A DNA stretch of 62,130 nucleotides, filler included, from Sluysia triapertura (lineage: Eukaryota): NCBI GenBank assembly GCA_046118255.1. It is 5 parts of 5 records of this genome, joined end to end, with 100 filler letters (N's around TTAATTAATTAA, not from the genome) between each part and the next. Parts side by side here need not be neighbours in the genome. Positions count along the whole stretch, not along the records: positions 1 to 11,525 come from JBJNIA010183746.1; positions 11,626 to 26,641 come from JBJNIA010241436.1; positions 26,742 to 38,327 come from JBJNIA010183124.1; positions 38,428 to 50,489 come from JBJNIA010142833.1; positions 50,590 to 62,130 come from JBJNIA010183490.1. One strand, given 5' to 3'. Each line of letters starts with the position of its first letter. The stretch's first letter is position 1. A program made the translations under genes and the position numbers. Below the pieces are notes generated by a model. That model ran no database searches. It had not been told where the DNA came from and saw only the letters and a program-made list of their open reading frames with translations. Shown here piece after piece: positions 1 to 62,130 of this stretch.

Positions 1-1479
1 AATGAAGAAAATGTTAATAGAAAAAAAGATATATTTCAAGCGTATATTAATGCAATTTATTTATTACATTTCTAGAAAAACATGACTTGCTTTTCAGTAA
101 AGTTTCTCATTTTGAGACAAAATATGCTAAGTAAAATTTGTATCAGTTAATTTTTTTTAGGTTTCAGAAGCAAGTTAATAACAAGAAAAGGCAACTTAAA
201 ATTAAAGATGAAGAAATAAAAACTCTCAAAAAAGATATTAGCTTAAATAGGTTTATCAATATTATAAAATAATATAATTATATATTCTACAGAAAGCAAT
301 ACTGTGACGAAATTTTCAAAATCAGTGAAGATTTTAAAAATTTTTATAATTTTCTTGTAAATTTAATTCATTATATTTAATTAATTGTTAGGTTTTGAAT
401 AAAACTTTTCCTGATGCTAATATGTTAGTGAATTTAGTGTTAATTTGTTTATCAATAAAATTTGTACACCTTGTACTGTTTTTTGTATTTGCTGCAAGCA
501 GAACAATTATACTTTATGGTGTATGAAATATGTGTAAAAATTTGTAAAGTTAAATATTTTTATTTTGAATTTCATGAAAAATGTAGCATGGAAAATAAAA
601 TTTATAATGGATAATAAACAATGAAAAGTAGCAAATGGAGCAAGTTTAAGACAGCTGGGAAAATGAGTTTACAAGAGATTTCTGGGAGCATGTCAATTTC
701 ACTGTGCTGATATGATGAATGTAAAACATGCCAAAAGCGAAAATTTAATAGTGGCAATATATCTTAACGAATAAATAATATTGTGAAGGATTTAGGTACA
801 TTAAATATGTGATTAGCGTTTGATGGAACGAAGATTTGTTAAATTAATTTTGGATGATAAAACATGCTTGCTGTCTTAATATACGCCAATTCATAATGTT
901 AATTAAAATTTTTCAATAATAGTTTGAATAACTTTTATTGAGCGATAATGATAAACTACGTACTTCTAAAAAACATTTAAATAATTACATGAACTTGATG
1001 TTTTATCTCATTATGCACATAATCCTGACTCGGCACTATGAGATTATTTTAAGATCGATGTCTTATGGCTAATTAACTTAAGTCGGTCGTATTCAACAAT
1101 GAGTATTACTTCAAGTAGTAATTGAATTCGAACTGCAATAGATGTAGTAAATACGTTCTTTTTGTAATTATCAAATTTGTGGTAGTCCAACAAAATACTT
1201 TCTGTTTTCCTACATAACACAAGTAATATTTTAGTTACACCACATAAAAGTAAAGCACTCAACAGCTCTTCTCCTAATTACAATTTCAAGCAAACTTCAC
1301 ATTACAAAACTAAACAAACATAATTTTCATATGATAATAGTGATGATACGTGACGATAATACTGTTACTTCTAAACAAATGTGCGCTTTAATCGAAAAAC
1401 ATTTTTCCGAAGAACATATGTTTTATACTTTGTTATATTTTATTATATTTTATAGTTTGTGTTATTCGAAGTAACTTAC

Positions 1480-3230
1480 AAATTAAAGGTGATAGATATA
1501 TACAGACTAAGTGGTTAGCATATTCATTAAAAACCATTCCTTAACACGTTTGGTAATTTATGCGATACTTGTCTACCGAACCAAAATTTTTTTTGGAAAG
1601 ATGTTTTAAAGTATAAAGATACTTTTGAACTTCTGAACCTTAGGATTATTTGAAACCTTGTTGATCTTTTGGAATCTTTGGGGGCTTCGAGTAACATTGT
1701 AGCTAAAATCATGGTTAATAATATTAAAGATAAATATGATGCATTAATAATTAACATAAAAAGTTGAAAAATGAATCAGAGTGGTGAAGGTGAAGGTACC
1801 CTCTGAGTACCTTGTAAAGTATCTAACAACTTTATAACCATAGTAAGTCTTTAAGGAAAATAAAATTGAGTCAAAATAATTAATTAATTAAAATCTTAAT
1901 TAACTTAATTAAGAAAAATTACGTTTGTGTGTTTTAAAGAGATCTTTCGATGAAGATATGGTTTGGCCGAGTTCATGCGAGGAAAGCCTCAATATTGAGC
2001 AAAGTCAAATTTTAATTAATTTTTAATTTAAATATGTTGATTTTTTCGTATTTAGAATGATGGGAAGATAATTAATCGACTATGAAATGATTGTTATGAA
2101 GAGAATCTAAAAATGAGGTTGAAATGTTTGTAAAATTGTTTGTTTCACACCATTTCACACCAGAAAATTGAGTGTGAGGAACTGAAACTTAATTAAATTC
2201 CAGAAACCAAAGTTAAATTCATTTTAAAGTATGTTGATAATAATAACAATTATCACTTTAATGTAAGAAGTAATTTATGAAAAAATAGATCGAATAGAAG
2301 GAAAATAATTGTTGATTGTTAATCGAATTGTTATGTTCTATCTGGCTGGTCGTATCATGTAATTGTCAAAGTTATTATAGACGGTCTAATCTTCAAAAGA
2401 GGTTCTGATGATTTGTACAGGAGTATTTTTGATTGTGAATTTGGGAATGATTGGTTAATGCAAAAGTATAAAATGAAATACTTAAAAAGTTTTATTACAA
2501 AACAAAGACAATACAATTTCAAATTTTTGTTAGGAAGATCCATGTTCAGGTGTATTTTTAATTTTATTTTATATTTCAAATAAATATTAATATTATTTTT
2601 GTTTAATAAGTTGAGACAAATTACTCTTTGATTTCTATTTAATATTATACAATAATTTTGTTATTAAAATAAGTTTTGTATATTGTCTTGGTAATCCCGG
2701 TATTAGGTGTTGCGTTGTAAAGCGCAGTTTGAATATTTTGGGGAATTCATTTTGAAGTGTGTTTTTCGTAAAATATAAGGATTAATATTACGTTATATAA
2801 TCTCTGGATCTGAATATTAAGTTTTGCGAAATCATTGATTTATAATTGATTTTTATTTTATTTTATTTGGTAATTAATGGAAATATAGATTGTGCATAAA
2901 TAATGTTTTATAGATTACATTTCATATATACCGAAATTTTCATTATTTTGATTTTGTTGTTCAGTTATTAATAATTTTTATGAAAAAGATTTGACAATTA
3001 TTTAATTAATTTATTTGCGATTTGATATCGTTGATCCTAAAATTTGTAGGATTTTTAGTTTTGTTTCGTGTAAATTTATATCTTGTTGCGTTGAAATAAG
3101 AATATATTACTTGATGTTTGGTATTTTTTATTGACATAAAATTAAGAATTTATCGTTGAGATTAAAATTTAATTTGAATTTTAAAAATTACACTTAAGTT
3201 TAATAATACTTTTACATTTTAATATTAAAA
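1480..3230 (-). mobile_element. Unclassified TGTTGGGA-family element, copy A (decayed ORFs on minus strand)
   Basis: Colinear with copies B-E, e.g. the shared block gaagatatggtttggccgagttcatgcgaggaaagcctcaatattgagcaaagtc at about 1952-2006. Minus frame reads FDFAQY*GFPRMNSAKPYLH. Boundaries approximate. Confidence 0.75.
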
Positions 3231-4675
3231 ACATTATAAATCTTATGACAATTATTTCAAATGGTGTGATAGAAGAACACATTGAACGGTTAGTAGAATA
3301 AAATCGTTTGAAGAAATTAGAACAGAAGTGAATCTATTTATACAATATGTCAGTGTTACTGAAAATGAATTGAAAGTTTATATCTAATGTAGAGTTATGT
3401 TAAACTTGGATTAATAAGATTTGGATATTCTCTATCAAAAGAAACACTATAAATATGTTATATAAAAAGTGATCTTAAAATCATGGCTTTAATTTGTGTT
3501 TATTTCATTTGATATTGCAGGGGTTCTAAATTTAGATTCTCAATAGTTATTTCTAATTAAATCACCAAATATTAAACATTTATTTATAAGTTATAGTGTC
3601 AAACACCTATTTCAATCATAGATTACATTTTAATTTTCTTACATAATTATGGTAACACATTGAAGATGATATGTGGCGAAAAGCATATGGCCTGAATTCC
3701 CGCTTTTTTTGAAATTATATAAATTATACGATGTTGCTTGAAATTCCAAATAACGCGAATTCACCTCATCTGTCCTCAATGTGTTAAGATAATTAAAATT
3801 AATGTAATGAAGTGATATCTAAAATAAAAAAGGTAAGTTGAAGAATTCTGAATAAACTCCTTAGCACTCGAAATTTCAAGATTTACAGAAAAAATCAAAA
3901 TTTGATTGAAGATAATAATCAAGATTGAATATGGTCGAGCAACGAAAAATATTCATGATTATGTAAAAAAAGATATATTAATAATAGGAATTGTAATAAC
4001 GATAATTATTTTTTAATAATAATAATAATAATTTGATAATCATACTTTTGTGAGAATCTATCTCCGAAATCCAGTGAAATTCGAATTTCATTGGATAGAT
4101 GTTTAGAATTATAATAAAATGCGTGTGTGCATGTAACAAAATAATAAATGAAAATGAATTCCAATAAATAGAAAACAAAAAAGAAAAAATAGTCCTCACC
4201 AAAGAAAATTAAGTTTGAATTCCAAAAAATAATTTTAAGTGGCAATATACCTGATTTTAGATGATGCCAATCTTATAATAAACATTCAGATAGACAGTTT
4301 ATATGATACTGAGTTCAATGTAAATGTTCATGAAATGACTTTATATGATGCCAATATTGTTAATAATCATAAACTACAATTACATAATGATGAATTATAT
4401 GTAAATAATCTTGGAGTACTGTTGGTTAATCTTGAGTTAAACGTAAACAATCATCAAAAAAGAATAAATCAATGCTGATTCAAATACAGATTATTATATC
4501 GCAAATTTAGATCATGATCTTGGCCATAAAAATATAGATATAACTAAGAATCATAGCATACTGTCTAATGAATCTGAAATCGAGATAACGATAAAACCTG
4601 TGAATTATTTACCAAAGTTTGTATCAAGGGTTACAATTTCTCTTAATACAGTAGCAAATGATCTTGAAGAAGACG

Positions 4676-6330
4676 TGTATTGCCTAATTATAGCACAGGA
4701 GATGAGTTAGAAACATATAGGACTATAAAATGAAGGAAGAATTGATACAAAGTGATGCATTATAAACATTTTTGGATGAAGGTGATAAAGAAGAAAACGT
4801 TTATGCTCATGTTAACAGCTGGAGAATATCTTGGAGTTCCAAAGACCTTAGTTGTTAGATATTGTGTATGCTTGAAGCGGGTTTGGAAAACCTTTGGAGG
4901 CACTGAGGTACCTTTGAGTTTGTAAATCCTGAGATCATCCAAAACCTCACTAATCTTTCAGGAGCTTTGAGACTTTTGAGTAACATTCTAAAGTAGTTGA
5001 AAGCTTTAACATGTTTGAAAAACAAAATTATTGTTAAAGTTAAATTTGATGCAATAATAATTAACATAAAGAAGTAGTTCTAGTAGAAAGCCTCTATAAC
5101 TACCTAATTACCTTATAAAGGTCTAAACAATTTTAGAACCTTAATGAAATTTTTAAACATTAAATAAGATTAAGTTAAAAAATAGATTAATTAAGGCATT
5201 GTGTGTCAGGCACTGTTCGGTGACATGCATAATTTCCATGTGGTGATATGTTTATTTGTAGGAGACTTCTTGAAGGTATCATTTAATTAATTTCTCATAT
5301 ATATCCAACATTTGCATTGCGAACCATAGATGGAATCCTACGTAAGAAATTGCATTTTTTGTCATTCACATAAAAATGATGACTGAACTTAAAAGTTGAC
5401 CGTCATATGAATGACGAAATAGTTGAGGCTATTACCGTTATTCGCATTTGAATGTCGTGGCATGTAATGTGTTAATTAAAATCTTCATAACTTAATTAAG
5501 AAAAAGTACTTTTTTTAACGTTTTAATGTGGAATGTTATAGTAAAGTTGAAACTGTGTATGCATTTGTTTAAAAAACCTTTCGGTAAAAGTGTGGTTTAA
5601 AGAAAGCTGTAAATTTTAATTAATTTTTAATTGTGGAATACTTAATTTTTTATACTTAGTATGGTTAAAAGATAATGAATTGAATATGAGGAGATTGCTA
5701 TAAAAGAGAAAAATCTAGAAGTTTGAAATGTTTGAAAGTAAAAACCTCAAACATTTTTCATTAGAAAATTGGATGTGATAAACGGAAAATCAATTGAATT
5801 CTAAAAACTAAAATTAAATTCGTTATTTTAATTTATGTTGACAATATTAATGTGAGAAGTAATTTAAGTAATTTAAATAAAAGTAGCAGAGTAGAAAAAA
5901 AATAATAGGTGATTATAAATCAATTTTTTGTGTTCTGTATCTAATGAAGTTTGACAGGCCGTGCCAAGTATCTGTTTTAATTCTCAAAGAATGTTCTGAT
6001 AATTTGTGTGAAAGAATGTTTGATCGTAAACCTCAGGAATGATTGGATGATGAGAAAGCATAAAATGAATACCTAAGAATTTTAAGTCAGAAGAAAATAA
6101 TTCGAAAAGAAATAAGATCCATGCATTGGTAGCATTTTGATTTTTATTATTAATTTGATTTTAGTTTTTGGGGTTTACATCCTTAAATTAAAATTTTAAT
6201 TCTATTTTTGGCGGTTTATAATTTTTTTGGGATTCCGTACTACTTTACTGTAAGTAAAGTAGTATGTTAAGTAAATTTAGTAAGTATTTTCATTTTAAGT
6301 CTTACAGATTTTATGTTTTATGATATAATT
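4676..6330 (-). mobile_element. TGTTGGGA-family element, copy B (interrupted by a MITE)
   Basis: gaaacatataggactataaaatgaagg (about 4711) matches the sub-terminal sequence of copies D/E/F. Internal blocks are colinear with A, C, D and E. Confidence 0.75.
5195..5471. mobile_element. TTAA-targeting (piggyBac-like) MITE, 277 bp
   Basis: Absent from copy A at the homologous position. Flanked by TTAATTAA on both sides (5187-5194 and 5472-5479). The ends GCATTGTGTGTCA and TGGCATGTAATGT are complementary apart from transitions. Confidence 0.65.
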
Positions 6331-7290
6331 TTAGTAAATGTAAAAAATAGAAATAAGATAAATTTGCATTTTATAAATGCTTACGTTTATAAATTTTATT
6401 TCAAAATTTTTATAATGTATTGTAAATATTACATTTAGAGATGAATTAAAGTCAAAACAAAATGAAAATACTGCGAATATTGACAGTTTAGGCAAGTACT
6501 TTGGGGTCGATTTGTGCTCATGAATTAAAATTTTTCTAGTGAATAACTTCATAATTTGTTACAGTTATGTTTTTGAATTAAATAAAGAATGATCTTAGAA
6601 TTTTTCTAAAATATTTAAATAAAATATATTTACAGTGTGGTGAACAAACTCATTACTCAAAATCTGTAATACTTTAACACAACCACACAACACCTAAATC
6701 ACTTAATATATTAAATTTCAATAAATTCATATTTAAAATTAATCTATTAAAAATGAAATGAAACTTCTATAAAAAGACCTTCAACTTCTCTTAATTCTCT
6801 TTCACAACTCTATTTCTCTTTTTTTCGTTACCACCTCCACTTCTTTATCATGAACGTTTTGTTCATCACCATGATCAATCAGATTATTATCCGTATCATA
6901 TACAACAGTATCACTATCATTTACATACTGTAGATGCTTGTCTACCGCATATAAGAACCGGTACTAAACTGCATATAAATATAAGTCAAGTTATGCTATC
7001 CGACATTGGCAGTACACAGTTATTAGATTTAGAAAATGAGAACAGAGTCGTTGAAGAACATGATGGAAACATAATTCTGGTGTTTGTAACAGTAGTCAAG
7101 GTAGTGTATGTCAACAAAGACCACTTGCAAATAATAATGAAAATGTCACTTTGTCAAACCAGAAATTATTGGACAAAACAATTATTAATTACTCAAAATT
7201 GTCTGAAAAAAACCAATTAAAAACTGGAAGATTCAAGTGCATCTAGTGGCGCAAATCAAGGTTACGAATTGGCACTATGTGATTTAGGTC

Positions 7291-7620
7291 TGTAGGGAAA
7301 TCATATCAAAATATCAGCACTTCATCGCATAAAAACATCTCTTACATACACAGAACATTAAACAAACTACTTGACTCATTCAAAAAACAAACATAACCAT
7401 TGTATATAATTGTCATGAACTATAGTTATTGTTATTATAAATCCAATCGTGTTAAAATATATAATAATAATTAATATTGTTATATAATATAATTATCATG
7501 ATTATTTTATAATAACTTTTATAGTAACATCACAACATCATCAACATCGTTTTAAAATATGTAATAATTACGTTATTGTTATCATTATTTCTTTTATATT
7601 TACTATCAACCTTTCTTGTT
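7291..7620 (+). repeat. TGTAGGGAAA-start dispersed repeat, copy 1
   Basis: Aligns with 10334-10603: tgtagggaaat...cacttcatc...aaactacttgactcattcaaaa...cgttattgt...tttcttgtt. Confidence 0.8.
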
Positions 7621-7637
7621 CTTTTATCTGTCTTTAG

Positions 7638-8122
7638 AAAAACATTGTTTTGTTTCTAAATTTTCTGAACACAGAATATCTAGTTTTTATATGCTTCAGT
7701 GGTGTGGACAAATTGCAGATGGAATGACATTTAAATAATATGGGAATAATTCATCGCGACTTAGCGTCTCGTAATATTCTACTATGTGATATCAATAAAG
7801 TACAAATTACAGACTTCGGATTGGCTAGATTGATGGCAACAACTGAAGAAAGTATTACTATAAAATCAGGTCCAGTTCCTATTAGATGATTGGCATTGGA
7901 AACATTGTTATATCAGACTTATTCTTCTGCCACTGATGTATGGGCTTACGGTGTAACACTTTGGAAATATTCACATACGCAAAACAGCCTTATGAAAGTA
8001 TAACGACTACTGAAATTAGATCATATTTGCAAGAAGGACATCGTTTGGATCAATCAACAATTTGTACTTTAGAAGTTTATATAACAATGATCAAAAGTTG
8101 GTACAAAAATCGAATTCGATAA
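7638..8122 (+). pseudogene. EGFR/ErbB-family tyrosine kinase domain fragment, intronless, frameshifted
   Basis: Stitched translation: MLQWCGQIADGMTF/NNMGIIHRDLASRNILLCDINKVQITDFGLARLM...GPVPIR*LALETLLYQTYSSATDVWAYGVTLW/EIFTYAKQPYESITTTEIRSYLQEGHRLDQSTICTLEVYITMIKSW. WCxQIAxGM, ITDFGLA, VPIxW and GxRLxQxxICTxxVY are EGFR-family hallmarks. Two frameshifts and one W-to-stop change. Confidence 0.92.
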
Positions 8123-8341
8123 TATTCGGTTTCCAAATTCAGTGTTTATATGCTTATCTTTCGGATTAAAATTGCAAAAAATAGGATCCATATCTAAAAA
8201 TTAGTTCTACTGGAACTCAATGTTATAAATTTCGATAGTTGTACGGTATGACGTTTATTGATTATTACCGTATCAGTGCTTTTGTCGCTATCTTCCTCTA
8301 CCGTTTAGATACGTAATTTAACTATTAACCCTTTAATTTTA

Positions 8342-9400
8342 GATGAAGATAATTCTGACTATGATCACTTCGGTAACATTAAAGATTTAGAAAATAATAT
8401 TATCCGTTTTGTTGGAAACAATTTCAATTAAATTCAAGAAGATCACATAATAACCTCGGAACAATCTAGTTCACTCGTAAAAGAAGTTGTATCTTATACC
8501 AAACTAAATGCCCATAGTCTAAATTGTAGTATTGATGAACGTATTCGGGTAGAAGTAAGTAAGATTGTTAAATATAAGCATGCATGTGATATATTAAGAC
8601 GAATGTTTAAAGCAAATTTGTGTTTTTATATTTGTTTAATTAAAAAAATTTGAGAAAACGATTTTTTGAGCTTAGTAAAAGTTTACAAAATTATGATGTT
8701 CATAACGCTACCTTCCTAGGATTAATTAGTGAGGATGAGAATGAAGTAGAAATTAGTCACAAGCGTTTTAAGTGCAGTGATAATGACTTAGTTATTATGC
8801 GTTATGTATTGGATAAATGTGATGCTATGGGTAATTAAAGAACGAATCCTACATAATCGTTTACAAATATACCAATTTGGATCTTCGAAATTATTCAGAA
8901 GACCAAGAACAATTAAATAAACTATAATTTTGAAACCAATAAAATTTCCAGTAAATGACAGTATATTCACTGAAGATTATTCTTTAAATGATAAATTGCT
9001 TAGACCCACACTTCAACCATCAGAACTCAAATGAAACGATCAGGTTTGGACGATGAGATACTACACTTCAAGTCTGGTTGGTGTCTTTATGCTACGAATC
9101 CAGATGGAAATTGCACAAGGTATGGAAGTAACTGCTTATATTCACACAACGCAGCTGAATTGTCCAGAAAATTTAGTTTATAAGTCATACTTAACGGATC
9201 ATAAACAAAGAATTCAACAATTAATTTCAACCTTGAACGAAAAACCCTTCAACGATAACAATTTTCATAATTTAAAAGTAATTATTATTTCTTACCGTAT
9301 TTAAATTCTTATAATTGAGTTTTATTATTCTTTATTATTTTTTAGAAACACGAAAATTTCGAATTCGAGATGTGTCGAGGAAGTGATTCGCAATAAATGA
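8342..9400 (+). pseudogene. Decayed gene with a single Unkempt-type CCCH zinc finger (paralogue 1)
   Basis: Frame from 9061 reads LHFKSGWCLYATNPDGNCTRYGSNCLYSHNAAEL (C-x9-C-x6-C-x3-H at 9082-9147). Upstream coding-like fragments include ORF 8650-8838. The listed ORF 9053-9304 is in the wrong frame over the finger. Confidence 0.75.
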
Positions 9401-10333
9401 ATTTTAAAATTAACTGTTAATGAAAATTTAAATATAGATGTAATAAGTAGTAATCGTTTTATTTATTCAAAAGATATTTTCGAATAATTAGATGTGATAA
9501 AGAACATTTAAGCCTTAATGATTATAAAGAAATAAAACCTAAAAATGTAAGAACATATTTCAATTCAAAATTTCTGAATTATAAATTTCAATTCATAACC
9601 CAACAAAATTTTTTAAATCGTAAACAACAATTTATATGACAACACCTTCATTTCTGGATGAGTAATTGAATTTAAGGGATTAGTTCAACATTAATAAATC
9701 TTAAATTATAGATGAAAATTAATAAGAAAAATAAAACAAACAGAAAAATCAAATTTCGTGCATGCTTGGAGTCCATTTTATTACAGTTTGGTCTAATAAA
9801 TTTATTTTTAGGGTTTATGCCACGTTTGTTAATTGTATATATTTAAATACAGGAAATAATTCTATAATGTAAACTTAAAATATTTTGAAAGACAAGAATA
9901 AACATTAGAAAATACCAACTCCACTATATGTATACAAAAACTAATAGATCTAAAGAATGGACATCATTAGAAGAAGCTTTTGTATTAATTTGAGCTAATA
10001 GATACAGATTTTGTAAAAAATAATACAAATATGACATGTTAAAAGTTGCGGTTAAAGAAATTATAAATAACTAGAGTATATTGTGGTGACCAAATATTTT
10101 TAAGTTTCTAAACAATTTTATTTTTTGCTAAAACTTATAAACTCTTTTCATATTAATTTCACACATGAAGCAACTTAAATTTGTTAAAGTATTTACTAAT
10201 TAATAAACAAAATTCTTATAAATTTTATCATATTTTCGACATAATTTATATGTGAAATGCAACTTAATTTTATAAATGTTATTTTTAGTTAGTTACTTTT
10301 AAGACTTAAATTTCAGAACTTTTGAAGCGTTTG

Positions 10334-10603
10334 TGTAGGGAAATTACATCAAAATAACAAACACACTTCATCACATACGAACATTTCTTACATAAACAGA
10401 ACACTAAATAAACTACTTGACTCATTCAAAAACAATCATAGTCATTGTACATAATTATCATTAGTTATATTTATTGTTATCATAACATGTATCATAATAA
10501 TCTCATGTCATCAACATTCAATTTACACTTCATTTTTTAATTATAATTATAACTTCGTTATTGTCAAACTTTACAAAATTTTAGCTTTTTCATTTTTCTT
10601 GTT
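10334..10603 (+). repeat. TGTAGGGAAA-start dispersed repeat, copy 2
   Basis: Direct repeat of 7291-7620 with the same sharp 5' start. Confidence 0.8.
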
Positions 10604-10708
10604 GGTATTCATGTGTATATATATATGAAATTGTATATGTGTCTCCATGTTTTTACGTATGATTATTCCTTTTCACTCTTCTTTCACTTTTTCTTTTCAA
10701 AGTAAGTA

Positions 10709-11525
10709 CAGTGAACGCTCTATATAAGCAACTTAATTTTTGAATATAGATTGTTGACTTAGGTTTATACTTTTTAGAAAAAAACTCATATGACAATGGC
10801 TAATAAATTTAAAAATAGTAGAATAATTGTTTGAATATTGATATGTTTTATGCTGCCATATTAAGAAAATATATCTGAAATTTGTTGACTTATTAATAGA
10901 TAAATATTTTTATTTGATTTTTCCTTAAAAATGAACCAGAAAGAAAAAAGACGCCCTATTTCAATGAAGGATAAACTATCAATTTTGAAGGAAATTGAAT
11001 ATGGTAAAAGAGCAAAAGAAATTTGTACTGAATATAAAGTCACCAAGTCTACGATTAGCAGGATAAAGGAAAATAAGGAAATTCTAGAGAAATATGCATC
11101 CGAAACCTATGTGAATCAGGATAAAATAAAGCGAATGATGACAATAAAGTAAAGAGAAATCGACAATACGGTGTATTCTTGGTTCTTGGAGCGACGACGC
11201 CTAAATGATTTGGTTCCAAACGAAATTATAAAATTAAAGGCTCTTAAATATGTAAACTATGTAACGGCCCCCAGACATTTGTGGCAAGTGATGGATGGTT
11301 AGCAAAATTTAAAAAAATATTATCCGTTTCTGGAGAGAGCGCATTTAAAGATAGATTTAAAAAATATATTGCCGAAAGCGGTTTCTCGCCTGAGCAAATA
11401 TATAACTGTGATGAAATAGGGCTCGTCTATAAAAGCTTACCTAATAATACTAACGTTTCTAATTTCGAAAAGTCTGCTGCTGGGAGAAAAGCAATGAAAG
11501 AAAGAGTAACAATTATGCCTTGCGT
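10709..11525 (+). mobile_element. pogo/Tigger DNA transposon, 5' part with disrupted transposase
   Basis: TA followed by a CAGTGAACGCTC TIR-like start. ORF from 10931 has a psq-type HTH (KRRPISMKDKLSIL...VTKSTISRI), a CENP-B HTH (VYSWF; FVASDGWLAKFKK) and the DDE start (QIYNCDEIGL...KERVTIMPC). Stop at 11150. Truncated by the gap. Confidence 0.92.
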
Positions 11526-11625
11526 NNNNNNNNNNNNNNNNNNNNNNNNNNNNNNNNNNNNNNNNNNNNTTAATTAATTAANNNNNNNNNNNNNNNNNNN
11601 NNNNNNNNNNNNNNNNNNNNNNNNN
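11526..11625. other. Assembly linker N44-TTAATTAATTAA-N44
   Basis: 100-bp spacer with stop codons in all six frames, identical at four sites. Confidence 0.98.
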
Positions 11626-13195
11626 GTGTTTGAAAGGGACCTTCGAATGAAGATAACGTTTGGCAATGTTAAAGCAAGGAAAGCCTCTATATTGAGCAAA
11701 GTCGAATTTTAATTAATTTTTAATTTAAAATGCTAAAATTTCATATTGAGAATGATGAAGATATGATGAATTTGGTATGGAATTATTGCTATGAAATAGG
11801 AGAATCAGAATATGAGGTTGAAATTTTTGTGAAATGGTTCGTTTGGGAATGAGAACCTTAAATATTTTCTATTAAAACTGGAGTGTGAGGAATTGAAAAT
11901 TAATTAGAATGCAAAAGCTAAAGTTAAATTCATTATTTTTATGAATGTCAATAATAATAATTGCTATTTTAATGTAAGAAGTGATTCATGAAAAAGTAGA
12001 TCGAATAGAGTAGAAAACAAATTAGAGTTGATTGTTAATCGAATTCTTTTGTTTTGCTTGACAGGTCTTACCATGTAAATGTCAAAGTCGTTTTAGTCGG
12101 TTTTATCTTTAAAAGAGGTTTTGATGATTTATGTAATAGTAATTCCTGATTGCGAAAGTAGAAATGTTTGGATGACATAAAAGTATAAATTAGAACATTT
12201 AGGCATTTTTACTCGCACATAAAAAAGGGGAGACAACATTCACAGGTGATCGCGAAAAGATCCATGCTTTCGTAAAGCCTTTTAAATTTTCCTTTAAATA
12301 AATATTAATTTTAATAAGGGCTATTTTTATTATAATATTTTAGATTTCATTATAGATCTGGTTAAAACAAATCTTTGTTTTTTTAATATATTGTCATAAT
12401 ACTCTAAATTTTATACTTATTGATTTAGTTAAAGTAAATTGTATTTTTATCTTTGGGATTCGCCATCTCACATTTAGTAAATAGTTTTGTATTTTTAGGG
12501 GGATTCATTTTTATTTATTCTAGATAATTTATATTAAAATTTTTGGAAATGTCCATTTGAAGTAATTGTAGCATATGATATTTTTAAAGAGTTTATTTTT
12601 GTGTTATAACTAGAGTGAGATTAAGAAACACAAATTGATATTTATTGTTATTATAGATTTAATTTGTTTTTGGTAATTGTTAAAAATTTCATATTACAGA
12701 TAATCATTATTTTGTAGATTGTTTAAAATATATTAAATTGTTGTATTCGATTTTATCATTGATTTGTAATATTAGAAAAATGTTTATTATTGTGGTAAAT
12801 ATTTTTGGGAATTTATACTATTATTATTAGAAAATACTTTCGTGACAGTTTAATATAAGGCCCAACATAATTTTAGTGCCCCAGTTATTTTAATAGCTAA
12901 TTTAGTGTTTATTATATATTATTTAATAGTTTCTCTTTAGAAAGGCATACTATTATTGATTATTTTTATTGATTATAAAAATATTTTCGGGGATTTTTAT
13001 ATTTGGGGGAATATTACTATAAGTTATTGCATAATTATTTTTAACTTTACAGGATTAAATAAGTTATTTATTGAAATTGTGATAAGTAATAAAATATTTA
13101 TCTTCAGCACTGGTTAGTATTTTGTTTATTTTATAATTATAAGTTTGTTTGGGGCCATTTTATTATCGCGCCATTTTTTGTATAAGATTCTATTG
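11626..13195 (-). mobile_element. TGTTGGGA-family element, copy C (longest internal portion)
   Basis: Colinear with A, B, D and E. Minus frames give GFTKAWIFSRS and FDFAQYRGFPCFNIAKRYLH, the latter open in this copy. Confidence 0.75.
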
Positions 13196-13359
13196 TAAGA
13201 ACAAGTAGCAGTACCACAACTACGAGTAGTCACAAACGACAGTCACACCTTGCTTTAAGATACATACGACGGAAATCCACATAGTTTATTAACCAATATC
13301 AAATAAGTTCAAAAATTTATGGCTGGAATGCGAAAGATTCCATTACACTTACGAGTTGA

Positions 13360-14450
13360 GCTTTGGAAGCCTATCTTCATATTTCGATAGAAAAACGTAT
13401 GGAATTGACTGGTTTAATTAAGGAATTCGAGAATGCAGATTACTACTTAATGAAACTAATTCGTTTAACAAGCTAAATGATCAGAAACTAATACAAACAA
13501 AGGATAAAACACCACTTTTTATTCGTACGGCGTGGATATTCAGACTATAAATGAAGAAAACAAAGGTCTTAGGGAAGTAGTTAAAGAGTTGTCAATTCAA
13601 TTAAAACGACAGAAAATTAATGATGAAGAAAAGGATGATGAGGCTGATAAAGGAATGTTCAGTAAATTATTCATGATAACGGAAGCTGATGAACAAACTG
13701 GCGAAAGTACCAATATTGAGGAGTCGTCAATTAACGAGAATATCGATATAAAATGTTTATTAAAATAGACAAGATAGATAATGAATCAATAATAAAAGAA
13801 GTAGCTAACTTTGGACATATATGTGCATTAAATAATAGCAAAGATAGTATTTGTGAAATATTAATAAAAAATTACCCATTATATTTATTTTACAAGATAG
13901 TGCTGATGATACTCCTTTAAATAAAGTAATATTTGAAGAACATGTCGAAGCCGCTGATATAATCTTATCTGTTATAGAAAAACATATTCTATGGGCGATA
14001 AGTTTAAAGAATTCTGATCATCAATCATCCTTAATATTATATATAACATGTAATATCCTTGATTCTTTTATTGTTCGTTTGTTAAATAAGGTGCTCGGTT
14101 AGATATACAGGATAATTTAGATAATAACCCTCTTATTTATGTGATAAAAATGATGTATTTAGTGTTTCAGCGTCCAACTCATATGAACTATAATATTTTA
14201 CAAAAAGCAATATTGGAAAATAATGAAGAATCGGTCAAATATTTGACAGAATTGAAAAAATAGAAAAACGGTAGTAGGTAATCAGTCAGTCATACATTTG
14301 ATAGTACTTAGTAATCCTAATTTAGAAATGATGCATTTAATACTTAAGAGACCTGACTTGAATTTAGATCAAACTAATGCAGATGGCGAAAACGCCTCGG
14401 ATCGCTCTAGGTCTAAACGACAAGATACATGTAAAGATTACATTTTATGA
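13360..14450 (+). pseudogene. Ankyrin-repeat protein, IkB/Cactus-like, no introns evident, disrupted
   Basis: Stitched fragments: HICALNNSKDSICEILIK/LQDSADDTPLNKVIFEEHVEAADIIL...LKNSDHQSSL...LLNK/ARLDIQDNLDNNPL.../NILQKAILENNEESVKYL/GNQSVIHLIVLSNPNLEMMHLILKRPDLNLDQTNADGENA. Preceded by the acidic/coiled-coil ORF 13532-13768. Confidence 0.8.
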
Positions 14451-14711
14451 TTTTCTGTTTTATGTAAATTTTATGTTAATTGTTATTATTAGAAAATATA
14501 AATATTATTATTATTAAAATACATAAAACGTAATATTAAAAAATAAAAATATAATTTAAATAATTTTGTTTTAAAATTAATTATTTAGATAAAGAAAAAA
14601 TAGTAATTTTGTTTTAATTATTAAACGTTGTCCTTAAACCTCTAAAACGATATGAAACATGACCTGCTTAAGCCTGAGAAACCTAGTGAAATACGAGTAG
14701 TGCCAATTGGT

Positions 14712-14734
14712 CCTAGCGGCAACAAAAGGGTTAA
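14712..14734. mobile_element. piggyBac-like terminal sequence (orphan end)
   Basis: Reverse complement reads TTAA-CCCTTTTGTTGCCGCTAGG, fitting the TTAA+CCC pattern. No partner TIR found. Confidence 0.35.
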
Positions 14735-17700
14735 GATGTATTGATAGATGTTAAAGTAAACTTTTGCTTTTGACATTAAAAGTATTATTATAAATAAATT
14801 ATTAAGTTGTTAAAATTTCACCAAGTAATATAACACAGTACTGTTAATATTTAACACGGTTATTTACATAAATAATACATTTATATTTTATTAGTAAAAT
14901 GCGACATTTCGTAAATTAAACAAACTCAAAATTCATATTATTCATATCACTCACTTTCAACCACAATTTATCATTTTTATTTAGAAATATATATACTTCT
15001 TTTATACTTCCTCATAAATTTGTGATACTGGGGTAATGATAAAAGTTTTTTTAACGTTATTTTCCTGCAATAAAGATATAAACCAAGTATCAAATATTTT
15101 TTATTCATCGAGAATGTCAGATTCAGTTACACAAGCAGGAACATCTTCATTCTGAAACAGAGTTAAAAACTTGGGTCCAACTTTCAAGTACTTTCCAATG
15201 TTTAGCTCTTCGATGAGCTCTCTAAAATTTTCCATAAGTAGGGCTGGGGAAATAAGAAATTGAGAATGTTTATTTTTAAAAAAGGGGTTTTTTTTAAAGA
15301 TGTATATTTATTTTTAGAATTTATGATGCTACTTTACAATCATAAATTGTGACTAAATCGAGTGGGATAACAAGGAAAATATTTATTTTACTGAAGAAAT
15401 CATTAGGCCCCAATACGAATTTATCAAATTTAAATTTTGGTGCTTCCCTAAAACATAACTTTGATATAACAATCCTTGAATTCGAATCTGAATTAGTAAC
15501 ATTAACTTAAACGCTTTATTAGTTATTAATTCAAAAAAGGAATATTTGAAGCTTTTAGATAAACACAGAATAGTTTCATTTGTGACAAAAACTTTAGAAA
15601 AATTGTTAATGTAAAACAATATAGAAACAAGTTTGAATCCTCAGATTTCAAATTAATTTCAAATTCGAGCAGAGTTCGATAAGAAAAACGAGTTGATATA
15701 AACTAAAAATAAATAAAGCTTAACTTCATTAATTATTTTTGTTTTTAAGTTACTTTTTGTTATTTAATTTTTATTTTTTTGTATACTCAAGGCTTAAATA
15801 CAAATTTGGCTAAATTTAGCATCAGAATGTATTAACCATTTTGATTCTCCATAAAATAACAGTTATTTTGATTCAATAAACTAACTTTAATGTAGATTAG
15901 GTTTCTTCAAAATTCACATCAACGTTTCGTATTTCAACCTAAAGAATCTTTTAATATTTTCAAAGGTTACATAAATTTTACAAGTTTTAAAATTATCCTG
16001 ATCAGCCGCAGTATTAATTGCAAATAAACGTACGCATTCTTTATAACAACCTCTACTTTCTTTAATTTACCAACTTTTTCCGATCCAAGTAAATCAACTA
16101 AATGTAATATAGTATAACCAAGCTCGATATCTTCATCATCCTCACTTAATAATTACGCATTAAAACAACTACACTTTAAACTGCACGATTAACACCACCT
16201 TTTATAAAAGTTTGAAAACTTCTTCCATTGATTTAACTTATATTACCACAAAATCTAGAAACTGCATTAACCGTACAATTACCAACATTTATCCTTTACT
16301 AAATCATTTTCTTATGCTAACTGATGAATTTCTTGGATATTTGACATTTTTGTCATATTTTGCAGGAGTAACTTTAAAACAGAATCATAGATTTTCTTCT
16401 AAGTACAACTTTTATCAAATGAATAAACAAAACAAAACTTGTTTCCCAATAAAACGTCTTTCTTTGAACCGTCTATAAATGAAACACAAGTTTTACTTAA
16501 TTCCGCATGTCCTAATGGTCGAGGTCTCACAACCACATTTATTGAAGATTCTGATAACATACATATCAAATGAAAAACTTCAAATATTTGAAATGTTTTA
16601 TTTAGCTGTATTTAAATTAAAGCATGAAAAATTCTTGCTTATACATTATTTTTTTGTATAATAAAAATCGTATTACAAAGAAAATAATTACATTACATTA
16701 AAATGATTTCTAAATTTTGAATTTAATTTATTGTTCAGTTTTACTTAATTTTGAAAAGTAATTCAAAATTTAATAAATTAATTATAGAATATTAAAACTA
16801 AGCTTTTGTTAATATGTATAAAAACAAGTTATTATTTTGTTTCATTAAGTAAAGTTTTTGTAATTAATATTCAAATGAAAATATTTGTAATCGAAATATT
16901 ATAGAATATAATATTGATGCTATGTACATTATATTTAAAAGTTTTACTTGTATATCTAACAAATATGAGTAGTTTTGTATATTGCAGTTATACACTATGA
17001 AGCTTATATATTGGTTTGCTACAGCAGATCTTACCAAATAAAGTTTAATAGAAAAGTATACCACTTATTCTATTAGTGTTTTAAAATTTAAATTTATGAC
17101 AAAATGCATGAAAATAAAGTGTTAGCCTTCAATAAGCAGCTTACAATCTCGTGATGGGCATCCATATAAAATTTTCATTAACAAATCTATAAATACTTTC
17201 TAATTATGTACCTTTTAGTAAACTCAACAAAATTCAGTAATATAATATAACCAAATTTAAACATTGCAATAATTATTTACTAAATCATGTCTAAAAAAGG
17301 CTTCTGGAATATTTTTGTTAAAAAATAAATCTTGAAATCCATCTGGTTAACATCTTTAATAAAACATTGAAATTAGAAATGAAATAAGTTCGCCTTTATC
17401 ACAGTGTGATAATCATACTTTTTTCAATAATTTAATATAGATAAGTTAAATAAATTTATGTTGTGTAAACTTATGAAAATAATGTCGCCTTATATACAGT
17501 TTTGAAAGTGACCTTTAAGGAATTAAAACAAAGATGGAAATAAAGAATTATTATTTTAATTAATTTTAATAATGTTTTTTATAAATTTATTTTTAATATT
17601 AATTTCAATAATATTTTTAATATTAATTCTAATAATAAATAAAATAATAATAAAATATTACTAACTTGGATGACGGTAAAATTTCCAACGATAACAATTT

Positions 17701-17970
17701 TTTAATTAATTTGATAAAATTTCCAACAATTTAATCCAAAAACTATAATGAAAACTTTAATATTATATTTGAATTTTAATAACTTTAAAATTAAAATCTG
17801 TATTAATTTAATAACTTTAACTTTAAAATGACCAAAATGACCTTTGTTTAATAATTGTTTAATAACTTTAAAATGACCTTTGTATTTGCATAATATCATA
17901 TTTGTATTTGTATATTCTACATATTCAATTATACTACTTGGCACTTTTTAGGCCTTTACCCCAACATATA

Positions 17971-17971
17971 T

Positions 17972-18006
<35 letters not shown>
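17971..18006. repeat. (TTTA)n microsatellite
   Basis: Read directly. Confidence 0.9.
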
Positions 18007-19027
18007 TATATCATTATTAAGATATATATCATTATTAAAAAACTAATACAACTCAACATTATACAATAAATCTAACATCATTATATCATGAGCAAACATT
18101 TTTATTGACATCAAATTAAACAAATTTTACTTAAGTTAATTAACAAATGTACTTTAATATTTTAACAAATAAAACCTTGTAAAGGGTTGTTTCTTCGTAT
18201 TTCTCATTCTTTTGTTTTAATGTAATTACTATACATGCTACTTTTACCGTTACAATTCATCAAAATACCATATCTCAATTCCTCAATGACATTCACCTTA
18301 TTCCGTTTTCCTGAGTGCTAACCCTTATTCAATCTTTATCCTTCACTAATCCCAATTTTAATGATAACATTTACGTCGTAGTTAACGTAAAAATTAGTTA
18401 TTTTAATTAGGTTTTATAATTTAAAATTAAAGTTAAATTTGTTCCGATAATATATCATTAAAGTATATATTAAATTGATGTTTATAAGATGCAAATCCCA
18501 ATATGTTATTGAACATGACGTGCAACGTATTATACAAAATATTCCTGTGAAAAATAAATTTATTATTTTTAAGATAAATAATAACAGAATTATTATAAGA
18601 CAAGAGGATAAGAGAATTGTTTATCACAAATCCCATTATCATTGTATAATTAAAAAGACAATGAGATTTAATCAGTAAAATTAGTCAGCTTATTACCGAC
18701 TAAAAAGAATGAACATTTTTAATTTCCGTAGCGTCCAATTTCAAATTTTCAATCTCCCAAATGATTGTAAAACTGTAATATAACCATTTATATTTTTGCA
18801 GAAAAAACAGCACAAAAATAAGGCAGATGAGGAAGAAGCCTAAGACTCTTTTAGCTTTAGAGACACTGCTTCAAATCATTTGTGGAAAAAGTGACATTGA
18901 GGCTTATTCTTCAGCAGAAAACTAAAATACATATTAAGAGAATCTAAAAAGGAGGTTAGTAGCTCAGAATTTAATTTAATTTTCAATTTACAAATGCTTA
19001 TATTAAGGAAGTCTTGAATATCTTTTA

Positions 19028-19095
19028 GAATATATACAACCAGTACTAACAGAGAATGTCAAATTGCTAGAAGATTATTAAATATTTAAGAAAAA
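19028..19095 (+). repeat. Short dispersed repeat (second copy at 38264-38327)
   Basis: tatacaaccagtactaacagagaatgtcaaattgctagaagattat is near-identical to the contig end at 38264-38327. Confidence 0.8.
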
Positions 19096-20809
19096 AGCAA
19101 AGTTATTTCTGTTTCAGAAATATTATGGTGAATGATTTACCTTAAGCGCTTTTGAGTACTTTCGCGGTAGATATGAGCGCAATATAAATTAATAATATAT
19201 ATATAATAATATATTACAATAAAATGTTACCGATAACACTGAATATTTTATTGGAATTATATATTAAGTCATAAATTATAAATATGTTCTAACTAAATTC
19301 TGAAAACCAAAATGAATTATCATATTACGAGATTATTTGTTAAATTTATTGTCAATTAACGTTTTGTGATATATTTTATTGAAAAAATGATATATTTTAC
19401 AAATATACAAACAACTTTATGAAATTTAAATTAATCATATAGAAATGAATATTGCTATTTATATTGCTTTTCATTTTAATAAAAACAAACTTGTACTTGT
19501 TACATTATCAGTCCTAAATAACCGAGCTACTTGCTATTTCGGTCACGCTAAGTCACTCTAAAATACAGCTTTAGATGCTGACGGATAATGATAGGCGCGA
19601 GGTGAACAATTGCTCCATACCGACTACTTTGACTTTGAAAATAAAATACTACAAAAGCGCCAGAACAATAATAAGCATTTTCATAAGTCTTTCATAACAT
19701 TCGAAAGACTGGATGTTTGTAAAATATAATTATAATAACAATAATAATACAATAATAACAATATTGATTTTACTAATAATAATATTAACAACATAATTAC
19801 GATAATATTGAATGCTGAATGTATATTGATACATGTTCGCGACACGTTTTAACGTATATGTTAATGAGTTGGGTCACCATAATAATATGCTTAGATAAAT
19901 ATTCAAATTACATGTTACAATATTGCCAATATGTATTACGATTTCAGTCAAATTTTCGTATTGAGGTAGAATATATTCATGTCAAAATTAAAATCTACCT
20001 TATGATTATATTGTTCTAATAATTTGTAGTAAGTACTGCTTACTTTTGGACTAAAATTTAGAGTTATTCTATGAACATAATTAGCATTATATTTTGCAAG
20101 ACAAATGCTTTTATTAGTTGGTATAACTAGATTGCATTTAATTGCAACTAAATGAAATGTAAGATAGAAGCTAGAATTTATTTCAAACCCAATGCTTAAT
20201 AAATGAGATGGTCCAATGCCTGTAACATTTATTGAGTGAATTTCCACCGATTTATAAATTTATATTTCACTCTTTGTTATTGAATTTTAAAAGGCGCCTA
20301 ATTTTACGATTTGAATTAACTATGGAACAATCAGCCTTTTTGTACATACGTAGTTCGTGCTTAATATATACTACAATACTAAATAGCGAAATATGGCCTT
20401 TAGTGGCGACAAAGCTACATTATTTTCAACTCATTCAACCAGGCTTATCAACATATTTTTGTAAGTATTAGATTTAAAAAATATTTGCCATAGCTATGTT
20501 TGTTTGAACTTAATGAATTTGCGATGTATTATGACATTTTGGACGTTAAATCTTTAACTAAACTACACCAATTTTTAATATTCTTGAAAATAGATAAATA
20601 ATGATTTGAAATAAGTTGAGTCTTAATTCATTTTCAGTTTATTTTTATGCATCGAATCTGTTATCAGTTAAGTCGTTAAAATTAATAGGATAAATTGAAC
20701 TTAAGGAGCAAACTTCTTGATGTGAACCTGAAAACATAACTTCACAGTTATCATTAATACGAATAATTTGATTCGGATTTAACAGAACTTAATTTACTGT
20801 TTCTTCCAT

Positions 20810-22293
20810 TATGGTGGTCAGCACAAGATTTCACAAAATTTTTAAATTCGATATCGCACAACATCCAAATCACTCATCGCATGAAAATTTATTAAATTTA
20901 TGTTTTTAAACCCAAAAAATAAAACTAAATGAAATTACCATCAAAAAATTTCAATTTCATTAACTTCCTATTATAACCTTTTTTTTACTCATTTTCACTT
21001 CTCCATAATATCTTTCTTAAACAACAACTGGACTATAGTAAAGAAGTTGCCAAATATTTTCACGTCAAAAGAAAACTCCATCTATATCTCAATAAAAGAA
21101 CCTTGTATAATTTTCATATAACTATCTTTCAAAATAGCAAAGGAATCCATGTGGTTTTTCTCAATATCATCGGTATCAATGATAATAGTCAAAAACTAAT
21201 TCCAATTTCACTATCACCTATTGTACTGCATTTTTTTATCCTCGCAAATGTACTAATTTAAAACGTAAACGCAAACCATCATTTGGATCATTGAATATCA
21301 ATATGAAAAAGATAAAATGATTTAAAGGAAGAACTGATGAATAAAGGTAATTATCAGAATAAAATCTAAATGGAAATAAAAGATGTAATAAAAGTAATAA
21401 GTCACCTGTAATAACGAAAACGTATCACTAATCTCATTTTGTATCATTGGATAATTCTTCCAACAGATTTTCAAGAAGTAAACTCGAAGAAACAAAAGAA
21501 AACAATCTCTCCACCAAAAGTTGAACAAATGTACAGCTCTTCCAAAAACGAAAACAAATTATAAACGCAGAAACAATCGGCATTCACAGAATTATCAGAA
21601 AAATTAAAACTCTTCAAAACAAATTATTTCTAATATTAAAATATTCGATACGAAGAAATTTCCCATTATCATACATTATTACTCTATCATCACAACCTGG
21701 ACAATTTTATCCATTATTCCGTGCAGTCCATAGACCTTTTAATGTTCATTGTATCAATACAATCGTTAAAAGTGATAAAGATATCAAAGACTTTGTGAAA
21801 ACATTACCAAAATGTTATCGTAATGGGATTTTACCAGAAAAGTCATTATTTTAATCAAAATGAATTCAGTGTTTCGTAACAACAATTTTTATGTATGAAA
21901 GCTTTATAAAACTATTCCGATGTCAATTGGAAATATTCGATTAGTTTAACTTCTGAAGATTGGCCATTTAAGATCAATTTAGAATTGATAAGAATTTTTT
22001 TTTCAATCAATTGTTCCAATTTAATAGAACAAATCGTACAAGAAATTACAAGTATATCACTTAGGAATTCAAAATCATTCAAAATTGAATTAAGTATAAC
22101 AAAAATTTATATTCACAAATAAAAAATTCAGAACTACTTTTAAATTATATCAAACACGCATTCAAACCAGCAGAAAATGTTTTAACAATAAATTATAATA
22201 AATATTTCAAAGCTCTTAGTAGATATAGTGGTAATAAAACCCATTTTTACTTATTTAAACATATAAAAGAACCAAGTAAATGGCCTCGTGAAT
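20810..22293 (+). pseudogene. Decayed ORF(s) of unknown function, composition like the TGTTGGGA-family internal region
   Basis: A/C-skewed coding-like stretch ending ...NYIKHAFKPAENVLTINYNKYFKALSRYSGNKTHFYLFKHIKEPSKWPRE*. No recognisable domain. Confidence 0.35.
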
Positions 22294-24956
22294 AATGTAC
22301 ACAATTTTTTTTGTTTGATAGATGAAGATAATCAATTCTATTTGCTAGCGACAATTTTAATAATTTAATTTGAGTATAATCAACTCAATTTAAAAAATTT
22401 CATTAGAACTATTTTAATTGCAAGTAGTAATGACTATTCATTGAACATATATAAATCATTACGTTTACAGGGCATGTGCCATCAGTGTTAATTTATTCAG
22501 TATCATGTTTAAAATTGCTATCTTACCATTGGTTATAAAAGCTATTTGTTTAAGCACCACGACGTATCAAGTGATATACCTAGGCATTACTCTATTTATA
22601 CGCTACTAAAAATAGTAGGTGGCTACAATTATAATAACAAGTTCGAAACCTACAATTGTTCACAAAATATTTATGCCAACATTCTCAATGTCGATACATT
22701 TTTTAAAATGAAAAATTTTGTTTCGTGTATTAAAGTAATTCAAAAGACAGATATAAAAGATACGGTTTGGATATGTTATATTTACTTTATAATGATTTCG
22801 TAAATTCTTTGACACCTATCTTTTGCTGGATTTCTGAATCTAAATCACTTGGCTGCCTACAAAAGCCGCGTATCAACTGTTTATTTAATCCTATCAGAAA
22901 GTGCTTAATGTTGCCAATATTACATTCGTACATCTTCATTTCAATAAATTGATGAACAACTCCTCAACAATTATACTAGAACTGAGGTCCTAGATACTTT
23001 GAGCTTTGTTAATATGATAAAGCAGTTCCATGTCAAATTGATGATAATCATCGTAAACGATATTGAAGATAATGTCAATAAAACGAAGCAAGTTCATGTA
23101 AATGTATTATTTATAATCGACAGCGAGATTGAAGATAATATTAACAAAATAATCGAGATTGAAGAGAGTAATCAATTTAGTAAGTCAAAACAAGTTAAGA
23201 AATCGATGTTGAGTCGCGTTTGAGTATGTAAAAAAGTTATTATGAAGTTGAAGTTTATAACTGGCTTACACGATATGATCCACAAAGTACGTCTTTTTAA
23301 TTCTGTCTCTCGTATTTGTTTTTTTGTTTTATTCGTGTCTTAAATTCTTTTGACAATGGTTTCTCAATATATTTCTCAATATAGAAAGTTTATTTAAAAT
23401 TTTTAGTAAATATATCTGTCTTAGTTTATTATCTTAATTTTATAATCTGTAAAGATTTTACTTTAAGCCACTCAGATATTAGTTACATTAATAAACATGA
23501 ATATTTTAACAATAATTTTAAAATAAACTATTTTCATATTATATACAAATAATATCATTACATTACCTAAATGAATAAAAATATTTCATATCAAAACATT
23601 TCATGAAGATCAAATATTTCCGTTGAAATATCAAATTTAAGTTGAGCTATCTTGCATGGTTATGCCAGCTAATTCAATTATAAAATGATGTCAAACTTTA
23701 TTGATCAAGTTTTAGCTTTAACGCAATTGTGAAAATAATTACGAATTTTTAATTTATTTATCCAATAAAATGTGAATTGACAGTTACTGTATAAATTATG
23801 ACTTATGAGATAGTTGTTTCTTGTAGTTATTTGCAAAATACGAATATAAATAATGCTAATCTCAAAATATTTGGACCATACAGAACCATAAAAATAAACA
23901 ATAATGAATCAATAAGTAATTAAAACAATAAATAATACATAAATTAACAATTAAGCTAAATTTACATAACTTATTTACATTACTCTATTAAATAAAGATA
24001 TTATATTCTAAGAAATAAGGTTGCATAGTTGATTTAGAATTTGTCTGGCCAAGTCGTTTAAAGGGTTTTTTGTTTTTTCTTTAATTTTTTATGATATTTA
24101 TCGTAATTTAACTTTCCGTTATATTTTTTATTCAATCTCAGTGACTCTATGTTATCATCCTATGTTAATTTAAAAATAAGCATGGTTTACAATATGTAAA
24201 CAATATGTATAAAAATAAAAACAGTGAACAATGTTTTATTCTGAAAAAAATTATAAACTGTGTTATTTATATTTATTTTATTTTTATACAGCCGATTTCA
24301 TTGCAAATATTATTTTTACAATTATTAAAATTTTAAATTTATAAAAAATTTATCAAATATTTTTAGATAAATGTAAAGTTGGCTTTTTTCTTTAAATTTA
24401 ATAGTAAATGAAAATTTGTGGAATTAAAGCTTCGAAAATATTCTGCAGTACAGGAATTAGGATATACATAATAATAATAATAATAATGACAATAATAACG
24501 ATAATAATTGTAATACAATTTAATAACAGTTTTATTTTCAAATTTTTAAATTAAGTATGTTTTTAAGGTGAAATTAAACTTAATATTGTTTGATAATTTT
24601 TTCTTTCACTATATTACTTTATTCTTTGTATTTTATTTTATTCATATCAATATTTATATTAAACTAGTTTTATTTTATTACTATTTTCATATTATTTGTT
24701 TAGATACATTTTGAATTAATTTATTGGACGATAAATTTAATAATAATAAACTATAATTTAGTGATTGTTATACCTTTATTTCAAATGTTACAATGACATT
24801 ATGAAATTTTTGTTTAAAATATTAAAATAAATTGAATCAAATTAAATAGAATTTATTAATATATTAATTTATTAAAATTCATATTTAATCTATCTGCAAG
24901 AATATTTTTAATTACAAAGGATATTTAAATAACATTTTATTTTAAAGAAGTACACT

Positions 24957-25830
24957 TGTTGGGATTTCCCAAGTGTAGATCAGGAAAAGAGTAAGAAACA
25001 TATGGAACTATAAAATCAAGGAAGAACCGATACAAAGTGATGGATTGAGAATTATAAACGTTGAAATAATTTATAATGATCTTAACGGTTAAAGAATATC
25101 TTAAGGTTCCACAAACCTATATAAGGGTTTGAGACCTTATGGAAGCTTGAGATGGATTAGAAGCATTAAGGTACCTTTGAACTTTAAGAGACCTTGGAAC
25201 ATCGATGAGCATTTGAGATCCTTTAGTAATTTTATAAAGTGTTTAAAATCTTTAAAATAGTTGAGAAATAAAATCATAAGATATTGGTATTAAGAATAAA
25301 TCTAGTATAGTAATAATTAATATAAAGAAGTAGAAAAAGGAATCAGAGGTGAAAACAACTAGAGCCTCCTGAATGCCTTATAAACTACTAAAATATTTTA
25401 GAACCTCAATAAAACCTTTAAACATAGAATAAGATTAAGTTAAAAAAATACGTTTTCGTGAATAACTTTTGAATGTGGAACGCTACGTTAAATTGGAAAC
25501 TGTGTGTGTATTTGTTTTGAAAAGACCTGTCGATGAAGATATGGTTTGACCGAGTTCATACAAGGAAAGCCTTAATATTGAGCAAAGTCGAATTTTAATT
25601 AATTTTTAATTATGGAATGTTGAATTTTTACACTTAAAGTGATACAAATGCAATAAATTGAATGTGAGATGATTGCTATGAAAGAGGAGGATCTATAAAT
25701 GCGTTCAAAATGTTTGTAGAATGATTTGTTTGAGAATAAAAAGCTTGAAACATTGTTCATTAGAAAACTGAGTGTGAAAAATAGAAAACTAAATAAATAA
25801 CAGAAAGTGAAATTAAATTCGTTATTTTTA
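24957..25830 (-). mobile_element. TGTTGGGA-family element, copy D (intact terminus)
   Basis: Starts TGTTGGGATTTCCCAAGTGT on the plus strand. Colinear with A, B and C, and the reverse complement of E. Confidence 0.8.
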
Positions 25831-26479
25831 TGTTTTATGATTTATCGTAGCTAATAATTTCTAAAAACGTAACACAAAGACTACCAATAAAAACAAGAAT
25901 AAAATTAAAATCGTACAAATGTAAGTATCACTTAAAAATAATTAAACATATAAAACCAGATAAATGATAAGTTATATATCGTTTATGTTTCAATAAGATG
26001 TAATGTAAAATTATTGGAAGATTTTCAAATATTTAAGTATTTGGGGTCCTATTTTATTTCCATTGAATCCTTTATAGGTCCTATTTAATTTCAGCGAAAA
26101 CACAAAATGTTCACATACTCAAATCGAATTTAAATTATTTATTTTTTTAATTTAATTACGTTTATGTTACATTTATGTATTTATGCAATATTTATGTAAA
26201 TAAATTATATGATAAATATAGCAAATTAAAAAAAGTTTAAGTTCTAACTTATGAATATTCCTGTTTGTTTACGATATTACACTTGCATAACTCCAATAAA
26301 ACTAATCTGCATACTTCGCATATTGTACAGTGGTAGTATAGTGGCCCGAACTTATCGATCATGACGGGTCGGTGAAATAAAAATACGAAATGTAAACATT
26401 TTCTTATCGGAACATCTTCGACATATAGCAGATTAAATAAACGTTGTATTGTTAAATTAGCGTCGGAGATGCCTCAACA

Positions 26480-26498
26480 GAGGACCGCAAATGGTTAA
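26480..26498. mobile_element. piggyBac-like terminal sequence (orphan end)
   Basis: Reverse complement reads TTAA-CCATTTGCGGTCC, at the end of a relatively GC-rich block. No partner found. Confidence 0.3.
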
Positions 26499-26641
26499 GA
26501 GAATAAAGTGTTCATTCTAACTTAATATATAAATTAATAAATTATTATGATTATAATCATTTTTGGTTACAGAAAATATTCAGTTTTAATTAATATCAAC
26601 TTAGGCTTAAATATTAATTTTTTTCAACATTTGTTTGTTTT

Positions 26642-26741
26642 NNNNNNNNNNNNNNNNNNNNNNNNNNNNNNNNNNNNNNNNNNNNTTAATTAATTAANNN
26701 NNNNNNNNNNNNNNNNNNNNNNNNNNNNNNNNNNNNNNNNN
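26642..26741. other. Assembly linker N44-TTAATTAATTAA-N44
   Basis: Same spacer as at 11526. Confidence 0.98.
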
Positions 26742-26811
26742 TCATCAAAGATAATAATAGGTAATAAATTTACAATAATAATGAATATTAGTTAATAATA
26801 AATAGTAACAC

Positions 26812-26812
<1 letters not shown>

Positions 26813-26867
<55 letters not shown>
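26813..26867. repeat. (TAA)n microsatellite
   Basis: Read directly. Confidence 0.95.
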
Positions 26868-26870
<3 letters not shown>

Positions 26871-27311
26871 TTACAGTAAAAATACGGTAATAACAAAATA
26901 ATAAGTAGTAATAAATATTCATTCTGTCTAAATAATAAATAGTAATAATAAAATAATAAGTAGTGATAATAATAATAGTTAAAATAATAATTACTAACAA
27001 TAAGTGGTAATACTAATTTTTTATCTGAGTAATTTATTTTTTGTTATTAAATTTTGATTCTATAATATTTATATTCATTCTTATTTTAAGATGATTCTTA
27101 TCGATTATAATACTTTTAATTTTGATATTACATTGTTCTCTCTGTTCTGTTCAATCTTTAATTTAATTTGATTTTAATCGAGAATAATATTGTTAATTTT
27201 TAATGATATTCAATTTTTTAATTTTATTCAATCTCAGTTTAATATAATTTTAGCTTACGTATTAAACCGATCTTTATGTTCTTAAAGTTAAATGTTATAT
27301 TGTCTTTATAA

Positions 27312-27555
27312 AATCTCATTTTAAAATGACAGTTTATTTAGTTTAAGTTTAAAACTAGTTATCATTTATTATTAAATTTTGAATTTATATTAATTCTGTT
27401 AAATCTCGTTTTAAATTGATATAAAGAATTATAATCTTAATGATTTTAATTTTATTTTAAATATATTTAAATTAAATGAATTTTAGATTTGATTTAAAAA
27501 TTCTAAAAAACTGAAGATTAAAATAAATTGAAAAATGAATGAATATTATGTTACA
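27312..27555 (+). repeat. AT-rich dispersed repeat, copy 1 (ends ...GAATATTATGTTACA)
   Basis: Aligns with 44064-44293 (direct) and 30945-31150 (inverted): ttaaattttgaatttatatt...ttttaaattgat...attataatcttaat...aatgaatattat. Confidence 0.75.
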
Positions 27556-29785
27556 TAACTACAAAACATCTGATGCATAAAAAGTTAATATTCAATAAAT
27601 ATACTATTTTGACTTTAGGATATTGTACTTACTCGATCAATCTGAAATAAATTCTTCACTAATTTTCAGGTCTTCTTTATTGGTAATAGATAGAATCTTA
27701 GCCACTAATTAATAACTGGATTCCACAAAAAATCTTTGTTAGCAGGAGAAAAAATATCTACTATATAGGATTTTTCACGAATATCACATTATAGCCAAAA
27801 GCTTTCTTGATTATATTCGATAATAATTTCTTCATAATTAATTTTTTCTTATGACTACTTTCGTCATATAGCTAATTTTATTCTGTAATCTTATTCCACG
27901 TATTTTTACTTCTATATTGCCAATTTTCTTTGTATAAGGATTAATTACATTCTCTAATACAGTTCTAGCTATATTTTCATCTGCTTTATTTATTTGTTAT
28001 TTTCTATATTATAGCTACATATGCCATAATAAATTTACATTGGCGTTAATTTTTATTTCTAATATATATCCATCCTAATATTCGTTCATGTATTTTCTCT
28101 TTTAGTGTATTTCTTATCCTGTTTTTGACTAATTAAGTGTGGTAAGTTAAAATTTTCTTCTTACTTTTCTTTTATTATTTTCAGAACAATTACGAACTTT
28201 ATTTCTATTTTAAAATTTCTTGAGTTTTAGAGTAAATTTTAAATTCATTTATTTATTTATTTAAAAATTATTTCTCAAATATATATATTAGAATTTATTC
28301 TTTGCAGTAATGATGATTTCAATGACATTTTCTGATAAGTTCATAGCCCTATAAAGATGTTATTTGATTTAAATAGACCAAGTTATTTTGGCAACTGTTT
28401 CAGATTTAAATAAAGTTTCGAATAAAATTTGGAAATATATAATAAGAAATTTTATTTGATATTCAAATTACGGCTGCAGATCTGACTCATATTCCTAAAA
28501 TGTTAAAATGTTGACCAAAACAAATTTTTATTAAGAATAAAAAGTGATAATTTATTTTTGATTATTAAATTGAAAATACAATAATTATGACAATTATTTA
28601 CATTTTGAATATGTTCTTCATTTATAATGGTGTCTGAAGTTTTAGGTCATTATAGTAAAGATCAAATGCTCAGTTACGGTTTCGATGTGATTTGTAGAAA
28701 AACAAATAGAAAGATTTCAAAAGAGAAAGAGAAAAACAGAAAACTAGAAATTTCATTTTTATGTTAAATTGTATCTGCATTTAATGTTAAGTTTTAAAAG
28801 TTTTATATGTTGAACAGTTAGGGCATTCAAATGATGTTTGATGTTTTGTGTTATAAATGTAATATTTTTGTTGTATGTGTGATGTTTTGTTAAATTGTTT
28901 TCATAAAATTTGAAATAAAACTTTGTACCACCACAAAAATAACGATGAAAATAAAACACAGCTAAAATGTACTGAATGAGCTTTCTTAAACCCTAAGTGT
29001 TATTGTTTAATATTTGAAACTGATAATAAAATTGTTGCAAAAACTAAATTAAAAGGTGCTAACGTCAAGCAGATTTTCGAAACAATGATTTCAAGAAAAT
29101 GTATGAGGATTGAATTGATAAATCAGTGAATCAAAATAAAATAAATATCAATTAAACGCCAACTTTATTCTAATAAAACAAGGTTGGTATTGGTTAATAT
29201 GATTACAAAAAGCACTGAATGAAGAAAAATATTGTATATCATTAATAATTCATTTATTAATAAATTAATAATTAATAATTATCTTACCGTTAGAAAATAT
29301 TCTACCTTTAGTTAATAATTTATAAAAATTTGTACGTATTACTATTTTTATTGTGAAACATTTACACATTTATATCGTTAAATTTTTTGAGTAAATTTGA
29401 AAGCATTTCACACATATCTTCACAATTTTTCATTACACACATGCATTATTATGTGTATACATATGAACTAATGTTACAAATATAATTAGGGATGAATTTT
29501 TCATATCAATCTAAAATTATTAAATGTCATTTAAGGATAACAGTAAATGTGTTTCAGAAATTTATTTTCAACTTCAAGTATTAAAGTAATACTGTGTATT
29601 TTTAATTTTTAAAATTCTTGTACAATGGTTAATTGGGTAAATCTAAATATAACTGATAATTTCGCTATTAATTAGTTAATTATTTCATTTATTATTTTTA
29701 ATTTAATTTCTTATTTAAAATTATGTGCTTAATGAACTTACTGTGATTTTCTTATCTCTTAACCTACTGTTAGATTTCTATAAAT

Positions 29786-29827
29786 GGACTAACCGGCAAT
29801 CGAACCCTGGACCTCTCGCTTCACAAC
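29786..29827 (-). mobile_element. tRNA-derived SINE head fragment (B-box)
   Basis: Minus strand GTTGTGAAGCGAGAGGTCCAGGGTTCGATTGCCGGTTAGTCC resembles a tRNA 3' half with a GGTTCGA B-box. No full cloverleaf. Confidence 0.55.
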
Positions 29828-30349
29828 TGTGCAGTTTAATTAAAACAAATATGTACATTAATAGGATACATAATCAAATAATATGGTATAATAAATATTA
29901 AAAAAGGGATCACATTTATATAAAAAGTAGTTAATGTAATAAAGCTCGTACTGATGTGCTGCTGCTGCCACTTTTGCTGTTGGTGAAGTATAGGATCACA
30001 AGCATACTATTGATAAGTCAGAAAGAACAAATAAAGATATTAAATCACTGACATACAATTAAGTGGGTGAAATAAAGAAGGGAAAAATAAAAATAAAATT
30101 GTTGTGTTTTTCTTTAAAACTCGACAACACTTATAAAATTAATTTCTAAATGTGAAGGTTCCGCTTATATTTTGCGATTTATGTCGTGAAGAAGACGCAA
30201 TTATAGGATTCAGTCAAAGGATACGTAAGGTTTTCTTTAATCTTCTTGATTATACTGATTTCTTTTATTCAAATTGAGGGTCAAAAATTTTCTCCTCTTT
30301 TCACTAATTTAATTGAAAATTTTCTTTTGTTATTTTTTAATTATTTTTT

Positions 30350-30840
30350 CTAAATTATATTATATTTCGTAATATTTCGCCTTAAATTCCTCTTAATCAT
30401 CAATCGGCAACTTGACGCCAATGGGAAAAGGTTTGGAGGAATTGATACCCTGCTCTTGTATATCAAGTCACCATTAAGGGGGCTTTGCGTATCCATTTTG
30501 ACTGGGAAGCCCATTAGTTTAAATTTGCTATGTAAACATTCGAGAATCTTATTATGTATGGCTAATGATAGTTCGAGACAAAAACATAATACGTGGGCAA
30601 TTGTTTCCCACTCAAAGCCACACCAGTAACATGTAATGGGGAGATGCTGTCGAATGTTTTGTGGAGAGAAATTCAGCTTAAGAATACTATTCCTAGCCGT
30701 AATCATAAAAATCCAACTCTGGTTGTTTAATTTTAAGGAAAACAGGCGACCAGATAGAAGACCTTTCATGAAGCATTCGGCAAAACGACCTTGGATTTTG
30801 TGGGAGTTCCAAATGTTGGTATTGGTAATGTTAATCAGTT
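30350..30840 (-). mobile_element. RLE-clade (R2/NeSL/R4-like) non-LTR retrotransposon, C-terminal fragment
   Basis: ORF 30350-30769 contains CYWCGFEWETIAHVLCFC (CCHC knuckle) followed by HNKIL, matching the RHN/RHD motif that precedes restriction-like endonucleases. Confidence 0.8.
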
Positions 30841-30944
30841 CATAAAGATGTTTAATATGACTTCGTTTTCACCAAGGATATCGCATTTGATATTTAATTT
30901 TATTTGGTCCTCACAGCATTTTCAGCGCGAATTGAGGATAGATT

Positions 30945-31150
30945 TGTAGTATAATATTCATTAAACTTTAAAATTTAAAATTATTTTTTAAAGTAAAATT
31001 AAAATCATATTTATTAAGATTATAATGCTTTTCATCAATTTAAAATGAGACTTAGTGGAGTTAATATAAATAATATAATATAATATAATATAACGAATTA
31101 GCGTATTTAAATTTTAGATTTAATGTTGTTTTTAGAATTTAAATTCATAA
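30945..31150 (-). repeat. AT-rich dispersed repeat, copy 2 (inverted)
   Basis: Reverse complement of the 27312/44064 family, ending ...GAATATTATACTACA. Confidence 0.7.
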
Positions 31151-32479
31151 AAAGTTTATAAATTCAGTTTACTATAATTATACATCTATCAAAATTAATT
31201 TATTTTCTGTTTTACTAAAAGCACACAGGAACATAAATAGTAACAGTTTTATATAAAAATTCGTTTATTATTGCAATTGCATCCATTTTTTAAAAATAAA
31301 TTTCTAAATTAATGTAGTTCTTATACTATTTCATGAAATGCTCTATTTTGCACATTTTGTATTATATGTGCAGTAATATGTGACTTTGTGTTGCGATGTA
31401 CTTTTATGATTGAAAATTATATGTGCTATATTTGTAGGAATTAATCATGTGATTTTCCAATGTAAATTAATATATTTTAAAAATATTAAAGAATAAACAC
31501 TACACACAATATATAATATAAACATGTGAAATAATAAAAAACAAATTAAAATTTTGAAAGTTAAGATGAAATTTACTTTTACTACTACACTCAAGCAGTT
31601 TAGAAAGTAAGTTTAAACGAACTTATCTTGAAAATACTTTAAAATATCTCAGTTAGTAGCAAAAACATTAAAAAATTAGTCAAAAGAAAGATCAAGATGA
31701 AGAAAATAACAACATTTAATTACGAAGAATACAAAGTTATGGATCAAACGGAATATTGTAAGAACAAAAACCATGAAATATTAATAAAATAGTAATAGAA
31801 AAATGAATGCATAGGATATACAAGACAGATGCTTATAAACAAATTAACTATTATGTAGATAAAAGGGGCACATAATAACAAAAATACGTAGATTAAGATT
31901 ATTAGCACAATTAGTATTTAGATGAAATTGGCGATATAATAGAATTAATTACATGGATGATTAACAATAGAAAAAATATTACAGAAAGAAATTAGAATAT
32001 TAATTGGCCAAATTTTACTACTTACAAAAAATTTCATAAACGGTGTTATTAGTAAATTAAACAATTGTACTATTAAGTTATTATACATTTTGGAGGTTAC
32101 GATATTATATAAACGTGGATATTTTTAACATAATACAAACTCTCCATTAATGTTATAATTTGAATTTTGATGTACCTACGCCTTCTTAATTTTATAAGTT
32201 GTGGATTGTAGCCGAATTCATAATTTATTTTACAAACACGAGATTACCAGTTATATTTGGCTTATTAATATCTGAATTAAAATAAAGTTTAAGTTAAAAT
32301 CTAACTAAATTAAACAGAAAATTAAAATTAAAAAATCATGATGAATTTAAAATTAAATCTCCGTAATTAAATAAAAATTAAAACTACTATATTTCTTGTG
32401 GTTTCTATTTTGATGTTCATATTTTAAAAGTGTTTGATGAATAAATTTTCACAAATTTAGATACTCAGTCTTATTTATA

Positions 32480-33838
32480 AAAGTGATTTAGGAACACCGA
32501 TATATGATTCATAAGAATTGCACACTTCTATCTTTATCAAGAAAAACGAATTTAATACCAAACTTCACAATAAAAATAATATTATTTTTAATTATAAAAT
32601 AAATTCAAAAATTACTTAAAGCATGGATCTTCTTATTTTCGTTACTAATTGTTATTATTGTTGTATTATCGTTGTAGTTGTTGCTTTGTGTAATAAATTT
32701 TTTTAAAGTTTTCCTTTTTGTATTTTTTCATCATCTAATAATTTCCAATTTTGTGATTAAACATTTTCTCACACATATCACTGCAACATTCTTTGAGAAT
32801 TAATCTGACAATAATAATTTTGACACTTACATGGTACAGACTGTCAAACTTTATTAGATACAGAACACACAAAATTTGATTTACGATTATCTATTATTTT
32901 CCTTTACTCTACTCAATCTACCTTTACTTAAATTAATTCTCACATTAAAATAACAATCATTATTATTATTAACATACATAAAAAAATAAGTAATTTAATT
33001 TTAGTTTTCAGAATTTAATTGATTTTTGGTTTTCACACCCAATTTTCTAATGAAAAATGTTTTAAGCTTCGTATTCTCGAACAAACCACTCTACAAACAT
33101 TTCAAACTCACTTCTAGATTCTCTTTCATAGCAATCATCTCATATTCCATTCATTACATTTGCATAATTAAGAATTGATTAAAATTTAACTTTGCTCAAT
33201 TTTAAGGCATTAACTTGATCAAACCATACCTTCATGGAAAGGTCTTTTCAAAACAAATACACACACAGTTTCAAATTTAACGTAACATTCCACATTCTAA
33301 AGTTATTCATAAAAACGTACTTTTTCTTAATTTTTAGACTTAATCTTATTATATGTTTAAAGGTTTTGTTGAGGTTCTGAAGTTATTTAGTAGTTTATAA
33401 GGCATTAAGGAGGCTCTAGATATTTCACCTTCACCTCTCTGATTTCCTTTTTTACTTCTTCATGTTAATTATTACCACATTAAACCTATCTTTATTATTT
33501 TTAAGCAATGTTTTTATTTCTCAAATATTTTAAAAATTTTAAATACTCTATAAGGTTACTCGAAGTACTCAGATGCTTATCAAGGTTTCAAGAATACCAA
33601 AAGATTAATAAGGTCTCAGATGATCTCAAAATTAACAAGCTCAAAGTTATTCTAATGCCTTTAAAGGTTTTTCAAGTCCACTTCAAGCCTCCACAAAGTA
33701 TCGACACCCTATATCGGTCTTTGCAGTCTTTAGTTGTTAAAATTATTATAGATGTTTATAATGTTCAATCCATCTCTCTTCATTTTATAGCTCCATATGT
33801 TTTTCCATCATTTCCTAACACACTTGTGAATCCCAACA
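32480..33838 (+). mobile_element. TGTTGGGA-family element, copy E (inverted relative to A-D)
   Basis: Ends ...ACACTTGTGAATCCCAACA, the reverse complement of the D terminus. KLLKAWIFLFS at about 32610. ORF 33508-33858 parallels ORFs 1527-1757 and 4760-5067. Confidence 0.8.
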
Positions 33839-36800
33839 TAAAGACATCATTATGTTAAGTTTAGAAGGTAAAGTTTTGCTATTAAAACATTGAGGAATAT
33901 TAAATGTAAAATTAATATTTTTGTAACTTGGTATTCGATATCCATTTGCTTTCCTCTAGAAAATTATTACGAACATAGCTTTTATAATCTTATTCTTATT
34001 AAAAATAAAACTTCATTATTTTTGTACCTGAACAGAAAAACTTAAGTTTAAAAAATTTATCGACATTAAGTCAACATATTGTATTACGATTTGTAATTAT
34101 AATTAAATGATTAATAACCTCACTAATTCTCTTAATTTACATGTACTACAACTAAACTGAAATTTATGCTTATTCAAAGTATAAAAATCTTGCTATTTTT
34201 ATTGTAAAACAATTATGTGTGTTCAAATTGATCAAAATTTTGTTTTTCTTCATGGTAGATCCAATCCCAAATGATTCTAAATTTGTAATTATGCGCCTTT
34301 ATATTACATAGAGATTATAAAATAGAAATAATTTTAGCTCAATGAGATATATTTTTTGTGATAGGAGTTGAAATAAACTGAAATTCGAAATTCGAAATTC
34401 GAAACTGAATTATATTTTAATCAAATCTATAAGTGATCATAAAAAGTAATGAAGAGACTTTCAAACACGATTAATGTTATAAAAATAACATTGAATTTAT
34501 TTAATAAAGAAGATTCTTCCAAACTATGAAAAATGATTTTAATTTATACCAAGAACGTTTTTATTAGTATAGAATGGGAATGAATAACATTACCGAGTAC
34601 TTCATAAGTAACAAAAATATTAGACTCCTTAAGACAATTTTAAATAAAGCAAATGAAACTATTACTAGTTTACTTAACAGTATACTATGATAATCCACAA
34701 TACAATAACATTTTATATGAATAAAATGTCAAAACAGATATAACATTAAGGTTTTTACATTGATGCTTTAAATAGCATAATTTAAAATAATATTTTGTTA
34801 CTAGTATTAAACTAGCATAAAAATTTAGGAGTTTAAGTGAGATTATAAAGATTGGAACAATCCTATACGGTTAAACTTACGAAGTTGAAAGGGCACTAAA
34901 GAATCAGCTACTAAAGACGAGTAAATCGCTTCTTTTTGAAGGAGTTCAAATGAATTTTATTACAATTCTCCTCTTTTGATGGGATCCGAGAAAATATTAC
35001 TTTGTTGTCAATCGTCATTTCTAAAATGGACAGTTTATTATTGCTGTCTTAATTGTTCTAATAAACTTGATAGGATTGTAATTTAACTGGTGTTAATTAA
35101 TTAATGTAGTGGTGTCACGCTTTGTTTAAATGACGTTACGTCCTAATTATTGAAAATACAATTATTAATTTTTGTTTTTAATTATTATTACTATTTTTTG
35201 GGTTTGTATTATACTGCAACCTAACAATGGAGATTGAAATTGTAACTGAGATTGCAGAAGTGCTGATAACTTCTTTTATAATTGAGGTTTAGTGTGGGTA
35301 GTTTAATAGGTTTATTCATTAATTCCTGTTTCGGAATACAGAAACAACGAAAATAAATTAATAACTCAATAAAGTTAAGATTTTGAGTAGATGTTATTGT
35401 TTATTTAGTAAACTAGATATTAACATATGCTGGGATTCTTTTCTCAAACGAATGGGTTCAGGTGCAGTCCAGTATGTGTCTGCAACTTCAGTTGAGAATT
35501 AAAAATTTTAATAATTTATTATTTAAAAATTTATTATTGATTGAGTTATTAAAATTTTTTAAGAGTGTTTAAATAAAAAATAATGAAATAATAATAAAGA
35601 TGATAAAATAATAAAATTATTATTAATTTAAAATCAAACGACTTAATTAAATTAATTAATATTTTCAGCAGACGGTTGTAATATATAAAACTAAAATGAA
35701 ATAAAACATTAGATAATCAGTTTTATTTTTTAAGATGTGAAAATTTACATACTAATTTATGCTTGAATTAAAATAAGCAATCTTAAAATAAATCGAATTA
35801 TCGTAGAAAATACCGAGATAAATTGAAAAAATCATTGGGATTTTGACTTTCTAAACTCGAATTATTCAACTCCAAAATTCTTTGCATGAATTAATTATGA
35901 ATTGTTTCCATCTTGTGTATTTACTTGTTTTATCGTACAAATTCACTTTGTTCTGATTGCTTATCAAATAAATTAAATATTTTTTCTACAGCTACGATTT
36001 ATTATTATTTTTTTTAAAGTTGTAAAATTCAAACATGAAACAACTTATTAAATTTATTAAAGAATTTGTAATTTAATGGTGTAATTTGTTTCCGACTTAA
36101 TTTTATAAATGTGCTTTTACATTTACTTTATTTATTTTTGATACTAAATCTATTCAAAATTTTATAATATTCACAATAATTCAGAGTCTAAATTTTCGAA
36201 TATTAAATTTATTTATTTAAAAAATTAATAAAATGTCATTTGTAAATTAAATTATTTCAATTTTATTAAACATGATAAAATCACTCTTATTTGTTTTTTA
36301 TAATTTAAGTCATTTTAAATCATTTTTTTGTTTTTCTTTTTCAAAATCGAAAAAGTAAATGATCGTTGTTGATTATGATTATGAAATTTATGTGGTTTAT
36401 TGTTAATTATTGATTTCTTTATAAGGAACTTTATTATTATCTTTGTTAAGAAAAACGTTATTAATGCGCTTAAGGCACTTAAATGATTTATTACAAATCT
36501 TAAATTTTAAATCACGACTTTTTGTTATAGAGGGCTTTTACAAATCACATTTATTAGAATTTCTTTCAATGTCACTTAGTTACTAAAACTGACTAATATG
36601 GCTGAATAATACTGGTTCTGATCTAATACTGTTCGAATATCAGTGTTGTCGACTTACTAACAATCGAAGTTATCTTGTCGTGCCGACGAGACATAATACC
36701 AATAAACATGCAGTAGATTCAAACACTGGCTAGTAAGCATGAGGTGAGAGAAGTTTGTGTTTGATAAGGAATTTGTAGAAATAAATCTTTATTATTAATA

Positions 36801-38327
36801 ATTGCTTTTAAAAATTGCACAGTGAAAACATAATTAGGCATATTTTGTAAAAATTAAAATTTTAAAATCAGTGTACTTTAGGAGTAGCCATAAAAGAACA
36901 AAATAATAAATAACATTCTTATTGAAATTTAAACACGACAATTCAACTGAAACTAATGATTTACACTTTCTATAACTAATTGTATGGATTTTCGGTATGA
37001 AACAAAAATCATTTAGTGTGACTTTTATAATTTTTGTTTGGAGGCTAAGTTCAATACTCGTTGATTTTAAAATCTTATTTTTCAATCCTTCTAACGAAAA
37101 CGTAAACGGAACCTAGTTTTATTAACACAAGTGTTTACAAGATATTTACAAATGTTTAGATTATAAACACTAAAAAATGATTCACTAAAATCTTTGCCTT
37201 TTATAAAAGATTTTAATTCATTTTATCTCTATTTTATACTTGCTAAAGATAGAAAAATAAAATTCAATTATCGAATCAGTGAAACGTATAATCTTACTAA
37301 TTAAAATATGAACCAGGATGATGATCACAATTAATATTTCGGAATTTACAGATTCAGATAGTGTCCAAAATTGTGATGATATCACTATTAATCACCGATA
37401 ATATTCAAATTTTCAAATTAGATCAGTTTGTATATTATGTATGTACATTTTTTATTTAAATAGTCTGAAATTGATATACATATAATTCTGATGATATCAA
37501 ATTTATAACTAAATTTTATAAGTAGTCTAATGAAAATTATGTGATAGTAAATTTGTGTAATTAGTGATACTAAATTTCATAAATGGTCTGGAATTATAAT
37601 AATAAATTATTTATAATAAATTTATGAGTAACAAATTTATACCATTTTACAAGTAGTTGAATTTTATTTTGTCTCTTGAGCGAGGTTATTTTACTGCTAC
37701 ATCTTAAGCAAGCCTCACCACAATAGGTCTGCCATCTTTAGATAGATCTGTAGCTAGGTGATATAATTGCACAAACATCAAAAAATCTCATAAGTGATTA
37801 TAAAATTAAATAAAAAAGATCCCTTTATATTTATATATTTATAAAAATATAATAAAATCATCCTTTCTCGATGCACTTTGCAAAAAAATTATCAATATAC
37901 TTATAATACAAGCGCCGATATTCAAATTCTTTTTAATTATTTGGCCATTGTAATGTTTAATTGTGTGAATATAAATATGATTAATTTTATTCGGGAAAAT
38001 AAATTTTAGATCAAGCAGCAAGACTAATAATCCAAGTGGAAAGAAGATCTCATGTAACACTTTATCTTAAGGAATTACATTGGTTGCCAATAAAAGCAAG
38101 AATAGAATTAAAATCATAACAATAATTTATAAATGCTTACATTACGGAAGTCCTGAATATATCTTAGAAATAATAAAAAATGTGGAAATCAAGATGACTA
38201 TTATCATATGACTACAGTGATAATAAGAGCTACGTGATAGGTTGTATACAGTTTATGTTTCAAAAATATACAACCAGTACTACCAGAGAATGTCAAATTA
38301 CTAGAAGATTATGAAATATTTAAGAAA

Positions 38328-38427
38328 NNNNNNNNNNNNNNNNNNNNNNNNNNNNNNNNNNNNNNNNNNNNTTAATTAATTAANNNNNNNNNNNNNNNNN
38401 NNNNNNNNNNNNNNNNNNNNNNNNNNN
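38328..38427. other. Assembly linker N44-TTAATTAATTAA-N44
   Basis: Same spacer. Confidence 0.98.
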
Positions 38428-39793
38428 TATATGATGTGTGTGTATTAGACTTCGAAAAATGGACCGACTGCAATTAGATGAAAACAGTTCGTTTATTTAG
38501 ATAAACATAAAATATTTCTTTATGAATAAGTTAATTTTTTCTTCATAATTTCACTAAATAGGAGTTTGCAGTACACTCTACGTCTACCTAGAGCAATTTC
38601 TTTGATTAGTTTCATCGATAATTTGAATATATTATCACAATGTCACAATCTTCAGTAGCTAACTATGACTATATGAAAATTTTATTCTTCAGAAAATTTT
38701 TCTCCTCATGCGGAATATTTTTTACAATAAATTATCTGTCAAAGGAATATCAGATAAATAAGCATATCAGAATACAAATATTTAAAGCATTATTAATTGT
38801 ATTAAGTCCAGACATTCAAAATATCCGAAAACAACAGAGCATCTTTAATTTTGAAAGGATTTAGTTAAAATGATGATAAATTTGTAAATATTGGAACAAA
38901 ATAACTAGTATTTCTTAAAATACGATTGAAAATTAATAAAAAAATATTACTAATTACTAAATATTAGTAAATTAACAAAAATTACTAATATTTCGTGTAA
39001 AATAACAATTAATGAACATCGTATTTTAAATTACGCAAAATAATAGTCTTAAATTAAAACAAAGAATTTTAAAATATAACATTTGTTTATAATAATTTTC
39101 AATTTAATTTTATTAATTAATTTATTCTTTTTCTTGAATACATTTCAGAATTGACTGACATTTAATGTATTGTAAATAAAACAACATATTACAATATATA
39201 AATGCATAACAGACAAAGTAACGTTTCATTATTTAAAATTTACACAAAGTTATTTTTATGTAAAAATACAACTTTACAACGTTATAAGAAAAAGTTTCCT
39301 GGAACTATTTGAACAACTTTCCGTGAGATAGATTAACTTTAGATGAGAAAATCAAGATGATCAAATACAAGTGTACATTTTCATTTCTCTCATTAATTTC
39401 TCTGTCAGAATAAAAAATGAACATATTTTCTTCGTGTTATGTTTTCAAATGATTTATTTCTGAAATTTATAAAAATATGTGTTTAATTCTTAAAAGTTTG
39501 CAATTCTACTTTTGTATATTTTTGAATCTTCAATTATTACGTTTGAACTAGAACTTTTATATAGATTTTTAAATAAATCAGGTTTAGTTTTAAATAAATC
39601 ACACTTCAGCTATATATTTTAACATAGGTAATCAATACAATAGTAAAGTTTCATATAATATTAATTAAATTTAGAGCAGCTTCAGTTACAGAAATAGTAA
39701 AAATTGTTACTTTATTAAGATACAAAAGATCAAAATGCAAAAGAACTATTTATTGAAGAAATTTTAGGAAAAATCAAATGATTTTGGTAATAA

Positions 39794-39847
<54 letters not shown>
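39794..39847. repeat. (TTA)n microsatellite
   Basis: Read directly. Confidence 0.95.
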
Positions 39848-39848
<1 letters not shown>

Positions 39849-40310
39849 TTATATTCATATAATTACATTGAATACGTTTTTATTTTCATTTTTATTATAA
39901 CAATATTAAAAAATTGTAATGAATAAAAAATTGATTGATACGACAATGTTGTACATCGTTATTATTTGGAATAAAGGTTATGAATTTATCTAGCTATTTG
40001 GATTTATGTTTATTATTTGGTGATGCATTATAGTACAACAAAATGATGGATATCTCAAATGAATTTGTAGATAAAAATACAGATAACAAAGTTATGGTCA
40101 ATTTCAGTTTATATTATGTGAAAAATAACTATATTTGAATGAATTTTATTTAACTTAAAATAATCATTTATCGTGTGACACAATGATTAGTTGTATACAA
40201 GAAGTTTCTGATAAAATTACAAAATCAAACCACATTCAAAAACCAATGTGAATATTTGGAGAAATTGCCATTAATATTTAACAATGATGATGTGTATTAA
40301 AATCATTTGA

Positions 40311-40508
40311 CCCTCTATGGACCGAATTATTTTCTTAAATATAAAAGAATATTTATTTTAACATTTCAGGTTGGTGATGCTGTCAACTGTCAGCAATATT
40401 GTTATTGGTTATTTCATAAACATTATACAATTAAGACGTATACATCATCTTGTTAAAAAACTAAAACTATTAGTTAGTGACATTAAAGTTTCATGGGACC
40501 ATAGAGGA
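40311..40508. mobile_element. piggyBac-like MITE, 198 bp
   Basis: TIRs CCCTCTATGGACC and GGACCATAGAGGA, flanked by TTGA and TTAG (degenerate TTAA). Confidence 0.65.
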
Positions 40509-43500
40509 TTAGTTTCATGACAGATAAAAAGTTTATTTTGTTTATAATTTTCTTATTTGAACACAAATTAAATAAAAATAATCTGAATTTCATTTGTAAA
40601 TGTAATTTTGAGATGATAATTTTCCTATTATGCAGAATGATAATACTAGCATTTATAATATTAATTTAACATGGTTTTGTACGACACGATATGAATAAAT
40701 TCAATATAATGAAACGAATTAATAGCGTGTTTGTTTACATAAGGTTTTTATTTCATATGTACTTTACTTAATAAGTTATATTTTACTATTTTTTAATATT
40801 TAATTTCATAAAATGTTAAGGTCTTAATGTTAGCAATCATTAAAATGTTCGTGCAACTAGATGAAAGTGAAAGTGTTTATAAAATTCGATAGCTTTAATA
40901 AATAATTCCTATAAATTAAACATCTATTAATATGGTAAATAAAGAAACAGTAGTATAGTCTTTCCACGTTATTAAATCAAAAAAGGGCTTTTCAAATCTT
41001 CAGAAATGGCAGAATAGACGATCAGAGTGTAGCTAGAGATAAATGACAGAAAATAAACAATGTTTAATGAAAATTTCTTTTAAATTATTTATAATTGCAT
41101 GCTTCATTATTTAGTTAAAGATTTCGTATTGAATTAATTATTGAATTAATTAACAAAACTTTATCATTATCAAAAAATACATTATACATCAAATTAGGTA
41201 AAAGATTTGTGTTGATAAATTACCATAAGATCTTAAAGTGGTACTTAAAAACTAAGAGATGTTGGTATTGCTAAGTCACTAAATTCGTACAGTTGTTTAA
41301 TATTAAGAATATATAAAAATTGAGGCATTTCTGTAAGTGTTTTTATTTATGTAATTCAATAGCTAAACAATTGCTAAAAACATTGCAAGATTAACAGTTG
41401 AATTTTACAAATTCATTAACATTGATCTAAAACAAATTTTGTCTAAATTTGACTTATCATTTAATAAAGTTGTAAGAATCCCATTATTTCAAAATAAAAT
41501 TATAGTAGAAAAATAATTGAAATTATTGCACTTATTCAAAAAATACATAAAACGTTTAAAAATAACAGAAAATATCTTGACAAACACAAAAAAACACTTA
41601 GAAACAGCAATATACAAATTAGAAATTAGCAAACAAACATAAATAGAAAAGGAAAAATTCCGTTATACTTAATTAGCATCCAAAAATATCTACAAATCAC
41701 ACTCAGATGCCAACATGGAAAATCAGCTATAAAACGAAAGATGGGGATCGTTTTTCTTCAGTATTACTAAATTAAAATTTTTATATTTTATAAAAGCTCA
41801 TTTTAACTGTTAGTATCACCAAAACGTTGACTGTTACATTAAAATTAATGTAATTTATTAATCAAATTTTTGTACTATGTATAACTTGAAAAACTTTAAC
41901 TCATGCTTATAAATTGCACTTCTATCTAAATCGATAAATTATAATTAAGGTTATAAAGTTTAAGTTATAATGCGATACATTTTTCATAAAGAATTAATAA
42001 TAAAACAGTATTGAAAACTAAGATTATAAAATATCAAAATTTTAAAAAAATCTTAAATTTATTAACGTTTCTAATTTATTTACATGTTGAAACCTTGATC
42101 AAAGTCGCTTAACTTGATTAAGGTTTTTAATTTATTTTCGAATATGAAATTTCTTTCATTTATTATTTTTCGAAGTTTTTCTTCAGAAGTTCAATTTCAA
42201 AATCAGTTTCTTTTTGTTAGGTATTTCGTTTGACATAGATTTAGTTTAATCCCGTCTATTTCCTCTATATTAAGAAGTTTTCTTTCTTTTATTTTTTTTG
42301 TTACAATTTGAAAAATAAAGAAAATGAAATAAATGAATAATTGACCTTGTGGTCAGTATAAAACAAAATCATTTTTGAAAATTAAAAAAATAAGAAATTA
42401 ATGTAATGAATTAAAATAATAACAAAAAAAAACAATTCTATTTCATTTTATTTTTATTAATTTAATTTTAGAATTGGATGAAGGAAACTATTATGTTGGA
42501 CTGAATGAATGAAAGTTTAAGTAGTTATTGTCAAGATTTAATAAAATTTGTGATAAGATTTAAGTAAAAGTGGAAAATCTTATAAAAGGATCTCGAAAAA
42601 TCTAAATAATTGTAAAATAATGCATTTAAGATTTTCTAACTTATTTGTTTTAAATATTTAATTAAAACTATTGAATGTACATTTCATTTTGATATTCTGT
42701 TCTTAAATAATTCAGATTGTAATTTCTGTCTTTTGTTATCTGTGTTTTTTGTATTTAAAATGCATTTTTGTTGTCAATATTGCAAATATTCAAAAAATAG
42801 AAAATTCAAAAACTTACATATTCTCTGTGCAATGGTAATCACTAAATTAATTTTTTACTTATAGTTTAAACTTTATGACTAAGGAAAATTTATTTAGATT
42901 TTAGCTTGCAGTATAAAATAAACCAATTAATTTAATATCAATGTAAATATTTTACCTGAAATGTCAAATTTTAATAATCGATTATATGATTATGTAACAA
43001 GAAAATATACAATGAAAAATTAAATTCTGAAATCGTATTTTAGCAATCATCAGATAATAAATAACTTTTTACTACTCATAATTAATAATATAGATTTAAA
43101 AATTTACAACAGCAAAATATAAATAGTTATTTTAAAAATTATCTGAAATTGTCTATAAATAAAAAATTAATATTTGATATTAAGTAATCATTCAATTTAA
43201 TAAACGTTTTGTTTTCTAGTATACCTTCATCAGAACAAGAATATTGTAGTAGTACTGTTGAATTCAAGCTTAATAAAATTATTTATATTTAATTATTATT
43301 CTTTACAAAACTCCAAATGACTCTTTGGATACTTCCTGTGTCAATAAATTAATATGCACTTGTGATAAATTAAACAATTAGACTTTCAATACAAATTCTG
43401 TAAAACGTTACTCTTCCTTAATATCATTGAGTTACTTTATAATAGATTCTCAAGTTTAGTCAATACATACTTTACTCCTCAATAATACTTTAAATATCTT

Positions 43501-44063
43501 CACTTATATAAATTATTGTTAGTCAGCAAAAACCTAAACTCTTTATCGTTTTACTATTCTAATAATATTTTTTATTCTATCTGGAAGTATAAGTTCGGAT
43601 ACTTGTTCCGATAACTTGGAATAGAAACGCAGAATAGTCTTATTTTATTAAAATCAAATGTCACTCTATTTAATGAGAATACTCGAATTTACCTTAGATT
43701 ATTAAATCGACAAAATTTATTTTGTTTAACTTAGTCAATACACTTTAATTCTATTCCAATCAATGAAAATAAATATTTTTTCTTTTATCTTTACGTAGTT
43801 CAATTTTATATTCTTCTTTGGGGCTCTCCTTTTCACTAATTAAAGACAACAACAAAACTTAAACATAAAAAACAAAAACTTAATTAATTAATTAATTGAT
43901 ACAATAATATTGATAATTAATATAAATAGTACAACAATAATGATTTTAAATATTACTCTCAAAGTATTTTTTAACTGTCTGTATTGCTGATATAAATGTA
44001 TCCACGGAAAATCTCGATCTCAAACTTCTCCCAGTAAAATTTGATTTTGTATTACCTTTATAG

Positions 44064-44293
44064 AATATCATTTTAAAATGATTATTTATTTTATTTTAAT
44101 CTAAAACTAATTGTTAATTTGTTCTTAAATTTTGAATTTATATTGACTCTATTAAATCTCATTTTAAATTGATGAAAAGCATTATAATCTTAATGAACAT
44201 GATTTTAATTTTACTTTAAAAATAATTTTCATTTTAAATAAATTTAAATTAAATCAATTTTAGATTTTAAAAATTAATGAATATTATGCGACG
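44064..44293 (+). repeat. AT-rich dispersed repeat, copy 3
   Basis: Direct copy of 27312-27555. Confidence 0.75.
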
Positions 44294-44975
44294 GTACAAT
44301 AGTTTAAATTTTCAACAAGAGATATTGTGCATCCATCAAATCTATTTCACGATTATTTAATGAATTTGTTCGCCGAGTTGCACTTTCAATAAGCTTTCTA
44401 TAATCTAATTTTTATGACCTAATTTCAAACATTAATATTACAACAAAAAAAATATTTAAACTCTGTTTTTAATACTTGCCACCGTTTCTGAATCAGCAAC
44501 TTAAATAACATATATAATCTTTAATCATTAATCAATTTATATCCTATTATGTACGTTTTTCCTGTCGAAATTGAAAAGTATTCTCGGTGATCCGAAAGAA
44601 CAAGACAAACTTAAGAATTTCAATAAAAATGACCTGTACTCTTTATGTCCTCATAAAACAATGTGTCAGAAATTCATTGACGAATCATTTGCAATTTGAT
44701 GTGGAAAAGCCTTGCAAAGTTTTTGGAATATGCAGGGCAAATGTATCGTCGAAAAATAATGGTCCTACTTTTGAAGATTCTGAATTGGCATTGAGAATGT
44801 TACCATGTTATCTAAACGGATTTATTCAAATGAAAATCTGATTAAATTAGAGGCCTTTATCCAAAAAGGTGTTGGCATTAATTTCGGTGTTTGAAAACTG
44901 AATGTAATGAATTTGTCATTCAGTATTTGCGTTTGGTTTTCAAAATGATTATTTCCGAATTGTAACCAAATTATA

Positions 44976-45178
44976 CCGTATCAATGCAATAATTGTTCTA
45001 AAGCATTTATGCAAAGATGTTCATTGGAAAGTCACTTAAAAATGTGCTTAATGTTACAATACCATATGCATTTAAATAACGACACGAAAAATTGTACACA
45101 TGTGTGATACGTGGTTTTAATACAACGAAAATAGATTTGTTTTGTAATCATATGAGTGGCATTCAGCTCGATTATTAA
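44976..45178 (+). pseudogene. Ovo/Shavenbaby/Ovol-type C2H2 zinc fingers 3-4, disrupted
   Basis: PYQCNNCSKAFMQRCSLESHLK/NVLNVTIPYAFK*RHEKLYTCVIRGFNTTKIDLFCNHM. QRCSLESH and YAxKERxxKxYxC are diagnostic of the Ovo family. Not in the ORF track. Confidence 0.88.
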
Positions 45179-46059
45179 ACAAGTTACACAAAAAACTGTG
45201 TTAGATAGAAAAACATTACAAATGATCTATTTATAAATAGTTTAATTTTATTATCTTAATATTAATATTTTAATATTTGATTGTATAATATCACAATAGT
45301 GTACGAATTTATTGGTGTCGAATAAAAAACAAAAACATTCAATGTTTAAATCAATTCATTGAAGTTTAAACTTAATATTTTCATTAATTTTACAATAATT
45401 GTTGCATAACAGTAGAAATAAGCGCTTGTATATCGTTTTTTATTAAGATAATACATAGAGTTTAAATAACATCATGAACACATTTAGAATGGAAAAAATT
45501 TTTCAAAACTTGTTGCGTCTTTAAATATTATTAGTTATGATAACTTAACATTATCTTGATTAGCTTAAAAGAATCTTAATAATTTAAGTAGTCACTATAT
45601 CAAGTATAATTTTGCAATAATTATTAATAACTATTCCCCCAAAATTAAGCTCTTAAAAATCAAATCAAAATAAGGCAATAATTTACTGTTAAACAAAAAT
45701 CAAATTAGAATTTATTGTTATTAGTACGACTCTTCACTAAACAATACTAAAAATAACTAAAATGACAAAATTAACAACAACGTTGATAATGATATTAAGA
45801 ATACTACAATCTAACTAAAAAAATCGGAAGTGATGCAACGGACACTAACAATATCAATATCTAGAAAGTTAATAATAATTGTGCTACTTAAATATTTTTA
45901 GTTAACGTAACCAAGAGTAATCACGATTAGAGATCCTTTCTAAAACTTAATAGTAATATTTAAAGTAGGAATATTTAATGTTTCGATAAAATAAATGACT
46001 GAAAATAAAATCAAACAACTTACAATAAAAGTAGCACAATATTAACTTATATTAAAATT

Positions 46060-46231
46060 ATCAAGGTATTCTTTAGCTGTTAAAACTACCGTAAATGCTT
46101 TAATTTTTGCGACTCGCATTTCAACGCTGTCTACAACGCTGAATCCATTACTTGGTATCAGTTCTTTCTTTGTTTTATAATTCTATATGTTTCTCAGGCA
46201 TTTTCTAATACACAGTATGGCAATCCCAACA
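46060..46231 (+). mobile_element. TGTTGGGA-family element, copy F (terminal fragment)
   Basis: Reverse complement TGTTGGGATTGCCATACTGTG...GAGAAACATATAGAATTATAAAAC...GAACTGATACCAAGTAATGGATT matches the D, E and B termini. Confidence 0.75.
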
Positions 46232-46391
46232 CAACGGGAGTAATAATGTTTATTTTGCTATTACACATTATGTACATTATTGTAATTGGGTTTCGACTTT
46301 TGAGAGTTCCCGTATCTAGTACTATACAAGATATATACCTTCCCATGTTAGTGTTGATGATGACGGTAATTCTATTTTAAATTCCAATGAA

Positions 46392-46406
46392 AATAATAAT
46401 AATAGC

Positions 46407-46457
<51 letters not shown>
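46392..46457. repeat. (TAA)n microsatellite
   Basis: Read directly. Confidence 0.95.
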
Positions 46458-48289
46458 TGCAATAAATAACATTTCACTGCGTGTGTATTTCTATAATTGA
46501 ACAATAATTTAAAGTAAACATTTGATAAAAGTTATGTTTGTTCACCATTAAAAACTAAAAAATACCTAGTAACATCAAATTAAATCATCATTGAATAAAG
46601 ATTTTAACATAATTTTTACCAATAAAATAGCACTAAATAAATATTTCCAGTTATAAACTTAAATAAATGTTTCATAATATCAAATATTCTATTATATTCT
46701 AAAAATCTTATAAAACATCAACCTAATACTTTTATTGATGATGTAAAATATTGTGAAAAAGTGTAATAGATTTACAATAAAATACACAATATAATGTGAG
46801 TTCACCTACATTCCTAGTCTTACGCGTTATGGTTACTCCGTAGGATTTTAAGGAAAAATAAAATAGTGAAGTTATGGAGTTACTCGAAGTTAGAATTAAT
46901 CTTAGTTTCTTAGCAGCGTGCAACTCTGTTTGTATGAATGATGCTTTGATAGTTGAAATTAAGTTTAAAATTGATTTTATTAAGGTTTCCTCAAACAGAA
47001 CTTGATAAATGAATGAAAAATGTGTAGATTTTAGGATATTATTAATTATTCAGAAATTTAATTGATGAATAATTAATTTTTTTGACAAAAGAAGTTTACT
47101 CAGGATCTGCTTAAATGGATCATTTTAATAATTTATTTAGAATTTATATAAATTAAAACTTTTATATTGTATTAGCACAAGGTTAAAAAGTTGAAAATAT
47201 ATAATAATTGTTCTTTGATGAGTATAAAAATTTTATAACGATCATCTTCGATAATCTTAAGTAATATATTTTGAAATGAATTTTTCTCTGCAACTAATTT
47301 AAAAAGTTGCTCAAAATCACAATTTTATATTTTAAGTGGATTTTTTCTGAACTAGATTAAATTTGTGGATAAAACTTATAGAGTTAAAACTACAGTTATA
47401 ATTATAAATCTTTTAAAGTCCCATGTGTCTGAAGTTAATCACCAAATCTGATGAGAGATATTTTTAGCACTTGTAAATTTATGTTTTTTCTTAATTCTTA
47501 TATAGTTGATTTTTGATTTAACCTTGACGTTCATTAAACAAAATTTTATTTTCTTCAAACTTGATAATTTTATTATTGTATATTCTTTAAACTGTATAAT
47601 TTTAGATGCTCATCAAAATAAAAAGTAAAATATAAAACGATGTACTTTCAAATATATCAAATATGTGATCCAAATAATTTATTGCAATTAATTAATAAAT
47701 TCAAAACAATATAAATCGATAAAGATTACAGTTTCATAAAATCATTAAAGTTATAATTACACAAAACAATATGTAAATAAAAGGAGTAGAGGAAATTTAG
47801 TTCTTTATAAAAGGTATAACTTATTAATTTAATTATGGTTTGACGTAATTTCAGATTTCGGTTAAGATTTATTTCAATCTCAAAGCCAAATAGTAAGAAT
47901 TGTGGACAGTTTATTTCAGCTGCCATCCAATACTTAAATTCCTTGAAACTTAAATTTATTTTACTTTATACGTTTCAGTAAAATTATGTTTTTGAAATAT
48001 TCTGAGCGCAAAATTATGATTTTCACATTATTAATGAGGTTTCGTTTTACTCCAAAGATGAAAAGAAAATAATATACAACTTGTTCAATTCTAATATACA
48101 CTTGATTTATACAATAATGATAAAATACATAATAAAAATAAAACTCAAAAGAATTAATAACAGATTTATGCAAAACTTTAATTAAGATACATGACCACTT
48201 ACAGATTTTTCGCGTCACTATGAGATATTATTCAAGATAATGATGCATTGTTAATTTACCTCGATAAAAATTAAATTTTATTAAGCTGT

Positions 48290-48620
48290 CTAGTGAACTC
48301 CAAGCTAACTCGTAATAATCACAAACACCAACACAAACCAACACATCTTACATATTCAAATTAATTAACAGATTACTCAACACATTCAAAACATAAACGT
48401 AGAAATAATAATTTATAATTACTACAATTTTACGATTATTATTGTCATAATAATTATCATAATAATAATAATAATAATAACTATTGTCACAATAATATTA
48501 AATTGTTGAGTTTTTGAGATTGTTACTCTTGTGACTGCTTTTGTTGTTACGATAGTGTTTTCATGTTTTTGTTTTTTTCATGCAAATTTTTATTCTTGCT
48601 TGCATTTTGTCACTATTCTC
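48290..48620 (+). repeat. Divergent relative of the 7291/10334 repeat
   Basis: acatcttacatattcaaa...actcaacacattcaaaacataaac resembles acatctcttacatacacag...acttgactcattcaaaaaacaaac. Confidence 0.45.
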
Positions 48621-48649
48621 ATTATTATTTCTGTTACATCTATTTCATT

Positions 48650-49452
48650 TAATGCTAACAATCATTTGTAACGAATCTGCAGCTCGAAAGTACTTGCATC
48701 TACTGGCTTCAGACGTAATTTAATATCAAAATTTTTCAAATTTTACCAATTAATGCTTATCCGAATATGAAAGTTAAGTATAATTATTTTCGATATCATT
48801 CAGAGTTATTTCAAATTAAAAAATCATCAATTGATATGATAAAATCGGATTTTTATGATTGTGTAAATGTTTCATTTAAAATTGAATTCTTAATTCAATG
48901 CGAAATTGAAACTAATTTACAAACTGAAAAAATTATGTGAATTATTGCAATTACATAATGAAATAATCGATCACTGTAGTTGTTTTTCAATTCAATACTT
49001 CTAAAATATGTATTGAGTTTGTTCCAGCAATGTTTTTAAAGAAAACTATACAATGGTTTTCAATAAAACAACTTCAAATCAAACATCATTGGATAAAATT
49101 ATCAGTTCATTTGATGAGGGAAAAAAATTAACTAATGATTATATTTGACAATTTGATATAATGAGAAATATTACTATTAAATACAAAATACTGTCAAAAT
49201 GTGTACCTTTATGTAAACAAATCGAATATCGTGTTAAAACAATATCAAGAAAAATTAGTTATTATGATCCAATATACGAAATAATTTTAAAATATCAAAT
49301 AGATTCACAAACAACAAATATTTCTCAATTATATCCATAGATACATTTTATTCAAGGAAGGTATGGTTATTATAGTACTTACATAATGGGTTTACATCTT
49401 TCTTTAATATCACCTGAAATAAAACTAACTCAACAATCAGTTATTTATTAGT
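48650..49452 (+). pseudogene. Decayed ORF of unknown function
   Basis: Long coding-like frames with scattered stops (QILPINAYPNMKVKYNYFRYHSELFQIKK...; KCVPLCKQIEYRVKTISRKISYYDPIYEIILKY...). Confidence 0.35.
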
Positions 49453-49561
49453 GGATGTTCTAAGTCTTAACTGCATCAGCCTAAATTGCATATTCACTAC
49501 CTTTCATTTGTGTGTGTATAAGTCTGAGTGAATGAGTATACATGTATATATGCGATGGAAA

Positions 49562-50489
49562 TTGATCTAAATGTTGCCGGTGCACCTGTTAATCCGAACG
49601 GAATCTTTTCACATTCTTATAACTCATCTCCACATGAAAATGCTGTTTTATGTTTATCCTTCTCGGCTATTTCAATTTGCCAATAACCGCTCTGCAGATC
49701 TAATGTAAAATATTTAGCATTTCCTAACTTGTCTAACATCTCATCGATTCTTGGTAGTGGAAATACATCTTTTCTTGTAATTTTATTTAATTCTCTAAAA
49801 TCGATACAAAATCTCATAGTACCATCCTTTTCCCTAACTAATAACACTGGTGAAGAGAATGGAGAGAAGCTTGGTCTGATTACTCCAGCCTTTTTCATTG
49901 TATCTATTTGGTCTTTCATTTCTTGTTGATTACATAATGGAATTCTATAAAGTTTCTTTCTAATTACTTTATCTTCTATTAATGGAATTTCGTGTTTTAT
50001 TATAACGGAATCTCCAATATCATATTTATTTCTTGCTATTGCCCAAGGATATCTATAAATAATTTTGTATAATGTTTCTTTTTGCTGCTTAGTTAAGTTT
50101 TTATTCGTAATTTGTATTTCTTCGTAATCTTCTTCATCATCTTCAATGTTTCTTTGTAATTTTATATTTTTATTCCTTGGTTTATCATCTAATATTGTAT
50201 TTATTTGAGTCTGCAAAATATAATTGACTATCTTTCCTAGTTTTGTTCCTGCATAAATCCATTTATTTTCATCCGTATAATTTATTATTCTTACTGGTAC
50301 GTTTCCATCATTAATTCTACATATTGAATCTGCGATTCCTATATTTAATTTTTCTTGATTACCTTGTGAAGCCACAAACATTATTGGTCCATTCCTCAAA
50401 CTATTTGTTTTACCTGGTATTATACATTCTGTTCTTTTTAATAGCCATCTTGGTTCTTCTAAAATAACATCATCATTATCTATTGGTCT
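49562..50489 (-). mobile_element. Ty3/gypsy LTR retrotransposon pol fragment (RT N-terminal half), truncated
   Basis: ORF 49617-50399 has GVIRPSFSPFSSPVLLVREKDGTMRFCIDFRELN, FPLPRIDEML, LDLQSGYWQI and KTAF. After a stop it continues IPFGLTGAPATF. Ends before YxDD. Confidence 0.96.
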
Positions 50490-50589
50490 NNNNNNNNNNN
50501 NNNNNNNNNNNNNNNNNNNNNNNNNNNNNNNNNTTAATTAATTAANNNNNNNNNNNNNNNNNNNNNNNNNNNNNNNNNNNNNNNNNNNN
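50490..50589. other. Assembly linker N44-TTAATTAATTAA-N44
   Basis: Same spacer. Confidence 0.98.
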
Positions 50590-50748
50590 AGGTAGAACAT
50601 AATAAAATTATACTTAATACACTAATCATTGAAATCATTAAGGTTTGAACTGATCAAGATAAAAATAGTGGGTTTAATATTTAACGAGTTCTAAAGACGC
50701 AACAGATGGATTGTTCTGCATATGTTGTTTTCAATCAACCACGTTTCG

Positions 50749-52175
50749 CTATCTAAAACAAACAAAATTTAAGTTATCTTTAATGTAATAATAAAGAATG
50801 TTTACCCTATCATGATCAATAGAACAAACGTTGTCGAATATCTCTGAAGTTGTTAGTCCTTTACATGCGAATAAATTTGTTAATCTAGAGAAATGCTCCA
50901 GCACCTGATTGACAGTGTGCACATATACATAATTAGATCCGAATTTTGTGCATTTGCCATCTTGGTAACTTGCATATGGACAAAGTGCTGGCCTACGAAA
51001 TACATCTGTACTTGATAAATTGTTGAAATAATTGCGTCGAATTGAATTAACAACAACCAATGGGACTGACATTAAATTCTTGAATATATCGTCAAAATGT
51101 TGTCCTTTATGAGGATCAGTATATTGATATACTGAGCATATCTCCAAACACTTATCTTTGTCATCCTTATATAACTGAGATGAGTTAAGTAGTAGAGATT
51201 TATTTGAAATTAACTTTACGCTTGCATTTATTGTTAGTATCTTAAAATATTTCATCACTTTTTATTCAATACACTATTTTATTTATCTTGTACGGCGGTA
51301 ACAAACATTTTTTATATGGTTTAAAGTAATCATAAATTATATTAGTAACTATTGGTTCGAGCTTTACATTTTGATTTAGATCAATCACATCAACATAACT
51401 AATTATATCTCTTCTTATTCGAAAACTCAGCATTTTTTGAATCATCTCAAATTTATCTTTACTGATTTCAAGTGATTAATAAATTTATGGCATCATAAAT
51501 TCATAAAAGGCATGCTCTTTTACATTTTCATTCGATCTTTTCACCTTTAAAATTGCACAACATTGAGAGGATGTTCCGATAGAGTTATTAATGCTTAATC
51601 TAGTTTTATTACTGACACTGGTGATTAGATCTTCCAAATCACAAACTTTGCGTCTGATTACATTTAACATACATCCATTGCTGTCTAGACAAATAAACAG
51701 CTGCTCAAGACTTTGATGGGTAAATTATTTTGAAACATTAATATCAAACCTAGGATAGAGGACCTGTATATAAATATTATAAATGAGAATTTCATCGTTT
51801 TCTCCTGAAATAATAATGCATAAGCGCTTACATATTTCATAACTGTCATCATTACATGCTTTATCAACTTTAAGACATTTGGATGAAAATCGTCTCGGAC
51901 ATGCATAAGTGAATTGGATAAATTATCTAAAATATTTTCAACATTTTACTGTGTACCAGAGAAATTATAACAAAAAATAAAGGAAAATTACAAGAAATAA
52001 ATAATCAATTTATACTAGATTTACAAGTTTACGCAATTGATTTTACACTTCATTCTAAGTTCATTTTCAAATCAATCGAAGTTAATTCATAACCTTGAGC
52101 CAGTCAATTCAATCGAACTATGATTTGATTTTGTATAAATACTCTTGTTTAAGACACTTGCATAAACTTAGCATG
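50749..52175 (-). pseudogene. Decayed gene with Unkempt-type CCCH finger (paralogue 2)
   Basis: ORF 50749-51258 contains ALCPYASYQDGKCTKFGSNYVYVHTVNQ (finger at 50917-50982, third Cys replaced by Tyr). Upstream fragments 51485-51906 are on the same strand. Confidence 0.7.
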
Positions 52176-52401
52176 TAAAATCATTGTAAAATATTATATA
52201 ATTTAATATATTACGACTAAAATAACCGTTATTAAATTTGAAAAAGTAAGATTAAAGTAGACTGCTTAATCTATAATTTAATTATTATAGTCATATATTT
52301 GATATTGTTCATTTGTATTGTTTGTTTGTATTGATTACATATTATATTATATTTTGATGATTGTGTAATATATTAATCATAAGTTTTTGATAATTGAATT
52401 T

Positions 52402-52406
<5 letters not shown>

Positions 52407-52435
<29 letters not shown>
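52407..52435. repeat. (TA)n microsatellite
   Basis: Read directly. Confidence 0.95.
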
Positions 52436-52438
<3 letters not shown>

Positions 52439-55400
52439 GTCATCGTTTATTTTCTTTGTTTCGAACTTCATAAAATTTTCAGGGATATTGTTGAAAAAGT
52501 TAAAATACGTATTCATCGAGTTACTAAGATAAGACCTCACATTTTAAAAACTTTTGTTAAAATTTTATAGGTGCACTTGCAAAGCTAAGTTTCCAACTTT
52601 TTAAAATAAATTATTCTTTATGTAATATAAAGGCATTAAATTAATTTGCTTTATTAAAGCGACACTCTTAATATAACGGAAATGAGAACAGAGACTTTAT
52701 AAACTCTGATGATTAGAAGTCAGAAGTTACCAAGCTTCATTATGTTTAAATTAAACTCTATCTGAAGATAAACACTCAGCGATTTATTACAAAAATTTTA
52801 TTTTATTGTTTTAAATTTAAATATACAACTTACTGGATTTTAAGTTAAAATAATAATCTTTTTAGGTTGTAATTATATTTAAATTTGTGTTTATTATTAA
52901 TAATAATTATTATCATTTTATTTTTCTTATTTAAAGTATAGTTTGTTATTATGATATTGAGAATTGTATTTTGTTTTTAGGTTGTGTTTAAATAATTTAT
53001 TTACATTTTCATCATTAAAATTTTTATTCAAAATTTTCATATGATATTAACTATTCTTTGTCAAAAATGGCTTTAAAAACCAAATGGAAAATGAATTACT
53101 TAATTTTTTATTACGACGTTTATCATTTTTGTTGAATTATGTCAATTGGATTTTGGAAAATTTAGAAGATAGATGCAGTTCGATTGAAGAACGCATCGAA
53201 AATTTAAATCAACGTTTAAAAAATTGTCAAATATTAATTGAGAATTTTAATCCAACTACCGAATACAGTAAGTTTTTATGCTAAATTTGTTAATTTTTTT
53301 CTGATTTAATTAAAATAAAATTATTTTAAAAAATTGAAAGATATTGCTATACTTTATGAAGTTAGTTTTATAAGTAATTCGTATTCCTTTAAATGCAATT
53401 TAAATAAGATATTTGTTAAAAGTAATGTTTTAGGGAAAAGATTGTTTTGCAAAACCAAATTGAATTAATTTATTTTTGATTTCAACAAACGTTTTTTTCG
53501 GAATTAATTTTAGAAGTCAATATTATTTCAAAATTAGAATAAAATGAAACATGAGATTAGTAAGTTGCAAATATTCGGAAATATTAAAATTTCGTCATTA
53601 AACGTTTGGAATTTCAAGAGAGATAATAAAAATAATTTCTTATTTAAATATAAGTAGAACTTATTAGTTTAAATTTGTGACAAGATCTCTTATTTTAAAA
53701 GAATTCTTTTTCTTAAAATATTCGATGCGTAATTGTTTGACGAATATTTATTAATACCAGCACTAACTTAAGCCAAATGGTAATCAATATCCAATTTGAT
53801 TATGGTGTTAAGACGATGATAAAGTCCATAGTAAATAAAATCTACCGTTTTATTTCTATTATTTTAAGTGTTGCGAGTGTTTTTGGTATTGTCTTTTGCT
53901 TAAATTTGATTTTAAGGGGTTTCTTTTTTAGTTTTAGATTTATTTAAATTTGAATTTGGATTTTGTCATAGTTTCGTAGTATCACTAATAATTTTGAATT
54001 TGTGAAGTAAAATCACTATCTATGATTTGTTCTGAAAATTGTAACTATTAACAAAATTAATATTAAAATAAACGTTAATAAATCGTTTGAATTATCATTT
54101 GAATCCTGCACATTGTTTACTATTGTGTCTTTATTTGAGATTATTAACAATAACTCAATAATTAAATTAGTCTGAAATCGTGACGTATTTTCAATACAAA
54201 TTAATTAGTCTTTAAACACAGAAATAATAAGTATTCTCAATCGTAAATCAAAATCCATGGATGATGCAAGATACGAAATGTATGAGACGAGATAACCCAT
54301 AACACTGCTAATAATACCAAAGAATATTGCTTTAAGGCTTAGTCAAGTTGCTAAAGATGAAGCTTCAATCACAATGTTTACTACAAATGTGTTGAAGCAG
54401 TTATCATAATGGAGTTAAAGTTTTGTTACGTATATCTTTTTCTACGTAGTAATTGGATAATCGCTGATGAGATTAGAAATGGTAAGTAAAGAAGCATTAC
54501 TTTATGTAATTACTTATTCTTTTGACTAGGTTATAAGCCGACCAATTTTAATAATTAAATTTCAATTATAATTTCCGTCCACTTCCAATTTATCATCTCC
54601 AATCCTCTTATTAACAAAATCAAAATTTAACATTATCACAATTCTGTTTACTATTCAAATAATACATCAACTTAAAATAAACATAAAATTAATTAAATAA
54701 CAAATTTCTTTTCCATAAAAATTTTTAATACAATACGTCATATGTTAACTGTACGTTACATGTCGATTTTAATAACTTGTCTGAATTGATATCTTAATAA
54801 ACATTAATTTGGTATATTTTGATTGTATTTGAATATTACAAAAGTGCAAATTTAACTCTATATTATAGAAAATTAATTAAAATAACCAGTTTCAATATCA
54901 CTAATACTTGTGAGTTCGTATGTTATTTTCTCGTATACAGACATTTTTCATTAAATTATTAAACCAAATAACTTTAATTAAATTAATTAATTTAAGCACT
55001 GTTATATTTTCAAAAGGGTTCTCTCTTATCTTTCTTTCTAATTTAAACATTTTACAAATATATCCCATTAATAAACACAACTCATTATGATATTTTACTT
55101 TATTCTTTCAATATTACTTGTTTTATTCTTATTCCACAAATTACAGTACTCATAGTTGCTCCATCCTTCACTAAATATGTACTAATACATAAACAATAGA
55201 ACATCTAATTTTAACCAATAATTTATTCGTTTTGTTATAAATTTAAGTGATCATAAAGAGAAGGCTCAATGAAATTGCACGTCGACCTGGTTACGACACT
55301 GAACACTACCGGAAACTAATATTTCTTCATAAATAAGATAATGAAACATGGATGTTTTATAAGGTCGAACAATTTAAATTCGGAATTTTCGTTAATTATG

Positions 55401-55767
55401 TGCAGTTTTTGCAAATTTATAATGTTATGAAGTCATACCATTTTCAGTTTTTGAAGTCACATGCCTGATGTCATTTATTGAGAAAATAAGAATCTGTCGA
55501 AGCGTTATCTTTTGTAATTTCTGTTTCATAAGTTATTTAGTTTCCCATTTCCTCTATGATCGTCATAAAACCTGCTAAAATACTTTCTAATAATTAAGAA
55601 AATAGGCTTAATAGAATATATAAGGCTACCTTATTGACTATTTTCGGTCATCAGATAACCACATTGATGGAGGTAGGTTATTTTGTGATAAACATTTAAC
55701 TTGCTCTAACTTTCTTAAAATTCTTTTTCCTACTACTTTTGATGTTGTTATCTTATAATCGCTTCCT

Positions 55768-55914
55768 CATTCTCATTTTTATTATCATTATAGGCGGATG
55801 CATTCTCATTTTTATTATCATTATAGGCGGATGCATTCTCATTTTTATTCTCATCATAGGCGGATGCATTCTCATTTTTATTCTCATTATAGGCGGATGC
55901 GTTCTCATTTTTAT
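55768..55914. repeat. 33-bp tandem repeat, about 4.5 units
   Basis: Unit CATTCTCATTTTTATT(A/C)TCAT(T/C)ATAGGCGGATG at 55768, 55801, 55834 and 55867, plus a partial unit at 55900. Confidence 0.95.
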
Positions 55915-58900
55915 ACATAATAATAAAGGAATTTTATTTTTATTTTAATATCGCTGATCAACAATACAAACGAAAAGGTTCGGGCAGGGTTCTGAAGAGC
56001 TTAAAGAAACGTGAGACCACGGAGGATGCAGATCTTTTACTCCCTGTGTTGAAGAAGGTAAATATTGGGAAACGTTTTAATACTGAGTTGAGCTTATTTA
56101 ATTGTAAGGAAGTCAAAATTCGCGTCAAATTAAAATTAAAATTAAAGATAATCGAAACCTTAGGAAAAATGGTGCACGTACAGAGAAGCCAGAAAATCAG
56201 GTCGTCATCAATTACCAGGATAAACAGGTGTCTGCATTCATTACCATTACTTGATCGCGGTAGCTAATGGAAATTATGAGGGGCTCAAGTCATGCCGCCG
56301 AAATGACAATATCAATATTTGAATTTATATCACTATACATTTTAGTGTTTGTTTTCGTGTATGATCGACGATAATTTTCGTCGACTTCCATTTTGTCATC
56401 TCCCAACAATTACTCTTAAAATTAAGAGTTTAAGACATATGTGCCGCATATTGAAACACTAACTTTACTAATTTATTAATTTCTTCATTGTCGGAATTAT
56501 AAGCTTACATTAGAATATCGGACGGCTTTACAGATTCAGTTTCTTCTGGAAGATTTTCCTGTAACTCCCGCTTTTCTACATGGCCTTAATTTTCAGACGA
56601 TTCTTCCAATTTCGCTAAATAATTGTTGTCAGATGAACTTTTATCTGATTCTAAGCGTCTTTTGTCAACACAATGTATTGTATTTCTTTCGATATCTTCA
56701 TTTAAAATTGGTTCCACAAGTAATGTCTTGTAAGACTTGATAGACCCCATAAATCTACTGTGTTCTTCACGTATTCCAAAACTTTTTGCCCACGATATTC
56801 TGCCATTAATGAGACTCGCAAACATCTGGAGCTTCCTGGGTGGTTAATCGTTATTTTCTAAATCAGTAATTAATATTTCAGACATTTTTAATTAATTAAA
56901 TATGATAAATAAAATACTCAAAATTAAACAAAATAAATATTAATAGCAACTCGGGCCAACCACTAATATCAAAAAAGGCTTACTAAAGGTGTTTGTTGCA
57001 GTTGTGTCGAAGCAGTTATTTTAATAGAGCTAGTTATTCTGCCGTTTTGTTACCTATTTCTTCTTCTGCATATATGATAAAATTCGATTATTGGAAGTAC
57101 AGAAGTAATTACTTTAAATCCAAATTAATAACTCGATGTTATAAGACCAACTGTGCTAGATACAGTCATCTTTTTCCTTGTTGTAGTTTTCTTTTAAAAA
57201 CGTTATCTAATAATCATAAAAAAGATTTTATCTTTGTTAAGTTCTGCAGAAACACGCTAATTTCTGCTTGAGTGCATCTCTGACATTTTGAAACACATTG
57301 TCGCTAAATTTTAATTTCTATTGGATTGTTTGAAAGATATCGACCCTGAAAATCACGCCTCTATATTTTATAATCCGGATAACACTTTTCAAAAAAATGA
57401 ATAAAAACAAGTTTATTTTCTTTTATTGATATTCTTCACACATTTTGTTCTGTAACCCACTTTACGAGTCCAAATTTTTTCGCGACTCATTGGTGAATAT
57501 TAATTCTTTGTCAAGATTAATTTTAAACAATAAGCGTTATTAAAACTTAAAGTCAAAATAAGATTTAACCGCACTTATATTATCAAATAACACAAAATTA
57601 TAACAATTATATTTCTAAATATAAATCAAATATTCAATTATTAATTATAGTTATTAATTATTAAATAAAATAATACAATTATAAAAAACCAAGGATGATG
57701 CAGTCAAAACTGTAATGTCCCGCAAATTAAATAAAACTGACCATAATTAGTTCAATTAATACGAAATTCAAGTTTAACGCAACTGAAATTAACAAAACCA
57801 ACTCGCTTGTACATAGGAGTTTAATTATACTTGTCTCATTAATTTGATGTCGATAAGCTACACAGAGTCGAGAAACATGCAATCTCTCTCTTTCTTCGTT
57901 TACTAGGCCGAAAACCGTTTGATAAATTAATGTAATTAAGTTTGTCAAGCCACATCAAATTAGTCATCTCTTGTTGATGATTAATTAGTTTCTTTCCCAT
58001 TTTCAAATATCTACGTTTATTATTGATTATTCCTAAATTTCCTGAACAATTTAAGAAAATTATTGATTATCACAACTCTTCCTACCATTTTAACTTTATA
58101 TAGACTTTTTTGAAAATATTTCCATTATTTCACTTATTGTCCTAGTAGTTCTTGCACCATATATATATTATTTAATTGATAATGTTATATGTACTCATGA
58201 TGACACTAATATTAAAAACATTTGGGTACAGACATATAATTGGATTTAATTATGAATCCATATCTAAGATTAAAAACAATAATTTTGTTACTTTTGTTTT
58301 GTATAATTTTGAAAATGCATTGATCGATTTCGAAGACATAAACAATGCCCCATTATATAAGGATATATTTGAATTTTTGTTCCCACCAAACGTCATTTTT
58401 AATTTTAATTTAAGTGTTGAAGTTTTAATTCAAAATGTTACATCTCAAAGTATATGAACCATTTTAAAATCTATTAGTTTTAACTTTATTTTAAAGCTTA
58501 ATGTTTTTAGTTTGAATTTTAAAGTTTTTGATCTTAAACATATTTTAATCTTTAGAAATTATGAAGGCCTTTATATCGATTTAAAATTAGAATGTCGATA
58601 AATTGAATGATGCGATTGTGCTGATCTTTAAATTTTATGAAATTAATAACGTTAATCCGAATTATATTAATAGCTTTAGAGGTAGTATATGTTCTTTGAT
58701 TTTTATGAATTACAGGCAATATACTTATAATATTGGTATATTGCTATTGATTATTTTCCGCAAACCTCGTTATGTGGTTTTGAAGTATATGTATTTTTGT
58801 AAGGTGGTTGCAGATATCATTGGCATATATGTACTAGAGTATGGTAGAATCACGGTGTTGCTTGATTTTTGTGGTATTTAAAATTATTATATTATTCAAC

Positions 58901-59199
58901 AAAAAATTTATAATGTATCTTTTAATTGTGGCTTTAAAAACATGTACTTTAACTTCAAATTTTATACAGTTTATTAAAAAATTTTGATTTAAAATTTTAA
59001 GATTAATAATGTGAAATCTAAAAACACTAACAGTTTTATTGAACATAAAAATTACTAAATTATCATTATAACATGTATAACTAATGTCTTCTTTGTTGTC
59101 AGTCGTCCTTATTTTCCTATCTACACCAAAATCAATAGTTAAATTATCATTATAATAAAAATAAATAAAAATTACGTTTGTATTGTCACAAAAGTTGAT

Positions 59200-60232
59200 A
59201 TTATTCGGTTGGATAGGAAAGTTGAGTGATCGCATTAAATCTGAGTCTGGATAGATGATCCAAGTTAACATGATGTAAATATGAATCCGCCATTTGACCA
59301 ACAGTGTGAGCATGTAGACAACTGCTTGAAGATCATGCGCATGTACCATTGAAGTCGCTTCCATATGGACATAATGCCATTCCGACACGTCGATCAGAAG
59401 TTGTACACGTTTAATTGTATTATGATAAAGTCACAATTGACTAGGAGAATTTCTGACTGCGCATTATCTTAGCATAATTTATAGTAAGAACTGTGAGAAG
59501 AATTATCGTTATTCACTTTACTCTCTGATGTATCATAATTCTGTGATACATTGCTTGACAATCTTTTGTATCGATTATAGACTTAAATTCCGAAATTTAA
59601 TCATTTACATCTGTCATAGTGTTGACAAGAATTAGAGGTTGAATCTGTGTACTTTGAGATAAACTATACTCATCATCACTAAGGTCTTCAAATGTCTAAC
59701 ATAGATTTTACTCACATCTACGTTGAGGTGAATTACATTATTTGGTACTCTATCTAAGCCAGATAATTTCAACACATCTGAGTTCACATGCATTTATTAA
59801 AAGTGATGTTGTAATCAGTTTAAAATGTACATTCTTAATTGATTTTAGTAATTCATCAAAAGTTTCAAACATTACAAGATCTATTGGTAGTGAATTCTTA
59901 GGATAAAGACAATTCAAAATTTTCATATCAGGTTTTAAAGATTCAACATAACAATTTAATGTTGATTTATGAATGACGTGCCAAATACAGATTGTACTGT
60001 AAACAATATTTGTAATTGGATTACTATCATCTTTGAGAGTTATGTCTTCTCTAATTGTCCAAAATTGATGATCTAAAACTGGTCTAAGTTGTTGATGACG
60101 AAATATTATTTCTATGGCAGAAACAAAATTAAATGAATAAATAAGGTCTCTCGACGGTTTTTGACTTCTTTATACATAGATATAGCTTGTCTAACTCTTC
60201 ACATATTCTATAATTAACTCTTTTTCAAGCAT
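59200..60232 (-). pseudogene. Decayed gene with Unkempt-type CCCH finger (paralogue 3)
   Basis: Minus frame reads RRVGMALCPYGSDFNGTCA*SSSSCLHAHTVGQM (finger at 59306-59371). Coding-like fragments extend upstream to an ATG at 60232. The listed ORF 58834-59388 is in another frame. Confidence 0.7.
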
Positions 60233-60405
60233 TTAAAATAACTATTGAATTATCTATTATCAGAACATATACTGCAAAATTTTTATTCTTTTTTTACTAA
60301 GATAGATGTTTTTTCAAAATCAGTGTAAATTAATCAATAAATTGTGAAATACAATAATTATTTTTAATTATTTTTATTTTTATTTTTAATAGGTAATAAT
60401 TGTAA

Positions 60406-60673
60406 TTGGCTGCCCAATCAAAGTTGATATAACCAGTGGCATGAATACGAATTTTGATTGGGCAGTCAACAAGAACACTAAATGAGACAAATAATCGTGT
60501 AATGAACTATCATTAGTCGACAGTTAGCAAGAGAATACCAATTAATTTGAAAGACCTGTCGACTGATGACAGCTAACAGTAATTAAATTTTGTATGTGAT
60601 AAATGTAGTCACTATCAGTAGTGATAATGATTGTAAATATAAATTAAAATTATATCCACTGATAGTGGTATGT
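60406..60673 (+). ncRNA. Candidate cluster of three pre-miRNA-like hairpins
   Basis: Three unrelated inverted repeats of 64-71 nt starting about 100 nt apart (60406, 60505, 60603). Stem substitutions in hairpins 1 and 3 include G.U pairs on the plus strand. Confidence 0.5.
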
Positions 60674-60725
60674 AACAAAAATAAGTAATTTGCAATAAAA
60701 ATTGATGATAATAATAATAACACAA

Positions 60726-60727
<2 letters not shown>

Positions 60728-60768
<41 letters not shown>
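60728..60768. repeat. (TTA)n microsatellite
   Basis: Read directly. Confidence 0.95.
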
Positions 60769-60769
<1 letters not shown>

Positions 60770-60770
<1 letters not shown>

Positions 60771-61730
60771 AACTGCATAAATTCTTTCTTAAATTTCTTT
60801 ATTTGTCTTGAATAACAAGATCTTGCTTTTAATTCTTTATTCTTTCTTGACATATTTAAATTTTATTCCTTAAAATGCTTAAAATGAAATTGTTTTAAGA
60901 TGTCTGCAAGTTAAATACCGGCTTATGATGAGCGTGAAAGAATTGTGAATTTGTGATGTTACATATTAATGTTACGTATTTTGGATATAGTTTTAAGGTG
61001 TAATAGTGACGATAATGTTTTAAGATAATGCGTAAAGCGTCTTAATATAAATTTAACTGCTGTTTTCTGGTTTTAAGTGAAGATAAATTTAGGTTTTAGA
61101 CATTTTGAAATAATATAAATGTTTTATGTGGATATTAAAATACACCTTGATGTTCTGAATGGAATAATGTTTTTAGCTGAAGATGAACTTGGGTATTAAA
61201 AGGTAATGGTTTAAATATCTTAAAATAGTATAAATGTAAATGTACGTTAGTTTTTTCGCACGAAAGTAAAGTTTAGCTATTTGGATGTGTGAAAAGAGTA
61301 TAATTTGGTGGATGAAAAGAAGATAAGTTATAGTCTAACTTTTAGTATGTTCAAAAGGTGATTGTGCTGTGTTGAAGTATGATTTATTTTCTTGCTATTT
61401 TTAAGTGATATTGTCTTTTTGCGATGTTAGGGATAATATGATAAAGGATTAAGTATTTGGAATGCTTGGATTGATTTGAAAATGTCTAGTGGTTAATTTC
61501 GAATGTGGTTGAAATTGGATTGTTGAGAAATGAAGAATAAAATATTTTTGATGAATTTTAAAAGGTTGTTGGGTGGTGTTAAAAAGGATATGATTTTAAT
61601 TGTGTTTATATTGACATAGGATTATGTAAAAAATGTTTTTAATGGATTTTAAAATGTGTATTGCTTATTTTGAAAGGTTATGTGGTTTTGTGATGTTCAA
61701 AAGAAGATTTTTAAATAAAATTTGTAAAAG
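60770..61730 (-). pseudogene. Decayed, strand-skewed ORF region of unknown element
   Basis: G/T-rich plus strand like copies A-D. Minus-strand fragments such as DALRIILKHYRHYYTLKLYPKYVTLICNITNSQFFHAHHKPVFNL. No recognisable domain. Confidence 0.3.
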
Positions 61731-62130
61731 GTAATAGGCTGCCCACCACACACGGAACACCTACGTGTGGATAATCAGAATGCTGTTATAGCTATTCATA
61801 AAGAAATGGTGCTCTGAATTATATCATTCTTTTTCTGTCAGATTAATCTATCTGACGGTTGCATAAATCTAAGTTATTTAAACATTTCTTTCTATGGTAT
61901 ATACCTTATTAATGATTAATAATTTATACTCGTTTTAAAATTATTGGAAACTCGTAATAATATTCCGTATTACAATTATTGATTCTTATACGTTTTAAAA
62001 TTATTCATGATGAAACTTTTATTTTAATTCATTTTTCAAAATCATTGTAGATGTTTTTATTGTTATTCTCATTCCATTTATGTTTTGTTGTACTTTAACC
62101 ATCATTTTATATTAGTTCTTCCTGCATCTC

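Follow-up and report, generated by a model that had tools for sequence, protein, structure and literature searches.

How did broken pieces of animal genes come to lie among TGT-starting repeats in this DNA? The window, i.e., the whole stretch of 62,130 bases that was analysed, consists of five unlinked, AT-rich contigs, each 11.5–15 kb long and joined by N44-TTAATTAATTAA-N44 spacers. An earlier note had described six animal modules on contigs 1, 2, 4 and 5 and had taken them for a regulatory toolkit carried by a giant mobile element or endogenous virus. Host-gene pieces are present on four of the five unlinked contigs (1, 2, 4 and 5), and their derivation from the host as well as their mobile-element setting were borne out. 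With a probability of roughly one half (0.52), we consider the modules to be decayed, gap-free host-gene pieces captured as mRNA by template switching of LTR retrotransposons, with some of the resulting chimeras being re-copied. A coherent regulatory toolkit or a large DNA virus is not supported.

Identity of the host-gene pieces

The EGFR, CCA-adding enzyme and first Unkempt-type (U1) pieces could be identified firmly by sequence comparison (Table 1). The EGFR kinase piece, with Pfam matches at E 3e-25 and 3.7e-08, agrees at 70%/65% with Smed-egfr-3, of which it represents residues 960–1136 of 1469, cut at both ends. In a tree of EGFRs, this host-like piece falls inside the flatworm clade (95/95), nearest Smed-egfr-3, and its depth was low (67, near background, with 2 contigs at site 7782 in one sequencing run). 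This placement makes a triclad flatworm (planarian) the most likely host. In S. mediterranea, introns are described for all six EGFR genes and egfr-3 is expressed in neoblasts (PMC4914847). Host EGFR genes thus have introns somewhere. The EGFR piece (492 nt, 531 expected) and the CCA piece (327 nt, 357 expected) contain no intron-sized gap, which is compatible with a loss of parental introns, and the earlier statement that no introns are evident holds for these two pieces, which are the ones that were gauged.

The CCA-adding enzyme piece, located between the EGFR piece and the finger, had been overlooked in the earlier note. It matches human TRNT1 (E 1.9e-06, residues 123–241 of chain 4x4w) as well as PF12627 (E 1e-4) and PF01743 (E 0.07), and a word-seeded protein search found none of 352 candidates to be related. 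Beyond 8632 and up to the U1 finger, homology to the CCA enzyme is plausible by eye, and a further Pfam scan gave no confirmation.

U1 matches PF25427 at E 6.8e-07 and, in the PDB, mouse Unkempt (5elh) as the best of 5 matches (E 1.2e-4). The two further fingers, U2 and U3, could be placed with moderate confidence by their likeness to U1 (44% over 32 amino acids, E 1e-5) and to each other (38%, E 1e-4). U3 weakly matches PF25427 only (E 0.041), while U2 gave no Pfam match, no true relative among 1.84e9 representatives and, in the Atlas, CCCH-like leads only, all below 0.9; two HMMER matches of U2 (E ~1e-4) to repetitive unnamed proteins were judged to be chance. The host Unkempt protein has a tandem set of CCCH fingers. 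Each of the three open reading frames holds one Unkempt-type finger and the full tandem set is absent. The parts preceding the three fingers are unrelated to each other (at best, 14 of 200 shuffles were equally good), as are the tails of U1 and U2, whereas the likeness of U2 and U3 over finger plus tail was reached by 0/500 shuffles.

For the remaining pieces, the Pfam scans set the scale. They covered 393 window pieces, and about 255 stop-free pieces of 963 stretches of at least 28 amino acids, from which decayed remains could escape; chance matches in the same scans went down to E 8e-4. The saposin, carrier, ankyrin and Ovo identifications each lie close to this noise floor, and since chance matches reach E 8e-4, the ankyrin and Ovo modules are statistically unestablished. 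The two saposin-B pieces match SapB_1 (E 0.0086, 44547–44618) and SapB_2 (E 0.0019, 44897–44971) with no match in the PDB, and 8 nt past the second match starts a finger (44979–45044) that scores as generic C2H2 only. By its motif this finger may be Ovo; no statement of the family-specific motif was found in the literature searched. Saposin, saposin and C2H2 finger form a string on one strand of contig 4, and the saposin and Ovo pieces probably belong to the host-gene mosaic.

The array on contig 2 may be IkB-like, judging by its motif spacing. Its sole Pfam match is Ank_2 (E 0.027, 14102–14257); it has no PDB or protein-database match (0 of 259 candidates in a word-seeded search), a profile of 10 lancelet repeats gave 0.2 bits, below shuffled controls, and the fold predicted from the single sequence is not ankyrin-like (pLDDT 66). 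A second ankyrin-like stretch near 22580 on the minus strand found no support in the Pfam scans. Overall, the six modules noted earlier are present, and the EGFR kinase and one Unkempt finger are solid, while the Ovo and IkB-like names are tentative and come from motif likeness. The pieces are not isolated in unrecognisable sequence, as had been thought: housekeeping-gene pieces adjoin the modules, and the Ovo contig carries a relic of a gypsy-type reverse transcriptase (RT).

Table 1. Features located in the window (positions along the whole stretch).
Feature	Position	Strand	Evidence or remark
B0, TGT-starting C-rich LTR-like segment	6636..6840 (end approximate)	+	TATA-like box and pyrimidine tract
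B1, family B copy	7291..7538	+	starts TGTAGGGAAAT; runs into EGFR piece
EGFR kinase piece, decayed	7610..8101	+	Pfam, Smed-egfr-3 comparison, tree; two frameshifts and an in-frame stop
CCA-adding enzyme (TRNT1-like) piece, decayed	8306..8632	+	PDB and Pfam matches; catalytic N-terminus unmatched
U1, single Unkempt-type CCCH finger	9058..9162	+	Pfam, PDB; downstream of CCA piece, same strand
Possible mitochondrial-carrier piece, single copy	9700..9837	+	PF00153 E 0.0017–0.013, inside noise range
B2, family B copy	10334..10579	+	direct repeat of B1
A3, family A copy cut by contig start	11626..12867	+	CCCAACA heptamer at 12861–12867 may be its end
Decayed ankyrin-like array	13890..14430	+	roughly six repeats on visual inspection; preceded by coiled-coil-like ORF pieces that start at ~13300
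A4, family A copy	24957..25911	+	TGTTGGGA start
A5, family A copy	32569..33838	-	TGTTGGGA start
Two decayed saposin-B pieces, natural order	44547..44971	+	SapB_1, SapB_2; overlooked by the earlier note
C2H2 finger and frameshifted remains of next finger, Ovo-like	44979..45175	+	PF00096 E 0.0059
A6, family A end	46062..46231	-	TGTTGGGA start; faces saposin-Ovo string
Gypsy-type RT relic, broken off inside RT	49560..50489	-	RVT_1 E 5.5e-09; on Ovo contig
170-codon open stretch with degenerate CCCH finger U2 (50887–50988)	50752..51261	-	ORF pieces on to ~52050
Decayed ORF with CCCH finger U3 (59261–59377) near 3' end	59200..60350	-	
Three long tandem hairpins, leader of U3 ORF	60400..60670	-	folding scan
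B4, C-rich LTR-like segment of ~1 kb	60800..61750	-	starts TGTGGTGGG; upstream of hairpins and U3, same strand

Repeats, strings and depth

The TGT starts noticed earlier proved to be real and belong to several high-copy families, among them A and B. Family A starts with TGTTGGGA at three places with differing outer flanks and family B with TGTAGGGAAAT at two places, the two start words being alike (TGTTGGGATTT vs. TGTAGGGAAAT); A3 and A1 agree at 66% over 1.2 kb and B1 and B2 are 74–84% alike. From their sequence we infer that B0 (skew -0.57) and B4 are LTR-like in nature. No repeat in the window was found with both ends, a target-site duplication (TSD), a clear primer-binding site (PBS) or a polypurine tract (PPT), and the family B pattern gave 0 matches in metagenomes. 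Five of the six modules lie within 2.5 kb of a TGT end, but so does 45% of the window, i.e., their proximity is not beyond chance. The RT relic agrees at 40–47% with four ordinary-sized gypsy gag-pol loci (L001–L004), runs antisense to the C2H2 finger at a distance of 4.4 kb and could be tied to no module; more than 90% of the LTR elements of Dugesia and Schmidtea are reported to be gypsy (10.64898/2025.12.11.693146). The window also holds DNA transposon relics (Tigger-like in the Pfam scan) and a non-LTR relic at 30353–30868 (zf-RVT, E 0.24).

Several parents on the same strand were found in the strings of contigs 1 and 4, where the saposin, carrier and Ovo names are weak and the joints come from the assembly only. 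On contig 1, the string EGFR-CCA-finger-(carrier) has 4/4 pieces on one strand and is bracketed by the TGT-starting direct repeats B1 and B2, which have no common TSD; all pieces within each string share one strand and none has poly-A. Indeed, 0/7 module ends rose above background (best 20-nt A count 12–15, against a median of 13 and a 95th percentile of 15), although old tails can decay.

Depth was available for contig 1 (11,525 of the 62,130 bases) and counts contigs of one run, possibly of the source sample, which is not a copy number. The CCA-finger segment reached a depth of 466–788 over 8086–9625, about 10x background (non-repeat bins 30–76), with 5–15 contigs carrying variant letters at 6 listed sites in 8716–9491; the summed depth of B1 was 55117 in bin 7316–7700. 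The EGFR and carrier pieces, unlike the CCA-finger segment, are not repeated, the latter being covered by one unique contig (9581–10363, depth 15.9). At least one module segment is thus multicopy, and the CCA-enzyme/zinc-finger cassette appears to have been multiplied. The EGFR-CCA joint could be an assembly chimera, because no record among the matches listed bridges it.

Competing explanations for the origin of the pieces

The preferred explanation is that reverse transcription of LTR (gypsy-type) retrotransposons switched template onto host mRNAs and thereby generated chimeric strings. The TGT-ended repeats would then be the LTRs and the carriers of the captured pieces, which would have passed through an RNA intermediate; being same-strand, gap-free and from several genes, the pieces fit RNA templates better than DNA. 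An older CCA-finger core may have been amplified first, with the EGFR and carrier pieces added later as one-offs, and some chimeras, e.g., the CCA-enzyme and Unkempt-finger cassette, were probably re-copied afterwards. The three fingers could represent one old capture re-used behind different partners. Any function would have belonged to intact ancestral elements; all copies in the window are broken. The idea of a selected set of regulatory modules is not supported, as the same strings contain a CCA-adding enzyme, saposin and perhaps a mitochondrial carrier, and neither is that of one element carrying all modules, given five unlinked contigs, an approximately 10-fold difference in depth between EGFR and finger and the unrelated fronts of the finger ORFs. 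Among the vehicles suggested earlier, giant gypsy elements fit the host and the others do not.

A possible, though rather unlikely, alternative is that giant Burro-like gypsies retained the finger and ankyrin ORFs over long times as accessory genes, selected to act on host RNA or immunity, and that only the EGFR, Ovo and carrier pieces were captured by accident. Such a view narrows the earlier idea and overlaps in origin mechanism with the template-switching explanation. Past selection is suggested because the three mutually diverged fingers, all within 62 kb, retain their spacing, and the CCA-finger segment is repeated. Moreover, U3 combines an LTR-like start, a structured leader and a long ORF, all on one strand: the leader hairpins (z -5.99) were matched in stability by 0/100 shuffles, took places 1, 2 and 6 of all windows given a z-score when the whole stretch was scanned, and yielded nothing in Rfam beyond 1 chance-level match. 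Planarian Burro elements are described as carrying ankyrin, BIR, MATH, BCL2 and accessory ORFs (PMC6431247), and a planarian nidovirus took a host NF-kB-type ankyrin domain (PMC6211748). However, BIR, MATH, BCL2, env, protease, RNase H and integrase gave no match among the 393 pieces scanned, no module is tied to gag-pol and the ankyrin identification is weak.

It is unlikely that TGT-ended DNA transposons (Ginger-like, Pack-type) or Helitrons took up the pieces as DNA, or from cDNA while gaps were being repaired. TGT ends are also typical of Ginger elements, and a single element with imperfect inverted ends could account for the similar A/B start words; besides the Tigger-like relics seen here, DNA elements are reported to make up 50–65% of Dugesia repeats (10.64898/2025.12.11.693146). 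Nevertheless, families A/B could be tied neither to long terminal inverted repeats nor to a TSD or a transposase, and same-strand, gap-free pieces of several genes fit RNA templates better. It is improbable as well that LINEs made independent retrocopies, or that host pseudogenes arose by duplication, and that these came to lie together in repeat-rich junk by coincidence. The near single-copy state of EGFR and carrier would agree with this, as would the non-LTR relic and the non-significant proximity to TGT ends, but there is no poly-A at 7/7 ends and no TSD, the pieces are internal and lack their 3' parts, unrelated genes adjoin on one strand and the CCA-finger segment occurs repeatedly. That an endogenous large DNA virus or Maverick/Polinton with a host-manipulation toolkit left these relics is very improbable, for although Mavericks are reported to be expanded in Dugesia (10.64898/2025.12.11.693146), large DNA viruses bear IkB mimics and hallmark genes may have decayed or lie outside the short contigs, the Pfam scans of the 393 window pieces found no hallmark gene (PolB, capsid, packaging ATPase, integrase), confirming the absence of capsid, pPolB and integrase stated earlier, a TerL_ATPase match (E 0.0027 over 45 amino acids) falls within the noise range, no relatives of U1 were found in viral contigs (0/10 candidate stretches), there is no gene-dense virus-like layout, the EGFR piece is host-like and low-copy, and polydnaviruses, drawn on as an analogy, belong to wasps while the host looks like a flatworm.

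Known systems and implications

LTR-mediated retroposition is described to yield partial mRNAs from several parents that undergo further copying rounds (Tan et al., 2016, PMC5131818). The strings resemble such chimeras in comprising partial host mRNAs cut at both ends (EGFR) with at least two parents joined, without poly-A, beside LTR-like repeats and in part re-copied. They differ from those described there in that up to four parents occur per string, the strings are old and decayed, and one finger type recurs behind unrelated partners; the direct repeats B1/B2, a candidate LTR pair, bracket the contig 1 string, and no TSD, PBS or PPT was found with them. A second point of comparison are the Burro gypsies of planarians, which carry host-like domains (PMC6431247). 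The window shares with Burro/GYPSM1 what appears to be the same host group, a gypsy RT nearby, albeit one tied to no module, host-like domains possibly including ankyrin, accessory ORFs and decay. In contrast, EGFR, saposin, Ovo, the Unkempt finger and the CCA-adding enzyme are missing from the domains that section 7 of PMC6431247 gives for Burro, and neither a giant polyprotein nor BIR, MATH, BCL2, env or integrase was found here (~255 stop-free pieces).

TGT ends and host-fragment capture are likewise known from Ginger and Pack-type transposons, for which, however, an integrase-like transposase, long terminal inverted repeats or TSD would be typical, none of which was found here. Burro domains are reportedly tabulated in the supplements of Grohme et al. 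2018, where part of the cargo described here may already appear. A possible NF-kB/IkB-type, parasite-borne ankyrin array in a planarian recalls polydnavirus IkB mimics and the planarian nidovirus PSCNV (PMC6211748), although, in contrast to these, the ankyrin identity is weak here and no viral genes surround the array.

As it stands, the process is already known, and every copy in the window is dead. A more far-reaching reading, which we regard as doubtful, is that a flatworm LTR lineage retained a CCA-adding enzyme of its own as a fusion with an Unkempt-type RNA-binding finger, within a cassette system of a constant CCCH finger and swappable captured front ends; the enzyme might then complete or mend the 3' CCA on the tRNA primer, or tail the element's own RNA. 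If so, the presence of three ORFs of this kind in unlinked contigs totalling 62 kb would imply very many genome-wide. No published report of a retroelement-borne CCA-adding enzyme was found in a search of literature other than Grohme et al. 2018 and Repbase and, if confirmed, such an enzyme would link the cargo directly to tRNA priming. Likewise, confirmation of the template-switching explanation would mean that planarian retroelements shuffle pieces of host mRNAs at large scale, including genes of regeneration research such as egfr-3, which would be relevant for gene annotation as well as for RNAi and piRNA cross-targeting.

Modules, gene strings and host

All six modules of animal regulatory proteins named in the earlier note lie where it had placed them, on contigs 1, 2, 4 and 5. 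The feature is real, its description partly wrong. The five contigs (11.5-15 kb, about 25% G+C, CpG not depleted) are unlinked and meet only at artificial spacers, so that the feature's span 7291-60673 is not a single locus. Pfam was run on 393 window pieces, 138 read through with X and about 255 stop-free ones drawn by composition from 963 stretches of at least 28 aa; evident chance matches among the 393 set a noise floor of E 8e-4. Identification is statistically firm for the EGFR kinase piece (Pfam) and for the first Unkempt-type CCCH finger, U1 (Pfam, PDB). U1 and the further CCCH fingers U2 and U3 are mutually related (38-44% alike), and U3 matches PF25427 (E 0.041). Pfam and PDB identify the C2H2 finger as generic C2H2 only; together with the frameshifted finger next to it, it is putatively Ovo by motif. 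The ankyrin array gave a single Pfam match (E 0.027) and no support in six further tests, its six-repeat IkB-like layout being judged by eye.

The best match of the EGFR piece is egfr-3 of Schmidtea mediterranea (70% over 80 residues, 65% over another 46; runner-up 59%), and in a tree of 14 rows it falls within the flatworm EGFR clade (support 95/95), nearest to egfr-3, a placement that suggests the host is most likely a triclad.

The earlier note had overlooked further gene pieces and a gypsy RT relic. Between the EGFR piece and U1 lies a piece of a CCA-adding enzyme (human TRNT1, E 1.9e-06; PF12627, E 1e-4; PF01743, E 0.07), and 3' of U1 a possible mitochondrial-carrier piece (E 0.0017, inside the noise range). 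Two saposin matches, SapB_1 (E 0.0086) and SapB_2 (E 0.0019), precede the C2H2 finger in natural order; individually weak, both fall within 430 nt on the same strand, and by our estimate a chance origin of the pair is unlikely. The finger begins 8 nt downstream of SapB_2. The modules are therefore parts of multi-gene strings mixing regulatory and housekeeping gene pieces, each string on a single strand. The "regulatory toolkit" is at least partly an impression due to recognition bias toward domains easily spotted by eye.

The layout is clearest on contig 5, where a TGT start, 1 kb of C-rich strand, an AAT microsatellite, three hairpins and the U3 ORF follow on one strand. The hairpins, long and in tandem, lie in the leader of the U3 ORF and are the most stable local folds of the window by z-score (z -6); they gave no Rfam match and resemble a pre-miRNA or packaging signal.

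Copy structure on contig 1

Depth was taken from contigs of X1, a public sequencing run containing 0.68 of the sampled window words and perhaps the source sample, placed on contig 1 alone; copy number cannot be read from summed depth, but the differences are large. Non-repeat bins showed 30-76. The EGFR piece reached 67, with 2 contigs at site 7782, and the carrier piece was covered by a single unique contig (15.9), whereas the CCA-finger segment (8086-9625) reached 466-788, with 5-15 contigs differing in letter at six listed sites. The CCA-finger segment thus looks repeated, the other two pieces not. Among the repeats, a family B copy (B1) reached 55,117 and a family A copy (A1) 266,000-340,000, TGT-ended families being thousands of times commoner than any cargo in summed depth. 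These unequal depths argue against the single element bearing all modules together that the earlier note had proposed. Among the listed X1 records, none bridges the EGFR-CCA joint.

Repeats and transposon relics

TGT-starting multicopy elements do occur, in several families, and none of their ends in the window could be paired into one element with TSD, PBS or PPT. Of the six modules, five are no more than 2.5 kb inward of a TGT end; this closeness is not significant because 45% of the window lies equally close. Families A (24957) and B (7291) have similar starting words yet opposite G/C strand skew, and may represent opposite ends of a single long LTR or a single type of element.

Positions of modules, repeats and other features
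Feature	Position (strand)	Remarks
EGFR piece	7610-8101	
U1	9058-9162 (+)	
U2	50887-50988 (-)	
U3	59261-59377 (-)	
Ankyrin array	~13890-14430	
C2H2 finger	44979	
Family A starts, TGTTGGGA	24957 (+), 33838 (-), 46231 (-)	outer flanks differ; length at least 1.6 kb
Family B starts, TGTAGGGAAAT	7291, 10334	two copies bracket contig 1 string
Other TGT starts	6636, 17966, 56408 (-), 61750	56408 is a further TGTTGGGA end
AT-rich family C	27150-27600, 30940-31200, 43900-44290	present three times, in one case 250 nt ahead of the saposin pieces
Repeat common to contigs 2 and 3	18985-19093, 38124-38327	87-91% alike
Tandem repeat	55768-55914	33-bp unit, 4.5 copies, 96% alike; several frames open; near 56408 (-) end
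Tigger/pogo-type transposase relic	10707-11525 (+)	CENP-B_N E 8.5e-08, HTH_Tnp_Tc5; directly after family B copy B2
Non-LTR C-terminal zinc-knuckle region	30353-30868 (-)	R2-like by eye; zf-RVT E 0.24 only
MULE-type transposase-like decayed ORF	21300-21860 (+)	by eye; no Pfam support
Gypsy RT relic	49560-50489	on Ovo contig
dUTPase-like stretch	50180-50489 (-)	ahead of gypsy RT; no Pfam match
Family B copy, then cysteine-rich decayed ORF	48300-49500 (+)	copy degenerate; ORF ENaC/DEG-like by eye, no Pfam match
Hairpins	60400-60670 (-)	stems 12-22 bp
Coiled-coil ORF	53051-53281 (+)	ends at donor-like GTAAGT; weak resemblance to the N-terminal part of WAVE/WASH in Pfam (E 0.01) and PDB (E 0.45); possibly a genuine host exon

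By its motifs the dUTPase-like stretch resembles a degenerate dUTPase, an enzyme reported between protease and RT in Burro elements. The cysteine-rich ORF adjoins the RT relic, antisense to it, where that relic is broken off, and may be another capture.

Proposed origin of the gene strings

The module pieces are truncated at both ends, derive from several parents and lie on a single strand, and neither intron-sized gaps nor poly-A were found in them. According to PMC5131818, template switching of an LTR reverse transcriptase onto co-packaged mRNAs, followed by more copying rounds, leaves these marks, and the strings would have arisen in the same manner as known LTR-mediated retro-chimeras. We give slightly better than even odds (about 0.52) to LTR-retrotransposon template switching onto host mRNAs, by way of a putative RNA intermediate and a putative carrier. 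Selected accessory genes of Burro-like elements are a clearly less probable source. Capture by DNA transposons seems improbable and chance retrocopies marginally more so; a DNA virus or Maverick is very improbable.

Under template switching, host mRNAs would be co-packaged and the LTR reverse transcriptase would switch onto them; more than 90% of planarian LTR elements are gypsy, as stated in 10.64898/2025.12.11.693146. The lineage is known for cargo-rich gypsies, the Burro elements having numerous accessory ORFs and domains like those of the host (PMC6431247); Burro polyprotein domains were not found among the 393 pieces scanned, and the strings are at most candidate members of Burro. Since egfr-3 is expressed in neoblasts (PMC4914847), its capture there would be heritable. 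A single Unkempt finger may have been captured long ago and reused behind unrelated front ends, its CCA version being amplified and the EGFR and carrier pieces each added once.

In the literature searched, which excluded the paper and supplements of Grohme et al. 2018, we found no description of a retrotransposon-borne CCA-adding enzyme, of CCCH/Unkempt accessory ORFs, or of flatworm gene capture of this kind. The CCA-finger fusion would be more notable if it were a selected gene of the element.

Follow-up and report, generated by a model that had tools for sequence, protein, structure and literature searches.

We examine a 62,130-nt stretch of Sluysia triapertura DNA (hereafter, the window) that holds three copies of a CCCH-type zinc finger, each set among truncated and decayed coding pieces that follow one another on the finger's strand. 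Judged by profile and DNA comparison, the three fingers are homologous, and we read the loci around them as dead chimeric gene copies, joined by template switching via RNA and drawing on at least two finger source genes, a reading to which we assign a probability of about 0.5. The chains run from kinase to CCA-adding enzyme to finger at the first locus, from a probable primase through a stretch with no match to a finger-first module at the second, and from a stretch with no match to the same module at the third. On this reading the copies themselves do nothing today.

The window has a G+C content of about 24% and is divided into five segments by four joins of N filler (at 11526, 26642, 38328 and 50490). 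Finger copy 1 lies on the first segment, and both other copies on the last; because four N-filled joins intervene, the nearness of copy 1 to the other two may reflect no real linkage. Pfam scans also find a pogo-type transposase at 10904-11525, cut by a join, and a gypsy pol, likewise interrupted by a join. A dispersed repeat of 1.2 kb occurs in six copies. Scanning the window for Rfam families and tRNAs gave no match.

The fingers and their resemblance to Unkempt

The fingers and the stop-to-stop open reading frames (ORFs) that hold two of them are as follows.

9082..9147, plus strand: finger copy 1, an intact C-x9-C-x6-C-x3-H of the Unkempt finger-3 type
9004-9183, plus strand: ORF holding finger copy 1, 59 codons, stop-to-stop
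50917..50982, minus strand: finger copy 2, with Tyr in place of the third Cys
50749-51261, minus strand: ORF holding finger copy 2, 170 codons, stop-to-stop
59306..59371, minus strand: finger copy 3, four ligands present, with a TGA stop within the loop

The three 22-residue motifs read as the original prediction had quoted them, and a longer ORF in another frame overlaps two of the fingers, in keeping with its remark that two were out of frame in the ORF track. It had further described the three as sharing identical spacing; the motif is indeed present at all three loci, but only copy 1 is intact, with a complete set of four zinc ligands in an uninterrupted frame. An ATG stands three codons ahead of finger 3. 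The strict pattern C-x9-C-x6-C-x3-H occurs twice in six frames of the window, against a mean of 0.1 (maximum 1) in 30 composition-matched simulated windows, and the spacing C-x7/8-C-x5-C-x3-H has no match in the same six frames.

Profiles built with one copy left out recovered the omitted copy each time (20.8, 36.2 and 26.3 bits, where the null reached at most 12.5, 6.8 and 13.5), so that the motifs group together as had been proposed; copies 1 and 3 are joined only via copy 2, their single-sequence models scoring 6.9 and 8.5, inside the null. The same scan detected no fourth finger in the window (nothing above 5.1 bits). Compared as DNA, the fingers by themselves reach significance in each of the three pairs (p 0.005, 200 shuffles). 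Identity by codon position is 18, 14 and 11 of 22 between copies 1 and 2, the third positions being the most diverged, and 13, 12 and 16 of 22 between copies 2 and 3, a pattern that hints at selection between the first two and not between the latter two, in numbers too small to decide.

The proposed link to Unkempt held up, strongly for copy 1 only. The top Pfam family for all five short pieces tested was PF25427 (zf-CCCH_UNK): copy 1 scored 30.7 bits (E 3e-7) against a gathering cut-off of 31.1 bits, copies 2 and 3 reached 12.9-14.9 bits (E 0.026-0.11), and longer pieces spanning copies 2 and 3 gave no PF25427 match. Among seven PDB matches to copy 1 the best was Unkempt (5ELH residues 93-127, E 1.1e-4), with tristetraprolin next (0.018), and 5ELH also came first of the four PDB matches to a profile of the three fingers (E 0.0096). 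The fingers resemble Unkempt finger 3 in their 9-6-3 spacing and in the Gly ahead of the second Cys, and copy 1 also in a similar lead-in.

Beyond the finger the resemblance ends. Unkempt, in the available text of PMC4358403, combines a RING domain with an array of six tandem fingers, the fingers acting as two clusters of which the first binds A/U-rich RNA weakly (PMC12136788, in the part available). Here a lone finger stands at each locus, with no six-finger array and no further finger in profile or Pfam scans of the loci, the flanks are dissimilar and two of the three copies are broken. Scans of pieces around the loci gave no RING match, the copy 2 locus ending at a gap 330 nt past the finger; upstream of copy 3, a sequence that might be read as RING-like lacked Pfam support, and this reading was set aside. 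Since none of the Unkempt architecture is present, we regard these as loci with Unkempt-type fingers and not as Unkempt genes. Roquin likewise has one CCCH finger next to a different domain (PMC11381341, in the sections available); the present loci differ from it in that neither a RING nor a ROQ domain was detected and the top family match is Unkempt-type.

Coding pieces beside the fingers

Three coding pieces precede finger 1, all on its strand.

7673..8104, plus strand: EGFR-type tyrosine kinase domain fragment, internal, decayed (PF07714)
8309..8632, plus strand: CCA-adding enzyme (TRNT1-like) fragment, decayed, starting where the head domain ends
8633..9063, plus strand: probable continuation of the CCA-adding enzyme through body and tail, interrupted by three frameshifts

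The kinase piece, which identifies the window as animal DNA and may be flatworm-like, aligns over 144 codons to 145 EGFR residues (E about 1e-12) in colinear fashion, with no introns over its 432 nt; it carries stops and frameshifts and has lost conserved residues. About 200 nt further on, in the same orientation, lies the CCA-enzyme piece, for which human TRNT1 is the top of 13 matches (E 1e-6) and PRK13299 scores E 3e-8. Homology to the neck and body is present, colinear and free of introns over 324 nt, and conserved residues are again lost. For PF01743 the match is weak and confined to its last 33 positions, and no catalytic head was detected upstream of 8309 (N-terminal test p 0.21). Sequencing error as the sole cause of decay is ruled out by stops that arise from substitutions and by the lost conserved residues.

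The alignment to the enzyme can be prolonged to 8787 with a profile of 32 bacterial and phage relatives, the stretch 8722-8787 scoring 33.3 against a maximum of 31.4 in 100 nulls, and a conserved Arg at 8764 lies 134 nt from the last firmly aligned enzyme residue, where 135 are expected. In human TRNT1 the tail carries FPV and, 26 residues on, the R of LREQWKKSG, and the alignment stops about 12 residues past this word. In the window FPV stands at 8945 and RTQMKRSG at 9022, a distance of 77 nt versus 78 in human TRNT1; from the word at 9022 the frame runs open into finger 1, whose first Cys lies 13 codons on. These tail words are short and were picked after the fact, and the rough chance estimate of 0.003 allows for that choice. 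A profile of 81 bacterial sequences gave p 0.063 for the tail, with an alignment other than the one proposed, HHalign returned probabilities under 1% in all three comparisons, and a PDB search detected no tail. A CCA-enzyme tail within 8633..9063 is likely but unproven, and finger 1 would, on short-motif evidence, start in frame at about the enzyme's normal end. The piece is like animal TRNT1 from the end of the head domain on, firmly over 8309-8632 and tentatively to about 9063, and unlike it in the absent catalytic head, the lost conserved residues and the in-frame finger where the human protein ends.

The other two loci are built differently.

50725..51023, minus strand: module of about 300 bp holding copy 2, with a short lead-in, the finger, then 60-70 codons
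59093..59418, minus strand: module common with copy 2, holding copy 3, frameshifted past the finger
51695..51853, minus strand: probable fragment of the C-terminal part of a eukaryotic DNA primase small subunit (weak)
59753..60169, minus strand: open frame of 139 codons upstream of finger 3 (ankyrin-like lead only)

The DNA of the two modules scores 65 against a null of 22±2.4, the part downstream of the finger being significant by itself (p 0.005). Extension anchored on the fingers carries the homology 192/213 nt downstream (p 0.005) and 41/47 nt upstream (p 0.025), from which we take copies 2 and 3 to be copies of one finger-first module of about 300 bp; the finger lies at the 5' end of the segment they have in common, not last. 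No family match was found for the 60-70 codons after the finger in these two copies. On the copy-2 ORF, Atlas points to CCCH-type clusters, at 0.87 or below, as a lead only.

About 0.7 kb upstream of finger 2, the piece at 51695..51853 is a probable primase fragment, weakly so: all 11 of its matches are primases (top E 0.008; E 0.018 on retest), and it has no match in Pfam or NCBIfam. The 139-codon frame upstream of finger 3 is unrelated to the upstream regions of the other loci and drew no PDB match; Atlas places it with ankyrin-like clusters (0.93, low recognition, 154 shared features), again as a lead only. Single-sequence folds of two pieces, this frame among them, had mean pLDDT values of 36.6 and 31.7.

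How the loci may have arisen

The original prediction had the three fingers in the C-terminal parts of three decayed paralogues, each a gene of roughly 1-1.4 kb, in one old family. The fingers are homologous and about 300 bp are common to copies 2 and 3, as such a family would have it, but nothing comparable joins the regions ahead of them. Over the 250 and 700 bp of DNA upstream, p was 0.15-0.88 in all six pairwise tests; protein-level scores upstream stayed inside the null range for all three pairs, and translated self-comparison ties the loci at the finger alone. Extension past finger 1 gave p 0.075-0.50 in four of four tests, so the 66-nt finger is all that copy 1 has in common with the others, and the pair 2-3 is the only one of three with homology outside it. 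Because the upstream regions are unrelated, the three loci are not paralogues of one gene. Those regions match different known proteins, the pieces being, as far as their sequences tell, from unrelated housekeeping genes (an EGFR-type kinase and a CCA-adding enzyme; probably a primase) or having no match, and in copies 2 and 3 the finger opens the common segment, where this version has it end a gene. The one-family version is largely refuted, and we consider it highly improbable; what survives of the old, diversified family is a finger found in more than one old context, not a set of paralogues with diversified N-termini.

Under the preferred reading, dead chimeric copies made via RNA, cellular mRNAs would have been reverse-transcribed by a retroelement enzyme that switched templates and so joined the pieces, and the joined cDNA would have been inserted into this AT-rich animal genome and have decayed since. 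The finger would come from at least two source genes, one yielding copy 1 and the other, a lineage-specific gene or small family with the finger ahead of 60-70 residues, yielding copies 2 and 3. In favor of this reading are the unrelated upstream regions that match different known proteins, a kinase piece that is internal and a CCA piece that is headless, both intronless, co-oriented and close together, the stops or frameshifts and lost conserved residues in all pieces, and the gypsy pol in the window. A kinesin piece elsewhere in the window (E 1.5e-4), also decayed and intronless, suggests that the process was common here. LTR-mediated retroposition is described, in the available text of PMC5131818, as a source of incomplete gene copies and of chimeras with several parents, and the loci resemble these in being partial, intronless copies of several parents in one orientation; they differ in that neither LTR-element sequence at the flanks nor microsimilarity at the junctions could be shown and in that the copies are old and decayed. 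Against the retrocopy reading stand the weak primase call and the in-frame junction of copy 1 at the enzyme's natural end, which would be rare under random switching; among the features of the loci, only this join at a domain end fits random joining poorly. Loss of introns is also unproven, since the parent genes are out of view and may be intron-poor.

A vehicle for the mosaics was sought in the repeats around them, of which one pair brackets the copy-1 mosaic.

7291..7440, plus strand: 150-bp direct repeat, left copy
10334..10485, plus strand: 150-bp direct repeat, right copy, 84% identical to the left

The repeat begins with TG and has a third, distant copy. No target-site duplication was found (the left flank was sought in 10400-11000), the similarity does not continue beyond the 150 bp, and neither a primer site nor a purine tract was seen; a role as an LTR is unsupported. 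The 1.2-kb dispersed repeat is likewise rejected as carrier, no copy adjoining any finger, and among the 25 longest inverted repeats listed none brackets a finger. No vehicle has been identified, and this, like the lack of a run of at least seven A's after any finger, counts against the retrocopy reading.

In capture at the DNA level, Helitrons or terminal-inverted-repeat transposons (Pack-TIRs) would have stacked pieces of intron-poor genes, the finger module being a repeated passenger. Such elements, as described in the available parts of PMC6431247 and PMC8277862, produce the same co-oriented mosaics of host fragments, able to multiply; a pogo-type transposase sits at 10904-11525, and no poly(A) tail is present, there being no run of at least seven A's after any finger. 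We nevertheless hold this route rather unlikely: no element ends were found, a simple scan for a GC-rich hairpin followed by CTRR-T, the Helitron end, returning nothing in 6000-11525 or 50590-62130 (where old ends may have decayed), the six-copy repeat touches no finger, and no introns were carried along. Integration of a large DNA virus or of a giant mobile element, densely packed with intronless genes of host origin that include a finger-first family, would also account for intronless, co-oriented pieces and for the ATG just ahead of finger 3, and giant planarian retroelements hold many captured domains (PMC6431247, in the part available). Weak Atlas rows from Nucleocytoviricota clusters (0.85 and 0.92) lean the same way, but these scores are leads only, the pieces are truncated and not whole genes, and no viral core gene appeared in Pfam scans of 30 and 134 ORFs (the 134 being a filtered subset of 364 open frames of at least 42 codons) or among seven pieces compared with PHROGs; a relic of this kind is very unlikely.

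In real domain shuffling, functional genes of the lineage, a CCA-adding enzyme included, would have gained a lone Unkempt-type finger, in that enzyme at the C-terminus, and the window would contain their dead duplicates. In favor of this, the enzyme's probable last helix runs into the finger in one frame without a stop, the Cys coming 13 codons past the tail word; copy 1 has just the 66-nt finger in common with the others, as selection on the domain predicts, and third codon positions are the most diverged between copies 1 and 2. The codon pattern is absent between copies 2 and 3, however, the tail match consists of short words chosen post hoc (about 0.003) and is unconfirmed by bacterial profile tests and PDB search, the enzyme piece has no catalytic head, and no fusion protein appeared in the protein searches or in the literature searched. 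Shuffling of this sort we regard as unlikely. Its wider form, in which the finger is a free module on nucleic-acid-synthesising enzymes, among them a paralogue of the CCA enzyme that bears a CCCH finger at its C-terminus and has a dead copy in locus 1, with an undescribed finger-first family behind copies 2 and 3, is quite unlikely.

Relatives and significance

Intact members of the predicted family did not turn up in word-based or profile protein searches. The word-based searches yielded no homologue of the copy-2 ORF (338 candidates), the copy-1 ORF (1 candidate) or the CCA piece (45 candidates); they cover longer proteins only and need shared five-residue words, and so these are weak negatives. 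The three-finger profile, run against 1.84 billion representatives, gave three matches, all internally repetitive and unrelated proteins, in a search insensitive enough that Unkempt itself was not recovered. None of the papers reached by a literature search had the full finger spacing motif, and a lone Unkempt-type finger family or a fusion of a CCA-adding enzyme with a finger did not appear in the literature searched. The term CCCH does not occur in the available portions of two reports on cargo-carrying retroelements (PMC6431247 and PMC5408684).

Under the retrocopy reading, the loci are pseudogene debris of a known kind and of little import, and they illustrate that loci with a small domain in common need not form a gene family. 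Copies 2 and 3 hint at a finger gene specific to the lineage; the searches returned no relative. The lone finger of the source genes would be a weak RNA-binding module, to judge from Unkempt fingers 1-3 and from single CCCH fingers, whose RNA affinity is moderate according to the available text of PMC11381341. An intact gene joining a CCA-adding enzyme to such a finger, an arrangement absent from the literature searched, would, if it exists, encode an RNA-tailing enzyme that carries a targeting domain of its own, and the finger could steer tailing to chosen RNAs.

Repeats at and away from the finger loci

The decayed mosaic that carries the first Unkempt-type CCCH finger copy, together with a kinase piece and a CCA-enzyme piece, is flanked on both sides by copies of a 150-bp repeat that starts with TG, a third copy of which lies far off. 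A dispersed repeat of about 1.2 kb is present in six copies in the window, with 65-76% identity among them; a family match was sought for this repeat and none was found.

7291-7440, 10334-10485: 150-bp repeat, flanking copies
48321-48466: 150-bp repeat, third copy
1704-2597, 4679-6083, 11626-12189: ~1.2-kb dispersed repeat, copies 1-3
24957-25832, 32569-33696, 46118-46231: ~1.2-kb dispersed repeat, copies 4-6
55768-55914: tandem repeat with a 33-bp unit present 4.5 times (96% matches)

We also observe a short internal duplication (period ~84 nt; 59060-59160, -) at the 3' end of the third finger copy's version of the segment that it has in common with the second.

Decayed or weakly matched coding pieces

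The kinesin motor piece lacks introns, is decayed and has been shortened internally. Coding-like sequence follows the saposin-B-like piece, and a Pfam search of the frames at 21400-23300 (+) gave no convincing match.

16048-16560 (-): kinesin motor piece; KIF4 best match, E 1.5e-4
44532-44790 (+): saposin-B-like piece, frameshifted; SapB_1, E 0.009
13850-14450 (+): ankyrin-repeat-like piece, decayed; Ank_2, E 0.033
53051-53284 (+): coiled-coil-like frame, 77 codons; weak WASH WAHD match, E 0.01
21400-23300 (+): several coding-like frames, 68-109 codons each

Mobile-element pieces and the joins

A frameshifted transposase, whose sequence is cut off by a join (an N-filled boundary between parts), and a gypsy-type piece, likewise interrupted by a join, were identified, as was a 172-codon frame in which a non-LTR retroelement probably ends.

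10904-11525 (+): Pogo/Tigger-type transposase; CENP-B_N, Tc5 HTH
49617-50489 (-): gypsy-type pol piece, including reverse transcriptase
30350-30868 (-): 172-codon frame; weak zf-RVT match, E 0.24
11526-11625, 26642-26741, 38328-38427, 50490-50589: joins, 100 bases each

All four joins are identical, each having a 12-base six-frame stop word at its centre with 44 N on either side, and the segments of the window may be contigs that were put together artificially.
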